Notes: a model not told the origin generated them from the sequence alone. A stretch of 64,000 nt of DNA from Candidatus Lustribacter sp. (GCA_965277805.1 OZ255842.1:448001-512000); one strand, 5' to 3'; numbered from the stretch's first letter, positions 1 through 64,000 are shown. Numbers and translations are program-made.

Positions 1-1
1 G

Positions 2-559
2 ATGCTTAGCGGTGCACCACGCTCGTCTCGCGTCGATCCGCGGGTAACCCGGACGCGCAAGCTCATCCGGGACGCGCTGACGGCGCTTATCGGTGAAAAG
101 AGTTTCGAAGCAATCACCGTGCAGGACATCGCAGAACGCGCTACGATCAATCGCGCGACGTTCTATGCCCACTATACGGATAAGTTCGCTCTGCTTGATG
201 CTTTGGTTCGGGAAGACTTCACGGCCCGTCTAGCCGAGGGTGATCCGCTGAAGATTCGAAGCGTTCAGCCGATGTTGCTGGCGGTGGGCAGCAACGTCTT
301 CGCCTACGTCGCGTCGAAGAAGAAATGTCGAATCGACCGCGATTTTGAGTCGCAGGTTCAACGAACTATGGACACGGCGCTAACCGGCTTCTTGTCACCC
401 GCCTTCGGGCAACGCACGGCGATGATGATCGCGTCGGCGTTCGCCGCCGCCGCAATGAATTGGCGCCATCAGTCGCCGAAATCGCCGACGGAACCAATCG
501 TAGCGGATATCGTTCAGATTCTCGTGGACGGCGTGAAAACGCGTCGGCTCTCGGTTTAG
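2..559 (+). CDS. TetR/AcrR family transcriptional regulator
   Basis: N-terminal HTH 'DPRVTRTRKLIRDAL...FEAITVQDIAERATINRATFYAHYTDK'. Confidence 0.9.
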   Translation: MLSGAPRSSRVDPRVTRTRKLIRDALTALIGEKSFEAITVQDIAERATINRATFYAHYTDKFALLDALVREDFTARLAEGDPLKIRSVQPMLLAVGSNVFAYVASKKKCRIDRDFESQVQRTMDTALTGFLSPAFGQRTAMMIASAFAAAAMNWRHQSPKSPTEPIVADIVQILVDGVKTRRLSV

Positions 560-624
560 ATGCGGGCGGTCGCTGCTCTGAAGAAGAACGGTGAGTCAAT
601 CGCTGATAGCGGCGATTGGGGCGG

Positions 625-648
625 CCCTTCGACAAGCTCAGGGTGACA
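625..648. repeat. Half copy of TGACA-ended palindromic repeat family
   Basis: cccttcgacaagctcagggtgaca; near-identical to 10705-10727; end resembles gctcgggatgaca at 27115-27127. Confidence 0.7.
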
Positions 649-1856
649 TGAGAGAGAAGCCACGGAATCTGCTGTTGTTCTTCATTGCTTTTCTCACGGG
701 CGATGGGGCGGCGCAGATTCAGCAAGTTGCGGTCGCCTGGACGGTTTACAGCGTCCACCATCGTGCGTTCGATCTCGGTCTTGTCGGCATCGTGTCGTTT
801 CTGCCGTCGTTGCTGCTGGTGTTCGTCGCGGGTCAGGCCGCCGATCGCTACGACCGCAAGGGGATCATCATCGCGGCGGCCGTGGTCGAGGCGCTCACCT
901 CGCTCGTCCTCGCGGGCCTCGTGTTCGCTGGCGTCCGCGATCTCGCGATCATGCTGGGCGTGCTGTTCGTGCTCGGTATCGGGCGTGCGTTCGGCTCGCC
1001 GGCAGAGTCGACCGTGCTGATCAGTATGGTGCCGACCGAGGAATATCTCAGCGTTCAGGCGCGCTACAACTCGTTTCGCGAGGTGGTCGGGATGGCGGGC
1101 CCCGTCATCGGCGGCGCGCTAGTGGCGTTCTCCGACATCACCGCGTTCGTCGGCGCGGCCGTGCTCATGCTGATCTCGGTTGCCGCGTTTGCGTTCGTTC
1201 ACGTTCGCGCAGTCGTGCGCGAGCCGGGCAAGGAACTCGATCCGGGCAAGGCGCTCGACGGGCTGCGCTTCATCGCTTCGCGGCCGATCGTGCTCGGCGC
1301 GATCTCGCTCGATCTGTTCGCCGTGCTCTTCGGCGGCGCGAGCGCGCTGTTGCCGATTTTCGCCGATCAGGTGCTGCACGTCGGCGCCTTCGGCTTCGGC
1401 ATGCTGCGCGCTGCGGGCGGCATCGGCGCGTTCGCGATGGCGGTGTTACTCTCGCATCGTTCGCCCAGCCGGCACGTCGGCCGCACGCTGCTGCTCAACG
1501 TCGCCGCCTACGGCCTCGCGATGCTCGTCTTCGCGTACTCGCGCGACCTCTGGCTCTCGATCGCGGCGCTGGCCATTGGGGGCGCGTTCGACATGGTCAG
1601 CGTCGTCATTCGCCGGGGACTGATCGGCTTGAACACACCCGATGCGATGCGGGGCCGCGTCTATTCGGTCGAGGGCGTCTTCATCGGCGGCTCGTATCAA
1701 CTCGGCGCCTTCGAATCTGGGACGCTCGCGCAGTTCATCGGGCCGGTCGCGTCGGTCGCGGTCGGCGGGGCAGCGACGCTAGCGATCGTCGCTATCTGGG
1801 CCGGACTGTTCCCGGCATTGCGCCGCAGCGACCGGCTGGCCGACGAGTCATTGTAA
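648..1856 (+). CDS. MFS transporter
   Basis: Many TM segments and motif A-like 'GQAADRYDRK'; start is ATG 648 or GTG 591. Confidence 0.88.
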   Translation: MREKPRNLLLFFIAFLTGDGAAQIQQVAVAWTVYSVHHRAFDLGLVGIVSFLPSLLLVFVAGQAADRYDRKGIIIAAAVVEALTSLVLAGLVFAGVRDLAIMLGVLFVLGIGRAFGSPAESTVLISMVPTEEYLSVQARYNSFREVVGMAGPVIGGALVAFSDITAFVGAAVLMLISVAAFAFVHVRAVVREPGKELDPGKALDGLRFIASRPIVLGAISLDLFAVLFGGASALLPIFADQVLHVGAFGFGMLRAAGGIGAFAMAVLLSHRSPSRHVGRTLLLNVAAYGLAMLVFAYSRDLWLSIAALAIGGAFDMVSVVIRRGLIGLNTPDAMRGRVYSVEGVFIGGSYQLGAFESGTLAQFIGPVASVAVGGAATLAIVAIWAGLFPALRRSDRLADESL

Positions 1857-1944
1857 CGGCTCCGCGAAGCCTTAGCGAAGCTTCCGCATACCTACGACTA
1901 AAGTCGCGTTTTTGGCTGTTCCGGCGGCCGATGCTGTATCTATC

Positions 1945-2148
1945 ATGTATCTTCCGCCTCCCGACCGCGGCCGCGTCGACCGCGTCACGTGCCAACATTG
2001 CGGCCATCCCGTGTGGGATCACGAGGCCGGCGACGTGTGTACCGAGTGCGACCGCGGCGACGCCTCGAGCGCCTGCGGCCTCTTCTCGCTCTACGGCTTC
2101 GCGCAATTGCCTGCGACCGGAATCGAAGACCGCCCATTTCAACACTAG
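1945..2148 (+). CDS. Small Cys/His-rich putative zinc-binding protein (67 aa)
   Basis: CQHCGHPVWDH-x5-CTEC-x8-C; fills the gap between the MFS and diguanylate cyclase genes. Confidence 0.55.
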   Translation: MYLPPPDRGRVDRVTCQHCGHPVWDHEAGDVCTECDRGDASSACGLFSLYGFAQLPATGIEDRPFQH

Positions 2149-2213
2149 CGCCAATCTGTGAAGCGGAACGGAAAGGCGTTCCGCCAGATCGGCGAGCATA
2201 TTATCTTCGTCGC

Positions 2214-3776
2214 ATGGATGCCGTATCGGCTCTTCTTCGGGCCGCGATTCGCATCGCGGGTGCCTCTGCCGCGATCGTCGCTTACGACGACGATCACCGG
2301 CCCGTTGCCTTCACTGGGTGCAGTCAGGGCGCCGCTGCGCTAGCATTGCGCGACGGTAGCGGCGCGTACATCGACTGCCGTACGCCGGTCACCCCGATGA
2401 CGCTCGTGCTGCTCGAACCCGCGCGCACAACCGCCGGCGATGCCGCGTTAATGGCGCTGGCGAACGAACTCGGGCACGCGGTGCTCGAAAGCCAATCCGT
2501 GTTCGACGGTGACTTGGCTGCTCTCTCGGCGAGCATCGAAACGCTTGCCGATCCGGTGGCCGTCTTCCATCCGCCGGTACCGGGGGAAGAAGTCGCGCGC
2601 TTCGCGTGCGTCAACGGCGCCTTCGAGCGGCTCTTCGGCTACGCGTCGCGCGATCTCGCCGGGCTGACGGAAGATCTGCTCTACATGGAGTCGACCTCCA
2701 TGGAAAACGTGATGCACATGCGCGACCGGCTGGCCGCCGGCGATCCGGTGCGCGGGATCCTCGAGTTGCAAACGCGCGAGAGCCTGCCGCTCTGGATCGA
2801 GATGACCTCGCGCGTCGCTTACGATTCGACCGAGCATCCCACGTACTATGTGTCGACGCTGCGCGACATCTCGGCGCGCAAAGAGTTTGAGGCTGCCGTT
2901 GCGGCGGAGAAGCTGCGGCTGAGCGTCACGCTCAAGGCGATCGGCGACGCCGTGATCACGGCCTTACCGGACGGCCGCATCGATTTCATCAACGCCGCGG
3001 CGCAGCGGCTGCTCAACGTTGCCTTCTCCGAGGCCTACGGCATGCCGTTGCGCTCGATCGTCGACTTGCGTGACGAGCAGGACGCGCCGTGCGAGATCCA
3101 TCTCGATCCGTCCGGCGAGGTGCGGGGCGAAGGCTTGCTCTACGGGCCCGAACGCAACACGCAGATCGCGTTCGTCAGCTCGCCCATGTGCGGCGTGCTC
3201 AATCCGCGCGTGCCGTTCGGCTACGTGATCGTGCTGCGCGACGTCACCGCGCAAGTGCGCCTGACGCGGCGTCTCGCCTACGAGGCGAGTCACGATTCGC
3301 TCACGCGGCTGCCCAACCGCCGCCGCTTCGAAGAGATGATCGAGGGCGCGCTGGTCAGTGCACGGCACAGCACCGCCGTGCACACGGTTGCGTTCATCGA
3401 CCTCGATCGTTTCAAACAAGTCAACGACTCGTTCGGCCACGAGACCGGCGATCGATTGCTGCGCGACGTCGCACACCGCATGTCGCTCAACGTGCGCGGC
3501 AACGATATTCTCGCGCGCCTCGGCGGCGATGAGTTCGCGATGTTGCTGCACGAATGCACGCCCGCTCAGGCCGAACGCGTCGTCGAGAAGATTCGCCAAT
3601 CGGTGGAATCGCTGCCGGTAGTCTACAACGGCAAGACGATCGTTCTCAGCGCGAGCATTGGGCTAGCGGCGCTCGATCACCGGTCCGTCAGCGCGGCCGC
3701 GGTGATGGCCGAAGCCGACAAGGCTTGCTACGAAGCGAAGGCGCGCAGCCACGGAGCGCCCGCTCCGGAACCTTAA
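2214..3776 (+). CDS. PAS-PAS-GGDEF diguanylate cyclase
   Basis: Two PAS/PAC segments, 'HDSLTRLPNRR', 'IDLDRFKQVNDSFGH', intact GGDEF with upstream RxxD (RGND); TATCTT-6nt-ATG at 2202-2216. Confidence 0.92.
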   Translation: MDAVSALLRAAIRIAGASAAIVAYDDDHRPVAFTGCSQGAAALALRDGSGAYIDCRTPVTPMTLVLLEPARTTAGDAALMALANELGHAVLESQSVFDGDLAALSASIETLADPVAVFHPPVPGEEVARFACVNGAFERLFGYASRDLAGLTEDLLYMESTSMENVMHMRDRLAAGDPVRGILELQTRESLPLWIEMTSRVAYDSTEHPTYYVSTLRDISARKEFEAAVAAEKLRLSVTLKAIGDAVITALPDGRIDFINAAAQRLLNVAFSEAYGMPLRSIVDLRDEQDAPCEIHLDPSGEVRGEGLLYGPERNTQIAFVSSPMCGVLNPRVPFGYVIVLRDVTAQVRLTRRLAYEASHDSLTRLPNRRRFEEMIEGALVSARHSTAVHTVAFIDLDRFKQVNDSFGHETGDRLLRDVAHRMSLNVRGNDILARLGGDEFAMLLHECTPAQAERVVEKIRQSVESLPVVYNGKTIVLSASIGLAALDHRSVSAAAVMAEADKACYEAKARSHGAPAPEP

Positions 3777-3787
3777 ACATAGGCGGC

Positions 3788-3830
3788 TTGGGCGCAGCCC
3801 AAACGCAACGGATTCGACGAGGTCGAATCC
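3788..3830. terminator. Two tandem hairpins between convergent genes
   Basis: ttgggc-gca-gcccaa and ggattcgac-gag-gtcgaatcc; no clear U-tract. Confidence 0.4.
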
Positions 3831-4687
3831 TAGTGTCCGGCGCCGACGCTGGCGGCGAACAGAATTCCGAAAACGAGTTCGAGCCGGCCCGTGTCGATCA
3901 GTGCCGGCACGAGTGCGCGGCCGGTGGCACCACTGCGAACGGCCTGCACGGGCCGGATGGCGATCGCCGCGGCCACGAACGCGAGCAATGCCCATGGGCG
4001 CAAGACGACCACCGCTAACGTCGCCAGCGCGGCGGCGGCGAGCAGCGCGAGATAGAGCTGACGCGTGGGGCCGTCACCCATCTTGACGGCAAGCGTGCGT
4101 TTGCCGTTGGCCGCATCGCCGGGAATGTCGCGCAGGTTGTTGACGACGAGCAGCGCCGTCGTGAGCGAACCGACCGCAAGCGATGCGAGCACGGACACGA
4201 CCGTGAACGAGCCATGCTGCACGTACGTCGACCCGAGCGTGCCGACGAAGCCGAAGAAGATGAAACAGACGACTTCGCCCATGCCGTTGTAGCCGTACGG
4301 CTTCGCGCCGCCGGTGTAGAACCACGCCGCGGCGATTGCCGCGAAGCCGACGGCGATCAGCCAGGGATCGACTTGCAGCGAGAGCACGATGCCGGCGATG
4401 GTTGCGACGCCGAACGAGATCCACGCGGCGCGCAGCACCGTGGCCGGCGTTGCAAGCCCGGAGGCGACGAGACGTTGCGGTCCGGTGCGGTTCTTATCGG
4501 TTCCGCGAATCCCGTCGCTGTAGTCGTTGGCGAAATTGCAGCCGATCTGTATCGCGAGCGCGACGATCGCTGCGAGCGCAGCGCGGCCGAAATGATACGG
4601 CATGCCTGCCGCAGCCGTGCCGATCAACACCGGTACGATCGACGCGGGCAACGTCGGCAGGCGTGCTCCCGCGATCCATTTCTTCAT
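3830..4687 (-). CDS. menA: 1,4-dihydroxy-2-naphthoate polyprenyltransferase
   Basis: 'GARLPTLPA', 'NFANDYSDGIRGTD', 'VNNLRDIPGDAANGKRTLAV'. Confidence 0.93.
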   Translation of the reverse strand: MKKWIAGARLPTLPASIVPVLIGTAAAGMPYHFGRAALAAIVALAIQIGCNFANDYSDGIRGTDKNRTGPQRLVASGLATPATVLRAAWISFGVATIAGIVLSLQVDPWLIAVGFAAIAAAWFYTGGAKPYGYNGMGEVVCFIFFGFVGTLGSTYVQHGSFTVVSVLASLAVGSLTTALLVVNNLRDIPGDAANGKRTLAVKMGDGPTRQLYLALLAAAALATLAVVVLRPWALLAFVAAAIAIRPVQAVRSGATGRALVPALIDTGRLELVFGILFAASVGAGH

Positions 4688-4705
4688 CGTCTGCTGCGAA
4701 TCGGA

Positions 4706-5269
4706 TTAGGTCGAGGTCGGCGTGGGGCTCGGGCTCGGAATGTCCGTCGTGCCGGTCGTGAAGGCGCCCTCCGCGATTCCCGTCCCGCAGCTCGTGTTTG
4801 CGAGGTAGATGGTGAATGTCGTCGCCGTCGCCGAGAAGTTTCCGATCGATGCGGTTTCGTAGATCGGGTTGGTCACGATCGGCGGCGCTGACGGCGTGGG
4901 AAGCGGCGTCGGGGTCGAGCCGGCGGTCGAACCCGGTGCGGGTCCCGGGGTCGCTAGGAACGCGATCGAATTCGTGTTCTGCGTCGATCCGAACGAAGAC
5001 GTCGCGTACATATACCAATTCGTCGGCAGCGGGTTCGGCGAGACCGCGAACACGACGCCTTGCGTGTTCGGCGCCTGCGACTGCGACGGGATTGGGAAAA
5101 CCATCTGCACCGTCTCGCCGCTGGGCAGCACGCACTGGCCGGTCGCGCTCGGCAACGGGGTCGGAGTGCTGTTGGTGTTGGGGTTGTAGGCGTTGGTCCC
5201 CGAACAGCCCGCGGCGATCACGGAAGCGAGCGCAATGGCAATTAAAGGCAGGACGACGGTTTTTCTCAT
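4706..5269 (-). CDS. Hypothetical Pro/Thr-rich lipoprotein
   Basis: Signal peptide with lipobox-like 'IAAGC'; PTP repeats. Confidence 0.7.
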   Translation of the reverse strand: MRKTVVLPLIAIALASVIAAGCSGTNAYNPNTNSTPTPLPSATGQCVLPSGETVQMVFPIPSQSQAPNTQGVVFAVSPNPLPTNWYMYATSSFGSTQNTNSIAFLATPGPAPGSTAGSTPTPLPTPSAPPIVTNPIYETASIGNFSATATTFTIYLANTSCGTGIAEGAFTTGTTDIPSPSPTPTST

Positions 5270-5892
5270 GCTCGCCCGATGATACGCCGCGGGTCATGGA
5301 GTTCTCTGCGAGCTTGGTAGATGAGACCGAATCCAACGTCGCCGATCAGCTCGAATCGCGGGTGGGCGTCGATCGTGGCCCGCTCGAGCGGCGTATGGTA
5401 GAGGATGACGACCTCGCGGCGCCCGTCGGCCCCGAGCCGGTCCAGCATCGGCGCCAGCACCGCTGCGCTGAATGGGTTGTAGAGGTAGACGACCAGGTTG
5501 CCGCGCGGAAACCGGAACGTGGCCGCGTCGGCGCGCACGAGGCGAATGTCTTTGCACAGCAGCTCGCCGCGGTAGGCCGCGCGGTTGTCCTTCGCGATCT
5601 CGACCAGCGCCGGCGAGATCTCGAGGCCGACGATCTGGCGGTAGGGCCGCCGCGCCGCATGGAGCACGACACGCCCGAGGCCCGCGCCCACGTCGACCAG
5701 CGTGGCGCGTTCGGGCGCCAGCGGCACGGCATCGAGCAGACGGTCGAGGTCGGCGATCGGCGTCGGTTCGTAGTGGGTGGCGAACGCGAGGCTCGGCCCG
5801 ATCGCCTCGGGGTCGAGTTCGCCGAGGAAAATCAGCGCCTCGGTCGTGATCCCGTGCTCGGCATCAAAACGTTGCCCCGCGCGGCGGCTCAG
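5266..5892 (-). CDS. Class I SAM-dependent methyltransferase (probable CTG start)
   Basis: Motif I 'LVDVGAGLGR', 'VYLYNPF'; frame stays open and protein-like (FDAEHGITT...HYEPTP) up to a CTG overlapping the upstream TGA. Confidence 0.8.
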   Translation of the reverse strand: MSRRAGQRFDAEHGITTEALIFLGELDPEAIGPSLAFATHYEPTPIADLDRLLDAVPLAPERATLVDVGAGLGRVVLHAARRPYRQIVGLEISPALVEIAKDNRAAYRGELLCKDIRLVRADAATFRFPRGNLVVYLYNPFSAAVLAPMLDRLGADGRREVVILYHTPLERATIDAHPRFELIGDVGFGLIYQARRELHDPRRIIGRA

Positions 5893-6875
5893 TGGACGAG
5901 CGCGCTCGCGAGCGTCAGTTCCACGCCGTCGGCCGCAGCCCGCGGTGCGACGCTGCGTACGGCGGCCAGCGTCGCGGCGCGCGGATGCCCAATCGCGATC
6001 GCGCTGCCGGTGTTGCGCGCGTCGGAGATCGCTTCGAGCAAACGCGCTTCTACCGCCGGCTCGCTGTCGACGTTGTCGAGAAAGACGCTGCGGCTCGCAG
6101 TCAACACGCCGCGTTCGTGCGCCACCGATTGGCCGACGCTGGCGCTGCTGGTGCGTGAATCGATGAAGTAGCGCCCGTCTTGCGCCAACACGTCGGCGAT
6201 GTCGCCCATCACGCGCGCATCCTGCGTTGCAAGGCTGCCCTCATGATTGTTCACGCCGCGCGCTTGCGGTAATTCGGCTAGATCGCCGGCGACCTCGCTG
6301 CGGATCGCCGCGTCCGACATCGTGGTGGTGATCGTTCCCGGGCCCGGATAGCGGCCGGAGATCGTTTGCATCGGAAGATGCAGCATCACGCCCTGACCGG
6401 CGGCGCTCGCATCGCGCGCGATCGCGCTGCCGAAGCGGACGTGCGGCAACACCGAGAGCGTCACGGGAAACGGGAGTGCGACGAAGGCTCGCTCGGTGTC
6501 CGGCCACTGACCGCAGTCATCGATGATGATCGCGAGCCGCGCGCCGCTCTTGCCCGCCGCGTGGGTCGCGATGGGAGCGGCCGTTGCAAGTAGAGCGACC
6601 GGCGACGGCGTGCCCGGCACCGGCGTGCCGGCGTACTTCGGCTCCTCGCTCGCCGCTTCGGTCGTTGTCGCGACGGGCGGCGGCGCAGTTGCGGCCGGAA
6701 TGGCCGGAGCAGCCGGAGCGGCCGGCGGCGGGGTTGCTCGCGCGGTTTGCGGCGTCCCGTCGGGAGCCCACAACCAGATCGCTGCGGCGATCGCGACGCA
6801 CCCGAACCCGAGCAGAAAGAGCAGTAAGAAGGCCGGCGACCGTTTGCGACGTCGCGATTTTCTCCGGGTGGGCAC
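5889..6875 (-). CDS. Divergent polysaccharide deacetylase family protein, membrane anchored
   Basis: 'LAIIIDDCG', 'MLHLPMQ', 'GVNNHEGS', 'FIDSRT', 'AIAIGHP'; N-terminal TM and Pro/Ala linker. Confidence 0.88.
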   Translation of the reverse strand: MPTRRKSRRRKRSPAFLLLFLLGFGCVAIAAAIWLWAPDGTPQTARATPPPAAPAAPAIPAATAPPPVATTTEAASEEPKYAGTPVPGTPSPVALLATAAPIATHAAGKSGARLAIIIDDCGQWPDTERAFVALPFPVTLSVLPHVRFGSAIARDASAAGQGVMLHLPMQTISGRYPGPGTITTTMSDAAIRSEVAGDLAELPQARGVNNHEGSLATQDARVMGDIADVLAQDGRYFIDSRTSSASVGQSVAHERGVLTASRSVFLDNVDSEPAVEARLLEAISDARNTGSAIAIGHPRAATLAAVRSVAPRAAADGVELTLASALVH

Positions 6876-6915
6876 GTTGCTAGTCTTTCGCCACCGGTTG
6901 CGAAGAGTATTCCTC

Positions 6916-8736
6916 ATGGCAACCTATCGTGCTCCGCTGCGCGACATGGCGTTCGTCTTGCGCGAACTCGCCGGCATCGACGAAATTGCGACGTTTCCGG
7001 GTTTTGAAGAAGCCGCCGGCGTGCTCGATCCGGTGCTCGCCGAGGCCGCCACCTTTGCAGCGGAAGTGCTGGATCCGCTCAACGCATCGGGCGATCGCGC
7101 CGGCTGCACGTGGAACGATGGCGCGGTCACGACGCCGCCCGGATTCAAAGCCGCCTACCAGCAGTTCGCACAGGCCGGCTGGATCGGATTGCCGGTTGCT
7201 GCCGAGCACGGCGGACAAGGCTTACCGCAGGTGCTGCTCGGCGCGGTGCTCGAGATGTGGAACGGCGCGAACGTCGGCTTCGCCAACGGTCCGCTGCTCA
7301 ATCAAGGCGCGATCGAGGCGATCGAACTCGTCGGGAGCGCGGAGCAGAAACAGACCTACATCCCGCGGCTCGTCTCGGGCGAGTGGATGGGCACGATGTG
7401 CCTCACCGAAGCGCAAGCCGGTTCCGATTTGGCCGCGGTGCGCACGAAAGCCGTGCCCAACGGCGACCACTACGCGATTAGCGGGCAGAAGATTTTCATC
7501 ACGTTCGGCGAGCACGACCTCACACCGAACATCATGCACCTCGTGCTCGCGCGTTTGCCCGACGCGCCCGAGGGCACGAAGGGCATCTCGATGTTCATCG
7601 TGCCGAAGATGCTGATCGACGCCGGCGGCACGCTCGGCGAACGCAACGACGTCCACTGCGCGGGCATCGAGCACAAGCTCGGCCTCAACGCGAACCCTAC
7701 GTGCACGCTGAACTATGGTGAGAAGACCGGCGGCGCAACCGGATATCTGCTCGGCGAACCCAATCGCGGCCTCGAGTACATGTTCATCATGATGAACGTG
7801 GCGCGCTTCGCGGTCGGGGTGCAGGCGATCGGGATCGCCGACCGCGCGTATCAGAGCGCGTTGACATACGCCAAGGAACGCATCCAAAGCCGCGACGCAG
7901 CGGCGCGCACGCCGGAGCCCGTCGCGATCATCCGTCATCCCGACGTGCGGCGCATGCTGATGTCGATGAAGGCGCAGATCGAAGCGATGCGCGCGCTGGC
8001 ATATGTCACCGCCGGCGCGCTCGATACGGCGCACAAGTCACCCGACGAGGCGACGCGCAAACGGTGCAAGGCGTTTGCCGAGTTCATGATTCCGATCGTC
8101 AAGGGCTGGTGCAGCGAAACGGCGACCGAACTGTGCTCGACGGCCGTGCAGGTCTTCGGCGGTATGGGCTACATCGAAGAGACCGGCATCGCGCAGCAGT
8201 ACCGCGACATCAAGATCGCCTCGATCTACGAGGGCACGACCGGCATTCAAGCCCTCGACCTCGTCGGCCGTAAGCTGATCCGCGACATGGGCACGACCGC
8301 GACCAAGATCGTCAAAGAGATCGCTGCGTTCACGCAAACGCTCGAGGGCGATGACCCCGACATCATCGCGATCAAGGCCGAACTCGAGAAAGCGGTCAAA
8401 GCCCTCGGCGATGCGTCGAGCCGGCTCGGCATGAACGCGATGAGCGACCTCAACCTCGCGTTCGCCGCGTCGGTGCCGTACTTGAAACTCTGGGGCATCG
8501 TCGCGGGCGGCTGGCAGATGGCACGCGCCGCACAGATCGCGGCCGCGCACCTCGCCGCGGGCGATTCCGAAGCGGAGTTCTATCGCGCCAAGCTGACGAC
8601 CGCGCGTTTCTACGCGGATCACGTGCTGAGTCAAGCCGGCTGGCTGCAACATCAGGTCGTCTACGGCGCGGCATCCGTCATGCGCCTCACCGACGAAGGC
8701 TACGATCTGGATCGCCGCGCGCTCGCGCAACGATGA
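6916..8736 (+). CDS. Acyl-CoA dehydrogenase
   Basis: 'MCLTEAQAGSDL', 'GQKIFIT', 'QVFGGMGYIEE', 'IYEGTTGIQALDL'. Confidence 0.95.
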   Translation: MATYRAPLRDMAFVLRELAGIDEIATFPGFEEAAGVLDPVLAEAATFAAEVLDPLNASGDRAGCTWNDGAVTTPPGFKAAYQQFAQAGWIGLPVAAEHGGQGLPQVLLGAVLEMWNGANVGFANGPLLNQGAIEAIELVGSAEQKQTYIPRLVSGEWMGTMCLTEAQAGSDLAAVRTKAVPNGDHYAISGQKIFITFGEHDLTPNIMHLVLARLPDAPEGTKGISMFIVPKMLIDAGGTLGERNDVHCAGIEHKLGLNANPTCTLNYGEKTGGATGYLLGEPNRGLEYMFIMMNVARFAVGVQAIGIADRAYQSALTYAKERIQSRDAAARTPEPVAIIRHPDVRRMLMSMKAQIEAMRALAYVTAGALDTAHKSPDEATRKRCKAFAEFMIPIVKGWCSETATELCSTAVQVFGGMGYIEETGIAQQYRDIKIASIYEGTTGIQALDLVGRKLIRDMGTTATKIVKEIAAFTQTLEGDDPDIIAIKAELEKAVKALGDASSRLGMNAMSDLNLAFAASVPYLKLWGIVAGGWQMARAAQIAAAHLAAGDSEAEFYRAKLTTARFYADHVLSQAGWLQHQVVYGAASVMRLTDEGYDLDRRALAQR

Positions 8737-10739
8737 ATGTTCCCACCGCCGACCGCGATGGGGTGCGGGTCATCACGCTCGACAACCCGCCGATCAACGC
8801 GATCTCGTTTGCGTACTCCGCCGCGCTCGTAACGGCGCTCGAGGCGGCGGAACTGGATCCCGGCGTGCACGCGATCGTGTTGACCGGTGCCAACGGGCTC
8901 TTCAGCGGCGGCGCCGACATCAACGATTTCGCAACCGAACCCACGGCCGAGACGAAGACGATTCGCGACGTGATCGCCGGCGTCGAGAAGAGCGCGAAGA
9001 CGTACGTCGCGGCGCTCGAGAAAACCGCGCTCGGCGGCGGCATCGAGCTCGCTCTCGCGTGCGATTACCGCGTCGCGGTCGCCGGCACGAAACTCGGCTT
9101 TCCCGAAATCAAGCTCGGGCTGATTCCTGGCGCAGGCGGAACGCAACGGCTGCCGCGGCTGATCGGCGCGCAAGATGCGCTGCAGATGATGCTCAGGGGC
9201 GATAACATCGATGCCGACGAGGCGCGCAAGAAAGGCCTGCTCGATGCGGTCGTCGCGAGCGATGCGGTCGCCGCGGCGCAGGCGCTGATTGCACGCGTGC
9301 GCGTGACGGCGCCGAAACGCCGCACGTCGGCGCGGCGGACGGAGTTGGGCATCGCGGGCCTGGCGTTATTTGCTACGCCCTTCGTGGTCGCGCAAGCACA
9401 CAAGATGGTGCCGCCGGAAGACCGCGGCGGTTTCGCCGCGCACAAGCTCGTCGATGCGGTCGCGGCATCGATCGAACTCGAATTTCCGCGCGGCCTGGCG
9501 CGCGAATACCGGCTCTTCGACGAACTCGTCCGGTCCGCGCCCTCGGCCGCGCTGCGCCACGTGTTCTTCGCCGAGCGCGAACTCGGCAAGATCCCGGGCA
9601 TGCCGCCGGCCGCGCCGCTGACGATTGCCAGTGCCGGCATCGTCGGTGCCGGAACGATGGGCACCGGCATTGCAATCACGTTCGCGAACGCCGGCATTCC
9701 AACCGTGGTGATCGAGCCCAACGACGAGCAGATCGAACGCGCGAAGCAGATGGTCTTCGGAATGTTCGCGCACCAAGTGCAGCGCGGCCGCATGACGCAA
9801 GAAGAAGCGTGGGAGCGCGGTCAATCGATTCGCTTCGAGAACGACATGGCCGAGCTGGCGCAGGCCGACATCGTGGTCGAGGCCGTGTTCGAAAACATGG
9901 AGGCGAAGAAGGCCGTCTTCGCGCAGCTCGACGCGATCGCGAAGCCGGGTGCGATCCTCGCGAGCAACACCTCGACGCTCGACATCGATGCGCTGGCCGC
10001 GATGACCACGCGTCCGGAACGCGTGCTCGGGCTGCACTTCTTCGTGCCGGCCAACATCATGAAGCTGCTGGAGATCGTGCGCGGCAAAGGCACCTCGCCC
10101 GAAACGCTGGCCACCGCGATCGCGCTTGGGAAGACGCTGCGCAAACTGGGCGTCGTGTCGGCGAACGCGTTCGGCTTCATCGGGAACCGGATGCTCTTCG
10201 ATTATGCGCGCGCGGCGATCGGTTTGGCCGAAGAGGGCGTTGCGCCCGAGCGCATAGATCGCGTGATGAAAGAGTTCGGCATGGCGATGGGTCCGTTTGC
10301 GATGTTCGATCTCTCCGGCCTCGACGTGTTCTGGCACATCGAGCAAGGGAATCCGGAGGTGCGAAGCCGCTCGGCGATCGTCGACCGCCTCTATCGCGAG
10401 AACCGCCTCGGTCAGAAGACGGGCGCCGGCATCTACCGTTACGAGAAGGGCAGCCGCGAACCGATCCCCGATCCGGTGACGCTAGAGCTCTTTCGCGAGG
10501 AAGCGGCAAAGGCGGGCATCGCGCCCCAGCCCGACGTGAGCGATGCCGAGATCGTGCAGCGTCTCACCGGCGCGCTGATCGCGGTGGGCGAAGAGCTCGT
10601 GCGCACCGGCGTTGCGCTGCGGCCGGGTGACATCGACATCGTCTACGTCTACGGTTACGGCTTCCCGCCCCACCGCGGGGGCCCAATGTGGTACTCTTCC
10701 GCTGCCCCTCGACAAGCTCGGGTGACAAGGGGTGACTGA
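8733..10739 (+). CDS. Enoyl-CoA hydratase / 3-hydroxyacyl-CoA dehydrogenase (FadB/FadJ-like)
   Basis: '[11 protein letters not shown]', '[14 protein letters not shown]', 'GAGTMGTGI', 'ASNTSTL', 'GLHFF'. Confidence 0.94.
10705..10727. repeat. Half copy of TGACA-ended repeat inside the 3' end of the FadB-like gene
   Basis: cccctcgacaagctcgggtgaca, followed by a second gggtgac. Confidence 0.7.
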
Positions 10740-11913
10740 GGCCGTGATCGTTTCGACGGCACGGACGCCGATCGGGCGCGCGTTTCGCGGGGCGTTCAAT
10801 CAGACGCACGGTGCAACGCTGGCCGGACATGCCATCGCACACGCGGTCGAACGCGCGGGCGTCGAACCGGCGGAGGTCGACGACGTGATTCTCGGCGTCG
10901 GCTTACCGGAAGGCGCGACCGGCAACAATCTCGGACGCGTTGCGGCGCTGCGCGCCGGTTTGCCGGTGAGTGTTCCCGGCGTGACGATCAACCGTTACTG
11001 CGCCTCCGGACTGCAGTCGATCGCAACGGCGGCCGGACGCATTCTTGCCGACGGCGCGAAGATCGTCGTTGCGGGCGGCTGCGAGTCGATCTCGATGGTG
11101 CAGAACGTCATGAACGTGCACCACTTCACCGAGGAGTGGACGCTGCGGCACGAGCCCGATCTCTACATGCCGATGCTGCAAACGGCCGACGCGGTCGCGA
11201 AGCACTACAAGATCTCACGTGAGGCGCAGGACGAGTACGCGTTGCAGAGTCAGCAGCGCACCGCGGCTGCGCAAGCGGCCGGGCGATTCGATGCCGAGAT
11301 CGTTCCGCTTACGACGTGGAAGTACGTCGAGCACAAAGCGGATGGATCGTTCAGCGAAGAGCTCGTCACGCTCCGGAACGATGAAGGCAATCGCGCCGAC
11401 ACGACGGCGGCCGGTCTCGCCGCGCTCAAAGGCGTGCTCGATGCGAAGTCGACGGTCACGGCGGGCAACTCATCGCAGCTCTCCGACGGGGCCGGAGCCG
11501 TCGTGGTCATGGACGCGCGCGAAGCCGCCCGCCGTAACCTGCAGCCGCTGGGGATCTACCGCGGCCTCGTGGTCTCGGGCTGCGAGCCGGGCGAGATGGG
11601 CATCGGACCTGTCTTCGCTATTCCCAAGTTGCTACAACGCCACGGCCTGAGCGTCGACGACATCGGTCTCTGGGAGCTGAACGAGGCCTTCGCGGTGCAA
11701 ACCGTGTACTGCCGCGACGCGCTGGGCCTGCCAAACGAGCGCTTTAACGTTGACGGGGGTGCGATTTCCGTCGGACACCCGTATGGGCTCAGCGGCACCC
11801 GCATGACGATGCACGCGCTGCTCGAGGGCAAGCGGCGCAACGTCAAATACGTCGTCGTCACGATGTGCATCGGGGGCGGCATGGGCGCCGCGGGGCTCTT
11901 CGAGGTGGCGTGA
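10732..11913 (+). CDS. Acetyl-CoA C-acyltransferase (thiolase)
   Basis: '[10 protein letters not shown]', 'ELNEAFA', 'GHPYG', 'CIGGGMG'. Confidence 0.96.
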
Positions 11914-11955
11914 GGCAGGGAGGGTGCGTGCTAAAGGGCGTGGCATTTTGGCTGG

Positions 11956-12438
11956 GTGAGCGTTCACCAGATATCATTCGAACTCAACGGTAAGACCGTC
12001 GAGCGGTCCGTCACTCCCGAGACCCTCGTGGCCGACATGCTGCGCGACGACATCGGCCTGACCGGTACCAAGATCGGCTGCAGCATCGGCGTGTGCGGCG
12101 CCTGTAGCATCCTCGTCGACAACACGTTGATGTCGGGTTGCTTGCTGCTGGCCATCATGGTCGACGGCAAATCGGTGACGACGATCGAGGGCATCGCGCC
12201 GTCGGAAACCGAGCTCTCGCCGCTGCAGGATGCGTTCATCCGCAAGGGCGGCTTCCAGTGCGGCATCTGCACGTCGGGGCAGATCATCGCCGCGACCGCG
12301 CTGCTCGCGCAGAACGCGAAACCGAATCGCGAAGAAATCAAGGAGTGGATGATGGGTAACCTCTGCCGCTGCACCGGTTACTACAAGATCATCGATTCGA
12401 TCGAAGACGCCGCCGGGATCGTTCATGAAAACGTTTGA
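11956..12438 (+). CDS. Mo-hydroxylase 2x[2Fe-2S] subunit (CoxS-like)
   Basis: GCSIGVCGAC, QCGICTSG, GNLCRCTGY. Confidence 0.93.
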   Translation: MSVHQISFELNGKTVERSVTPETLVADMLRDDIGLTGTKIGCSIGVCGACSILVDNTLMSGCLLLAIMVDGKSVTTIEGIAPSETELSPLQDAFIRKGGFQCGICTSGQIIAATALLAQNAKPNREEIKEWMMGNLCRCTGYYKIIDSIEDAAGIVHENV

Positions 12439-13294
12439 TTACAGCGCGGCCGCTTCGATCGACGAAGCGCTCGCAGCACTCCAAGAACACGGCGACGACG
12501 TCGAGTTCATCGCCGGCGGCACCTCGCTCGTGCTGATGATGCAGCAGGGCCTCGTGCAGCCCTCCAAAGTCGTCGGCCTCGGCCAGATCAAAGAACTGCG
12601 CGGCATCAAGCGCACGGCCAACGGCGGACTCGAAGTGGGCGCGATGACGACGCACCGCCAGCTCGAGACCTCACCCGAAGCATTCGCCTACGCGGCGGCC
12701 TTGCCGCAGTCGCTCGGCGTCATCGCGACGATTCGCGTGCGCAATCAAGCCACGCTCGGCGGCAACCTCGTCCACGCGGATCCCGCGCAGGATCCGCCGC
12801 CCGTGTTGATCGCGCTCGACTCGATCGTCGACGTCGTGAGTGCCGGCGGCGGCGCGCGTGCGATTGCGATGGAAGAGTTCTTCACCGATTTCTTCGAGAC
12901 GCAGCTTGGGGAAAACGAACTGGTCCGCTCGGTGAAGATTCCGCCGATGCCGGCCGGCTCGCGCCTGGCCTACAAGAAGTTCTTGCCGCGCACCGAGGAC
13001 GACTACGCGACCGTTTCGGTTGCCGTACGCCTCGGCGTCGATCCGGATGGAACGTGTAAGGATATCCGCATCGGTCTCGGCGCGCTCGCGGTGACGCCGC
13101 TGCGCGCAAAGGCCGTCGAGCAGGCGCTGCTCGGCCAGAAGCTGACGGAAAAGTCGATTAAGGAAGCTGCCGCTCTCGTGCGCGATGAAGTCGACCCCCT
13201 CGACGACGTGCGCGGTTCGGCCAAATACAAGCGCGAGATGGCGCGTGTCTGGACGGAGAGAACGATCGCCCTGTTGGCGAAGCCCGTTGCATGA
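12425..13294 (+). CDS. Mo-hydroxylase FAD subunit (CoxM-like)
   Basis: 'IAGGTSL', 'RVRNQATLGGNL', 'DPAQD'. Confidence 0.92.
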   Translation: MKTFDYSAAASIDEALAALQEHGDDVEFIAGGTSLVLMMQQGLVQPSKVVGLGQIKELRGIKRTANGGLEVGAMTTHRQLETSPEAFAYAAALPQSLGVIATIRVRNQATLGGNLVHADPAQDPPPVLIALDSIVDVVSAGGGARAIAMEEFFTDFFETQLGENELVRSVKIPPMPAGSRLAYKKFLPRTEDDYATVSVAVRLGVDPDGTCKDIRIGLGALAVTPLRAKAVEQALLGQKLTEKSIKEAAALVRDEVDPLDDVRGSAKYKREMARVWTERTIALLAKPVA

Positions 13295-13746
13295 AGTTTG
13301 AGCAGACCATTGACCTCCCGGGGGCGAGCCCCGATCGCGTCTGGGACTTTGTCATGGACGTGCCGTCGATGGCAAAGTGCATTCCCGGCTGCAGCGGGGT
13401 CGAAGACCTCGGCAACAATCACTACAAAGCAACCGTGAAGATTAAGGTGGGCCCGATCGGGCTCTCGTTGGCGAGCGAAATTTCGATCGTCGAGAAAAAC
13501 GAAGCCGATCGCACCGCGTCGCTGCTCGTGGAAGCGGCCGACAAACGGGTCGGCGGCGCGGTCAAGGCCACGATGGCGATGAAGCTCACCCCCGCGGGCG
13601 ACGGCTCGAAGCTCGAAGTGACCACCGATGCCAACGTGATGGGCCGTATCGGCGATTTCGGTCAGCCGATCATTCGCAAGAAAGCAGATCAAACGCTCCA
13701 AGAGGTCGCCGAGAACCTGCGAAAGGCACTCGCAACGCCGGTATGA
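13291..13746 (+). CDS. CoxG/SRPBCC family protein
   Basis: 'VWDFVMD...CIPG', 'KVGPI', 'GRIGDFGQ'. Confidence 0.88.
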   Translation: MKFEQTIDLPGASPDRVWDFVMDVPSMAKCIPGCSGVEDLGNNHYKATVKIKVGPIGLSLASEISIVEKNEADRTASLLVEAADKRVGGAVKATMAMKLTPAGDGSKLEVTTDANVMGRIGDFGQPIIRKKADQTLQEVAENLRKALATPV

Positions 13747-15938
13747 CGACGATCGTTGCACCGCGTCAAGCCGGCGCGGTCCTCGGTTCCGACGAGATCC
13801 GGGTTGAAGGGCGCGACAAAGTCAGCGGCAAGCAGAAGTACACGGCCGACGTGCAGCTGCCCAACATGCTGTGGGCGGCATTTACGACCAGCCCGCTGGC
13901 GCACGCGCGCATCATCAGCATCGACACGAGCGAAGCGAAGCGCGTGCCGGGCGTGCATGCGGTCTTGACGTCGGCCGATATCGGTCCCAACAAGCGTTCG
14001 GGCCGCATGCTCTACGATTTGCCGGTCCTGGCCTACGACACCGTGCGCATGATCGGCGATCGCGTCGCGGCCGTCGCCGCCGAAACACGCGAAGCCGCCG
14101 AGGAAGCGGCGCGGCTGGTGCAGGTCGAGTACGAAGAACTGCCGGTGCTGCTCGATCCGTTTGCGGCGCTTGCGCCCGACGCGCCGGTGCTGCACCCCGA
14201 CGTCGACAGCTACTTCTTCGCCGGCAAGGCGCAGCCCAAACGCAAGCACCCGAACGTGCAAGGCTGCCAACTGATCACCAAGGGTGAAACCGACCTCGAG
14301 CCGATCTTCGCACGCGCGCACCGCGTCTTCGAGCATAAGTTCGAGACGCCGCGCCAGCATGCCGGGTACATCGAGCCGCACGCCGGGATGGTGTGGATCG
14401 ACGATCAGGACGTCGTTCACGTCTATACCGTCAACAAGCAGCCGTTCTCGGTGCAGCAGTGGATGGCGAACACGCTCGGCCTGCCGCTCGAGAAGATCGC
14501 GGTCGAGCCGATCGGCATCGGCGGCGATTTCGGCGGCAAGGGCCTCACGACCGACGAGTACGCGTGCTACTATCTCGCGCGCGCGACGGGCCGCCCGGTG
14601 AAGCACGTCTACACCTATGTCGAGGAACTGCAGGCGAGTTCGACGCGCCATAAAGCATACATCATGCTCAAGACCGCGGTCGACGAACACGGCAAGTTCC
14701 TCGCGCACGCTTCGGAAGTGATCTACGACGGCGGCGCGTACGCGGCGGGTAAGCCGACGCCGTTCCTCGTGCCCGGCGGCGGCTACGCGACGGTCGGGTA
14801 TCAGATTCCGAATGTGCGGCTCGACGTGAGTTGCGTGTACACCAACACGATCGTCGGCGCGCACGTCCGCTCGCCCGCCGACGTCCAGTGTTTCTTCGCC
14901 TGGGAGCAGCACGTCGATATCATCGCGCATGAACTCGGCATCGACCCGCTCGAGCTGCGCATGCTCAACGTCGTGCGGGAGGGCGAGTCCGCCGTGACCG
15001 GTGAGCACCTGCACAACCCGCAGGGCTATGCCGTGCTGGAGGTGCTCAAGCGCGAACTCGAGGCGCACCCGGCCAAGGACGGCAGTGCGTGGGGCATTGC
15101 ACTGATTTGCCGGCACACCGGCGGCGGAAAAACCGCCGTCGATGCGACGCTCTTTCCCGATGGACACATCGAGATCATGATCGGCGTTCCCGATCAGGGT
15201 TCCGGCGCGTTCACGGTGGCGCAGCGCGTGTTCGCGGCGACGTTCGGGTGCGAGCTCGACCGGGTGACGGTGCGCCAAGGCTCGACGCTCAAAGCGAAAC
15301 GCGATCCCGGATCGGGTGGAAGCCGCGTCACCTACATCGTCGGCAACGCGACGCGCATTGCCGCCGAAGCATTGCTCACCGAGCTCAAGCGCCGCGACGG
15401 CGCGCCGGTCGATGCGCCGATCCACGTCGTCGGCGAGTTCGACGGAACCCAGCACGATGAAGCACATCCGGCCGACTATAGCTTCACCGGGTTCGGCTTC
15501 GATCTGCGCGTCGATCGCGACACCGGCGCACTCGATATCCGCGACGTGCTGTTGGTGTGCGACGTCGGCAAGATCATCAACCCGGTCGCGCATCAAGGCC
15601 AGATCGACGGCGGCTTCATCTACGGCATCGGCAGCGCGACGATGGAAGAGATGCCGGTCGACGAGAGCGGCAAGCTCACCTCGCTTAGTCTCGGCGATTA
15701 CAAGCTGCCCTCGATGCGCGACATCCCGCCGCTGCGGACGGTGTTAGTCGAGTCTCCGACGGCCGGCGGCCCGTACGGATCGAAGATGGCCGGCGAGATG
15801 ACCAACAGTGGCGTCGCGCCCGCGATCGTCAATGCGATCTTCAACAACGCCGGCGTGCGAATCGATGAGTTTCCGGTGACCGCGGAGCGCGTGTTCGACG
15901 CGCTCCAGCAGCACGCTACGACGAACTCGCGACCGTAG
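13743..15938 (+). CDS. Xanthine dehydrogenase family molybdopterin-binding subunit
   Basis: 'IGGDFGGK', 'DQGSG', 'GQIDGG', 'GSKMAGE'; active-site loop AHVRSPA. Confidence 0.92.
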   Translation: MTTIVAPRQAGAVLGSDEIRVEGRDKVSGKQKYTADVQLPNMLWAAFTTSPLAHARIISIDTSEAKRVPGVHAVLTSADIGPNKRSGRMLYDLPVLAYDTVRMIGDRVAAVAAETREAAEEAARLVQVEYEELPVLLDPFAALAPDAPVLHPDVDSYFFAGKAQPKRKHPNVQGCQLITKGETDLEPIFARAHRVFEHKFETPRQHAGYIEPHAGMVWIDDQDVVHVYTVNKQPFSVQQWMANTLGLPLEKIAVEPIGIGGDFGGKGLTTDEYACYYLARATGRPVKHVYTYVEELQASSTRHKAYIMLKTAVDEHGKFLAHASEVIYDGGAYAAGKPTPFLVPGGGYATVGYQIPNVRLDVSCVYTNTIVGAHVRSPADVQCFFAWEQHVDIIAHELGIDPLELRMLNVVREGESAVTGEHLHNPQGYAVLEVLKRELEAHPAKDGSAWGIALICRHTGGGKTAVDATLFPDGHIEIMIGVPDQGSGAFTVAQRVFAATFGCELDRVTVRQGSTLKAKRDPGSGGSRVTYIVGNATRIAAEALLTELKRRDGAPVDAPIHVVGEFDGTQHDEAHPADYSFTGFGFDLRVDRDTGALDIRDVLLVCDVGKIINPVAHQGQIDGGFIYGIGSATMEEMPVDESGKLTSLSLGDYKLPSMRDIPPLRTVLVESPTAGGPYGSKMAGEMTNSGVAPAIVNAIFNNAGVRIDEFPVTAERVFDALQQHATTNSRP

Positions 15939-17010
15939 CCGCCTTGAGCAGATAGTGGTCGACGGCGGCGTCGGCCGATTTTGAGACGGCAGCTTGCCAG
16001 GTGCTGCCGTAGCCGCGAAGGCCGTTTCCGGGTGCCAAGAACTTCTGCGCGCTGCAGCTATAGAGCGAGACGTTGAGCAGCGCGTTCACGCTATTGATGT
16101 AGTTGTTATATTCCTGGCCCTTCTGCGCGACGGCCGACACGGAACCGAACACGAGATAAGACGCCCCGGTGTCGGCGCAGAGTTCGGGACTCGGAAGCCG
16201 GTGCGCGGTCGAAAGCGGATCGCCCTCCGCAACGGTTTGGCCCCGCCGTTTCAGTGAGGCCTCGATTGCGGTGACGGTGTAGTCACGCACGGCCGGCGGC
16301 ACGTCTTTGGCGACGAAGTTCAGCACCACGAAGCGGCTCGGCCGGCTGGCCGCGGCGTACACTTTCGGCGGTGCGGTTGGTTTCGATGAGAAGCCGTAGG
16401 CTTCGTTGGGCAGTCTCTGGGGCGGCCCGTCGGCGCCCGGTTGGGCACTCCCGCCGCGCGATGCCGAACTCGTGACCTTCTTGGGAGCTTCGGTCGGCTT
16501 CGCCACGGGTCTCGGGGGCGGCGGATTGAGCACGGTTTCGTATCCGCGCGTGAGGTATTGCGTGACCGCGGTCTTCACCGCCGGCGCCTGCAGGATGACA
16601 TCGTCGGACGCCGCCAGATACGCGGTCGTCGACCATACGACGGTGCCGCTGCGCGCACTGACGATTTGTTCGATCAGCGGGACCGTACTCTGCGTCGGCG
16701 GCGAGAACGAGCCCATGAAATAATAATCGGCGCCTGCGGCTTTCGCCGTGCGCAAGTAATCCGCGGGGACGGTGGCGGGATCGGCCATCACGACGTTCAC
16801 GCCGCCGAGATTCTTGAGCGCCGCACCGAGCTGGTTCGCATATCCGATGCCGGCGGCCGGGTCCATGCCCTGCGACGGACGGTACGGAAAGATGACGAGC
16901 GTCGGCGTTGGGAAGAAGTTCACCGTACCTGCGCCCAAGAGCGCGACGGCCAATGCCGCGCAGAAAACGGCAACGAGCGAACGCGTCGTCAGGCGGAGGG
17001 AAACGAGCAT
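15916..17010 (-). CDS. Hypothetical secreted protein with two similar alpha/beta domains
   Basis: Signal peptide; two repeats ending GADYYFMGS and GASYLVFGS joined by a Pro-rich linker. Confidence 0.7.
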   Translation of the reverse strand: MLVSLRLTTRSLVAVFCAALAVALLGAGTVNFFPTPTLVIFPYRPSQGMDPAAGIGYANQLGAALKNLGGVNVVMADPATVPADYLRTAKAAGADYYFMGSFSPPTQSTVPLIEQIVSARSGTVVWSTTAYLAASDDVILQAPAVKTAVTQYLTRGYETVLNPPPPRPVAKPTEAPKKVTSSASRGGSAQPGADGPPQRLPNEAYGFSSKPTAPPKVYAAASRPSRFVVLNFVAKDVPPAVRDYTVTAIEASLKRRGQTVAEGDPLSTAHRLPSPELCADTGASYLVFGSVSAVAQKGQEYNNYINSVNALLNVSLYSCSAQKFLAPGNGLRGYGSTWQAAVSKSADAAVDHYLLKAATVASSS

Positions 17011-17046
17011 CTCCGGAGGTTCGCGAGCCGGGCGGAAATCCTTACG

Positions 17047-18045
17047 TCAATTGCGGGACGGTTGCTTGACCCGTTCCAACACGGTTTCGGCGCCGTGCAC
17101 GGCACCGTCGGGCCACACCCGCACGAAACGGTAAAGCCCGAAGTTGACGTCGAGGTAGTCGCCCGGACGCGGCAAGCGATCGACGAACAGCTGCAGCGTC
17201 GGACGCCGGTCGGCTTCGATGTCGCTCTCCCACGTTCGTTCGGCGGGCGTTGCGGCGATGCGTGCGCGCACTTCCAGCGAACCGCTGCGCACGTTGGTGT
17301 AGATGCGCGGTTCGAACGCCACGAGTTCCGGCAACGCGTCGGCGATCGTGCGGTAGCGATAGCCGATCGGATCGACGGCGTTTTCGAGAACGTCGCTCAT
17401 CAGCTCGCGCAGCGCGCAATTCTGCGAGATCCATTCTTCCGCGCTGTCGGGTTCCGGCGTCGCTAGGGTGACCGCGCCGCCGTCGCCCGCGTTGACCGCG
17501 ATCCCGAGATCGGCGGCCAATTCGAGCACGCCGCTTTCGCGCAATCGGTCGGCCGTCGCCGCCGTAAGCGCCACGCGCGCGCCGGTGACGGTCGGATAGC
17601 CTTCGTCCAGTGCGGTAGTGCCGAAGTCGACGGCCGTTACGGTCCCGCTGAGCAGCAAGCGCTCAGCAAGGTCGGCGTCGTCGGCCAGCGCCGGCGGATG
17701 GGCGGGCGGGGCGGGCGCCGATGCGTCGACCGCATCGTCATCGCACGGGTCGGCGAGGCCGAAACGGTCGGCGGTGAACAGCACGTCGAAGGCATGACCG
17801 AGATGACGGTGACACGCCCCGAGCGCGTAGGAAAGGTCGTCTTCGACGCCGCTGCCGACCTGCAGATAATAGGTGATCAGTTGCTCGCACGGCTCGCCGT
17901 CGAAGCGCAGAAACGGGCACACGACCGCGACGGTCGGCGCGACCTGGGCGAAGCGGATCGTATCGAGTTCGCCGACGATGCCGGGTTCCAGATTCGCGAT
18001 CAGCTTCGCGCGCCAGCGATCGAAGAACGGCTGATCTATCATCAT
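17047..18045 (-). CDS. Hypothetical protein
   Basis: Long ORF with normal composition; ATG ATG at 18045/18042 avoids overlap with the divergent RidA gene. Confidence 0.65.
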   Translation of the reverse strand: MMIDQPFFDRWRAKLIANLEPGIVGELDTIRFAQVAPTVAVVCPFLRFDGEPCEQLITYYLQVGSGVEDDLSYALGACHRHLGHAFDVLFTADRFGLADPCDDDAVDASAPAPPAHPPALADDADLAERLLLSGTVTAVDFGTTALDEGYPTVTGARVALTAATADRLRESGVLELAADLGIAVNAGDGGAVTLATPEPDSAEEWISQNCALRELMSDVLENAVDPIGYRYRTIADALPELVAFEPRIYTNVRSGSLEVRARIAATPAERTWESDIEADRRPTLQLFVDRLPRPGDYLDVNFGLYRFVRVWPDGAVHGAETVLERVKQPSRN

Positions 18046-18105
18046 GGACTGTTCTTTGTCGTGCCGCGGCATGAACGCCTGGCCCGGACTCGGAAGAGCC
18101 TGCCG

Positions 18106-18505
18106 ATGAAGGAGATCATCACCTCCCCGAACGCGCCGGTCACCGGTTTTCACCGATGCCTCGAAGCCGGCCCCGATCGCGCAGGCGATTCGCGCCGGCA
18201 ACTTGCTCTTCGTTTCGGGGCAAGGCCCCCTCAACGCGCAGCGCGAGGTGGTCTCGGCCGAGATCGGCGCGCAGACGCGTCAGACCCTCGAAAATCTGCG
18301 CGCGATCTTGGCCCACGCGGGGGCAAGCTTCGCCAACGTCGTCAACATGCGCGTCTGTTTGCGCGACGTCGCGGACTTTCCGAAGTTCAACGAAGCCTTC
18401 GGCGAAGTGATGGCGGGCGAGAAGGTCACGCGCACGTGCATCGGCGGAACGCCGCATCGCACCGGCGTCAACGTCGAGATCGACTGCATCGCAGTTCTGG
18501 ATTAG
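18106..18505 (+). pseudogene. RidA/YjgF family protein (2-aminomuconate deaminase-like), frameshifted
   Basis: MKEIITSPNAPVTGF in one frame, then PIAQAIRAGNLLFVSGQGP...QTLENL...VEIDCIA in another; extra T in tttt 18147-18150. Confidence 0.8.
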
Positions 18506-18515
18506 GAGTGTTGCT

Positions 18516-19046
18516 ATGATGAAGATGCCGCCGGCGTTCAAGATGCCGTTGATCGATCTCAAAGAAGTCGCGGCCGAGCTCGCGCGCACCGGCCGCCGCG
18601 TGCACGTGCTCTGGCAAGAGGACGAGACGCTGGCGTTCGTGGCTCGCGGCCGCGAGTACCGCAGCGAGTTCCATATCAACCCGGCCGACGAAGTGATGTA
18701 CATGCTGCGCGGCGAGATGCGCCTGCACTACCGCACTTCGGAAGGCAAGGAGGACGTCGCCGTGCTGACCGAGGGTTCGATCATCTACACCCCGAGCGGA
18801 ATTCCGCATTCGCCGCGCTTCCCGCCTGACGCGTTCGCCCTGATCATCGAGCGCAAGCGCGCGGGCGGGGAGATCGACACGTTCCAATGGTACTGTCCGT
18901 CGTGCGATGGGTTGCTGCACGAAGAACGCTTTGAGGTCAGCGACTACGCACTCGATCCGGTCTCGAAAGCCTACGCGACGTTTTTCGATAGTGAACCGAA
19001 CCGCACGTGCACGGCCTGCGGCTCCGTGATGCCCGACCCTCGTTAA
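18516..19046 (+). CDS. 3-hydroxyanthranilate 3,4-dioxygenase-like cupin
   Basis: H-x5-E (FHINPADE), PHSP, IIERKR, rubredoxin-like WYCPSC...CTACG. Confidence 0.85.
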   Translation: MMKMPPAFKMPLIDLKEVAAELARTGRRVHVLWQEDETLAFVARGREYRSEFHINPADEVMYMLRGEMRLHYRTSEGKEDVAVLTEGSIIYTPSGIPHSPRFPPDAFALIIERKRAGGEIDTFQWYCPSCDGLLHEERFEVSDYALDPVSKAYATFFDSEPNRTCTACGSVMPDPR

Positions 19047-19055
19047 GGAGGAATT

Positions 19056-20255
19056 ATGGCGTCGTTCTCTCGCTTTGTAGCCCTCGCGGCCGCCGTCTCG
19101 CTCGGCGTCGCGCTCGCGCCGCCGCCGTCGACCGCGCAGACCGCGCAACCGCCGTTGAAGATCGGCCTGATCATGTCGATGACCGGCGGGGTGCCGTGGG
19201 CGCCGCAACAGTCGGCGGCAGCGGTCGGCGCCATCACGAAGCTCTACGGCGACACGGCGGGCGGGCGGAAGGTCCAGATCATCGTGCGCGACGACACCGG
19301 GATCGCGCCCGAAGTGGCGCGGCGTCAAGCGCAAGAGCTGATCGTACAAGACCACGTCGACATTCTGGTCGGCACGAACCTCACCCCGAACGCGATCGCG
19401 GTCGCGCAGGTGTCGACGCAAGCCAAGAAGCCGTTCTTCATCGTCAACTCGGCGACGTCGAACGTGATGAAGGATCAGCCTTACAGCGCGCGCTTCGGTT
19501 TCGACACCCAGACGATCGTGCCGCCGCTGGCCGTCTATGCCGAGAAGAATTACGGCAAAACCGCCTACTCGATCTTTCAGAACTACGGCCCGGGCATCGA
19601 TGCCGGCAAGTCGTTCGAGAAGAGCTTCACCGATGCGGGCGGGACGATGGTCGGTTCGGATCCGATTCCGGTGACCAACAAAGAATTCTCGGCCTACATC
19701 CAGCGCGTGCGCGATGCCAAGCCCGCGATCTTGTTCGTGTTTCTCAACGCCCAGGGCGGCGGCGCCGAGCTGCTCAAAAATATCGAGCAAGCCGGGCTGA
19801 TGAAGAGCGGCATTCATGTCGTCGCGACCGGCGACATCGTCGATGAATACATCAACCCGACGATCGCGGTTCCCCCGCTCGGCCTCGTCACCGCGTTCAA
19901 CTACTCGCGCATGCACAATTCGCCGACCAACGCGAAATTCGTGGCCGCCTATCACGCCGCGCAAGGCAACGACGGCGGGCCCGACTTCACCGCCGTGCAA
20001 GAATTCGACGCGCTGCATGCGGTGTACATGGTTGCGGATGCGCTGCACGGCGATCTCTCCGACCCCGACAAGGTGATGAGCGTCGTCAAGACGCTCAAGT
20101 TCGAAAGCCCGCGCGGGCAGTTCGCGATCGATCCGGCCACGCGCGATTCGGTGCAAAACGTCTACTTGCGCAAGCTGACGATGGTAAAGGGCCAACTCGA
20201 AAACATCGAGTTCGAAACCGTGCCGATGGTGAAGGATCCGACTGAAACCTACTAG
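19056..20255 (+). CDS. ABC substrate-binding protein (LivJ-type fold)
   Basis: Signal peptide, 'LKIGLIMSMTG', 'GRKVQIIVRDD', 'ESPRG'. Confidence 0.88.
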   Translation: MASFSRFVALAAAVSLGVALAPPPSTAQTAQPPLKIGLIMSMTGGVPWAPQQSAAAVGAITKLYGDTAGGRKVQIIVRDDTGIAPEVARRQAQELIVQDHVDILVGTNLTPNAIAVAQVSTQAKKPFFIVNSATSNVMKDQPYSARFGFDTQTIVPPLAVYAEKNYGKTAYSIFQNYGPGIDAGKSFEKSFTDAGGTMVGSDPIPVTNKEFSAYIQRVRDAKPAILFVFLNAQGGGAELLKNIEQAGLMKSGIHVVATGDIVDEYINPTIAVPPLGLVTAFNYSRMHNSPTNAKFVAAYHAAQGNDGGPDFTAVQEFDALHAVYMVADALHGDLSDPDKVMSVVKTLKFESPRGQFAIDPATRDSVQNVYLRKLTMVKGQLENIEFETVPMVKDPTETY

Positions 20256-21573
20256 GCTCGCGCTCGTTCTCGCCTTTGTCTGCGGGTGCGTGCTCCCGCA
20301 GGCGAAGGCGGCATCGGCGACACCGTGGCTCTTCGTCACCGACATCCATCTCATAGCGCGCTCGAGCGGCCAGAAACGGCCCTCACGCATCGGTCAGGAC
20401 ACCGATGCGGCGTTATGGGAGTCGGCGGTGCACGCGATGCAGCGCGCCGATCCCGACCCGCCGGTTGTGGTCGTGACCGGCGACTTGCTCGCACACCACA
20501 TCACGCGGCGCGACTCGGCGCCGACCGCCGTCGCGATCGCGCAGCGCCTCGGCCGCGCGTTTCCGCACGCGCAGTTCGTCTTAGCGCTGGGTAACGAAGA
20601 TTCGGCGTGCGGCGACTACGCGGTCGCGCCCGACGCGGCGTTCTTGCGTACGGTGGCCGCGGCATGGGGACCGCTCGTCAACCGCCGCGGCGCAGCGCCG
20701 GACTTCATGCGCACGTTCGTGCATGATGGCTTCTACACCGCAACGCTGCCGATTGCCGGGCTGCACGTGATCGTGGTCGACGACGTCTTCTGGTCGCCGC
20801 GCTATCGCGCCGGCTGCGGCAAGGCCGGAAACGTGGTCAACGGATCGTTCACCGAACTCGAGTCGGCGCTGCACGCGCTGCGGGGCCCGGTGTGGGTGCT
20901 CTTTCACATTCCGCCGGGCGTCGATACGTTCTCGACCGCGCTGATTTCCAAACGCACCGTCATCGTGCCGTTCATGCGGCCGGATCTGCGCGACCGCTTC
21001 ACGGCCGATCTGGCCGCGAAACACGTCGCGCTCGCGGTGGCGGGACACACGCACAAGTTCGCCTACCGCATCGTCGATGCCGGCGGTCCCGATCCGGTGC
21101 CGATGCTGCTCGTTCCGGCGATCTCGCCGATCTTCGGCAATTATCCGGCCTTTCTCACGGCCGACGTCAGCGATGACGGCACGTTGCGCCACGTCGAGGC
21201 CACCTCGTACGCGCACGGCCGCTGGAGTGCTATCGGCGGGATGCCGTCGCTCGGCGTCGATGCGTTCACCGGCAAGGCGCTCGTCGATTTGCAGGCGCGC
21301 CTCGCGGCGAATCCGTCGTTGCGGCCCGAGTTCGAGCGGCTCTATAACGCCGGTGCGCCGTCGGAGATCAACGAGCGGAACTGGCCGATCTACTGGTGCG
21401 CCGCCACCGCCCTCGCGACGACGCCGTTTCGCAATTGCACCCAAGCCGGCGGCTTCAGCTTCATCACGCAGCGCGGGCTCGAGCTGGCCGGCGGCGTGGT
21501 GCTGTTCGTGATCGCCGCCGTGATCGCGATCGATCGCCGGCAGCGCTTGCGCCGGCGCAGGCTAGGGCTTTAG
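20242..21573 (+). CDS. Secreted metallophosphoesterase (sphingomyelin phosphodiesterase-like), probable CTG start
   Basis: TDIH, TGDLLAH, LGNED, FHIPPG, AGHTH; signal peptide complete only from CTG 20242; C-terminal TM. Confidence 0.82.
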   Translation: MKPTRLALVLAFVCGCVLPQAKAASATPWLFVTDIHLIARSSGQKRPSRIGQDTDAALWESAVHAMQRADPDPPVVVVTGDLLAHHITRRDSAPTAVAIAQRLGRAFPHAQFVLALGNEDSACGDYAVAPDAAFLRTVAAAWGPLVNRRGAAPDFMRTFVHDGFYTATLPIAGLHVIVVDDVFWSPRYRAGCGKAGNVVNGSFTELESALHALRGPVWVLFHIPPGVDTFSTALISKRTVIVPFMRPDLRDRFTADLAAKHVALAVAGHTHKFAYRIVDAGGPDPVPMLLVPAISPIFGNYPAFLTADVSDDGTLRHVEATSYAHGRWSAIGGMPSLGVDAFTGKALVDLQARLAANPSLRPEFERLYNAGAPSEINERNWPIYWCAATALATTPFRNCTQAGGFSFITQRGLELAGGVVLFVIAAVIAIDRRQRLRRRRLGL

Positions 21574-22182
21574 CCCGTTCATCGCCAGTTCCAGCTGCCG
21601 GCGCAAACGGGCGATGCCGTCAGGCACTTGCGGATCGCGTTCGCTGAGCCAGAAGCGCGCGTGCGCGAGGTAGGTGCCCATGAGGAAGAGCGCGATCGTT
21701 TCCGGATCGTCGGGCTTGCCGAGCCGTCCCGCGCGCTGCTCTTCATCGACGAGCTCGGCGATGCGGTCGAGCATGCGATAGCGCCGGCGATAGAAGCGCT
21801 CCGTTTCGCTCGGAACGTCTTTCACGCGGGCCGAGGCGGTCTCGTGCAGTGCGAACGTCGAGAGTTCGGGGTCGCGCACCCAATAACGGTAGCGCGGTTC
21901 GAAGAGCGCGATCAGCTTGTCGAGAAACGGTCCTTCGCGGCGCAGGTTGGCGAGCGAGGCCTCGGTGACCGCCTCGAGATCGTCGTTGACGATCGTCATC
22001 AGCAGGTCGCGTTTATCGCGCGCGTAGACGAAGACCGTGCCGACGGCGACGCCGGCGCGCGCGGCGATCTCACGCGTGGTCGCGTTCTCATAACCGTGTT
22101 CGAGAAACACGGCGCGCGCGGCTTCGAGGACACGCCGGCGCCGCTCCGCTTTATTACGCTCGCGAACGCCTTCCTGAATCAT
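21562..22182 (-). CDS. TetR/AcrR family regulator
   Basis: 'GYENATTREIAARAGVAVGTVFVY'. Confidence 0.92.
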   Translation of the reverse strand: MIQEGVRERNKAERRRRVLEAARAVFLEHGYENATTREIAARAGVAVGTVFVYARDKRDLLMTIVNDDLEAVTEASLANLRREGPFLDKLIALFEPRYRYWVRDPELSTFALHETASARVKDVPSETERFYRRRYRMLDRIAELVDEEQRAGRLGKPDDPETIALFLMGTYLAHARFWLSERDPQVPDGIARLRRQLELAMNGLKP

Positions 22183-22216
22183 CCCGCGAAGCTTCCGCTA
22201 GCGGGGGCTCAGGTCC

Positions 22217-22780
22217 TTAGCCGGTCTTCTTGTAGGCCGACTCATTCGCGGGCGTCGGACGCGCGGCGCGGCGGATCGGGGCGGCGGCCGGAACCTGTGA
22301 GGGGGCGGGCGACTCGAAGCGGGTCGTGGCGGTCGGCACGGGCACGGGGGCGGGTTCGGGAACGGCGCGGGGCCGGACCACCTTGTTGGCCGCCGACGGC
22401 GGGGCGAAGCCGGGCGTGCGCATCTTGGGCGCGACGGCTTCCGGCGAGGTGGTCGCGCGCGGCGGATAGGCCATCGGGTTGTCTTCGAGCGGGTGCACGT
22501 AGCCGCCGCGGACCAGGTATGTCTGCGGTTCGGTGACCGAGCGGGCCACATTCCAGGTGGCGCCGCGGCCGCGGTAGCGGCTCTCGATGATCGCGGCGCC
22601 CGCGCGCACGAGCGGTTCGCCCGCCGGGCCGGAGTCGTCGATGACCTCGTAGCGGTAGCTGTACGTCTTGGGAATCGGGCGCCGGAAATTCTCTTTGGTG
22701 CTGACGCTGACGAACTTCCCGTTATGGGGAACCTGCGGATTCGTGTTGGCCGGCGGAGTCTTCGCGTTCTTGGCAGCCAT
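22217..22780 (-). CDS. Hypothetical protein with Pro/Ala-rich C-terminal tail
   Basis: GAGGG RBS upstream; complex N-terminal half, low-complexity C-terminal half. Confidence 0.65.
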   Translation of the reverse strand: MAAKNAKTPPANTNPQVPHNGKFVSVSTKENFRRPIPKTYSYRYEVIDDSGPAGEPLVRAGAAIIESRYRGRGATWNVARSVTEPQTYLVRGGYVHPLEDNPMAYPPRATTSPEAVAPKMRTPGFAPPSAANKVVRPRAVPEPAPVPVPTATTRFESPAPSQVPAAAPIRRAARPTPANESAYKKTG

Positions 22781-22833
22781 CGTTTGCCCTCAAGACTGAT
22801 CAGGCGGGAAGCACCCGCCCGCTTGGCAGCACT

Positions 22834-22842
22834 AATGTACCA
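22834..22842 (-). promoter_or_regulatory. Putative extended -10 promoter (TGgTACATT)
   Basis: Upstream of the 22780 gene; leader contains a ggcggg/cccgcc hairpin at 22803-22819. Confidence 0.45.
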
Positions 22843-22909
22843 CGACGTGATTCCGCCCGGCCACTCCCAAGATCGGGTGAGGGAGGGCAGTCACACTTTG
22901 GCGCCGGGC

Positions 22910-24950
22910 TCAGGCGAGTACGAGGGCCTCGGCGCCGAAATAGTCGCGCCGGGTCGCTGCGATGGCGGCCGCGTCGAGGTCACCGCTATCGATCAGCCGC
23001 TCGAACAGACGCCGCCCCGCGGCCGGCTCGGCGAGACGCCGGTCCAGCGCCTCGCGCGCGATGAAGCCGCGCCCGACGAGCCAGGCGCCGATCGGCATCC
23101 GCCGTTCGCCCGAATGGCTATAGGCGCGCTCGAGGGCGGCTTTGAGGCGTTCGGGCTCCACCAAGAGCGTCGTCACCGGCAGGCCGGCGGCAGTGCGCAC
23201 GGCATCGAGGATTTGGCGCGGGACGACATCGGCCACGCCGGCTTCGAGGCTGCCGTCGCAGATGCGCAACGGGACGATGCCCAGCTCGCGCGCCAGCGCT
23301 TCGGGCACGAGTGCGGCGGCGGCGGGATCGATGATCAGGTCGTCGCCGGTGCCGTGCGCGACGCCGTGCTGTTCGGCCAGCGCTTCGACGAGGTCGCGCG
23401 GCTGCACCATCTCGAGGCGCAGCAGGGTATCGCCGATCCGTTCGCCCTCGAGCTGGTTGCCGAGCGCGTGCGCAAGCTGCGTCTTGTCGATCTTCTGCTG
23501 ATCGACGAGCACGTCGCCGAGCTGGCGGCGGAATTCGCGCAGCACGCTCGCCGACGGGAAGACGTGGGCGGTTTTGTTCCAGGACATGTCGCGCCGGTCG
23601 TGGAGCGCGTGGAAGAAGAGCGTAAGCGCGCGCAAGGTCGCGAGGCCGTTGATGATCGCGCCCCACGGCTGGCGGAAGATCGCGAGGATCCCTTGCAACG
23701 AGCCGTAGACGGCCGAGACGAAGATCGCCTTCTGCAGTAAGCGCCACAGCGTGAGGAACAGCACCAGATCGAGCAGCAGCCACAAGTAGTGGTTGTTGCC
23801 GACGCTGGGCACGGCGACGCGCCGGTCGAAGCCGTGCCACAGTTCCAGCAGCAATACCGGCGCGATCACGACGTAACCGCACAGCGCGAAGAGATTCGTG
23901 AACAGACCCTTGCGGTCGCGATAGAGCGAATAGCGGGTCGCCGCGTTGCCGCGCCAGCCCAACGTTTGCCACGCTTGCAGGCAGATGCCGGCGACCCAGC
24001 GCGATTTCTGGCGAACGGCGGTCGAAAGATGGTCGGGAAAGTGCGCGCGTGGCGACATACGATGCGGCGGTGCTGTACTTGTGGCCGCGCTGACCGAGCC
24101 GCTGATGCACGAGGATCGTCGAATAGCCGCGCAGGCTCAAGCGCAGCGCGGTTTGGTAGTCCTCGGTGATCGTGCGGCTGGGGAAAACTTCGAGTTCGCT
24201 CTCACCGACGGCCGCGAGTGCTTCGCGTCCAAACGCGCAGCCGACGCCAGCGCACGGCACGAAGCTGCCCATCGCTTCGCGCATCACCATGTCTTTGAGA
24301 TGGTTCTCGGCGAATTCGTCGACGTACGTCCACGAGGTCCACTCATTCCACGGGCGTTCGAGCGGCAGCACGGGCAACTGGACCATGTCGAAGCGCGGCA
24401 TCAGGTGGTTGTACACGCGCAGCGAGAGCGGGTGGATCACGTCTTCGACGTCGTGCAGCACGACGATCGCGTACGGGTTGCCGGCTTCCTCGCGTTGCAC
24501 GGCCGCGAACATCTGGTTGAGGTTCTGCGCTTTGGTGGTGGGACCGGGCAGCTCGTTGATGACCGGATGCACGCGCGGCGAACGTTTGGCGGCGGCCTTC
24601 ACTTCGCGCACGGTCTCTTCGTCGTTCGGATAGACGCCGACAAAGATATCGTAGTTGCTGTAATCGAGCGACGTGCAGGCGAACTCGAGCATCGGTCCGA
24701 GGATGCCGGCTTCGTGCCAGCACGGCACCATGAGCGCAATGCGCTTCTCGGGTTGTTCGCGCAGCGCTTCGATCGTAAGCCGCGGATATTTGCGCAGCAG
24801 GCTGATCGCCCAGCGCCAGGCGGCGCGCATCCAGAACGCGAGGTCACCGCATAGATCGTCGAAACCGAGCAGTACGTAGACCGCAGCGATGACGATGGTC
24901 GCGATGCCGAGGACGTGCGCGACGGGGAGCGTTACTCCCGCGGGATTCAA
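22910..24950 (-). pseudogene. NfrB-like GT2 glycosyltransferase with MshEN-type C-terminal region, frameshifted
   Basis: 'IALMVPCWHE', 'GVYPND', 'GPTTKAQNLN', 'HDVED', 'VPCAGVG', 'ITEDY' in one frame; 'FPDHLSTAVRQKSRW', 'WNKTAH', 'RQLGDVLV' in another; break near 24045. Confidence 0.85.
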
Positions 24951-25069
24951 GGACGTTGGTGCGATGCGACCGAGACGGCGAGAACGACAACGACCGAAAA
25001 CGCGCAGAGGATCATTGTCATTGAGCTTTGGATCGGATCGACGAGCAGTTGGGCTAACACATCCATCAT
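24947..25069 (-). CDS. Small single-TM protein (40 aa)
   Basis: MMDVLAQLLVDPIQSSMTMILCAFSVVVVLAVSVASHQRP; its TGA overlaps the TTG start of the NfrB-like gene. Confidence 0.5.
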   Translation of the reverse strand: MMDVLAQLLVDPIQSSMTMILCAFSVVVVLAVSVASHQRP

Positions 25070-25225
25070 GGTCGCACGCACGAATAATGGGCGATAGGTG
25101 CAAGCGTTAAGCGACGGAACCGATCGCCTCAAAATTTGGTAAAGCCGGGCAAAACGTTACCGTCGCTTGACGGTGGACGGGCCGAGGGAACGTCCCGGCT
25201 CGTGGGCAACGTTGCGGGAGAGGGT

Positions 25226-25903
25226 ATGCAACCACCAGAGATCCGGCGCGCCGTCCGGTTGAACGACGGCGACACGGTCCCGTTTCAGACGGTCGAAGGG
25301 TCGCTCGACCGTCCTACCGCGCGCGCCGCGAGCATCAAGCTCACCGAGAAGGCGCCGCCGAAATTGGCGAAGATGCTGCTGCCGGGCGAACGCATCACGT
25401 TCGGGACCGCAGTGCATCCGGTCGTACTGCTGCTGCCGCTCTTTTATCTGATCGCGTTGCCGGTGGCGTTTTCCGCGTTGCAATGGTACGGGCACATGCA
25501 CGCGCACCTGTGGTTTGCGGAAGGCGTGTGGCCGAAGGTCGAGACCGGTATCGAACTTGCGCTCTTGGCCGCGTCGCTCGGACTGCTGGTAAAACGCGCG
25601 TTCCGCTTTCTCAGCTTGCGCATCGTGGCGACGAACCGGCGCATCTTCGCGATCCGAGGCGTCATCATTCGCCGCATCACCCCGCTCGGCAACACCGCGC
25701 TTGCGGGCTCCACGCTATCGCAAGGCTTCTTCGGCCGGATGTTCGGCTACGGTTCGATCGACTTGCCGTTGGCCGACGGCACGCCCGACCGGTTTCGCGA
25801 CATGCGCGACGCGCTGCAGCTCTACCGTGAATTCCAAGCCGTTGCGAACGGCGTCGACGGCGATGAGTGGAAGCCCGCCGTCCGCCAAACGATCATACCC
25901 TAA
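25226..25903 (+). CDS. Membrane protein with bacterial PH (bPH_2-like) domain
   Basis: 'LLPGE', two TM, 'TNRRI...GVI', 'QGFFGRMFGYGSI'. Confidence 0.8.
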   Translation: MQPPEIRRAVRLNDGDTVPFQTVEGSLDRPTARAASIKLTEKAPPKLAKMLLPGERITFGTAVHPVVLLLPLFYLIALPVAFSALQWYGHMHAHLWFAEGVWPKVETGIELALLAASLGLLVKRAFRFLSLRIVATNRRIFAIRGVIIRRITPLGNTALAGSTLSQGFFGRMFGYGSIDLPLADGTPDRFRDMRDALQLYREFQAVANGVDGDEWKPAVRQTIIP

Positions 25904-25940
25904 GCAAGGCCGCTCGCTCGCCCGCTGAGAAGGGGGCGCG

Positions 25941-26891
25941 ATGCAACATCTTTCGCGTTCACGGGCACTCGGCGTCATCGCAGCGGGCGCGGCACTGCTT
26001 CCTCGCATGGCGACGGCGCAGAGCGCGCTCGTGCCGTTGCGCGTCGGCAGCGTCGCGGCGGACACGTACGCCGGCGGTTACTACGCGCTCGATCTGGGGC
26101 TCTTCGAGAAAGCCGGCCTCGGCGTCGAGATCACGCCGTTTGCCAACGGTGCGGCGATGGCCGCCGCGGCGGCCGGCGGCAGCATCGACGTCGGCATCGG
26201 CGACGCCACCGAACTCGCGAACGGCATCAGCCGCGGCATTCCGTTCGTGCTGCTCGCCGGCGGCGGCGTCTACGCGACCGCAGCCCCGACCACGACGCTG
26301 TGCATCAGCAAAACGTCGACCATCGCGAAAGCGTCGGACCTCGAGGGGCAGACCGTGGCAGTGGTTTCGCTCGTGTCGCTGATGAGCGCGGCCGTGAAGA
26401 GCTGGCTCACGCAAAACGGCGCCGACATCACAAAGATCAAGTTCGTCGAGATGCCGTTCCCGCAAATGCCGGGCGCGCTGTCGCGCGGTGCGCTGCAAGC
26501 GGCGACGTTGAGCGAGCCGATCATGAGCGACGCGCTCGCCGCCGACGCCAAAATCTTCGCCAAGCCGTACGACGCGATCGCGAAACAGTTCTACATCAGC
26601 GACTGGTTCACCACACGCGATTGGCTCGCGAAGAACCTCGACGTTGCAAAACGCTTCGTCGGCGCGATCTACGACGCCGCGCGCTGGGCCAACGCCCACC
26701 ACGACGATTCCGCCGCCATTCTCTCGAAATACACGAAGATCGACGTCGACCGCATCAAACGCATGAACCGCTCCGGCTATGCCACCGACCTCAAGGCGTC
26801 CCTGGTGCAACCCGTGCTGGACACGGCCTTCAAATACAAAGCCCTCGCAACCGCCACCCAAGCCACCGCAATGATCGCCAAAGGCTTCTAA
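25941..26891 (+). CDS. SsuA/NMT1-like ABC substrate-binding protein
   Basis: 'GLFEKAGLGVEI', 'GGSIDVG', 'DLEGQTVAV', 'KFVEMPF'. Confidence 0.88.
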   Translation: MQHLSRSRALGVIAAGAALLPRMATAQSALVPLRVGSVAADTYAGGYYALDLGLFEKAGLGVEITPFANGAAMAAAAAGGSIDVGIGDATELANGISRGIPFVLLAGGGVYATAAPTTTLCISKTSTIAKASDLEGQTVAVVSLVSLMSAAVKSWLTQNGADITKIKFVEMPFPQMPGALSRGALQAATLSEPIMSDALAADAKIFAKPYDAIAKQFYISDWFTTRDWLAKNLDVAKRFVGAIYDAARWANAHHDDSAAILSKYTKIDVDRIKRMNRSGYATDLKASLVQPVLDTAFKYKALATATQATAMIAKGF

Positions 26892-26896
26892 AGGAG

Positions 26897-26919
26897 AGCC
26901 CGCTAGCGCGGGCTTTTTT
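26897..26919 (+). terminator. Intrinsic terminator
   Basis: agcccgc-tagc-gcgggct plus T6, just after the stop codon. Confidence 0.85.
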
Positions 26920-26921
26920 AA

Positions 26922-27127
26922 TGTCATCCCGAGTGGAGCGCCGATAGGCGCGTAATCGAGGGACGCGCCACGACCTTGGCGATCGAGTGCGAGCGCGAAG
27001 GCGCGAGCAGTGGTGTAAAAAAAGCGGAGAAGTAACCACTGCTCCCGCCTTCGCGGTCGCACTCCAAGTGTAGAGATTGTCTCGGTCCCTCGACGACGCG
27101 CCTGACGGCGCTTTGCTCGGGATGACA
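26922..27127. repeat. Full-length palindromic REP/MITE-like element (copy A)
   Basis: 43-bp terminal IR (26922-26964 / 27085-27127, 36 of 43 match) with a nested 30-bp IR (26985-27014 / 27035-27064, 28 of 30). Confidence 0.88.
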
Positions 27128-27147
27128 AGTTAGGGGAACGTCAGCTT

Positions 27148-27174
27148 AAAAAAAGCCCGCGTATCACGCGGGCT
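27148..27174 (-). terminator. Intrinsic terminator for rpiA-hyi
   Basis: agcccgcgt-gat-acgcgggct plus T7 on the minus strand. Confidence 0.85.
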
Positions 27175-27197
27175 CTCCCTTTTTGGGAGCATGATGG

Positions 27198-27977
27198 CTA
27201 TTTGAGATACGGCGCCGTCCAGCTGAGGCCGGCTTCTGTTGTTGCGGCGGGTTTGTATTCGAGGCCGACGTAGTTGGGGTAGTTGTCGGCGTCGAGTTGG
27301 GCTAGGGCGGCGGTGATGTTGAGGTCGCCGGTGTTGGGTTCGTGGCGGTCGGGGCAGCCGGCGATTTGCACGTGCGCGAAGCGGCCGCGCAGTTCGTGCG
27401 CGCGCTCGATTGCGCGGCCTTCGGTGTGGAAGACGTGGTAGAAGTCGAATTGCAGCGCGACGTTGGGCTGCGCGACGCGGTCGAGAATCCCGATCGCTTG
27501 CGTGGTCGACTGCAAGACGTAGGTCGGATTTTCTTTTGCGTTCAGCGGCTCGATCGTCAGCGTGATGCCCTCGGCCGCGCAGCGCGGTGCGGTAGCGGTG
27601 AGGTTCGCAACCAGCGTGTCTTCGTGTGCGCAGAGCGCAACGCCGTTGACGCGCAGGCCCGACATCGCATGCAGCCGCGGACAACCCGTGGTTTTCGCGT
27701 AGGTTAGCGCGAGTTCGAGACCGGCCGCGAAGCGCGTTTCGTCACCCGGGCGCGCAGCGAATCCGCGTTCGCCCTTCGACATATCACCGGCCGGAAGGTT
27801 GATGAGCACGAGTGCGAGATCGTGCGCCCGCAGCTCCGAGGCGATCTCGTCCGCCGTGAGTTCGTACGGCCACAGAATTTCGACGGCCCGGAACCCGCAG
27901 GCCGCCGCCGCGGCAAAGCGTTCGCGCAGCGGCCGCTCCGTGAAGAGCCAGCTCAGGTTCGCCGACAGTTTGGGCAC
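27198..27977 (-). CDS. hyi: Hydroxypyruvate isomerase family protein
   Basis: 'KLSANLSWLF', 'GFRAVE', 'IEPLN', 'QFDFYH', 'HVQIA', 'RHEP', 'VGLEY'. Confidence 0.9.
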   Translation of the reverse strand: MPKLSANLSWLFTERPLRERFAAAAACGFRAVEILWPYELTADEIASELRAHDLALVLINLPAGDMSKGERGFAARPGDETRFAAGLELALTYAKTTGCPRLHAMSGLRVNGVALCAHEDTLVANLTATAPRCAAEGITLTIEPLNAKENPTYVLQSTTQAIGILDRVAQPNVALQFDFYHVFHTEGRAIERAHELRGRFAHVQIAGCPDRHEPNTGDLNITAALAQLDADNYPNYVGLEYKPAATTEAGLSWTAPYLK

Positions 27978-28666
27978 TAGGCTTTGGTCAATTCGCGTAC
28001 GCCCTCGTCGGCCGTGCAGAGCACCGCGTCGGCTAGGTCGAGGAAGATGCCCACGTCGAGCACGCCATGGATCGCTTGCACCGCTGCGGCGAGCGCGCGC
28101 GGATCGGCGATCGTGCCGAAGGCGCAGTCGAGGATGGCGTTGCCGTTGTCGGTCCGGTACGGCTCCCCGTCCCGGACACGCTCGGTTGCTTTGGCGGTCG
28201 GGAAGCGGGCCGCGATTTCGCGCTCGACCCACGCGAGCGTGAACGGCACCACCTCGACCGGGGTCGGGAAGCGGCCCAGGTGCTCGACCACCTTGGAGTC
28301 GTCGACGATCACGACGAAGCGCCGGGCGGCGATGGCGATCGCCTTCTCGCGAAAAAGCGCGCCCCCGCCGCCTTTGGTGAGGGCCCAATCGGGAGCGACC
28401 TCGTCGGCGCCGTCGATTGCCACGTCGATGTCCCGGCTCATGAACGGGATCACCGGCACCCCGAACTCGCGGCAGAGCTGCTCGGTCGCCGCCGAGGTCA
28501 CGACGGCTTCGAGTTTGTCACCCCCCGCGATCCGCTCGCCGGTCCGTTTGACGGCCCAGTAGGCGGTGGTCCCGGTCCCGAGTCCCACGCACATGCCGGC
28601 CCCGACGTACCGGTCCACGGCGGCATAGCCGACGAGTCGCTTGGCCGCTTCCTTAGGATCGCTCAA
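27977..28666 (-). CDS. rpiA: Ribose-5-phosphate isomerase A
   Basis: 'VGLGTGTT', 'IDGADEV', 'KGGGGALFREK', 'TDNGN'. Confidence 0.96.
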   Translation of the reverse strand: MSDPKEAAKRLVGYAAVDRYVGAGMCVGLGTGTTAYWAVKRTGERIAGGDKLEAVVTSAATEQLCREFGVPVIPFMSRDIDVAIDGADEVAPDWALTKGGGGALFREKAIAIAARRFVVIVDDSKVVEHLGRFPTPVEVVPFTLAWVEREIAARFPTAKATERVRDGEPYRTDNGNAILDCAFGTIADPRALAAAVQAIHGVLDVGIFLDLADAVLCTADEGVRELTKA

Positions 28667-28714
28667 CGGGGTCCTCCGTACGGGTGCTTGTGAACAAAAA
28701 TCGAATGACCGCGG

Positions 28715-28743
28715 TTGACGCTTCGGCGAGGCCGTGTTAGTCT
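28715..28743 (+). promoter_or_regulatory. Sigma70-type promoter of the ilv-leu operon
   Basis: TTGACG-17nt-TAGTCT with TG extension. Confidence 0.75.
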
Positions 28744-28752
28744 CGGTGCAAC

Positions 28753-28830
28753 GTGTTAAATCCCGTTCGCCTCGGTCTCGTCGTTATCGTTCTTGTCGCC
28801 CTTACGGGTCGGCGAGGCATTGCTGCGTAG
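28753..28830 (+). CDS. ilv/leu attenuator leader peptide (25 aa)
   Basis: [25 protein letters not shown]; 12 of 24 post-start codons are Leu/Val/Ile. Confidence 0.85.
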
Positions 28831-28850
28831 AACGAATCAACGAACGCTGC

Positions 28851-28883
28851 AAGCCCCTCGCCGGAGTCGACGAGGGGTTTTTT
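28851..28883 (+). terminator. Attenuator terminator
   Basis: aagcccctcg...cgaggggttttttt; 5' arm cctcgccg can alternatively pair with cggcgagg at 28810-28817. Confidence 0.85.
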
Positions 28884-28907
28884 GTTGCCAACCGTTCCGG
28901 AGGATCC

Positions 28908-29921
28908 ATGGAAGCCATCTATGACCGCGATATCGACCGCGGCGCAATCGAAGGAAAGACGATCGCCATCATCGGCTACGGGAGCCAGGGCCGCGCGCAC
29001 GCGCTGAACCTGCGCGACTCGGGCTGCAACGTTGTCGTCGGTCTGCGCGGCGATTCGAAGTCGCGGCCCGAGGCTCAGCGCGAAGGGCTCGAGGTAGCGG
29101 AAGTCGCCGACGCCGTCAAACGCGCCGACGTCACGATGATCCTGATCCCCGATGAAGAGCAGCCGGCAACGTACATGCGCGACATCAAGGACAATCTCAA
29201 GCCGGGATCGGCGCTGGCGTTTGCGCACGGCTTCGGCATTCACTTCGGTACGATCGTCCCGCCGGCCAACGTCGACGTGTGGATGTGCGCACCGAAGGGG
29301 CCGGGCCGCATGGTCCGCCACGAATACGAAATGGGCCGCGGCGTGCCGTGCCTGATCGCGATCCACCAAGACTACTCCGGCAAGGCCAAAGCGATCGCGG
29401 CCGCATACGCGAGCGGCATCGGCGGCGGACGCGCGGGCATTCTCGAGACGAACTTCCGCGAAGAAACCGAAACCGATCTGTTCGGCGAACAAGCCGTGCT
29501 CTGCGGCGGCACGACGGCGCTCGTCACGGCCGGATTCGAAACGCTGGTGGACGCCGGCTACGCGCCCGAGATGGCGTACTTCGAATGCCTGCACGAGCTC
29601 AAGCTCATCGTCGACTTGATGTACGAAAAAGGCATCGAGGGCATGCGCGAGAGCATCAGCAACACCGCCAAGTACGGCGACTACACGCGCGGTCCGCGCA
29701 TCGTGAACGACGAGACCAAAGCGACGATGAAGACAATGCTCAAAGAAATCCAGTCCGGCGATTTCGCGAAGCAGTGGGTCGCGGAACACGCCGCCGGCAA
29801 GCCGAACTTCAAGAACTACAAGGCAGCTGCGGAAAAACACCCGATCGAAGCGGTCGGCGTCAAACTCCGCCAGCTCATGCCGTGGTTCCAAACCAACAAG
29901 GCTCCGGCAATAGCGAAATGA
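28908..29921 (+). CDS. ilvC: Ketol-acid reductoisomerase
   Basis: '[19 protein letters not shown]', 'APKGPG', '[16 protein letters not shown]'. Confidence 0.97.
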
Positions 29922-31612
29922 TTCCCGCAATTACGCCGCGGCCGCGTACCGGCGGTGACGCGGTGCTCGAAGCGCTCGAACGTGAAGGGGTCGATGTCAT
30001 TTTCGGCTACCCCGGCGGCACGATCATGCCGTTCTACGATGCGCTCTACGGACACCCCATGCGTCACATCCTCGTCCGGCACGAAGCGGGCGCGGCGTTT
30101 GCAGCGGGTGGGTATGCGCGAACCAGCGGACGCGTCGGCGTCTGCTGCGCAACCTCGGGTCCGGGGGCGACGAACCTCGTCACCGGCCTCGTCGATGCGA
30201 TGATGGATTCGATCCCGGTCGTGGCGATCACGGCTAACGTGCGCATGGCGCTGATGGGCACCGATGGTTTCCAAGAAGCCGACGTCTGCGCGATCACGCA
30301 GTGCGCGACCAAAGCCTCGATCCTGATCACGGATCCCGGTCAGCTCTACACCAAAGTGCGTGAAGCGTTTGCGCTCGCGCGCAGCGGCCGGCCGGGCCCC
30401 GTGCTGGTCGACATCCCGACCGACGTGCTGAAAGCACCGTACGTGCCCGAACAGCATCCGCCGCGCAAGGTCAACGACGTGAAACCGGTCGCAACGCCGG
30501 AATCAATCAAGGCCGCAGCCGACGCGATTCGCAATTCGCACCGTCCGGTGGCGATTGCCGGCGGCGGCGCGCGCGAACCGCGCGCGGTCAAAGCGTTCCG
30601 CGAACTCTGCGCGCTATTGGGCCTGCCGCACACGACGACGATCTGCGGTCTCGGCGCATCGGATCCGAACGACGTGCACGGGCTCGGCATGCTCGGCATG
30701 CACGGCACGAAAGCCTCGAACCTCACCGTGCACACGGCCGACGTCGTGCTGGCGTTCGGCATGCGGTTCGACGATCGCGTCACCGGCCGTCCCGATCGCT
30801 TCGCCAAGGGCGCGACGGTCGTGCACAACGACATCGACGTTTCCGAATTCAACAAGATCATCCCGACCGACGTGATGCTGCACGGCGATTCGGCCGACAC
30901 GATCAAGGCGCTGATCGCCGAGCTGAAAACCGGGCACGTGCCGCGCTTCGACGATTGGGCCGTGCAGGCCAAAGCGCTGGGCGGTCCGCTGCCGAGCGAT
31001 GAGTCCAAAGACGGTCATCTGTCGGCGACCGACTTCCTCGATCAGCTCTTCGCCTCGATGCCGCCCAAGTCGATCGTCTCGACCGACGTCGGCCAGCATC
31101 AGATGTGGAGCGCGCAGCGTTTCAAACCGAACACGCCGCGCGACTTCTGCACCTCGGCGGGGCTCGGCTCGATGGGCTTCGGCTTTCCGGCCGCAATCGG
31201 CGCGTGTTTCGCCAATCCCGGCCGGCCCGTGTTTGCGATCTGCGGCGACGGCGGCTTCCAGATGACGATGCCCGAACTCGCGACCGTGAAACGCTACCAG
31301 GTGCCGGTGAAGATCGTGCTGATCGACAACCGCAATCTCGGCATGGTGCGTCAATGGCAAGAGCTGTTCTACGACGAGCGCTACTCGGCGACGAACCTCT
31401 CCGACAACCCGGACTTCGGCACGATCGCCAGCGCCTACGACATCGAAGCGTTCCGCATCAGCGGACCCGAGGATGCGCCGTCGGTGCTCGCGGCGTTCCT
31501 CGCCTACAGCGGCCCGGCATTGCTCCACGTTTCGTGCTACCCCGACGAACTCGTCTGGCCGATGATTCCGGCCGGCGGCGTCGTCGAAGATCTGATGGAA
31601 TCGCGGACCTGA
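29918..31612 (+). CDS. ilvB: Acetolactate synthase large subunit
   Basis: 'FGYPGG', 'RHEAGA', 'TSGPGATN', 'RFDDRVTG', 'DVGQHQMW', 'GDGGFQM', 'LGMVRQWQ'. Confidence 0.96.
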
Positions 31613-31613
31613 C

Positions 31614-31829
31614 GTGACCTACGACCTCGTGGTTGGTGATCCGCGCACCGTAGCGCGGGTCATCAACATGGCTCACCGTTTCCAATGCCGCGCGTCGCGC
31701 GTCGACTCGACCTCGAGCGACACCGTGACGACGGCGCACTTCGAATTCGCCGGCGATGCGAAACAGCTCGACCGGTTGCGCGCGCAAATCGATCGCATCG
31801 TCCAATTCGAGAAAATATTTGTATCGTGA
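31614..31829 (+). CDS. Short ACT-like acetolactate synthase regulatory subunit
   Basis: 71 aa between ilvB and leuC; 'VARVINMAHR', 'QLDRLRAQIDRI'. Confidence 0.7.
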   Translation: MTYDLVVGDPRTVARVINMAHRFQCRASRVDSTSSDTVTTAHFEFAGDAKQLDRLRAQIDRIVQFEKIFVS

Positions 31830-33163
31830 AAAAGTCACTGTTCGATAAAATTTGGGAATCCCACGTCGTCGAGGAACTCGCCGGCGGCAACGCGCTGATC
31901 TTCGTCGACCTGGTGGTCGCGCACGAGATCACGTCGCCCCAGGGCATCATCGCGATCGAGAAAGACTTCGGCGACAAGCTCTACGATCCGAACAAGATCG
32001 TCTCGCTGATCGACCACGTCGCGCCGGCCAAAGATACGGCGACCGCGATCCAAGCGCAAACGCTGCGCAAGTGGGCCAAGCGGCAGAACATCCGCTTCCA
32101 CGACATCGGCGACAACGGCATCTGCCACGTCATCATCCCCGAGAAGGGCTACGTGACGCCGGGCATGGTGATCGCCTGCGGCGACAGCCACACCGGCACG
32201 CTCGGCGCGTTCGGCACGTTCGCGCTGGGCGTCGGTTCGACCGCGCAAGCCGGCGCGATGCTCGCGCAAGTGCTCGTGCTGCAGCGGCCCAAGGTGATGA
32301 AGATCGAGATCACGGGCGAGCTCGCGCCCGACGTCACCGCGAAAGACCTGATCCTCACGATCATCAAGACGATCGGCTTCAAGGGCGGCACGGGCTACGC
32401 GCTCGAGTACTGCGGTTCGGCGATCAGCAAGCTCTCGATGGACGGCCGCATGACCGTCTGCAATATGGCGATCGAAGCCGGCGCCACCGCGGGCGTGATC
32501 GCGCCCGATGAGAAGACCGCGGCGTATCTCGCCGAGACGACGCTCAAGCCGACCAACTGGACCTCGCTGCAGCCCGATCCCGATGCGGAATACGATCGCG
32601 TCGTGACGATCGACGGCGCATCGGTGCGACCGGTCGTGACGTGGGGAACGAACCCCGGCGAGAACTCGTCGATCGACGGCACCGTGCCGGCCGACGCGCA
32701 CCCGGACTCGCTCGAATACATGGGCCTTACGCCCGGCACGCCGATGAAGAGCATCGAGATCGATCAAGCTTTCATCGGTTCGTGCACGAACTCGCGCATC
32801 ACCGACCTGCGCGCCGCGGCCGACGTGCTGCGCGGCCGCAAGGTCACGGTACCGACGATCATCACCCCGGGTTCGGTCGGTGTGAAGCGCCAGGCCGAAC
32901 GCGAAGGCTTGCACGACATCTTCCAAGATGCCGGCTGCTTGTGGACGCACTCGTCGTGCGGCCCGTGTCTTGGGATGTCGGTCGGCGTGATCGCTCCGCA
33001 AACGCGCGTGATCTCATCGACCAATCGCAATTTCCCCGGTCGCATGGGCGACGGCGGCCGCGTGCATCTGGCCTCTCCGCAAGTCGTGGCGGCATCGGCG
33101 ATCCTCGGACGGATCGCCTCGCCGAGCGACGTGCCGGCCGCGCGCGAAGCGGTGCCGGCATGA
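31826..33163 (+). CDS. leuC: 3-isopropylmalate dehydratase large subunit
   Basis: 'HEITSPQ', 'CGDSHT', 'FIGSCTNSR', 'CGPCLG', 'STNRNF'. Confidence 0.96.
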   Translation: MKKSLFDKIWESHVVEELAGGNALIFVDLVVAHEITSPQGIIAIEKDFGDKLYDPNKIVSLIDHVAPAKDTATAIQAQTLRKWAKRQNIRFHDIGDNGICHVIIPEKGYVTPGMVIACGDSHTGTLGAFGTFALGVGSTAQAGAMLAQVLVLQRPKVMKIEITGELAPDVTAKDLILTIIKTIGFKGGTGYALEYCGSAISKLSMDGRMTVCNMAIEAGATAGVIAPDEKTAAYLAETTLKPTNWTSLQPDPDAEYDRVVTIDGASVRPVVTWGTNPGENSSIDGTVPADAHPDSLEYMGLTPGTPMKSIEIDQAFIGSCTNSRITDLRAAADVLRGRKVTVPTIITPGSVGVKRQAEREGLHDIFQDAGCLWTHSSCGPCLGMSVGVIAPQTRVISSTNRNFPGRMGDGGRVHLASPQVVAASAILGRIASPSDVPAAREAVPA

Positions 33164-33690
33164 TCGTCAAGGGCCCCGTGCTGCCGATCCCGCACGCCAA
33201 CGTCGATACCGACCAGATCATTCCGGCCAAGCACCTCACCACGATCGATGAATCCGGCATGGGTGAATTCTGCTTCACCGGCATGACCAACGGCCGCAAG
33301 ATGCTCGACGAGCACCCCGGCGCGGTCGTGTGGGTCGCGGGGGAGAACGTCGGCTGCGGTTCGTCGCGCGAACACGCCGCGTGGGCGCTGCTCGGCGCCG
33401 GCATCAAGGCCGTGATCTCGCCGAGCTTCGCGCGCATCTTCCACGAGAACTGTTACATGAACGGGCTCGTGCCGGTGATCGTCGACGCGTCGCTGATCCC
33501 GCGCTTCGCCGCGGCCAAGACGATCACGATCGATGTCGAGAACGAAACCGTGCAAGCCGACGACGACGCGCCGATCAAATTCGAACTCGATCCGGCGCGT
33601 AAACCCTTCGTGCTCGGCGGCGGTTTCCTCAAGTACCTCAACTCCAAAATCCCGGAAATTCGCGCGTGGGAGGCCAAGCGCGCGTCATGA
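33160..33690 (+). CDS. leuD: 3-isopropylmalate dehydratase small subunit
   Basis: 'NVDTDQIIPA', 'GCGSSREHA', 'SFARIF'. Confidence 0.96.
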   Translation: MIVKGPVLPIPHANVDTDQIIPAKHLTTIDESGMGEFCFTGMTNGRKMLDEHPGAVVWVAGENVGCGSSREHAAWALLGAGIKAVISPSFARIFHENCYMNGLVPVIVDASLIPRFAAAKTITIDVENETVQADDDAPIKFELDPARKPFVLGGGFLKYLNSKIPEIRAWEAKRAS

Positions 33691-34760
33691 CGCAGATCGC
33701 GGTTCTTCCCGGTGACGGGATCGGTCCCGAAGTCACCGCGGCCGCCGTGCGCGTGCTCGACGCCGCGCACCCCGGACTGACGTTCGTCGAAGCGCCGATC
33801 GGCGCGAACGCGATCGCGAGCGTGGGCGAGCCGATGCCGGGCGAAACGGTCCGCATCTGCAGCGAAAGCGCCGCGATTCTCTTCGGTGCCGTCGGCGGTC
33901 CCGGCCACGATCATCTGCCGCCCGACAAACGCCCCGAAGCGGCGATCCTCGGCTTGCGCAAGCACTTCAATCTCTACGCGAACGTTCGCCCGGCGCGCGT
34001 GTTTCCGGGCATGGAGACGCGCTCGCCGCTACGCAGCGAACTCGTCGACGGAATGGACCTCGTGTTTATTCGCGAGCTGACCGGCGGCTTGTACTTCGGT
34101 GAGAAGACGCTCACGACGGAAGACGGTCACGAAACCGTGCGCGACGTGCTGATCTACCGCGATTACGAGATCGAGCGCGTCGCCCGCTTCGCGTTCGCGC
34201 TGGCGCGGATGCGCAGCAAGCGCCTCACCTCGGTCGACAAGAACAACGTGCTGCTCAGCTCGCAGCTCTGGCGGCGCATCGTCATCGACGTCGCCAAAGA
34301 TTTCCCCGACGTCAAACTCGAGCACATGCTGGTCGACAATGCGGCGATGCAGCTGGTGCGCGATCCGCGCACGTTTGACGTGATCGTTACCGAGAACATG
34401 TTCGGCGACATCCTCTCCGACGAGGCCGCAATGATCACGGGCACGATCGGCACCGCCTCGAGCGCCGCGCTCAACAGCGCGCCGGATGCGAACGGCTTCG
34501 GACTCTACGAACCGATCAGCGGAACGGCACCCGACATCGCCGGCAAAGGGCTCGCCAACCCGATCGGCGCGATTCTCTCGGCCGCGATGCTGGCGCGCTA
34601 TTCGCTCGGCGACGAAGCCGGCGCTGCAGCGATCGAACGCGCGGTGTCGGAAACGCTCGCCGAGGGACCGCGCACGCGCGATCTCGACGTCGCGAACGAC
34701 GCGTCAACCAACGCCGTTGCCGACGCGATCGTCGCGCGGATCAGCCGGGTCGCCGCCTAA
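33687..34760 (+). CDS. leuB: 3-isopropylmalate dehydrogenase
   Basis: 'LPGDGIGPEV', 'RELTGGLYFG', 'NMFGDILSDEA', 'APDIAGKGLANP'. Confidence 0.96.
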   Translation: MTQIAVLPGDGIGPEVTAAAVRVLDAAHPGLTFVEAPIGANAIASVGEPMPGETVRICSESAAILFGAVGGPGHDHLPPDKRPEAAILGLRKHFNLYANVRPARVFPGMETRSPLRSELVDGMDLVFIRELTGGLYFGEKTLTTEDGHETVRDVLIYRDYEIERVARFAFALARMRSKRLTSVDKNNVLLSSQLWRRIVIDVAKDFPDVKLEHMLVDNAAMQLVRDPRTFDVIVTENMFGDILSDEAAMITGTIGTASSAALNSAPDANGFGLYEPISGTAPDIAGKGLANPIGAILSAAMLARYSLGDEAGAAAIERAVSETLAEGPRTRDLDVANDASTNAVADAIVARISRVAA

Positions 34761-34761
34761 G

Positions 34762-35250
34762 CTAGGTGCTCTGGGCGGCAGTAACGTGGTCCTCGTCGAG
34801 GAGCCACGTCCCGTTCGCCGCTTTGACCCACGTGAGTTCGTGCGTCGAGTAGTCGCGTTCGACGCCCGGCGCGCCCATCGGATCCGGGTTGTTGGCGCCG
34901 TAAAACCAGCGCTCAGCATCGACCGTTTCGCGCGCACCGGTATCGGTGAGGACCGTCGATTTGATCCGCTGGCTGTTGCCGCTCGGCGAGGAGGCGGTGA
35001 AATAGATCTTGCTCACCCCCGCGATGAACCCGGCGTAGTTGAGCTGCTTGCCGTTGGGCTGAATGACGTGGAACGTGTTGGTCGTAATACTGGAGAGCTT
35101 TGCCCCATCACCGTGGGAGATCGCATCGAAGTAGGCCGTCGTTTGCGCGCTGAGCGAATCCGGCGGACCGGCCGGCGCCGTTTGTGCGGCAGCCGCAACC
35201 GGGGCAGTTAGCGCAAGCGAGACGATCAGGGAGCCCAGAAGCCGATTCAT
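34762..35250 (-). CDS. Secreted NTF2-like (DUF4440-like) protein
   Basis: Signal peptide, 'AISHGDG', C-terminal 'WVKAANGTWLL'; TGgTATATT-6nt-ATG. Confidence 0.7.
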   Translation of the reverse strand: MNRLLGSLIVSLALTAPVAAAAQTAPAGPPDSLSAQTTAYFDAISHGDGAKLSSITTNTFHVIQPNGKQLNYAGFIAGVSKIYFTASSPSGNSQRIKSTVLTDTGARETVDAERWFYGANNPDPMGAPGVERDYSTHELTWVKAANGTWLLDEDHVTAAQST

Positions 35251-35259
35251 AGCTCTAAT

Positions 35260-36108
35260 ATACCATCAAAATCTGAAGCCGAATCTGAAGAAATCACCGC
35301 CCGCGACGGCGCTCGGCTGTGCTATACGCTTCACGAATCAGGACGGCCGGGGGCTCCGCGCCTGGCGCTGGTTCACTCGCTGGCGCTCGACCGCAGCATC
35401 TGGGACGGTGTGATCACGGCCCTGGGCGGGGCAGTCGATGTCCTGACATACGATTGCCGCGGACACGGTGCTTCGAGCAAACCCCCCGGACCGTACACGA
35501 CGGGCCTGTTTGCCGCCGATCTGCGCGACTTGCTCGCGGCCGCCGGATGGGAGCATGCCTTCGTCGCGGGCGCGTCGATGGGCGGCAGCGTTGCCTTGCA
35601 GTTCGCCGTGTCCTATCCTGAATTGCTGGACGGTCTCGGCCTGATCGACACGACCGCGTGGTACGGCCCCGACGCGCCGAAGAGCTGGCACGAGCGCGGC
35701 AGCAAAGCGATCGAAGACGGACTCGCGAGCCTCATCGCGTTTCAGCAGACGCGCTGGTTCAGCGACGCGTTCCGCGCCGATCGTCCTGATGTGGGCGAAC
35801 GTTTCGCGAAAGTTTTTCTCGCCAACGATCTGGCGGCGTACGCGGCCACGTGCGAGATGCTCGGCTCGTTCAACCTGACCGCGCAGCTCGGCACGATCAC
35901 CGCGCCGGTGGAGATTCTGGTCGGCGAAGAAGATTACGCGACGCCGCCCGAGATGGCGCGCGCGCTTGCAGCGGGCATCGCCGGCTCAAAAATGCAGATC
36001 GTTCCGAAGGCGCGGCATTTGACGCCGATTGAAATTCCCGAACGCGTTGCGGCGATGCTGCAAACGGTCATCGTGCGTAAAGGCGGATCCGTTGCAGACG
36101 GGCGGTGA
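35260..36108 (+). CDS. Alpha/beta hydrolase (enol-lactonase PcaD-like), start unresolved
   Basis: 'LVHSLALDRSIW' upstream of the first GTG, 'YDCRGHG', GASMGG, 'GEEDYATP', 'RHL'. Confidence 0.85.
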   Translation: MPSKSEAESEEITARDGARLCYTLHESGRPGAPRLALVHSLALDRSIWDGVITALGGAVDVLTYDCRGHGASSKPPGPYTTGLFAADLRDLLAAAGWEHAFVAGASMGGSVALQFAVSYPELLDGLGLIDTTAWYGPDAPKSWHERGSKAIEDGLASLIAFQQTRWFSDAFRADRPDVGERFAKVFLANDLAAYAATCEMLGSFNLTAQLGTITAPVEILVGEEDYATPPEMARALAAGIAGSKMQIVPKARHLTPIEIPERVAAMLQTVIVRKGGSVADGR

Positions 36109-36556
36109 GTTCACGGTCGCCGTTCCGCAAGAACGGGCCTTCGCATTCATCAGCGATCCATTCAAGATCGCGGCGTGCATCCCGGGCTGCAGCGATCTGC
36201 GCGAGGTTGCGCCCGGCAAATACGCGGCGAAGCTGTCGAACCGCGTTGGACCGATTTCGATTTCGTTCGACGTGTCGGTCGAGCTGACGAAAGTGGAGCC
36301 GCCGGCGGCGATCGACGCCGTCGTCAGCGGCAACGCGTCGGGTTTGGGCGGCCGCCTCACGGCGACGGCCACGGTGCGGCTCGCTGCGGTCGATGCAGCA
36401 CAAACGAAGGTCACCTACACCGTCGACTTGGGCTTAACCGGCAAGCTCGGCGGCATCGGGCAACCGGTGTTTCGCGCCAAGAGCGACGAGCTCAGCAAGA
36501 AATTCGGCGCCAACGTGCGCGCGGCGCTCGAATCTGGCGAGGCGGCTCGCACGTGA
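36092..36556 (+). CDS. CoxG/SRPBCC family protein
   Basis: 'ACIPG', 'VGPIS', 'GKLGGIGQ'. Confidence 0.87.
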   Translation: MQTGGEFTVAVPQERAFAFISDPFKIAACIPGCSDLREVAPGKYAAKLSNRVGPISISFDVSVELTKVEPPAAIDAVVSGNASGLGGRLTATATVRLAAVDAAQTKVTYTVDLGLTGKLGGIGQPVFRAKSDELSKKFGANVRAALESGEAART

Positions 36557-37425
36557 GTTTCGAGTTGCTGGAACCAGCCACGCTCGATGAAGCGCTGGCA
36601 CTGCTCGACCCCGACGACTTTGCGGTGCGCGCCGTCGCCGGCGGCACCGCGCTCTCGCTGATGGTGCAGTCACACATCTTCAAGCCGACGCGGCTGATCA
36701 GCCTGCGGCGTCTGAACGGCGAGCTGCGCGGCGTGCACGTCGAGGGCGACGGCAGCCTGCGCATCGGCGCGATGACGACGCTGACCGAACTCGAACGCTC
36801 GCCGGTGCTCGCCGTTTCGGAGCCGGTGCTTTCGCGCGCGCTGCACACGCTCTCAAACGTTCGCGTGCGAAACATCGCGACGATCGGCGGACATCTCGCG
36901 CACGGCGATCCGCACATGGACTTGCCGCCGATCCTGGTGACGCTCGGCGCGCGCGTGCGTGCGGTTTCGCCGCGCGGCGAGCGCTGGATCGACGCGGACG
37001 AACTGATCACCGGCTACTATGAGACCTCGCTTGCGGGTGACGAATTGATCGTCGAGGTCCTCGTGCCGGCGCAGCCGCCCGGCGCGCGCGCGGCGTACGC
37101 GAAGTTCACCGCGCTCTCGGCCGACGATTGGCCGGCCGTCGGCGTTGCGGTGTGGCTGCGGCGCGACGGCGAGAAGATCGTCGAAGCGCGGGTCGTCGTC
37201 GGCGGCGCGACCGATCATCCGACGCGGATGACGGCGGCCGAAGCGGCGCTGACCGGCAACGCCGCCGATGCGAAAGCGTTTGCGGCGGCCGGCGATGCAG
37301 CGGCCGGCGAGGTCCAACCGCTGGGCGATCTGCGCGGTTCCGGTCCCTATAAACGCGAGATGGTGCGCGTCCACGTTCGCCGCGCACTCGAGCGCGCCGC
37401 TCTGCCGTCCGAGGATCGCACGTGA
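36553..37425 (+). CDS. Mo-hydroxylase FAD subunit
   Basis: 'VAGGTAL', 'RVRNIATIGG', 'DLRGSGPYK'. Confidence 0.92.
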   Translation: MSFELLEPATLDEALALLDPDDFAVRAVAGGTALSLMVQSHIFKPTRLISLRRLNGELRGVHVEGDGSLRIGAMTTLTELERSPVLAVSEPVLSRALHTLSNVRVRNIATIGGHLAHGDPHMDLPPILVTLGARVRAVSPRGERWIDADELITGYYETSLAGDELIVEVLVPAQPPGARAAYAKFTALSADDWPAVGVAVWLRRDGEKIVEARVVVGGATDHPTRMTAAEAALTGNAADAKAFAAAGDAAAGEVQPLGDLRGSGPYKREMVRVHVRRALERAALPSEDRT

Positions 37426-39776
37426 GAGAAACCGTCCGGCCGGCCCTGCCCAAACTGCGCGAGGTGTCGCGCTCGGTGCCGCGGCTCGAAGGCGTGCAGA
37501 AGGTCACCGGCGCGATTGAATACATCCATCATCTGCGGCTGCCCGGCATGCTCTATGGCAAGATCGTGCGCAGCACGGTTGCGCACGCGAAGATCGTTGC
37601 GATCGACGCGGCCGAGGCGCGCGCGCTGCCCGGCGTCCATGCCGTGATCACCGGCGAAGACGTGCTGAAAATCGTGCCGTCGCCGTACTACGGGCCGGCG
37701 TTCCACGATCAGCCGGTGCTCGCCATCGGCAAAGTGCACCACGTCGGCGAACCGGTTGCGGTCGTGCTCGCGACCGACCCGCACGTCGCCGAAGACGGCG
37801 CCGATCTGGTGGTCGTCGAGTACGACGAACTCGAGCCCGTGTTCGACGAAGTGAAAGCTGCGCAGCCCGGCGCGCCGATCGTGCATGACGAGCTGCAGCC
37901 GGCCGGCACCTTTGCCGACCTCAAGCACCTCAAGGGGAAGAAGGACACCAACATCGCGCTCGACGCCCAGGTGCGTCACGGTGACGTCGCGCGCGGCTTC
38001 GCGCTGGCGGATCACATCTTCGAGGACACGTTCAAGTCGGGCCAGGTGATGCACACGCCGCTCGAACCGTTCGTCTCGGTCGCCGAAACGCGCAGCGGCA
38101 AAGAGCTGACGATCCACACCGCCTCACAGAGCCCGTCGTTCGTGCGCATGGAAGTCGCGCGTCTGCTCGGCTGGCCCGAGAACAAAGTGCGCGTGCGCGC
38201 GGCGTTCCTCGGCGGCGGCTTCGGGGCCAAGCTCTACATCAAGCTCGAAGCGCTGGTGGCGGTGCTGGCCCTGATCGTGCGCCGTCCGGTACGCATCGCG
38301 CTCACGATGGAAGAGCAGTTCTACACGATCACCAAACACGGCACGACCGTGCACATGAAAACCGGCGTCATGAACGACGGCACGATCGTCGCGCGCGAGG
38401 TGGAGACGTGGTGGAACGGCGGCGCGTTCGCCGACATCGGTCCGCGCGTGACGCAGAAGTCCGGTTTCACCGCTGCCGGCCCCTACGACATCGAACACGT
38501 CTCGCTCGATTCGTATGCCGTGTATACGAACTTGCCGCCGGCCGGCGCGTTTCGCGGCTTCGGGATCCCGCAGCTCGTGTGGGCGTATGAGAGTCAGGCC
38601 GACATCATCGCGAGCAAGCTCGGCATGGATCCGGTGGAGTTCCGGCTGAAAAACGTGCTGCGCGACGGCGACGAACACGCCACCGGTACGGTGATGTCCA
38701 ACGCCGGCGTGGCGGAGTGCGTCGAGAGCGCGGCGCGCATGATCGGCTGGAATCAGCCGTTCGATCGCGGCAGCGGTGCGATTCGCCGCGGCCGCGGCAT
38801 TGCGGTCGGCATCAAGGCGTCGATCTCGCCGACCACGTCGGTCGCGCTCGTGACTGTTGCCGCCGACGGCAGCTGTACGCTAGCGATTTCGACCGTCGAC
38901 ATGGGGCAAGGCTCCGACACGGCGATGGCGCAGGTCGCCGCCGAAACGCTCGGCATTCGCACCGAGTCGGTCACGGTCGTGCATTCCGACACCGACACCA
39001 CGCCGTACGATATGGCGACGCTCGGTTCGCGTTCCACCTATCACATGGGCCACGCGGTGCGGCTCGCCGCCGACGATGCGCGCAACCAGCTGCTCGCGCT
39101 CGCGGCGACCTACCTCGACGTGCCGCCCGAGACGTGCGTCTGCGAAGACGGCGTGATCTCGACCAGCACCGGCAAATCGATGACGTTCAAGGAGCTCTTC
39201 GTCGCGCGCTTCGGCATGCAGGCGGGCAACGTCGTCGGCACCGGTTCGTTCGAACCGCCATACGCTAAGCCCGACATGACGACCGGCCAGTCGAGCAACG
39301 TCACGCCGTTCTGGATGATCGGCGCGACGGCGGTCGAGATCACGGTCGATACCGAAACCGGCCGCATCACGGTCGACAAGTGCGTAACTGCCGGTGACGT
39401 CGGACGCGCGATCAATCCCGCGATCGTCGAGCGTCAGCTCAATAGCGCGGCGATCATGGCGATCGGTTCGTCGATCGCCGAGGTGATGATCTTCGAAAAC
39501 GGTCAGGTCGTGAACGCGAGCCTCGCCGACTACAAGATCCCGAGCTTTCTCGATATTCCGGTGCACGTCGAAGCCGACTTGATCCAAGATCCGCATCCTA
39601 GCGCACCGTACGGCGCGAAAGGCGTCGGCGAATCCGGTTCGTTCGGACCGACGCCGGCGATCGCCAACGCCCTCGCCGACGCGACCGGCGTGCGCATCCG
39701 CGAGATGCCGCTGTTGCCTGAGCGCGTGCTGCGCGCGATTCACGAAGCGGCGGGCACGCCGTTGGGGAGCGAATAG
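37422..39776 (+). CDS. Xanthine dehydrogenase family molybdopterin-binding subunit
   Basis: 'LGGGFGAK', 'GAFRGFG', 'DMGQG', 'GSRST', 'GAKGVGE'. Confidence 0.94.
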   Translation: MRETVRPALPKLREVSRSVPRLEGVQKVTGAIEYIHHLRLPGMLYGKIVRSTVAHAKIVAIDAAEARALPGVHAVITGEDVLKIVPSPYYGPAFHDQPVLAIGKVHHVGEPVAVVLATDPHVAEDGADLVVVEYDELEPVFDEVKAAQPGAPIVHDELQPAGTFADLKHLKGKKDTNIALDAQVRHGDVARGFALADHIFEDTFKSGQVMHTPLEPFVSVAETRSGKELTIHTASQSPSFVRMEVARLLGWPENKVRVRAAFLGGGFGAKLYIKLEALVAVLALIVRRPVRIALTMEEQFYTITKHGTTVHMKTGVMNDGTIVAREVETWWNGGAFADIGPRVTQKSGFTAAGPYDIEHVSLDSYAVYTNLPPAGAFRGFGIPQLVWAYESQADIIASKLGMDPVEFRLKNVLRDGDEHATGTVMSNAGVAECVESAARMIGWNQPFDRGSGAIRRGRGIAVGIKASISPTTSVALVTVAADGSCTLAISTVDMGQGSDTAMAQVAAETLGIRTESVTVVHSDTDTTPYDMATLGSRSTYHMGHAVRLAADDARNQLLALAATYLDVPPETCVCEDGVISTSTGKSMTFKELFVARFGMQAGNVVGTGSFEPPYAKPDMTTGQSSNVTPFWMIGATAVEITVDTETGRITVDKCVTAGDVGRAINPAIVERQLNSAAIMAIGSSIAEVMIFENGQVVNASLADYKIPSFLDIPVHVEADLIQDPHPSAPYGAKGVGESGSFGPTPAIANALADATGVRIREMPLLPERVLRAIHEAAGTPLGSE

Positions 39777-40264
39777 TGGACGGCCGCAAGACGATCCATT
39801 TCACGCTCAACGGGCGGCCGGCCGAAGCCGACGTCGCCCCGCATGAGAACCTGATCGAAGTGCTGCAACGCGATGAGTTCGGTTTGCACGGCGCTCGCGT
39901 CAGTTGCGGTCAGGGCTTATGCGGCTGCTGCACCGTGGCGATCGACGGCGTCGCGACCTCGGGCTGTTTGTTCCTCGCGCCGTTCGCCGATGGAACCACG
40001 ATCGAAACGGTCGAGAGCCTCGCGAACGGCGAGACGCTCAACCCGATCCAGACCGCGTTCATCGAGAACGCGGCGTTTCAGTGCGGTTTTTGCACGCCGG
40101 GCTTCATCATGATGACGCGCGAGCTGCTCGATCGCATTCCCGACCCCAGCGACGACGAGATCCGGCACTATCTGTCCGGGAATTTATGCCGCTGTGCTGC
40201 CTATCCCGAGATCCTCAATGCCGTGCGCGCCGCCGCGCGCGCGCGCGCCGCCACGAAAGCCTGA
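39776..40264 (+). CDS. Mo-hydroxylase 2x[2Fe-2S] subunit
   Basis: SCGQGLCGCC, QCGFCTPG, GNLCRCAAY. Confidence 0.93.
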   Translation: MDGRKTIHFTLNGRPAEADVAPHENLIEVLQRDEFGLHGARVSCGQGLCGCCTVAIDGVATSGCLFLAPFADGTTIETVESLANGETLNPIQTAFIENAAFQCGFCTPGFIMMTRELLDRIPDPSDDEIRHYLSGNLCRCAAYPEILNAVRAAARARAATKA

Positions 40265-40266
40265 CT

Positions 40267-41649
40267 GTGCCGTACGCCGACTTCCGCGCATTCCTCGACG
40301 CCCTGCGAGCCGAGGGCGAGCTGATCGACATCGAACGGCCGGTGGAGCTGTATCTCGAAATCGGCAAGGCGCTGCGGCAAACGGCGGCGATCGGCGGACC
40401 GGCGCTCAACTTCAAAAACAACGGCACGGCCTTTCCGCTCGTCGGCGGTTTGTACAACACGCGCTCCAAAGCGCTGCTCGCGTTCGAGTCGACTGAGGCG
40501 GCGGTGTTCGAGAAAATTCTCAGCGGTCTGGCGAACCCGATCGCCCCGGTGATGACGAGCGGCAAAGCCCCGGCGCACGACGTCGTGCTCACCGGTGCCG
40601 GCGCCGATCTCACGAAGCTGCCGATTCCGACCTACAGCCCCGACGACGGCGGCCCGTTCATTACCCCCGGCATCGTGGTGAGCCGCGATCCCGAAACCGG
40701 CGTTCCCGATCTCGGGCACTATCGCTTTCAGATCATGAACGCGGGAGAGATGTCGTTTCTCGCGCAGCCGTTCCATCGTTTCGGTAAGCACATCGTCAAG
40801 GCGCGCAAGATGGGCATGACGCGCTATCCGGCGGCCGTCGTGTTCGGCGTCGATCCGATCCTTGCGTACACGTGCACGATTCAAGTACCCGACGGCACGA
40901 ACGACTACGAGATCGCCGGCGGCTTGCGCGGCGCGCCGGTCGAGCTCGTGCACGGACGCACGGTCGACCTCGACGTGCCGGCGCACAGCGAGATCGTCAT
41001 CGAGTTCGAGGTCGACCTCGCCAAAGACGTGCTGGAGGGCCCGCTCGGCGAATACACCGGCTACTACACGCCCTCGTCGATGAAGCCGCTCGCGCGCGTC
41101 ACGGCGATCACGCATCGCACCGGCGCGTACTGCCAGGCCCTGCTGACCGGCATTCCGCCGACCGAGAACCACATCCTCAAGCAGCTGCCGTTCGAAGCGT
41201 CGTTTTTCCAGATGATGAAGAAGTCGTTCCCGACGCTGCACAGCGTGTCGATCCCGCCGTCGGGCGGCGTCTCGTTCTCGATCGTGATGTCGCTCGCGCA
41301 GCGCTATGCCGGCGAAGCGCGTCATGCGATCTTGGCCGCGATGTCGACCAATCTGCGGCCGAAGATCGTGACCGTCGTCGACCCCGACATCAACGTCCAG
41401 AGTTCGGCCGAAGTCGAGTGGGCGGTGGCCTTTCGCGTGCAGCCGCGGCGCGACGTGATCATCGTCGACGATCTGCCCGCCGGACCGCTCGATCCGTCGG
41501 TCGACGACTCGGTGCCGCTCGAAGCCCGCACCGGATCGGCCATCGGCATCGATGCGACTCGGCCATTCGGCCAAGAATTTCAAAAGGTCGCCGACGTTCC
41601 GGGCTGGCAAGAGTACGACTTTCCCGAACTTCGCGCTCGTCACACCTAA
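40267..41649 (+). CDS. UbiD family prFMN-dependent decarboxylase
   Basis: 'DFRAFLDAL', 'DGGPFIT', 'VPAHSEIVIE', 'EGPLGEYTGY', 'GIDATRP'. Confidence 0.92.
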   Translation: MPYADFRAFLDALRAEGELIDIERPVELYLEIGKALRQTAAIGGPALNFKNNGTAFPLVGGLYNTRSKALLAFESTEAAVFEKILSGLANPIAPVMTSGKAPAHDVVLTGAGADLTKLPIPTYSPDDGGPFITPGIVVSRDPETGVPDLGHYRFQIMNAGEMSFLAQPFHRFGKHIVKARKMGMTRYPAAVVFGVDPILAYTCTIQVPDGTNDYEIAGGLRGAPVELVHGRTVDLDVPAHSEIVIEFEVDLAKDVLEGPLGEYTGYYTPSSMKPLARVTAITHRTGAYCQALLTGIPPTENHILKQLPFEASFFQMMKKSFPTLHSVSIPPSGGVSFSIVMSLAQRYAGEARHAILAAMSTNLRPKIVTVVDPDINVQSSAEVEWAVAFRVQPRRDVIIVDDLPAGPLDPSVDDSVPLEARTGSAIGIDATRPFGQEFQKVADVPGWQEYDFPELRARHT

Positions 41650-41659
41650 GGAGGATCTT

Positions 41660-42631
41660 ATGCCGATCTCGTCTCGTCGCGCATTCCTGGCCCGGTCCGC
41701 CGCCGCAGGCGCGGCAGCCGCGGCCTTCGGACCGCGGGCGGTTTCGGCACAATCCTCGCTCACGCTGAACATCGCGGCGATCCCGAGCGACATCGCGGGC
41801 AGCGCCTACTACGCCGCCGACAACGGCTTCTTCAAGAAGGCCGGCTTGGATGCGCAGTTTCTCGGTATCGCGAACGGCGCCGCGATCACGGCGGCGGTGC
41901 TCGGCGGTTCGGCCGACATCGGCTATTCGAACGTGATCTCGCTCGCGGCCGCGCATTCGAAGGGCCTGCCGATCACGATCTTGTTCCCGGCGAACCTGCA
42001 CGTGCACGAAGCGCCGACGGCCGGACTGCTGTCGGTGCTGAAGTCATCCCCGGTCACGAGCGCTAAGGATTTTGCCGGGAAAGTCATGGCGGTCAGCGGC
42101 ATCAACAACATCGCCGATCTCGCGCCGCGTCTGTGGATCGATAAGAACGGCGGCGATTCGAAGGCCGTGAAATCGGTGGAACTGCCGTTTTCCGAAATGA
42201 AGGCAGCGGTTGAGGCGGGCCGCATCGATGCGGCCGTGTGCGACACGACGAGCGATGCGGCGCTCGGCAAACCGGGCGACACGCTGCGCTTGATCGCGAG
42301 CACGTTCGATGCGGTATCGCCGCACTTCGCACCGTCGGTATGGTTTTCGACGACGGACTGGGTCAGCAAACACCCCGCGCAAGCCAAAGCGTTCATCGAG
42401 GGCATGCGGGAATCGGCGGCCTGGGCCGCCACGCACCATCGCGAATCGGCCGTCATTCTCTCGAAATACACGCACGTTACGCCCGAACAGATCAACGGGT
42501 TCCAGCGCACCACCTACGGCGAGCATCTCACGCCCGAACTCATTCAACCGAACATCGACGTCGCGGTGAAGTACGGCGTCCTCAAGACGTCGTTCCCGGT
42601 CTCCGAGATGATCTCGACCTTGGCGGGCTGA
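41660..42631 (+). CDS. SsuA/NMT1-like substrate-binding protein with Tat-type signal
   Basis: 'SRRAFL', 'GFFKKAGLD', 'GGSADIG'. Confidence 0.88.
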   Translation: MPISSRRAFLARSAAAGAAAAAFGPRAVSAQSSLTLNIAAIPSDIAGSAYYAADNGFFKKAGLDAQFLGIANGAAITAAVLGGSADIGYSNVISLAAAHSKGLPITILFPANLHVHEAPTAGLLSVLKSSPVTSAKDFAGKVMAVSGINNIADLAPRLWIDKNGGDSKAVKSVELPFSEMKAAVEAGRIDAAVCDTTSDAALGKPGDTLRLIASTFDAVSPHFAPSVWFSTTDWVSKHPAQAKAFIEGMRESAAWAATHHRESAVILSKYTHVTPEQINGFQRTTYGEHLTPELIQPNIDVAVKYGVLKTSFPVSEMISTLAG

Positions 42632-42728
42632 CGCAACAAATCTAGCCCAACGTACGCTCCCTTGGGCCGACGTTTCGCTCGCTTAATCGGCGGGCAACAC
42701 GTAGAAAATCCTATTGTTGGGGGGAGCT

Positions 42729-43316
42729 ATGAAAACGGAACACGAGCTCTACTCGCGGCCCGAAACGTGGGTTGCGTGGGGGGTTAATTGGAGCGCGGTT
42801 TGGGTCGGTGCGCTGGCAGCACTCACCTTCGCGCTGATCTTCGGATTGATCGGCACCGCCATCGGCGCGACGTCGGTCCAGAAATTCTCATCATTCACGA
42901 CGGTCTCGCGCATCGAAGTTGCGATGGTCATCTGTTCGGCGTTCTTCGCCTTCGTGATCGGCGGCTGGGCGGCCGGTAAAATCACCGGTGCCCGGCATTC
43001 GGAACGCACAATCTTGCACGGCGCGATCGCGTGGCTCGTCGCCACGCCCATGCTCGTAGCGATGCTCGCCGCGGGCGCGGGCAACGCGTTCGGCGGCTGG
43101 TACGGCGGCCTCGTCGTCTCGCCGTTCGGCGCTGCCGTCGCTGCCCCGGTGTCGACACCCGATGCGGTGCGTGCCACCGCGCTTTCCGCGCTCACCGCGC
43201 TACTCGTCGGATTGGTCGGCAGCGTCATCGGCGGCTGGATGGCCTCGGGTGAGCCCATGACCTTCACACACCACGCCAAACGCAACGCACACCTTGCGTC
43301 ACTGAAAGGAAACTAA
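42729..43316 (+). CDS. Hypothetical multi-TM membrane protein
   Basis: 'VNWSAVWVG', 'FVIGGWAAG', 'LHGAIAW'; about 4 TM; GGGGAG RBS. Confidence 0.8.
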   Translation: MKTEHELYSRPETWVAWGVNWSAVWVGALAALTFALIFGLIGTAIGATSVQKFSSFTTVSRIEVAMVICSAFFAFVIGGWAAGKITGARHSERTILHGAIAWLVATPMLVAMLAAGAGNAFGGWYGGLVVSPFGAAVAAPVSTPDAVRATALSALTALLVGLVGSVIGGWMASGEPMTFTHHAKRNAHLASLKGN

Positions 43317-43319
43317 GAC

Positions 43320-43400
43320 ATGCCGTTGATCATTCTGTGGCTGCTCGGAGCGCCGCTCGGACTCCTCATCATCCTCTTTATCCTCGGCATCGGCCGGTAG
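43320..43400 (+). CDS. 26-aa hydrophobic micro-protein
   Basis: MPLIILWLLGAPLGLLIILFILGIGR; AAAGGA RBS at 43305-43310. Confidence 0.7.
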   Translation: MPLIILWLLGAPLGLLIILFILGIGR

Positions 43401-43417
43401 GATTCGCTAGCGCCGAT

Positions 43418-43430
43418 AATTGAAGCGCAC
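43418..43430 (+). promoter_or_regulatory. Putative Ada box
   Basis: AAT-tgaagc-GCAC resembles AAT-N6-GCAA; 57-45 nt upstream of the ada ATG. Confidence 0.65.
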
Positions 43431-43474
43431 GATTCGGGTGGCGTCGAAGTAGCTGCTGCGAGCATCATGGGTTC

Positions 43475-44512
43475 ATGAACAGCAGTTACTACGACGCCCT
43501 CAGTCAGCGCGACCCGGCCTTCGACGGCGTTTTCTTGTACGCCGTCACCACCACGGGCGTCTTTTGCCGCCCCACCTGTAAGAGCCGCCGCCCGCTCGAA
43601 CGCAACGTCCGCTTCTTTGCGGATCCCGCGGCCGCGCGGGCAGCCGGTTTCCGGGCCTGCAAGCGCTGCCGTCCCGACGAGGCCACCTCCGATGCGCAGC
43701 CCGAATGGCTCGCGCAGGCGTGCCGCTTCTTGGAAGACGCCGAAGTTGCGCCGACGCTCGACGAACTCGCCGCGCACGTCGGCGTCAGCCGCGCGCACCT
43801 GCAGCGCAGTTTCACGCGTGCCGTCGGCGTTTCGCCGAAACGTTACGCCGCAACGCTGCGCGAAGAACGTCTGCGTACGTCACTGCGCAGCGGTGCCACC
43901 GTGAGCGAGGCGACGTACGCAAGCGGCTTCGGTTCGGGTTCGCGCGTGTACGACCCAGCGACGGTGCGGATCGGCATGACGCCGGCGAGCTACCGTCGCG
44001 GTGCATCGGGCCAGACCGTTGCCTACGGCATCGTCGCCTCGGTGCTCGGACCGGTGCTGGTCGCCGCAACGGAGCGCGGCATCTGTCACGTTGCCCTTGG
44101 CGACGACGCAGCTGCGCTCGAACGCGAGCTGCGCGCGTCGTTTCCTAAAGCGAATTTGGAGCGGGCCGACGACCGCGTCGAATCCGCGGCGTCGGCCTTG
44201 GTGCGTTATCTCGCGAACGAAGGGCCATGGCCGCAGCTTCCGCTCGACGTGCGCGCGACCGCGTTCCAAGCGCGCGTGTGGGAAGCGTTGACGCGCCTCG
44301 CGCCCGGCGCCACCACAACGTATGGCGAACTTGCCGCAGCGCTGGGCGATCCGCACGCAACGCGCGCCGTGGCGCGCGCGTGTTCCAGCAATCCGGTCGC
44401 GCTCTTGATTCCCTGTCATCGCGTGGTCGCGAAGAACGGCGAGTTGCGCGGCTATCGTTGGGGCCTCGAGCGCAAGAGCCGTCTGCTCGACATCGAACGC
44501 AGCGCTTCGTGA
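43475..44512 (+). CDS. ada: Bifunctional Ada regulator / O6-methylguanine-DNA methyltransferase
   Basis: 'FCRPTC', 'GFRACKRC', AraC-type HTH, 'IPCHRV'. Confidence 0.95.
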   Translation: MNSSYYDALSQRDPAFDGVFLYAVTTTGVFCRPTCKSRRPLERNVRFFADPAAARAAGFRACKRCRPDEATSDAQPEWLAQACRFLEDAEVAPTLDELAAHVGVSRAHLQRSFTRAVGVSPKRYAATLREERLRTSLRSGATVSEATYASGFGSGSRVYDPATVRIGMTPASYRRGASGQTVAYGIVASVLGPVLVAATERGICHVALGDDAAALERELRASFPKANLERADDRVESAASALVRYLANEGPWPQLPLDVRATAFQARVWEALTRLAPGATTTYGELAAALGDPHATRAVARACSSNPVALLIPCHRVVAKNGELRGYRWGLERKSRLLDIERSAS

Positions 44513-45180
44513 TCGATCCGGATGAGATGACCGCGCGTCTCGACGAACGTGGGTACGCGGTCGTGCCCGCGCTGTTGGATGCTGCGACCTGTGCCGAGCT
44601 CGTCGCGGAATACGACGACGGCGCGCTCTTCCGCAACACGGTCGTCATGCAGCGGCACGGATACGGACGCGGCGAGTACCGCTACTTCGGCTATCCGCTG
44701 CCGCCGCGCGTGCAGAGCTTGCGCGAATCGCTCTACGCGGCGCTCGTACCGGCGGCCAATGCGTGGTCGGACCGGCTCGGGTCGAAGGTGCGGTTTCCGG
44801 CCGAACTTTCGCTGATGCTCGACCTGTGCCACGATGCCGGCCAAGTGCGCCCGACCGCGCTGCTGCTCCGCTATCACGCGGGCGACTATAACGCGCTGCA
44901 CCAGGACATCTACGGTGAGGTCGCGTTTCCGCTGCAGGCGACGATCCTGCTCAGCGATCCGGCGACCTTCAGCGGCGGCGAATTCGTGCTGGTCGAGGCC
45001 AAGCCGCGCAAGCAGAGCGTCGCGCACGTGGTGCCGCTCGGGCTCGGCGACTGCATCGTGTTTCCGAACCGCCTGCGTCCCAATGCCGAGGGCGCGCGTT
45101 CGACATTCCGGCACGGGGTTGCCGAAGTGCTCAGCGGCACGCGCGTCACGCTCGGCATCATCCTTCACGACGCCCAATAG
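44509..45180 (+). CDS. 2OG-Fe(II) oxygenase (DUF2086-like)
   Basis: 'GRGEYRYF', 'LHQD', 'GGEF', 'RHGV', 'RVTLGIILHDA'. Confidence 0.87.
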   Translation: MIDPDEMTARLDERGYAVVPALLDAATCAELVAEYDDGALFRNTVVMQRHGYGRGEYRYFGYPLPPRVQSLRESLYAALVPAANAWSDRLGSKVRFPAELSLMLDLCHDAGQVRPTALLLRYHAGDYNALHQDIYGEVAFPLQATILLSDPATFSGGEFVLVEAKPRKQSVAHVVPLGLGDCIVFPNRLRPNAEGARSTFRHGVAEVLSGTRVTLGIILHDAQ

Positions 45181-45214
45181 AGGCGCCCCAGCCGCTCGGG
45201 TCCAAGGGCCGCTT

Positions 45215-46165
45215 ATGACGTTGCGCCGTTCTTGTGCGTTGCTCGTCCTCGCTCTCTCGCTCGCGGTGCCGGCCGGTGCGCAGAGCGCGCCGCCGCTCGT
45301 GACGATTCGCGTTGCGTCCAATGCGGCCGACGACGTGACGCCGATCCTCTATGCCCAGAAGACGGGGATGTTTGCCAAAGCCGGGCTCGACGTTCAGCTC
45401 GAGAAGATGAACAGCGGCGCCGCGGTGACGGCTGCCGTCGTGGGCGGCTCGATCGACATCGGCAAGTCGAGCCTCATTCCGCTGATCAACGCGCACGTTC
45501 ACGGCGTGCCGCTCGCGATCGTGGCGCCGGGCGAACTCTGGCTGACCGATGCGCCGATTTCCGGGATGGTCGTCAAGAAAGATGGGCCGGTCACCTCGGC
45601 GCGCGACCTCAACGGCAAAACCGTGGCGGTCGTCGCGCTCGGCGATCTCACCCACACGGGCGCCCGTGCGTGGATCGATAAGAACGGCGGCGACTCGAAG
45701 TCGATTCACTACTTGGAGCTGCCCAGCGCTACCGTGCTGGCCGCCCTCAACGACGGCCGCATCGACGGGGCCAACGTAAGCAATCCGATGTTCGCCCAGA
45801 TCGTCGCCTCAGGCCAGGTGCGCGTCATCGGCCATCCGTCGGATGCGATCGCCAAGCACTTTCTCGTAACGGCGTTCTTTGCCACGACGGATTATGCGGC
45901 GAAGAATGCGCCGGCCATCGCCAAATTCCAGCAAGTGCTGCGCGCAGCGGCGACGTATACCAACGCTCACCATGCGGAGACGGCCCCGATGACCGCTGCG
46001 TTCTACGGCATGGACCCGGCGGTGCTCAACGGCATGAACCGTTCGACCGTCGGTATGACGCTCGACGTACGCGACATCCAGCCGCTGATCGATACGGCGG
46101 CGAAGTACGGCGTGATCGCCGCACCGTTCGATGCCCGCCAACTCATCGCGACCGAAGCTCACTAG
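45215..46165 (+). CDS. SsuA/NMT1-like substrate-binding protein
   Basis: Signal peptide, 'GMFAKAGLDV', 'GGSIDIG', 'DLNGKTVAV'. Confidence 0.88.
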   Translation: MTLRRSCALLVLALSLAVPAGAQSAPPLVTIRVASNAADDVTPILYAQKTGMFAKAGLDVQLEKMNSGAAVTAAVVGGSIDIGKSSLIPLINAHVHGVPLAIVAPGELWLTDAPISGMVVKKDGPVTSARDLNGKTVAVVALGDLTHTGARAWIDKNGGDSKSIHYLELPSATVLAALNDGRIDGANVSNPMFAQIVASGQVRVIGHPSDAIAKHFLVTAFFATTDYAAKNAPAIAKFQQVLRAAATYTNAHHAETAPMTAAFYGMDPAVLNGMNRSTVGMTLDVRDIQPLIDTAAKYGVIAAPFDARQLIATEAH

Positions 46166-46177
46166 GAGAACCTCGCC

Positions 46178-47386
46178 ATGGCAACCACGCAAGAGCAAAA
46201 CGACCGCCTGACGCAAGTTGGGCCGGGAACGCCGATGGGCAATCTCATGCGGCGCTATTGGCATCCGATCGCCGCCGCGATCGAGCTCGACGTGGATCCC
46301 GTGCGCAAGGTCCGTTTCTTCGGCGAGGACTTGACCCTCTATCGCTCCGAGGCCGGCGAATACGGTCTCGTCGAGGACCGCTGCGCGCACCGCTGCATGT
46401 CGCTCGAATTCGGCATTCCCGATGCCAAGGGGTTGCGCTGCGCCTATCACGGCTGGGTCTACGACAGCGCCGGCAAATGCGTCGAGCAGCCGTTTGAAGA
46501 TCGCGCGTTCCCCGAGGCCCGCTATCGCGATCGCATCAAGATCACAGCCTATCCGGTGCAAGAATTGGGCGGCCTGCTCTTCGCGTACTTCGGCCCCGAA
46601 CCGGCGCCGCTGCTGCCGCGCTGGGACCTGCTCGTGCGCACCGATCTCGACGTGGCGGTCGAAAAGCATCCGCTGCCGTGCAATTGGCTGCAGTGCATGG
46701 ACAACGCGGCCGATCCCGTGCACTTCGAGTTTCTGCACGCTGCATTCGGGAATTACACGCTGAAGAAGCTCGGCAAGCCGGCCGGGATGACGCAAGCGCG
46801 GCATTTGAAGATCGAGTTCGACCTCTTCCGTTACGGCATCATGAAGCGCCGGCTGCTCGAGGGCGCGCCGGAAGATTCCGATGAGTGGCGCGTCGGCCAT
46901 CCGCTGATTTTTCCGAACCTGCTCGCAGTCGGGAACGAAGGCACGTCGACCTTGCAGTACCGCATTCCGGTCGACGATACGCACACGCTGCAGATCGCGT
47001 ACCGCACCACCAAGCGCGAACCCGGCGCCGAGCCGAAAGCGATCACGGTCAAGTATTCGGAACTCTTCGACGGCGAGGGCAAGCTGGTCGCCGACACGAT
47101 TCCCAAGCAAGACATGACCGGCTGGGTCGGTCAAGGTCCGATTTCCGATCGCACGCGCGAACACCTCACCGCCAGCGACAAAGGCGTGATCTTGTACCAC
47201 AAGCTGCTGGTCGAGAACATGGATCGCGTCGAGCGCGGTGAGGACCCCATGGGCATTATCCGCGATCGCGCCGAGAACGAACCGATGGTCGACATTCGCC
47301 GCGAGAACGACGGCATGCGCACCTTCGAAGTGCGCTACGACAACTATTTCGAGCACATTCGCAAACTCGCCGACATCAAAGGGTGA
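46178..47386 (+). CDS. Rieske oxygenase alpha subunit (LigX / phthalate 4,5-dioxygenase-like)
   Basis: 'LTQVGPGTPMGNLMRRYWHP', CAH...CAYHGW, 'NAADPVHFEFLH', 'EHLTASDKGV'. Confidence 0.92.
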   Translation: MATTQEQNDRLTQVGPGTPMGNLMRRYWHPIAAAIELDVDPVRKVRFFGEDLTLYRSEAGEYGLVEDRCAHRCMSLEFGIPDAKGLRCAYHGWVYDSAGKCVEQPFEDRAFPEARYRDRIKITAYPVQELGGLLFAYFGPEPAPLLPRWDLLVRTDLDVAVEKHPLPCNWLQCMDNAADPVHFEFLHAAFGNYTLKKLGKPAGMTQARHLKIEFDLFRYGIMKRRLLEGAPEDSDEWRVGHPLIFPNLLAVGNEGTSTLQYRIPVDDTHTLQIAYRTTKREPGAEPKAITVKYSELFDGEGKLVADTIPKQDMTGWVGQGPISDRTREHLTASDKGVILYHKLLVENMDRVERGEDPMGIIRDRAENEPMVDIRRENDGMRTFEVRYDNYFEHIRKLADIKG

Positions 47387-47390
47387 CCTG

Positions 47391-48341
47391 TTGATCCCGA
47401 TAACCCGTAAGACGACGCTCGGTCTCATCGCCGCGGCGGCCGCCGCGCTGCCCGTGCGCGGCATGGCCCAAACCTCGCCCGTGCTGCGCGCTGGCGTCGA
47501 GTCGGGAGTCGAGGCGTTCTGCGAACTGCAGTACGGCGTCGAGTCGGGCGTGTTTGCGCGCGCCGGGCTGAACGTCGAGACGACGTCGTTCTCGTCGGCC
47601 GGACCGATCGCGGCAGCGCTCGCGGGCGGCGCGCTCGACGTCGGCACGGTCGACGGCATCTTGCTCGCCAACGCGGTGAACCGCGGCATCCCGCTCGTCG
47701 CGATTGCCGGCAGCGGGCTGTTCCGCGCGACCGAGCCGTCGAGCGGCTTGTGCGTGCTCACCTCGTCGCCGCTGCGCAATCCGAAGCAATTCGAAGGGCA
47801 GACGATTGCGGTCGGCACGCTCGCATCGCTGACGAGCATCTCGCTGCGCATGTGGCTTTCCCAGGGCGGCGTCGATCCGGCGAAGGTGCAGTTCGTCGAG
47901 ATGAAGTTCGGGGAGATGGCGGCCGCACTGCAGCGCGGGACGGTGGCCAGCGCCTACATGATCGAACCGATGATCACGCAGAACGTGGGCACGGTGAAGC
48001 TCGTCGCGACGCCGTACGCGGCGATCAAACCGGTGTTTCCGATCAGCCTCGTCGTCACGACGCGGGCGTGGCTCGCGCAGAACGATGCGCTCGCGCGCCG
48101 CTTCGTTGCCGCCACGTACGAGACCGCGCGCTGGGCGAATGCGAGCCGCGCGCAGACGGCCGTGCTGCTGGCCAAAGATGCGCAGCAAGACCTCAGCATC
48201 GTGCAGCGCATGCACCGCACGCAATTCGCAACGTCGCTCGACGTGCCGGCGATTCAGGCCGTGCTCGATGCGGCCGCCTCCAACAAGCTGATCGATCGTG
48301 CCACGAGCGCAACCGACCTGATCGCGCGTGTCTCCGCCTAG
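47391..48341 (+). CDS. SsuA/NMT1-like substrate-binding protein
   Basis: 'GVFARAGLNV', 'GGALDVG', 'EGQTIAV', 'VQFVEMKF'. Confidence 0.86.
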   Translation: MIPITRKTTLGLIAAAAAALPVRGMAQTSPVLRAGVESGVEAFCELQYGVESGVFARAGLNVETTSFSSAGPIAAALAGGALDVGTVDGILLANAVNRGIPLVAIAGSGLFRATEPSSGLCVLTSSPLRNPKQFEGQTIAVGTLASLTSISLRMWLSQGGVDPAKVQFVEMKFGEMAAALQRGTVASAYMIEPMITQNVGTVKLVATPYAAIKPVFPISLVVTTRAWLAQNDALARRFVAATYETARWANASRAQTAVLLAKDAQQDLSIVQRMHRTQFATSLDVPAIQAVLDAAASNKLIDRATSATDLIARVSA

Positions 48342-49548
48342 CGCGGATCAACCGCTGCGCCTGGGCGTAGCCGGGCTTGGCGTGGCGAGCACACTGTTTT
48401 TGCCCGGCGTCGAATCGTATCCGAACGCGCGCATCGTGGCCGCCGCCGACCGCCGTCCGGCGGCGCTCGCCGCGTTTGCGGAACGCTATCGCGCCAACAC
48501 CTACGATTCGGTTGAGGCGCTGTGCAGCGATCCGGACGTCGACGTCGTCTGGATCGCGACGCCGAACCAGTTCCACTGCGAACACACGATCCTCGCGGCG
48601 GAACACAAGAAGCACGTCGTGTGCACGAAGCCGATGGCGCTGGGCGTCGATGAAGCGCGGCGCATGTGCGAAGCGGCGGAGCGCAACGGCGTGCAGCTGC
48701 TGTGCGGTCAGACGTGGAGCATGAGCCCCGACGTGCAAGCGATGTGGCGCGTCGTGACGTCGGGCGAACTCGGCGGCTTGATCGCGATCAACACGTGGCT
48801 CTCCACCGACTGGCTGCTCAAGCCGCGCATGCCCGAAGAACTCGATGAAGCGCTTGGCGGCGGCGTCGTCTACCGCCACGCACCGCACCTGATCGACACG
48901 GTGCGTTTGCTCGGTGGCGGGCGCCTGCGCAGCGTGCGCGGTTCGGTCGGCCGCTGGATGCCCGAACGCCCGTGTCCCGGAAATTTCTCCGCCTACCTGG
49001 AGTTCGAAGACGGCACACCGGGGACGATCGCCTACAACGGATACGGCTACTTCGACACCTCCGAACTCACGTGGGGCATCGGTAATCGGCTCTATACCGA
49101 CGACGAGCGCATCGGCGTACGCCGCGCGCTCAGGGCAGGCACGTTCGACAACGACGGTGCGAAAGAAGAGATGCGCTTCGGCGCCGCCCGCACCGTCGCG
49201 GCCAACACCGGGGGTACGCCGACGGTTGCGGGAACGCGCGCGCACATCGGCTGGTTCGGCATCACGGTTGCGAGTTGCGAGCGCGGTGACGTGCGCCAAT
49301 CACCCAACGGCCTCTACGTCTACGACGCGAACGGCCGCCGCGAAATCCCCGTCACCGGCGGCCGCGGCACCGGCATGCTCGAGATGCGCGAAATGTACGA
49401 GTGCCTCCACAACAACGTCCCCATCACCCACGACGGCCGCTGGGCCCTAGCCACCCTCGAAGTAGGCATGGCCATCCTAGCCTCAGGCGAGCAACGAAAA
49501 GAAATACTTCTCGAGCACCAGTGCGAGATCGCGCACGCGGTGAAATGA
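48328..49548 (+). CDS. Gfo/Idh/MocA oxidoreductase (cis-dihydrodiol dehydrogenase-like)
   Basis: 'LGVAGLG', 'IATPNQFH', 'KPMA', 'GGGVVYRHAPHLID', 'YNGYGYFD', 'HDGRWALATLEV'. Confidence 0.88.
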   Translation: MSPPSADQPLRLGVAGLGVASTLFLPGVESYPNARIVAAADRRPAALAAFAERYRANTYDSVEALCSDPDVDVVWIATPNQFHCEHTILAAEHKKHVVCTKPMALGVDEARRMCEAAERNGVQLLCGQTWSMSPDVQAMWRVVTSGELGGLIAINTWLSTDWLLKPRMPEELDEALGGGVVYRHAPHLIDTVRLLGGGRLRSVRGSVGRWMPERPCPGNFSAYLEFEDGTPGTIAYNGYGYFDTSELTWGIGNRLYTDDERIGVRRALRAGTFDNDGAKEEMRFGAARTVAANTGGTPTVAGTRAHIGWFGITVASCERGDVRQSPNGLYVYDANGRREIPVTGGRGTGMLEMREMYECLHNNVPITHDGRWALATLEVGMAILASGEQRKEILLEHQCEIAHAVK

Positions 49549-49565
49549 ACGAAGAAAAAAAATGG

Positions 49566-49695
49566 TGTCATTCCGAGCGAAGTGCCGAAGGCACGTAGAC
49601 GAGGAACGAGCCACGATTCTCGCGGTCGCACGCTAAATGCTGAGACTATCTCGGATTCCTCGTCAGCGTCCGTTCGGCACTTGCTCGGAATGACA
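49566..49695. repeat. Full-length palindromic REP/MITE-like element (copy B)
   Basis: tgtcattccgagc...gctcggaatgaca, imperfect IR of about 40 bp; internal cgcggtcgcac...tctcgg shared with copy A. Confidence 0.88.
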
Positions 49696-50035
49696 TGGCA
49701 CACGCAATCCACCAAATGAGAAGCAACTGGAGAGGCACGCGTAGCCAGATCACCCACGCTGGTGCGACGGATGCGAAGTGGGCGGCTTCGATGGCCATGT
49801 AGATGTTGGCCGGCCACACGGCGATGAGGAGCGCGATGAGACCGATGGCGGCGGCCTTGCGAGTGGCGGGGATGAGGAGGCCGATGCCGCCGGCGAGTTC
49901 GGCGACGCCGCTGATTGCAACGAGCAGATCCGCATGGCCGAGTTGGGGTGGGATGATCGAGGTGAAGATTTCCGAATGTGTGATGTGCGCGGTGCCCGAG
50001 GTCAGGAACAGCGCTGCCGGCGCGCCGATGCGCAA
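49646..50035 (-). CDS. DoxX-like membrane protein (start uncertain)
   Basis: 'SGVAELAGGIGLL', 'VWPANIYMA', 'LRVPLQ'; C-terminus reads into repeat B. Confidence 0.8.
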   Translation of the reverse strand: MRIGAPAALFLTSGTAHITHSEIFTSIIPPQLGHADLLVAISGVAELAGGIGLLIPATRKAAAIGLIALLIAVWPANIYMAIEAAHFASVAPAWVIWLRVPLQLLLIWWIACAMSFRASAERTLTRNPR

Positions 50036-50064
50036 GAGCCAGCGCAGGATCCGGGCGCCGGGGC

Positions 50065-50772
50065 TTAGTCGAAGAGCGATGGTGTTGCTATCGCGGTATC
50101 CGCAACCGGCTTGATCAGGGCTTCGTCGTCGAAGCGCGCGTTGCCGACGCGCGGTGCGACCGGGTTTGCGGTCCACCATTCCGGCGGGCTCGGCGTCAGC
50201 AACGCAAAGAGCGACTCCGAGTCGCGCTCGCCTTCTGCGAGCCATTCACGCGCGCGCTCGACGTCGAGAACGGCCGGCATGCGCGAATGGATCGTCGCCA
50301 TGAACGCGTTGGCCGGTTGCGTGACGATCGTCGCGCTGGTGAGCGTTTCATCGCCCGCCGGCGAGGTCCACACGTCCCACAGGCCGGCAAACACGAACGG
50401 CTCGTCGTCCGCGCGGTGAATCCACAGCGGCGTCTTGCCGCCGTCGGGGTCGGTACGCCATTCATAGAAGCCGTCGGCGAAGATCGCACAGCGGCGTGTG
50501 TGAAACGCGTCGCGATAGGTCGGCGCTTTGGCGATCGTCTCGATGCGCGCGTTGAAGGTCGAGAGCTTTACCGCCGACGGGTGCTCGGCGTGCGGCGGCA
50601 CGAGTCCCCAGCGCACCTCTTCGACGCTGCGGTCAGCATCGTTGAGGACGGCGACGATCGGCTGCGTCGGCGCGATGTTGAAGCGGCTACGCAGCGAGCG
50701 CGCGACGCTCTTGCTGCCGAGCGTCTTTGCGAGCGGCCAGGGCGGTTTGCGCAGTGTGAAACGGGCGCACAT
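50065..50772 (-). CDS. SOS response-associated peptidase (SRAP/YedK/HMCES family)
   Basis: N-terminal MC-x-RF, 'FNIAPTQ', 'WGLVP', 'NARIET', 'GFYEW', 'IHSRMP'. Confidence 0.94.
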   Translation of the reverse strand: MCARFTLRKPPWPLAKTLGSKSVARSLRSRFNIAPTQPIVAVLNDADRSVEEVRWGLVPPHAEHPSAVKLSTFNARIETIAKAPTYRDAFHTRRCAIFADGFYEWRTDPDGGKTPLWIHRADDEPFVFAGLWDVWTSPAGDETLTSATIVTQPANAFMATIHSRMPAVLDVERAREWLAEGERDSESLFALLTPSPPEWWTANPVAPRVGNARFDDEALIKPVADTAIATPSLFD

Positions 50773-51339
50773 TCACTTCGCGCCCTGCCACCGCCGGAAG
50801 AGGTCGTTGTCGATGTTGAATTGATCGAGCACCTTGCCGACCGTGTGGTTCACGACGTCTTCGATCGTCTTCGGCCGGGAGTACGTGCCCGGAACCGGCG
50901 GCAAGATGATCGCGCCGGCTTCGGCCGCACGCGTGAGGTTGCGCAGGTGGTTGACGTGCAGCGGCGTCTCACGCACCACCAGCACCAGCGTGCGGCGTTC
51001 CTTGAGGCAAACGTCGGCGGCGCGTACGAGCAGGTTGTCGTTGAGCGAGTAGGCGATCGCCGAGGCCGAGCGCATCGAGCACGGCACCACGATCATGCCG
51101 TCGGTCTTGAACGATCCCGACGAAATCGACGCAGCTAAGTTGCCGCTGTCGTGCAGCACGTCGGCGTAGGCTTCCAATTCGGGCGGCTTGACGTCGGTCT
51201 CGAGTTCGACCGTTTGTTTGGCCTGCGGTGAGATCACGAGGTGGACCTCGATGCCGCCGATCGCGCGCAGTGCCTTCAACGTTTGGATCGCATAGATGCT
51301 GCCGCTGGCACCCGACACACCGACGATGATTCTGCGCAT
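50773..51339 (-). CDS. ubiX: Flavin prenyltransferase
   Basis: 'VGVSGASG', 'ISSGSF', 'PCSM', 'RAADVCLKERR', 'RETPL'. Confidence 0.95.
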   Translation of the reverse strand: MRRIIVGVSGASGSIYAIQTLKALRAIGGIEVHLVISPQAKQTVELETDVKPPELEAYADVLHDSGNLAASISSGSFKTDGMIVVPCSMRSASAIAYSLNDNLLVRAADVCLKERRTLVLVVRETPLHVNHLRNLTRAAEAGAIILPPVPGTYSRPKTIEDVVNHTVGKVLDQFNIDNDLFRRWQGAK

Positions 51340-51394
51340 TACCGCACCGTTTCCGGGGCATGGACGCCGAACCTCCGGGGGGAAGGATCGGGCC

Positions 51395-52204
51395 ATGAAC
51401 GGCAACGGTTCCGGCGCCAAGACGGTCGCCGTCCTGGGGCTCGGCGAAGCCGGCTCGCTGCTGGCGCGCGACCTGGTCCGCGGCGGCGCCATCGTGCGCG
51501 GCTGGGATCCCGATTTTCACGGCGACCTGAGCGAGATTCCGCGCGCTGCAAGCGCCGCTGCCGCCGTCAGCGGCGCCGACGTCGTCATCTCGGTGAACTG
51601 GGCAACCGTCGCCGCCGATGTGGCGCGCGACGCGGTACCGCACCTGCATCGCGGGATGATCTACGCCGATCACAACACCTCGAGTCCGAAACTCAAGCAA
51701 GAACTCGCGGCGATCGTTGCGCCGAGCGGCGCAGCGTTCATCGACGTTGCGATGATGGCGCCGGTGCCGCCGCTCGGGATGCGCGTGGGGATGTTCATGG
51801 CCGGCGACGGCGCGGAAGAACTGGCCGCGTTCTACCGGCACTTCGGCACGCCGGTCGGATTCATCGGCACGAAGCCCGGCGAAGCGAACGCGCGCAAGTT
51901 GTGCCGTTCGGTGTTCTTCAAGGGCATGTCGTCGTCGATCTACGAAGCGCTCGAAGCGGCGCGCGCTGTCGGCGTTGAGGACTGGCTTCGTTCGGACATC
52001 ATCCGTACGCTGGTTGAAGCGGATGCATCGACGCTCGATCGCATCGTCGACGGCACGGAGAAGCACGCGGTCCGCCGCGCGCACGAGATGCGCGACGCCG
52101 AGGCGATGCTGCGCGAGCTGGGCACGCCGCTGACCATGGTGACGGCAACGGCCGAGTCGCTCGAACGGATCGCCGGCGAGAAGAAGGTCCCCGCGCACCG
52201 GTGA
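51395..52204 (+). CDS. NAD(P)-dependent oxidoreductase (DUF1932-type)
   Basis: 'LGLGEAG', 'KLCRSVFFKG', 'HAVRRAHEM'. Confidence 0.85.
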   Translation: MNGNGSGAKTVAVLGLGEAGSLLARDLVRGGAIVRGWDPDFHGDLSEIPRAASAAAAVSGADVVISVNWATVAADVARDAVPHLHRGMIYADHNTSSPKLKQELAAIVAPSGAAFIDVAMMAPVPPLGMRVGMFMAGDGAEELAAFYRHFGTPVGFIGTKPGEANARKLCRSVFFKGMSSSIYEALEAARAVGVEDWLRSDIIRTLVEADASTLDRIVDGTEKHAVRRAHEMRDAEAMLRELGTPLTMVTATAESLERIAGEKKVPAHR

Positions 52205-52995
52205 TGGGTGCACCGGCGATCGTCCTGCGGGACGTCGGCAAGGTTTTCGTGCGCGACGACGGCACGGCCGTCGCGGTGCTCGAGCACGTCAGCTTCGAAA
52301 TCGCCGCCGGCAGTTTCGTGTGCCTCGTCGGCCGCAGCGGCAGCGGCAAATCGACGATCCTCAACATGATCGCCGGATTGCTCGAACCCACGAGCGGAAC
52401 GATCGCCTTCGCCGACGGCGTCACCAAACGGCCGCGCCTCGACATCGGCTATCTGACGCAGAAGGAAACGCTGCTGCCATGGCGCGACCTGCTGCACAAC
52501 GTCGCGATGCCGCTCGAAGTGCGCGGCGTCGATAAAGCGCAACGCGAAGCGCGCGCCCGCGAGCTCATTCGCCGCGTCGGACTCACCGACGCGGAAAAAC
52601 GCTATCCGCGCGAGCTCTCGGGCGGCATGTCGCGACGCGCCTCGCTCGCGCGCATGCTGGCAAGCGACCCGGCCACGCTCTTGCTGGACGAGCCCTTCGG
52701 TGCGCTCGACGCGCAGCTGCGCGGCGACCTGCAAGCCGAGCTGCTGCAGCTCTGGCAGGGCAGCGGCAAGACGATCGTGTTCGTGACGCACGACATCGAC
52801 GAAGCGCTGCTGCTGGCCGATCGCGTGATCGCGCTGCAGTCCGGCGGCCGCATCGCGGTCGACGTCGAGCTGCCGCCGGCGCGGCCGCGCAGTCAGCGCG
52901 AAGTCCGCTTCGGCCCCGAGTTCATCGCGCTGCACGAGCGATTGCTCGACGCGCTCACCACCGACCCCGGCGCGCGCAGCGCCGCCGCCGTATGA
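52201..52995 (+). CDS. ABC transporter ATP-binding protein (SsuB/TauB-like)
   Basis: GRSGSGKST, LSGGM, LLDEPFGALD, VTHD. Confidence 0.95.
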   Translation: MMGAPAIVLRDVGKVFVRDDGTAVAVLEHVSFEIAAGSFVCLVGRSGSGKSTILNMIAGLLEPTSGTIAFADGVTKRPRLDIGYLTQKETLLPWRDLLHNVAMPLEVRGVDKAQREARARELIRRVGLTDAEKRYPRELSGGMSRRASLARMLASDPATLLLDEPFGALDAQLRGDLQAELLQLWQGSGKTIVFVTHDIDEALLLADRVIALQSGGRIAVDVELPPARPRSQREVRFGPEFIALHERLLDALTTDPGARSAAAV

Positions 52996-53819
52996 ACGCG
53001 ACGCTCTCGGCGGTCGAATCGCGCCGCAACGTGCGCGCGCGCCACAACCTGCGCATCCTTCTCGCGCGCACCGCACTTTTCATCGCCGTCGTCGGATTGT
53101 GGCAGCTCGGCTCGAATCTCAACCTGATCGATGCCACCGTCGTGCCGAGCCCGCTCGCCATCGGCGCGAGCCTGTGGAAGATTACCCTCAACGGTCAGCT
53201 CGTCTTTCACTCGTGGATCACGATCCAGGAAACGATCGCGGGCTTCTTGATCGGCGCGATCGGCGGCATCGTCCTGGGCTTCGCGATCGGGCGTTATCCC
53301 GCGCTCGCCGAAGTGCTCGACCCGTTCATCCTGGCGATCTACAGCGTGCCCAAGGTCGCGCTCGCGCCCCTGTTCGTCGTCTGGTTCGGCATCGGCATCT
53401 TCATGAAGATCGTGCTGGCGGCGGTGACGGTGCTGTTCATCGTGTTCTTCAACACCCTGGCCGGCGTGCGCAACGTCGATCGCGACCTGGTTGACGCCGT
53501 CTGGCTCATGGGCGCCAAACCGCGCGACGTACTCTTCAAAGTGCTGGTGCCCTCGGCGATGAGCTGGGCCCTCACGGGCGTGCGCATCTCGATTCCCTAC
53601 GCGCTGATCGGTGCGATCATCGGCGAGCTGATCGCCTCGAACCGCGGGATCGGCTACCTGATCTCATCGGCCGCTTCGGCTTACGATACGGCGGGCGTCT
53701 TCGCCGCGCTCATCGTATTAACGGTGCTGGCGATGCTACTCAACGCCGTCGTCGACGAGATCGACCGCCGCCTTTCCAAGTGGAAAGTCGACGCTTCCGT
53801 GAGCATACGAGGAACGTAA
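52992..53819 (+). CDS. ABC transporter permease (SsuC/TauC-like)
   Basis: 'PKVALAPLFVVWFGIG', EAA-like 'DAVWLMGA', 'GIGYLI'. Confidence 0.94.
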   Translation: MNATLSAVESRRNVRARHNLRILLARTALFIAVVGLWQLGSNLNLIDATVVPSPLAIGASLWKITLNGQLVFHSWITIQETIAGFLIGAIGGIVLGFAIGRYPALAEVLDPFILAIYSVPKVALAPLFVVWFGIGIFMKIVLAAVTVLFIVFFNTLAGVRNVDRDLVDAVWLMGAKPRDVLFKVLVPSAMSWALTGVRISIPYALIGAIIGELIASNRGIGYLISSAASAYDTAGVFAALIVLTVLAMLLNAVVDEIDRRLSKWKVDASVSIRGT

Positions 53820-53822
53820 CCC

Positions 53823-54860
53823 ATGCAAGTCACGCGCAAACACGCCCTTACCGCGCTGGGCGGCGCCGCTACGGCGGTCGCGTTCCCGGCGATCGTGCGC
53901 TCGGCAACGCAGTCGCTGCAGGTCGGGCAAATCGGCAATTCGGTCGCCTTCTTCCCGGTCTTCGCGGCCGACAAGCTGGGCTATTACAAGGATGCCGGCC
54001 TCGACGTCACGGCGACTTCGTTCTCCACCGGGACGCTCGTCGGCACGGCGGTCACCTCCAACAGCATCGATATCGGCAACTCGGTGATCACCGACGTCTT
54101 CGCGCTGCTCAAGGCAAACCGGCCGGTGAAGCTGATCGGCTCGCTCTGCGACGCATACTACATCGACATCGTCGCTTCGAATCAGTTCCTCGCTGCCACC
54201 AAGCTGACGCGCGCGAGCAGCCTTGCCGACAAAATCAACGGGCTCAAGGGCAAGCGCGTGGGCATCACCGGACCGGGTTCGGGAACGCAAGCGCTGGTCG
54301 ATTATATCTTCCGCCTGCAAGGGCTCGACTCGACGCGCGACGTCGAACTCGTAAACGTCGGCGCCGATCAAAGTGCCGTGCTGCAAACGATGAAAACGGG
54401 ACGCATCGATGCGGTGTCCTTCGCCTGGCCGATGACGATGATCGCCGAGGCGAACAACATCGGCAAAGGGTTCATCGTGCCGGCGGCCGGCGACGTGCCC
54501 TCGATGCGCGATCAAGTGCAAGGCGTGATCTACGCGAAGCCCGACGTCATCGCGAAACGGCAGGATGCCGTCGTCGCATACGTGCACGCGATCGCGCGCG
54601 CCGAAACCTATATCCACCAAAACACGAACCAGGCGCGCGGCTTGCTCAAGCAGTACGACGGCGCGCTAAGCGATCCCGCGATCGAGGCGTTGCTGGCGGC
54701 CTATGTTCCGGCGCTGCCGCATCAAGCCGATATTGCGGCCAACAGCTACGAGAAAGCCCTGCAATTCCACCGCTTGACCGGCTTTGCCGGCCCGGCGGGC
54801 AACACGTTCCCCGAGGTCGTCGACTCGACGACCATGCTGAAAGCGACCCGCCGCTCATGA
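53823..54860 (+). CDS. SsuA/NMT1-like substrate-binding protein
   Basis: 'GYYKDAGLDV', 'LKGKRVGITGPGS', 'GRIDA'. Confidence 0.9.
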   Translation: MQVTRKHALTALGGAATAVAFPAIVRSATQSLQVGQIGNSVAFFPVFAADKLGYYKDAGLDVTATSFSTGTLVGTAVTSNSIDIGNSVITDVFALLKANRPVKLIGSLCDAYYIDIVASNQFLAATKLTRASSLADKINGLKGKRVGITGPGSGTQALVDYIFRLQGLDSTRDVELVNVGADQSAVLQTMKTGRIDAVSFAWPMTMIAEANNIGKGFIVPAAGDVPSMRDQVQGVIYAKPDVIAKRQDAVVAYVHAIARAETYIHQNTNQARGLLKQYDGALSDPAIEALLAAYVPALPHQADIAANSYEKALQFHRLTGFAGPAGNTFPEVVDSTTMLKATRRS

Positions 54861-55756
54861 AACTTTGCCGCTTTGGAGAAAACCGCTACGGGGTCGTCCG
54901 CGACGGCCAGGTCTACGACGTCACCGAACGCGTTGCGAAGGCGGTCGTTGCCGCACCGCTGCAGCGCGGCGACGCCGCGATCGTGAACCTCGAGGCGATC
55001 GTGCGCCTCGTTGAGGGCGCGAAGCTCGGCGAGCCCGTGGGCGCCGCCGACAACACGAAATTCTTAGCGCCGGTGATCAATCCGACGAAGATCGTCTGCG
55101 CGCCGGTGAACTACGAAGCGCACATTGCCGAATCGGAAGCCGATCCCGGCATTACGTTCAACCACGCGGTCGCGCGCATCGATAAAGCCGGCCTGTTTCT
55201 CAAGGCATCGAGCGCGCTCATCGGTCCGAGCGAGGGCGTGGCCGTGCGCTTCTCCGACCGCCGAACCGATCACGAGATCGAACTCGGCGTGGTCATCGGC
55301 CGCGAGTGCCGCAACGTTTCGGAGAAAGACGCGCTCGACGTCGTGGCCGGCTACGCGATCGCGCTCGACATGACCGTGCGCGGCACGGAAGACCGCAGCT
55401 TCCGCAAGTCGATCGATTCGTACGCCGTCCTCGGTCCGTGGCTCGTGACGCCGGACGAACTGCCCGAACCCGACAGCGTCGACTTTTCGCTCAAGGTCAA
55501 CGGCGAAGTGCGTCAACAGTCCAACACGCGCCACCTGATCTTCAAGACGCGCAAGCTGATCGCGTGGGCGTCGAACTGGTACACACTCTATCCGGGCGAC
55601 ATCATCATGACGGGAACGCCCGAAGGCGTCAGCCCGGTCGCTCCGGGCGACGTGATGGATTGCGAGATGCAGTATATCGGCAAGATGCGCGTGGACGTGC
55701 GCGCCGCGGCGGTGTACACGAGCGACAGCCACGCATCGGAAGTGCTGGTGGGATGA
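54857..55756 (+). CDS. Fumarylacetoacetate hydrolase family protein
   Basis: 'KIVCAPVNY', 'DHEIELGVVIG', 'LGPWLVT', 'LYPGDIIMTGTPEGV'. Confidence 0.93.
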   Translation: MKLCRFGENRYGVVRDGQVYDVTERVAKAVVAAPLQRGDAAIVNLEAIVRLVEGAKLGEPVGAADNTKFLAPVINPTKIVCAPVNYEAHIAESEADPGITFNHAVARIDKAGLFLKASSALIGPSEGVAVRFSDRRTDHEIELGVVIGRECRNVSEKDALDVVAGYAIALDMTVRGTEDRSFRKSIDSYAVLGPWLVTPDELPEPDSVDFSLKVNGEVRQQSNTRHLIFKTRKLIAWASNWYTLYPGDIIMTGTPEGVSPVAPGDVMDCEMQYIGKMRVDVRAAAVYTSDSHASEVLVG

Positions 55757-56958
55757 CCGCCGACCGCGTCATCGTCGCCGGCGGCGGCCCCGTCGGGCTG
55801 ATGACGGCGCTCGGGCTCGCGCATGCCGGCGTGCCGGTGCTGCTCGTCGAGCAAGAGCCGGCGCTCACCGTCGATTTGCGCGCCGGCTCGTACCATCCGC
55901 CGACGCTCGAAGCGATGGCGCCCTACGGCATCACCGATCGCATGCTCGAGCGCGGCATCAAGGTGCGTCACTGGCAGATCCGCGATCGCAAGAATCCGGC
56001 CTGGGTAGCCAACTGGGATCTCGGCCTGATCGCCGATCTTACGCCCTATCCGTACCGCCTGCACCTCGAGCAGCACCGGCTTACGCCGATCATTCTCGAT
56101 TTCTTGCGCCGCGAGCCGTTGGCGGAAGTGCAGTTCAACGCGCGCTTCGTCGACGTCGAGCAAACGGCTGACGGCGTGCGCGTGAGCTACGAACACAACG
56201 GCGAACCGGCGGTTGCCGAGGGTGCGTATCTGATCGGCGCCGACGGCGGCCGCAGCAACGTGCGCAAGGCGATCGCGATGCCCTTCGAGGGTTTCACTTG
56301 GGACGAGCGCTTCATGGTGATCAGCACCTCGTTCGATTTTCAAACGCGCGGCTACGCCAAGAACGTCTACCTTGCCGACCCCGATCAGTGGGCAACGCTC
56401 TTCCAAATGCCCGGCGACGTCACGCCGTATTGGCGCATCGTGATCCCGACCGACATCAACACCCCCGAGGACGTCATCGCGGCACCAGACGCGGTCGAGG
56501 CGTGGCTGCAAAACTTCGAACCGCGCGATGAGCCCTACGAGGTGCTTTACAACAGCTTTTATCGCGTGCACCAGCGCGTGGCGCAGAACTTCCGTAGCGG
56601 TCGCGTGCTCTTAGCCGGCGATGCCGCGCATCTGAACAACCCGCTCGGCGCGTTCGGGCTCAACAGCGGCATCCAAGACGCAGCCAACCTGATCCCGAAA
56701 CTCGCCGCCGTCTGGCACGGCACGGCGCCGGATACGCTGCTCGACGTCTACGATCGCCAGCGGCACACCGCCACGGTCGAGCACGTCCAGGCGAACTCGA
56801 TCGCCAACAAACGCACGATGGAAGAGCGCGACCCCGCCTTACGCAAGGCCCACTTCGAAGAACTCGTCCACACGGCCGAAACCCCCGAACTCGCGCGCCG
56901 CTTCCTCATCAACTCCTCAATGATCGCCGCCGTCCAACGCGCCGCCGAAGTCGCCTAG
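55753..56958 (+). CDS. FAD-dependent monooxygenase (MhpA/PHBH-like)
   Basis: 'AGGGPVG', 'GADGGRS', 'GRVLLAGDAAH', 'GLNSGIQDA'. Confidence 0.92.
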   Translation: MTADRVIVAGGGPVGLMTALGLAHAGVPVLLVEQEPALTVDLRAGSYHPPTLEAMAPYGITDRMLERGIKVRHWQIRDRKNPAWVANWDLGLIADLTPYPYRLHLEQHRLTPIILDFLRREPLAEVQFNARFVDVEQTADGVRVSYEHNGEPAVAEGAYLIGADGGRSNVRKAIAMPFEGFTWDERFMVISTSFDFQTRGYAKNVYLADPDQWATLFQMPGDVTPYWRIVIPTDINTPEDVIAAPDAVEAWLQNFEPRDEPYEVLYNSFYRVHQRVAQNFRSGRVLLAGDAAHLNNPLGAFGLNSGIQDAANLIPKLAAVWHGTAPDTLLDVYDRQRHTATVEHVQANSIANKRTMEERDPALRKAHFEELVHTAETPELARRFLINSSMIAAVQRAAEVA

Positions 56959-56962
56959 CTCA

Positions 56963-56975
56963 GCTCGGGATGACA
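56963..56975. repeat. Terminal remnant of the TGACA repeat family
   Basis: gctcgggatgaca, 13 of 13 identical to the right end of copy A, in a 20-nt convergent intergenic gap. Confidence 0.7.
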
Positions 56976-56978
56976 GAC

Positions 56979-57578
56979 CTACGGGTCGGTGGTTAGTTTG
57001 TAGTCGTTGAATGTGGCGTGGGCGGTGACGTGATAGCCGGGCACTTGAATGTCGGCGTCTTCGCTTTGCGGGACCGGGTAGCCGTTGATCTCGATCGGGT
57101 TGACGTCGACTTGAATCGCGCCGCCGTTCACGTACGACCATTTGACCTGACGTAATCCGTCCTGATCGATTTCGGCGTGCACGCCGCGCACGTGGCCGTC
57201 GGTCCGGTCCTTCATTTCGAGGATCGAACGCGTGCCGTTCTGCATCAAGCTGACGACATCGTAGGTCGCCGGCCACGTGACCGGTTCCAACGGATCCATC
57301 TTGATATTTTCGAAGCCCTTACCGAACCACGGCACGTTGCGAAAATGGACCGAGTAGAGATTCGGCCGTTCGTATTTGCCGGTGCCTTCCAGGTGGACGC
57401 CGATGTACGGAAAGGTCCGTAACTTGAAGTCGACGTGAAGATCAAAGGTATAGGAACGCACCGCGGACGTGCGGGCGCCGGTCATCGCAAAGACGCGGGC
57501 AGCCTCGTCGGGTGGTCCCTCTGCTAAGAGGACAACCGACGCCAGAAGCGCGGCAATCCCCCGGAAGACGGGGCCCAT
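56979..57578 (-). CDS. Hypothetical secreted beta-rich protein
   Basis: Signal peptide, alternating beta-strand pattern, C-terminal 'ATFNDYK'. Confidence 0.72.
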   Translation of the reverse strand: MGPVFRGIAALLASVVLLAEGPPDEAARVFAMTGARTSAVRSYTFDLHVDFKLRTFPYIGVHLEGTGKYERPNLYSVHFRNVPWFGKGFENIKMDPLEPVTWPATYDVVSLMQNGTRSILEMKDRTDGHVRGVHAEIDQDGLRQVKWSYVNGGAIQVDVNPIEINGYPVPQSEDADIQVPGYHVTAHATFNDYKLTTDP

Positions 57579-57645
57579 TGAGGCTCGGTTTCGTCGGAAG
57601 GCACAGCGTCCCTCGACGACGTAAATCGCACCAGGAACACTGAAA

Positions 57646-57658
57646 CAACATTTTGTTG
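57646..57658. promoter_or_regulatory. Palindromic operator candidate
   Basis: CAACA-ttt-TGTTG in the AT-rich region upstream of the IclR-containing operon. Confidence 0.45.
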
Positions 57659-57678
57659 GCTAAACAGAGGGCAATTTC

Positions 57679-57897
57679 GTGTCCGACTTGTTCAATCAGA
57701 CTCGCCCCGGGCAGGCCTACGCACCCGAAGTGACCGCTTTCGGCGACGCGCTCGAGGCCGTAATGGCCGACGGCACCCACGATCTGGCCGGGATCGCGGC
57801 CGGGCTCAACGCGCGCCACGTCGCCGCCGGCGGCCGGTCGGACTGGACGCCCGAGACCCTCAGCGCCTATTTCGCCGAGCTGGCGAACGCGCGGTAA
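57679..57897 (+). CDS. Small recombinase-like HTH protein (72 aa)
   Basis: 'GDALEAVMADGTHDLAGIAAGLN...GGRSDWTPETL'. Confidence 0.75.
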   Translation: MSDLFNQTRPGQAYAPEVTAFGDALEAVMADGTHDLAGIAAGLNARHVAAGGRSDWTPETLSAYFAELANAR

Positions 57898-57910
57898 GGA
57901 GCGCTCCGCA

Positions 57911-58984
57911 ATGCACACGATTTTCGATATCGCCGCTAAGCGGCCGCTCGCGATGTTGATGAAGGATCGTTGGGAAGACCAGATAGCCAATGAGGGCTTC
58001 CGCGGCTATTGGTATCCGCTCACCGCCTCGCGCAACGTCGGCACGGACCCGCTTGCGGTCGACCGGATGGGCGAACGCATCGCGCTGTGGCGCGACGCCG
58101 CGGGTAGCATACACGCGCAAGAAGACCGCTGTCCGCATCGCGGCGCGCGGCTCTCGCAAGGCCGGGTCAACGGCAGCACGATCGTGTGTCCGTATCACGG
58201 TATCTCGCTCGACGGCGACGGCCGCATCGTGAGCGTTCCGGCGTTGCCCGGCTGTCCGATCGAAGGCCGCCTCGCGCTGCGCACCTATGCGGTGGAAGAA
58301 ATCGCGGGCGCGATCTTCGCCTACTTCCCAACGCCCGCCGGTGAAGCGCCGCGGCCGTTCGACCCGCCGGCGGAGTTCACCGATCCGGCCTGGTCGCACT
58401 TCGTGTGCGAAACGTCCTGGAACACCAACTACCGTTACGCGATCGAGAACGTCATCGACCCGATGCACGGGCCGTATCTGCACGGCGATTCGCACACGAT
58501 GACGGTCGGCGCGAAGGACGACGTCATGGTGATCACCGACACCGACCACGGCTTCCGCGTCTCGCGCAAACTTCAGAAGGACGTAGCCTTCGACTGGACC
58601 GAGTTCGGCGAAACCGGCGGCCTCTGGATGCGGCTCGACATCCCCTATCCGGTGAAGAACGGACCGGGCGGCCCGTTTCGCGTGATCGGCTTCGCGACGC
58701 CGATCGACGAACGTCACGCGCAAATCTTTTTCTGGCGGCTGCGTAAGGTGAGCGGCTGGGAGCGCGATCTCTGGCGCTTCCTGTACCGCGAACGGCTCGA
58801 AGCGCGCCATTACGCGGTGCTCGAACAAGACCGCCTCGTGCTCGAAGGCATGGCCGACGACGCGCGCGAGCACGAGATCCTCTATCAGCACGACGTCGGC
58901 ATCACGCGCCTGCGCCGCCGTTTCAAAGCGATCGCGCGCGAACAGATCCAAGCGGTCACGGATCGCGTCGCGGTCGAAGCGTGA
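57911..58984 (+). CDS. Rieske oxygenase alpha subunit (VanA-like)
   Basis: CPHRG...CPYHG, 'ENVIDPMHGPYLH', 'VLEQD'. Confidence 0.92.
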   Translation: MHTIFDIAAKRPLAMLMKDRWEDQIANEGFRGYWYPLTASRNVGTDPLAVDRMGERIALWRDAAGSIHAQEDRCPHRGARLSQGRVNGSTIVCPYHGISLDGDGRIVSVPALPGCPIEGRLALRTYAVEEIAGAIFAYFPTPAGEAPRPFDPPAEFTDPAWSHFVCETSWNTNYRYAIENVIDPMHGPYLHGDSHTMTVGAKDDVMVITDTDHGFRVSRKLQKDVAFDWTEFGETGGLWMRLDIPYPVKNGPGGPFRVIGFATPIDERHAQIFFWRLRKVSGWERDLWRFLYRERLEARHYAVLEQDRLVLEGMADDAREHEILYQHDVGITRLRRRFKAIAREQIQAVTDRVAVEA

Positions 58985-59796
58985 ACGCCGAACCCGCGGA
59001 TAACACACCCGACGCGCGCTACAGCGTCCACTCGCTCGAACTGGGCCTGCGCATCTTGGAGAGCTTCGATCGCGATGCCGTCGACGAGATGAGCTTGAGC
59101 GAAATGGCGCGGCGCATCGGCGTGTCGCGTTCGTCCGCGTTCCGGCTCGTGCACACGCTGCAGCGTTTGGGTTATCTCGAGCGCGAAGACGAAACGAAAA
59201 ACTACCGGCTGGGCGCGCGGGTGATGTCGCTCGGCTATTCGTTCCTGGCCTCGAAGGACATCGCCGAATTGGCGCGTCCCAACCTGCAGCGCTTGCGCTC
59301 GGAGACGCATTGCTCCACGCATCTGGGCATCCTCGACGGCGCCGAGGTGATCTACATCGCGCGCTTCGCCGCGCACAAGCCGGTCAGCGCGATGATCGCA
59401 GTTGGAGCACGCGTGCCGGCGCACGCGACGACGATGGGCCGCATCATGCTCGCCTACAAACCGGTCGCGTACGTGCAGGAACACTTCAGCGGGCGGCCGC
59501 TGGCGAAATTCAGCGAGAGCACGCCGTTGACGTCCGACGCGCTCATCGCAATGCTGGCCGAGGATCGCAAGCGCGGCTACGTGATCAGCCACTCGAACTT
59601 CGAAGCCGGCATCGCCAGCATCGCGGCGCCGATTTTCGATGCCAAGGGCGAGGTCGTGGGCGCGATCAACGTGTCGACGCCGGAGAACGCGATCGACCGC
59701 GGCGCGTTCGACACGGCCGTTTGCGACGCGCTGCGGGCGGCCGCGCGCCGCATCTCGGAACTCTCGGGCTATCGCGAGGCGGCGGCCGTTTCGTGA
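58981..59796 (+). CDS. IclR family regulator
   Basis: 'SLELGLRIL', 'SRSSAFRLVHTL', 'PAHATTMGR', 'SIAAPIF'. Confidence 0.94.
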   Translation: MNAEPADNTPDARYSVHSLELGLRILESFDRDAVDEMSLSEMARRIGVSRSSAFRLVHTLQRLGYLEREDETKNYRLGARVMSLGYSFLASKDIAELARPNLQRLRSETHCSTHLGILDGAEVIYIARFAAHKPVSAMIAVGARVPAHATTMGRIMLAYKPVAYVQEHFSGRPLAKFSESTPLTSDALIAMLAEDRKRGYVISHSNFEAGIASIAAPIFDAKGEVVGAINVSTPENAIDRGAFDTAVCDALRAAARRISELSGYREAAAVS

Positions 59797-60587
59797 ATCT
59801 CGAACTGTCGGGCCGCGCGGCGGTCGTCACCGGCGGAACGTCCGGCATCGGCCTGAGCGCCGTGCGCCGTTTGCTCGATGAGGGCATGTCGGTGGCGTTT
59901 TGCGCGCGCGATGCGGCACGCGTCGAAGCGATAAGCGCGGAACTCGCCCGCGGCGCCGGCGATCGCGTGCTGGGTGTCGTTGCCGACGTGCTCGACGTCA
60001 CGGCCCTCGATGCATTTCGCGCCGCGGTGGAAGCGCGTTTCGGCCGGCTCGACGTGCTCGTGCACAATGCCGGGCGCTCGCGCCTCGCCGGATTCGACGC
60101 CGTCGGCGACGCCGACTGGACGGAAGAACTCGAGCTGAAATTCTTCGGCTTGTTGCGCCCGACGCGCGCGTTCTTGCCGCTGTTGCGCAAGTCGGATGCC
60201 GCCAGCATGGTGTACGTGTCGTCGCTGCTCGCGAAGCAGCCCGAGCCGACCCTCATCGCCACCAGCGCCGCGCGCGGCGGCGCGCTCAACCTCGCCAAAT
60301 CGATGTCGTTTGAGTTCGCGCCCGCGATTCGCGTCAACTCGATCTTGCTCGGAGTGATCGACACCGGCCAGTGGGAAAAGCGCCTCGCCGCGCGCCGCGC
60401 CGCCGGCGATACGATCGAGCGCGATGCCTACATTGCCGAGCTCGCGCACGAGCGCGGCATTCCCCTCGGCCGGATCGGCCGCCCCGAAGAGGTCGCGGCG
60501 GCCATCGCCTTTCTTGCCTCCCCGCTGTGCGGCTTCATGACCGGGTCGGTCATAGAAATTTCGGGTGGTTTCAGCCACTATGTCTGA
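59793..60587 (+). CDS. Short-chain dehydrogenase/reductase with atypical active site
   Basis: 'TGGTSGIG', 'HNAG'; ATSAAR at the YxxxK position. Confidence 0.9.
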   Translation: MNLELSGRAAVVTGGTSGIGLSAVRRLLDEGMSVAFCARDAARVEAISAELARGAGDRVLGVVADVLDVTALDAFRAAVEARFGRLDVLVHNAGRSRLAGFDAVGDADWTEELELKFFGLLRPTRAFLPLLRKSDAASMVYVSSLLAKQPEPTLIATSAARGGALNLAKSMSFEFAPAIRVNSILLGVIDTGQWEKRLAARRAAGDTIERDAYIAELAHERGIPLGRIGRPEEVAAAIAFLASPLCGFMTGSVIEISGGFSHYV

Positions 60588-62238
60588 ACGCGTGATCGCC
60601 GGCGACGTCATCGCCGCATTTCTCGAGGCCGCCGGCGTGCGGGCCGCCTTCGGCGTGATCAGCATCCACAACATGCCGATTCTCGACGCGATCATGCGGC
60701 GCGGCGTCATTCGCTGCGTTCCCGCGCGCGGTGAGGCCGGCGCCGTCAACATGGCCGATGCGTACGCACGCGTGCGCGGCGGAATCGGCGTCGCGTTCAC
60801 GAGCACCGGAACCGCCGCCGGCAATGCCTGCGGCGCGATGGTCGAAGCGCTGACGGCGGGCACACCATTACTGCACATTACCGGGCAAATCGACGTGCCG
60901 TTCCTCGATCGCGAACGCAGTTACATCCACGAAGCGAAAGACCAGCTCGCGATGCTGCGCGCGGTGTCGAAGCGCGCGTTTCGCGTGTGGTCGGCGGAAA
61001 CGTTGCTCGGCACGCTGCGGGAAGCGGCGGCGGTGGCGCTGACGCCTCCCATGGGACCGGTCAGCATCGAGATCCCGATCGACGTGCAAGGCGCCGCGAT
61101 GGAGATGCCGCCGTTCGACGAGCTGTTGCCGCTGCCGCCGGCCGAGCTGACGCTCGATATCCGCTCGCTCGAGGCGCTGGCGCACGAATTGCGCGGCGCG
61201 AAACGCCCGTTGCTGTGGCTGGGCGGCGGCGCTCGCGGCGCGTCCGTGCCGGTGCGCGCGCTGGCCGAAATGGGCTGGGGCGTGGTGAGCAGCGCCGCCG
61301 GCCGCGGCGTGCTGCCCGAAGATCATCCGGCGTCGCTCGGTTCATACACGTCGGCGCCCGCAGTTGAAGCGCTGTATCAAACCTGCGATGCGATGATCGT
61401 GGTCGGCTCGCGCTTGCGCGGCAACGAGACGCTGCGCTGGAATCTGCGCCTGCCCGAGCGGCTCTACCAGATCGACGCCGATCCGACGATGCGCGACCGC
61501 TCGTATCCGGTGAAGCGTTTTGTCACGGGCGATGCCGCGGTTGCGCTGACGGAACTCGTCGAGCTGGTCGGCAGCGACATGAAGATCGACCTCACGTTCC
61601 GCGCCGACGTGCGCTCCGCTCGTACCGAAGCGAACGAGGAGTTACGGCGGACGCTCGGGCCGTACGAAGACGTCGTGCATACGCTCGGCGACTGGATGCC
61701 CGCCAACGCGCTGTGGGTGCGCGACGTGACCGTTTCAAACAGCTCGTGGGGCAACCGGTACCTGCCGCTGCGCGGACCGCGCGACGGCGTGCACGCGATG
61801 GGCGGCGGGATCGGTCAAGGCTTGCCGATGGCGATCGGTGCCGCCTTGGCGGCCGGCGATCGCAAGACGGTGCTGCTCGCGGGCGACGGCGGATTGCAGC
61901 TTTCGTTCGGCGAGTTCGTCACGCTCGTGCAAGAGAACGCCGACGTGCTGACGATCGTGATGAACGACCGTGGTTACGGCGTGATCCGCAACATCCAAGA
62001 CGTTTCCTTCGGCGGCCGCAAGGTGCTGGCCGACTTGCACACGCCGGATTTCCAGGCGTTCGCGAAATCGATCGGCCTCACGAGCGCGAAGGCCGGCGAC
62101 CTGCCGTCGTTTCACGCGGCGCTGGAAACGTTGGGCAACCGCAAAGGTCCGGCGTTGCTCGAAATCGACATGCTCGCGTTCGGCACGTATGCGTCGGCGT
62201 TCGCCGGGCCGCCCGTACGCGAGAGCGCGCCGGCGTGA
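60580..62238 (+). CDS. Thiamine-diphosphate-binding enzyme (acetolactate synthase-like)
   Basis: 'FGVISIHN', 'RGEAGAVNMAD', 'GDGG', 'MNDRGYG'. Confidence 0.9.
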   Translation: MSERVIAGDVIAAFLEAAGVRAAFGVISIHNMPILDAIMRRGVIRCVPARGEAGAVNMADAYARVRGGIGVAFTSTGTAAGNACGAMVEALTAGTPLLHITGQIDVPFLDRERSYIHEAKDQLAMLRAVSKRAFRVWSAETLLGTLREAAAVALTPPMGPVSIEIPIDVQGAAMEMPPFDELLPLPPAELTLDIRSLEALAHELRGAKRPLLWLGGGARGASVPVRALAEMGWGVVSSAAGRGVLPEDHPASLGSYTSAPAVEALYQTCDAMIVVGSRLRGNETLRWNLRLPERLYQIDADPTMRDRSYPVKRFVTGDAAVALTELVELVGSDMKIDLTFRADVRSARTEANEELRRTLGPYEDVVHTLGDWMPANALWVRDVTVSNSSWGNRYLPLRGPRDGVHAMGGGIGQGLPMAIGAALAAGDRKTVLLAGDGGLQLSFGEFVTLVQENADVLTIVMNDRGYGVIRNIQDVSFGGRKVLADLHTPDFQAFAKSIGLTSAKAGDLPSFHAALETLGNRKGPALLEIDMLAFGTYASAFAGPPVRESAPA

Positions 62239-63722
62239 CGACGGCCGCGGCCGCGCTGCAACCGATCTTCATCGGCGGCGCGTGGCGTTTGGGTCGCGGC
62301 GCGCCGGTGGTCTCGGTGAATCCGGTCGACGGTTCGGTGAACGCGACCTTTGCCGGTGCCGATGCAACCGACGTAGCCGAAGCCGTCGAACGCGGCGTGG
62401 CCGCGATGGCCGATCCGGCGTGGCGCAAGCTGCTGCCGCACGAACGCGCGCGTATCTTGCGCCGCATCGGCGACGGTCTCGCCGCCGAAACGGAGTCGCT
62501 CGCGCTCTTGCAGTTGCGCGATAACGGCAAACCGCTCTACGAAACGCGCGGCCTCGTCATCAGCGCTGCGAACACGTTTCAGTTTTTCGCCGCGGCGCTC
62601 GAGACGCTCGAATCGGAAGTCACACCCGCACGCGGCACGTTCCTCACGATGACGACCTATCAGCCGCTGGGCGTGATCGGTGCGATCACGCCGTGGAACT
62701 CGCCGATTGCGAGCGAGGCGCAGAAGGTCGCGCCGGCACTCGCGGCCGGCTGCGCCGTCGTGCTCAAGCCCTCCGAGCTCACGCCGCTGCTCGCGCTCGA
62801 ATTCGGCCGCATCGCACAAGCTGCCGGCTTGCCCGACGGATTGCTCAGCGTCGTGCCGGGGACGGGCAGCGTCGCCGGCGCCGCGCTGGTCGCGCATCCG
62901 GACGTGCGGAAGATCTCGTTCACCGGCGGCACCGAGACGGGCCGCGCGATCGCACGCGTGGCGGCGGAGAAACTGATGCCGGTCACGCTCGAACTCGGCG
63001 GCAAGTCGCCGACGATCGTGTTTGCCGATGCCGATCTCGACGTTGCGATCAACGGCGTGCTCTTCGGTATCTTCAGCTCGCAAGGTCAGAGCTGCATCGC
63101 CGGCTCGCGCCTCTTCGTCGAGCGCTCGATCTACGCGAGCTTCGTCGAACGGCTGGTCGCGCGGGCGAAGCAGCTGCAGGTCGGCGATCCGCTCGATCCG
63201 CGCACGCATCTCGGCCCGCTGATCTCGGAGGCGCAGCGCGCGAAGGTCGAGGCGTACGTCGAGCTCGCGCGCAGCGAAGGCGGCCGCGTCCTCTGCGGCG
63301 GCCGGCGTCCCGAGGGCGAGGCGTTCGCGCGCGGGACGTTTTACGAGCCGACGATCATCGACGGGCTCTCCAATCGCTCGCGCGTGTGTCGGGAAGAGAT
63401 CTTCGGTCCGGTCCTCGCGGTGCTGCCCTTCGAGTCGGAAGCCGACGTCATCGCGCAAGCCAACGATACGGTCTACGGGCTCGCCTGCGGCATCTGGACG
63501 GGCGACTACAAGCGAGCGTGGCGCGTCGGCACGGCGATCGCCGCGGGCACGCTGTGGGTCAACACCTACAAGCAGTTCAGCATCTCGACCCCGTTCGCGG
63601 GCGCGAAAGCGAGCGGGCTCGGCGTCGAGAAAGGCCGCACCGGCATCCGGAGCTACCAGCAGGAACAAAGCGTCTACTGGGGCCTCGACGAAACTCCCAA
63701 CCCGTGGGCAAATGTTCCATAG
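62235..63722 (+). CDS. Aldehyde dehydrogenase
   Basis: 'ITPWN', 'SFTGG', 'LELGGKSP', 'GQSCIAGSR', 'EEIFGPV'. Confidence 0.96.
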   Translation: MTTAAAALQPIFIGGAWRLGRGAPVVSVNPVDGSVNATFAGADATDVAEAVERGVAAMADPAWRKLLPHERARILRRIGDGLAAETESLALLQLRDNGKPLYETRGLVISAANTFQFFAAALETLESEVTPARGTFLTMTTYQPLGVIGAITPWNSPIASEAQKVAPALAAGCAVVLKPSELTPLLALEFGRIAQAAGLPDGLLSVVPGTGSVAGAALVAHPDVRKISFTGGTETGRAIARVAAEKLMPVTLELGGKSPTIVFADADLDVAINGVLFGIFSSQGQSCIAGSRLFVERSIYASFVERLVARAKQLQVGDPLDPRTHLGPLISEAQRAKVEAYVELARSEGGRVLCGGRRPEGEAFARGTFYEPTIIDGLSNRSRVCREEIFGPVLAVLPFESEADVIAQANDTVYGLACGIWTGDYKRAWRVGTAIAAGTLWVNTYKQFSISTPFAGAKASGLGVEKGRTGIRSYQQEQSVYWGLDETPNPWANVP

Positions 63723-64000
63723 GATGGAATCCCGCGCGCGATAGCAAGGAGCGCTCGGGGGCCGGTCCAACATTTCAGAGAAAGAACAGGTACTGCCGTC
63801 GACGACGGCAGCGTTGAGGGGAGTATCAGATGGCTCGCGTGGTTGGTGCATTCGGTGTCTCGCATGGTCCGTTGTTGACGACGCCGCCGCAAGAGTGGCA
63901 TCAGCGCGCCGCCTACGACCGGCGGAATCCACGCCATGCCTACCGTGGCGCCTACTACGATTTCCCCGCGCTGCTCCAGGCTCGCGGTAAGGATTTCAGC
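63674..64000 (-). CDS. Possible 3' end of a gene running off the window
   Basis: Frame open from the window edge; hydrophobic segment followed by RRRR; overlaps the aldehyde dehydrogenase end. Confidence 0.3.
   Translation of the reverse strand, partial: AEILTASLEQRGEIVVGATVGMAWIPPVVGGALMPLLRRRRQQRTMRDTECTNHASHLILPSTLPSSTAVPVLSLKCWTGPRALLAIARGIPSYGTFAHGLGVSSRPQ

Follow-up and report, generated by a model that had tools for sequence, protein, structure and literature searches.

Synonymous loss of G in gene tails facing a palindromic repeat, and their possible rut-like character, in an uncultured bacterium

Genes of Candidatus Lustribacter sp. that face a member of one palindromic repeat family end in tails that are C-rich and G-poor on the coding strand, and this skew is confirmed as a real, genome-wide feature of gene ends next to the repeats. 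The composition shift is synonymous, is limited to 3′ ends in the mRNA sense and is coupled to the repeat, in a genome with an intact rho gene; the tail RNA also loses predicted structure. Our best reading, a tentative one, is that the tails next to the repeat may be selected, rut-like, structure-free RNA lying upstream of a REP-like hairpin.

We analyzed a 64-kb stretch of DNA (64,000 nt; the window), which holds seven convergent junctions, three with a repeat and four without (Table 1). A preliminary description of this window had reported, from hand counts of C and G in 60-nt windows of the coding strand, mirror-image C-rich, G-poor gene ends at the three repeat junctions. All nine of its counts were reproduced exactly, and its six flagged windows all reach a C–G value (C count minus G count) of at least 17. 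Such values are rare genome-wide, being found in 0.16% of 80,127 coding-strand 60-nt CDS windows and in the last 60 nt of 62 of 5,069 gene ends (1.2%).

At the first junction, sliding C–G in the plus-strand gene is above zero starting near 26530, with a maximum of +15 at 26830–26889; its last 120 nt score +23, with a G3 of 0.20, and the amino acid sequence of this tail is conserved in six same-genus orthologues. The last 120 nt of the opposing gene score +27 on the coding strand, with plus-strand C–G falling to −20 at 27280–27339 and remaining negative until about 27640. The intervening repeat is predicted to form one long hairpin (MFE −209.6 kcal/mol for 26700–27140, z = −9.3), has 112 BLAST hits in the genome and matches no Rfam family at the gathering score. 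At the second junction, the oxidoreductase gene reaches +17 per 80 nt at 49400–49479, and plus-strand C–G runs between −9 and −20 per 80 nt throughout the opposing segment, in which the DoxX-like ORF terminates inside the repeat (stop at 49646–49648 in our own gene call). The skewed stretch described for this junction lies 70–270 nt ahead of the stop; the left-hand gene scores only +7 over its last 120 nt, and the right-hand gene, shorter than 450 nt, was left out of tail scoring. At the third junction, C–G climbs to +21 per 80 nt at 56860–56939 in the monooxygenase-type gene (+28 in its last 120 nt), and plus-strand C–G is −20 per 80 nt at 56980–57059 in the opposing gene (+25 on its coding strand). 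What had been taken there for a palindrome is actually a solo 11-mer. The corresponding scores at the four repeat-free junctions are −2/6, 4/7, −7/6, and 4/1 (left/right gene). The tails also show an excess of A over T, so that the earlier wording, C-rich and G-poor, extends to A/C-rich and G/T-poor.

Table 1 Features at the three repeat junctions of the window
Feature	Position	Strand	Basis
C/A-rich, G/T-poor 3′ tail of NMT1/THI5-like substrate-binding protein gene (26007–26891)	26530–26891	+	Sliding C–G; Pfam NMT1
Intrinsic-terminator-like hairpin and T-run right after the stop	26893–26919	+	Read from sequence; separate 12-bp hairpin in predicted fold
Long (~206 nt) palindromic repeat with GTCATCCCGAG / CTCGGGATGAC ends	26922–27127		Inverted-repeat arms 26922–26964 and 27085–27127; motifs at 26923 and 27116
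Mirror-image terminator-like hairpin and T-run for the minus-strand gene	27148–27176	−	Read from sequence
C-rich, G-poor 3′ tail of xylose-isomerase-like TIM-barrel gene (27198–27977)	27198–27640	−	C–G count; Pfam AP_endonuc_2
C-rich, G-poor stretch near the end of GFO/IDH/MocA oxidoreductase gene (48382–49548)	49280–49520	+	C–G count; Pfam
Palindromic repeat of the same family, shorter (~130 nt)	49566–49695		Motifs at 49567 and 49684; sequence
C-rich, G-poor part of DoxX-like gene (49646–50035) and end of the next gene	49720–50130	−	C–G count; Pfam DoxX_2
C-rich, G-poor 3′ tail of FAD-binding monooxygenase-type gene (55753–56958)	56620–56958	+	C–G count; Pfam FAD_binding_3
Solo 11-mer CTCGGGATGAC, equal to one repeat end, in the 20-nt gap between two stops	56964–56974		Motif position; sequence
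C-rich, G-poor 3′ tail of 199-aa gene without Pfam match (56979–57578)	56979–57100	−	C–G count

We then scored the last 120 nt of the genes across the 5.53-Mb genome (5,069 genes from our own gene caller), with the repeat family defined by its GTCATYCCGAG ends. The source is an uncultured bacterium, known only from assembled genomes. Convergent tails facing a repeat have a mean C–G of +16.4 (n = 140), as compared with +4.9 for repeat-free ones (n = 1250; Mann–Whitney p = 7.4e-27), and tandem tails differ likewise, with 9.6 (n = 49) against 2.1 (n = 2904; p = 9e-7). The contrast holds when gap size is controlled, both in 100–150-nt gaps (21.9, n = 26, with a repeat; 6.9, n = 14, without) and in 150–250-nt gaps (20.0, n = 26; 7.5, n = 14). 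It also holds when the family is defined de novo from 181 intergenic regions, which fall into one repeat family (15.8, n = 154, versus 4.8, n = 1236, for convergent tails). Both tails reach at least 12 at 46% of 68 repeat junctions but at 8% of 519 others, and 60% of repeat-flanked convergent tails reach at least 15 as compared with 13% of the other convergent tails, so that repeat-free junctions show the skew less often. Thus, the by-eye choice of windows, a bias that the preliminary description had itself raised, did not create the effect, because the genome-wide and gap-controlled contrasts hold.

The skew has a direction. It is restricted to the 3′ ends of genes, the 5′ ends beside the same repeats being nearly unskewed; at tandem junctions, the 3′ end of the upstream gene is skewed on its coding strand (+12.5 and +6.9), but not the 5′ end of the downstream gene. 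Past the repeat, the RNA is rich in G and poor in C, with a sense-strand skew of −0.09 to −0.10 across 300 nt. Ordinary transcription-unit ends in this genome lack a C>G zone on either side of the stop.

From gene body to tail, fourfold sites change from 0.43 to 0.21 in G, from 0.46 to 0.625 in C, from 0.05 to 0.11 in A, and from 0.06 to 0.054 in T. Among twofold codons, the A share of those ending in R rises from 0.43 to 0.70 and the C share of those ending in Y from 0.75 to 0.84. Amino acid composition, which is nearly unchanged in the tails, does not explain the skew, because the shift is located at these synonymous sites. Over the last 300 nt, G3 declines through 0.35, 0.30, 0.24, 0.20, and 0.17, and the effect fades over about 250 nt. 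The C share among non-G fourfold codons, as derived from these values, is flat (0.81 in bodies and 0.79 in tails); the tails thus avoid G and U and do not actively favor C. Synonymous resampling reveals no enrichment of YC dinucleotides (z = −4.3, with resampling as the only reference), and coding-strand C-runs are depleted by the same measure (CCC, z = −6.1; CCCC, z = −3.2). The predicted MFE of 150-nt tails is −36.5 kcal/mol in their natural form, as compared with −50.1 kcal/mol when they are recoded with body codon usage (n = 27, p = 3e-8).

The genome contains 198 exact end motifs and 26 complete pairs, in which GTCATYCCGAG and CTCGGRATGAC lie 40–330 nt apart as terminal inverted repeats of a small element without an ORF. 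A repeat starts at a median of 12.5 nt from the gene boundary. We found no PF01797 match, the family of the Y1 (RAYT) transposase, in this genome (G000, 95% complete), whereas the control search was positive in 6 of 14 named genomes. Nor did an autonomous partner, sharing these ends and encoding a transposase, emerge among the seven motif pairs that lie 1–3.8 kb apart: all of them enclose neighboring ORFs that look ordinary. The repeat flanks at the first two junctions show no clear direct repeat that could represent a target-site duplication.

Skew follows the presence of the repeat among relatives. In G002, a relative about 78% identical, it recurs in the 1.2 Mb examined (17.8, n = 30, versus 4.0, n = 250). 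For 33 orthologue pairs in which just one genome carries the repeat, repeat-bearing tails average 16.4 and their repeat-free partners 6.5 (Wilcoxon p = 1.2e-4); the repeat-bearing tail scores higher in 24 pairs and lower in 8, with 1 tie. Genus orthologues of ten G000 genes give 15.8 with the repeat (n = 6) and 5.75 without (n = 28; p = 0.0035). Sixteen tails that have a repeat in the close relative G003 and none in G000 are equally skewed in both (16.4 and 15.9), and this comparison does not set the order of events. The difference between occupied (G003) and empty (G000) sites spans the whole spacer; since spacers are replaced wholesale while the skew stays equal, turnover of the repeats is faster than that of the skew. 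At third positions, G000 and G003 diverge slightly more in tails (0.135–0.173) than in bodies (0.112–0.125), and there is no sign of site-by-site constraint in tails.

The rho gene looks functional, with one PF07497 match above the cut-off and a 383-aa ORF carrying Rho_N, Rho_RNA_bind, and ATP-synt_ab domains. A crude scan placed a canonical hairpin and T-run at only 141 of 4,343 gene ends. The interpretation first proposed for this DNA, in which Rho would terminate at or before the repeat, is partly supported: the tails beside the repeats are C-rich and G-poor in the mRNA sense, their predicted structure is weak, and rho is present. Two conditions named as refuting it, an equally frequent skew at repeat-free junctions and an origin in amino acid composition, do not hold. 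Its alternative of a mutational footprint is not supported. We propose that genes transcribed into the REP/MITE-like palindromic repeat may carry selected structure-free mRNA in their last ~200 nt, where synonymous recoding would remove G, and less so U, in favor of C and A. This stretch would be a candidate rut-like Rho entry site within a highly structured, 64%-GC transcriptome, with Rho as the putative reader; the repeat hairpin, a median of ~12 nt past the stop, would act as an RNA polymerase pause, a block to 3′-exonucleases, or both. One repeat and two such tails could then form a compact two-way terminator at a convergent junction. Predicted weakly structured, C-rich, G-poor RNA of at least ~80 nt does lie upstream of the presumed release site. 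Against this reading, the skewed zone is not free of ribosomes but occupies the last ~200 nt of conserved, translated ORFs, where ribosomes should hinder Rho loading; and because ordinary transcription-unit ends lack a C>G zone, Rho would need the signal only at repeat sites. The lack of a preference for C and of YC enrichment, the missing site-by-site constraint, the equal skew of the 16 G003/G000 tails and the downstream position of rut signals in E. coli and B. subtilis also count against it. We infer that selection rather than mutation made the shift, and likewise infer the order of repeat and recoding.

A more ambitious version, which we hold to be doubtful, is that the mobile palindromic repeat and host codon choice co-evolve: occupancy by a repeat would lead to synonymous rewriting of ~200 nt into A/C-rich, structure-free RNA, the repeat and its recoded tails together forming a portable two-way factor-dependent terminator. 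If so, a transposable element would shape the local codon usage of neighboring genes, and a terminator signal would be written mostly within coding sequence.

We found no support for a repeat-centered, strand-asymmetric mutational footprint, the other cause put forward in the preliminary description: outward skew is 0.138 at 3′ flanks (n = 216) but 0.031 at 5′ flanks (n = 78), the 24-nt repeat unit occurs in many phyla with unskewed flanks, and the lost G mostly became C, not A. The repeat might instead be a passenger, inserting or surviving at transcription-unit ends of this genus that are C-rich and G-poor for host reasons, possibly as Rho sites, and so marking the skew without causing or needing it. 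The equal skew of the 16 G003/G000 tails fits this account, as do the ~39% of tails with C–G of at least 25 that have no family member (31 of 80) and the strong enrichment of repeats at convergent junctions, where insertions are least harmful (81 of 150 non-CDS loci are convergent, as are 829 of all 5,068 junctions). We nevertheless consider it unlikely. Orthologues without the repeat, at ~76–93% identity, are mostly unskewed, and the skew is therefore not an old, stable gene property; the unskewed flanks in other hosts argue against a built-in target preference of the element; degenerate remnants of the repeat lie in several of the skewed junctions classed as "repeat-free"; and the account leaves the origin of the skew unexplained. 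A transcription-coupled footprint, in which RNA polymerases that stall or queue at the hairpin, or at a protein bound there, expose or repair one strand upstream of the repeat and over time deplete coding-strand G, would agree with a skew that is tied to transcription direction and decays away from the repeat, with the slightly raised divergence of tails, and with a lineage-specific effect, which could reflect a host repair enzyme. Among third positions that differ between G000 and G003, C↔G is the most frequent change, so G-to-C change is not rare in this genome. However, the known transcription-associated signature, C to T on the non-template strand, would lower coding-strand C, contrary to the observed rise; G gave way mainly to C, with a loss of U as well, a combination expected from no single lesion type; tails are not hypermutated (0.15 versus 0.12); and the outcome is a coherent property, A/C-rich RNA with 27% weaker predicted folding. 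We regard this footprint as quite improbable.

The complement might be what is selected, as a defense against antisense transcription: opposing read-through RNA would turn G/U-rich past the repeat and form R-loops or G-quadruplexes that stop polymerase, each tail shielding its own gene, much as GC-skewed terminators are known in eukaryotes. The mirror symmetry of the tails, the stronger skew at convergent (15.8) than at tandem (9.0) junctions and the G-rich sense strand past the repeat suit this idea. Yet tandem junctions without a convergent partner are still skewed, and coding-strand C-runs, which are the antisense G-clusters that start R-loops and G4s, are depleted; its probability seems very small. 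We give still less credence to folding insulation, whereby loss of upstream G would keep the palindrome arm that is transcribed first from mispairing with the coding tail until the partner arm has emerged, or would spare ribosomes that terminate ~12 nt from the hairpin any hindrance. The short distance from gene boundary to repeat would fit, as would the stronger skew beside longer elements (~20–22 in gaps of 100–250 nt, 7.5–14 in gaps of 20–60 nt) and the small skew at plain intrinsic terminators (5.3 versus 3.5). But the number of 5′-arm bases predicted to pair with the tail is equal for natural and recoded tails (21.0 and 20.9 of ~90; p = 0.85, n = 27), and the 5′ arm is rich in G (G 0.34, C 0.27), so that C-rich tails would be expected to increase pairing with it rather than reduce it.

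The repeats resemble MITEs, of which the Correia elements of Neisseria are an example with regulatory side effects, in being short, non-autonomous and numerous, with terminal inverted repeats and a frequent position behind genes; unlike a typical MITE system, no autonomous partner was found in this genome, and we know of no MITE that affects codon usage in adjacent genes. The selected, rut-like tails that we favor would resemble Rho-dependent terminators in combining, over at least 80 nt, a C-rich, G-poor composition with weak predicted structure, followed by a hairpin within 150 nt, in an organism with rho; unlike them, the candidate rut is translated, is absent from other transcription-unit ends and does not favor C over other non-G bases. 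Like E. coli REP/BIME, the repeats are abundant extragenic palindromes, mostly behind genes or between convergent genes, whose locations differ between close strains. They differ from REP/REPIN-RAYT in the lack of a Y1 transposase match in this genome, and from REP/BIME in their TG...CA-type inverted ends and in a 24-nt unit common to many phyla. According to PMC6061677, REPs adjoin Rho-dependent 3′ ends and shield them from exonucleases, and REP325 is described as a partly Rho-dependent terminator and stabilizer (bioRxiv 10.64898/2026.03.23.713779); the repeats here would be comparable to such 3′-UTR terminator-stabilizers. PMC6061677 also places E. coli rut signals, with their C>G signal, downstream of protective stem-loops and REPs, and PMC13613805 reports that both E. 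coli and B. subtilis have rut signals enriched past the 3′ ends of transcripts, whereas here the signal is upstream, inside the ORF and at synonymous sites. Recoding of REP-flanked gene tails was not found in the literature searched. H-SELEX in E. coli and B. subtilis gave bidirectional tandem Rut peaks, whose role is called undetermined by the authors (PMC12350095). Like these, the tails would be paired candidate Rho-binding sites on opposite strands and close together; the H-SELEX pairs have no strict localization (PMC12350095), whereas here the two members of a pair lie at gene 3′ ends on either side of a repeat, pointing toward each other.

All nine C:G counts made by hand over 60-nt windows in the preliminary description, six of them flagged beside repeats, were reproduced exactly. 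The flagged windows had been picked by eye, and the layout of the whole source genome (G000; one contig of 5,533,281 bp, 64.3% GC, in which the window spans 448001-512000) was used against this bias, with our own calls of 5,069 genes from a codon log-likelihood caller self-trained on G000. All six flagged windows have a coding-strand C minus G of at least 17, a value reached in 0.16% of the 80,127 60-nt windows of G000 coding sequences and in the last 60 nt of 62 of the 5,069 genes. The window contains seven convergent junctions, three with a REP/MITE-like palindromic repeat ending in GTCATYCCGAG/CTCGGRATGAC and four without; the table lists C minus G over the last 120 nt of their genes (tail C-G). 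The skewed stretches are 120–450 nt long and have more A than T as well, and five of the six genes flanking the repeats carry ordinary Pfam domains.

Features at the convergent junctions of the window, with tail C-G for left/right gene
Feature	Window position	Strand	Tail C-G	Remark
Gene for NMT1/THI5-like substrate-binding protein	26007-26891			
Junction 1, hairpin + T-run terminator	26893-26919	+		near-identical mirror image of 27148-27176
Junction 1, repeat	26922-27127		23/27	long form, ~200 nt; one long hairpin (predicted fold)
Junction 1, hairpin + T-run terminator	27148-27176	-		
Junction 2, repeat	49566-49695		7/	right gene not scored
Junction 2, ORF terminating within repeat	49646-49695			
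Junction 3, repeat	56964-56974		28/25	solo 11-mer only
Repeat-free junction			-2/6	
Repeat-free junction			4/7	
Repeat-free junction			-7/6	
Repeat-free junction			4/1	

Genome-wide, the skew is not equally common at repeat-free convergent junctions: mean tail C-G was 16.4 at convergent junctions with a repeat (n = 140) and 4.9 at those without (n = 1250; p = 7.4e-27), although our repeat detection missed degenerate copies. At tandem junctions the means were 9.6 (n = 49) and 2.1 (n = 2904; p = 9e-7), respectively. Gap size was rejected as the cause, since the contrast persists inside matched gap classes (21.9 with and 6.9 without a repeat for gaps of 100–150 nt; 20.0 and 7.5 for 150–250 nt). 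When the repeat family was defined de novo, a tail C-G of at least 15 was found in 60% of convergent family tails, 13% of other convergent tails and 6% of tandem tails. Family tails, which make up 5.1% of all tails, account for 61% of the 80 tails with a tail C-G of at least 25, and several of the remaining extreme-skew junctions contain degenerate repeat remnants.

The skew is synonymous. In repeat-flanked tails, the third-position share of G falls from -300 nt toward the stop codon (0.35, 0.30, 0.24, 0.20, 0.17), while that of C climbs to 0.62 and that of A to 0.19, with codon positions 1 and 2 nearly constant; thus, the loss of G is strongest at the stop and fades with distance. Between body and tail, fourfold sites change from 0.43 to 0.21 for G, from 0.46 to 0.625 for C and from 0.05 to 0.11 for A, with T slightly lower; the A share of twofold purine-ending codons rises from 0.43 to 0.70, and the C share of pyrimidine-ending codons from 0.75 to 0.84. 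The C share among non-G fourfold codons does not increase (0.81 vs 0.79). The skew is therefore an avoidance of G, with a milder avoidance of U. Amino-acid composition of the tails is almost the same as that of the bodies, which excludes an amino-acid effect, and translational optimisation was rejected because rare A-ending codons such as CTA become several-fold more frequent in tails.

The skew also has a direction relative to transcription. At tandem repeat junctions, the 3′ end of the upstream gene is skewed on the coding strand (+12.5 and +6.9) and the 5′ end of the downstream gene is near baseline. Measured outward from the repeat edge, skew was 0.138 in 3′ flanks (95% CI 0.119–0.157; n = 216) and 0.031 in 5′ flanks (95% CI 0.004–0.060; n = 78). 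A mutational footprint left by the repeat, one of the two causes put forward in the preliminary description, would in its symmetric version mark both flanks regardless of gene direction, and the near-baseline 5′ flanks contradict it. Skew is thus a feature of those mRNA 3′ ends whose transcription runs into the repeat. Stop codon usage differs by gene arrangement: TGA ends 51% of tandem genes, as against 21–22% of convergent genes with or without a repeat, where TAG (41–46%) and TAA (32–38%) prevail. Convergent genes often touch or overlap their neighbour; at 1,015 convergent ends the gap is at most 20 nt.

The repeat end motif occurs in 113 + 85 exact copies in G000, with 26 complete pairs. 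When 2,419 intergenic regions were clustered de novo, a single family of 181 regions dominated; the second largest, a small hairpin family of GGCCGAAGGCC type, comprised only 14 and showed intermediate tail C-G (mean 7.1 over 16 tails). Besides the long form there are a short unit of ~35 nt and solo 11-mers. Among 177 repeat loci, 27 lie in coding sequences and 150 outside, the latter at 81 convergent, 29 + 30 tandem and 10 divergent junctions; of all G000 junctions, 829 of 5,068 are convergent. Many elements have a short C-run upstream (CCCCC..TT before GTCAT) and a matching G-run after (e.g., G000 positions 3572605 and 5363919), so that the true inverted ends may exceed the 11-mer. Rfam returned no family above gathering score for 26700-27400, where the hits, to microRNAs and leaders, were weak and reflected a generic hairpin, and neither a Y1/RAYT transposase nor an autonomous partner element was found in G000. 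Some ORFs end within a repeat, in the window and at G000 junctions ~2128816, 4674048 and 5263290; the TCA of GTCATCCCGAG serves as a TGA stop for the minus-strand gene, and the last ~16 codons of a DoxX-like ORF lie inside a repeat arm. Repeats can thus supply C-termini and stop codons. With two canonical hairpin and T-run terminators, a kind otherwise rare in G000, flanking its repeat, junction 1 combines both terminator types.

One short 24-nt unit of the repeat was found as an exact copy in at least 108 stretches across genomes, of which 80 loci were examined (L196-L275), covering at least 10 phyla by record titles; because only exact copies were considered, they look young. Hosts among the matches listed include Verrucomicrobiota, Planctomycetota, Acidobacteriota, Chloroflexota, Alphaproteobacteria, Bacteroidota, Spirochaetota, candidate-phyla-radiation lineages and several Eremiobacterota genera. 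The unit is often in inverted pairs 50–120 nt apart and once in five tandem copies ~150 nt apart (locus L257), and it resembles a MITE-like element that has spread horizontally very widely and recently; no partner transposase came to light for it. In these small samples of the matches listed, outward skew of the outer flanks was 0.153 in G000 (n = 55), 0.145 in its very close relative G003 (n = 15), 0.070 in other Eremiobacterota (n = 37) and 0.012 in other phyla (n = 34). Tail C-G of flanks resembling 3′ gene ends, again among the matches listed, was 17.4 in G003 (n = 8), 2.9 in other Eremiobacterota (n = 20) and 1.3 in other phyla (n = 11). On these exact copies, the skew is therefore not intrinsic to the element or to the sites where it inserts, but specific to the genus-level lineage of G000.

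Comparison with related genomes, which are not independent samples, showed that the skew tracks the repeat among orthologues. In a 1.2-Mb sample of the relative G002 (median protein identity 81% over 532 reciprocal best hits; group means 76–86%), whose repeats have only the end motif in common with those of G000, tail C-G was 17.8 with a repeat (n = 30) and 4.0 without (n = 250). Of 439 orthologue pairs, 33 had a repeat in one genome alone, with mean tail C-G of 16.4 for the repeat-bearing copy and 6.5 for the other; the repeat-bearing copy was higher in 24, lower in 8 and tied in 1 (p = 1.2e-4). Pairs without a repeat in either genome averaged 3.5 and 3.4, and tails discordant between G000 and G002 at the same junction gave 16.0 vs 11.4, from five cases only. 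For ten repeat-flanked G000 genes (seven of nine random picks and three window genes), genus orthologues, counted without G003 and one locus with repeat remnants, had a tail C-G of 15.8 with a repeat (n = 6) and 5.75 without (n = 28; p = 0.0035). Eight of the nine random picks were searched for orthologues; L132 had none in the five genomes searched, and L131 only one. The window gene at junction 1 encoding the NMT1/THI5-like protein has an amino-acid tail conserved in six same-genus orthologues; the third-position G share of this tail is 0.20, 0.25 and 0.07 in three genomes with a repeat behind it, where the stops are TAA, and 0.42, 0.42, 0.40 and 0.30 in four without, where the neighbour gene differs too. 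Such proteins form a very large paralogous family, with at least 77 scored matches in G000 and in each of seven same-genus genomes.

On a shorter timescale the two come apart. Sixteen tails with a repeat in G003 (88–100% identity to G000) and none in G000 were equally skewed in both (16.4 vs 15.9), and the entire spacer differed at these junctions. At junctions such as L051, L056 and L060, flanking proteins are 88–99% identical and the whole spacer is different, a very fast turnover. Repeats therefore turn over faster than the skew, and the skew itself turns over within the genus. Third-position divergence between G000 and G003 is slightly higher in tails (0.135–0.173) than in gene bodies (0.112–0.125), a level that fits neither strong constraint nor hypermutation. 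Synteny breakpoints are not commoner at repeat junctions (same neighbour in 17%, vs 21% at other convergent junctions; Fisher p = 0.78).

What the skew does may be approached through the RNA. Natural 150-nt tails are predicted to fold much less stably than recodings with body codon usage (minimum free energy -36.5 vs -50.1 kcal/mol; n = 27, p = 3e-8). The first-transcribed repeat arm is G-rich, and a G-poor tail could protect the folding of the hairpin; predicted pairing of the tail with that arm is, however, equal in natural and recoded tails (21.0 vs 20.9 bases, p = 0.85), which does not support such insulation. The tails are thus structure-free, though not so as to protect the folding of the hairpin. 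Selection on G clusters in antisense read-through RNA (R-loop/G4) was likewise not supported, because C-runs in tails are fewer than in synonymous resampling, the one control used. Few gene ends have a canonical intrinsic terminator (141 of 4,343 in a crude scan), and such terminators without a repeat show a small skew by our own crude finder (5.3, n = 66, vs 3.5, n = 1232; p = 0.04).

G000 encodes a Rho with all three domains. The accepted picture of a Rho entry site with its pause is a stretch of unstructured RNA, rich in A and C and poor in G, with a hairpin after it. A C>G "bubble" is described as a feature of Rho sites in PMC12350095, and E. coli REPs are linked to Rho-dependent ends in PMC6061677 and bioRxiv 10.64898/2026.03.23.713779. 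Given the Rho-entry-like RNA and this REP/Rho link, we read the tails as putative rut-like Rho entry sites followed by the repeat hairpin, a reading to which we give somewhat less than an even chance. Against a rut-like function, the skewed zone is translated and C is not favoured over other non-G bases. The C>G signal also lies elsewhere in the known cases: downstream of the REP or stem-loop in E. coli (PMC6061677), and, in both E. coli and B. subtilis, enriched past the 3′ ends of transcripts (PMC13613805), whereas in G000 the RNA downstream of the repeat is G-rich. Nor is there a C>G zone at other transcription-unit ends of G000.

Codon usage within a gene region is commonly put down to translation or to the accessibility of the start codon; here, hundreds of genes have lost half of the third-position G in their final ~200 nt, and only in places with a mobile repeat downstream. 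Should selection for Rho entry lie behind this, ORFs of compact, GC-rich genomes can carry terminator signals, a REP-like repeat would function together with its flanks as a single unit, and terminators could be predicted for a phylum whose members are almost all uncultured and have few canonical ones. A mutational cause would instead reveal a new kind of strand-specific process where transcription meets roadblocks. In both cases, caution is needed in dN/dS and codon-bias analyses close to gene ends, and tail skew provides a cheap sequence marker of transcription-unit boundaries in these genomes. The components, namely REP-like repeats, Rho and C>G zones, are already known. In the mostly non-subscription literature searched, without supplements, we found no prior description of a strong, local synonymous recoding of coding tails that goes with a mobile repeat, is mirrored across convergent junctions and is limited to a single lineage; matches to the repeat motif were unrelated primer-like strings. 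The bidirectional tandem Rut peaks of E. coli and B. subtilis, left unexplained in PMC12350095, may be related to the mirrored tails seen here.
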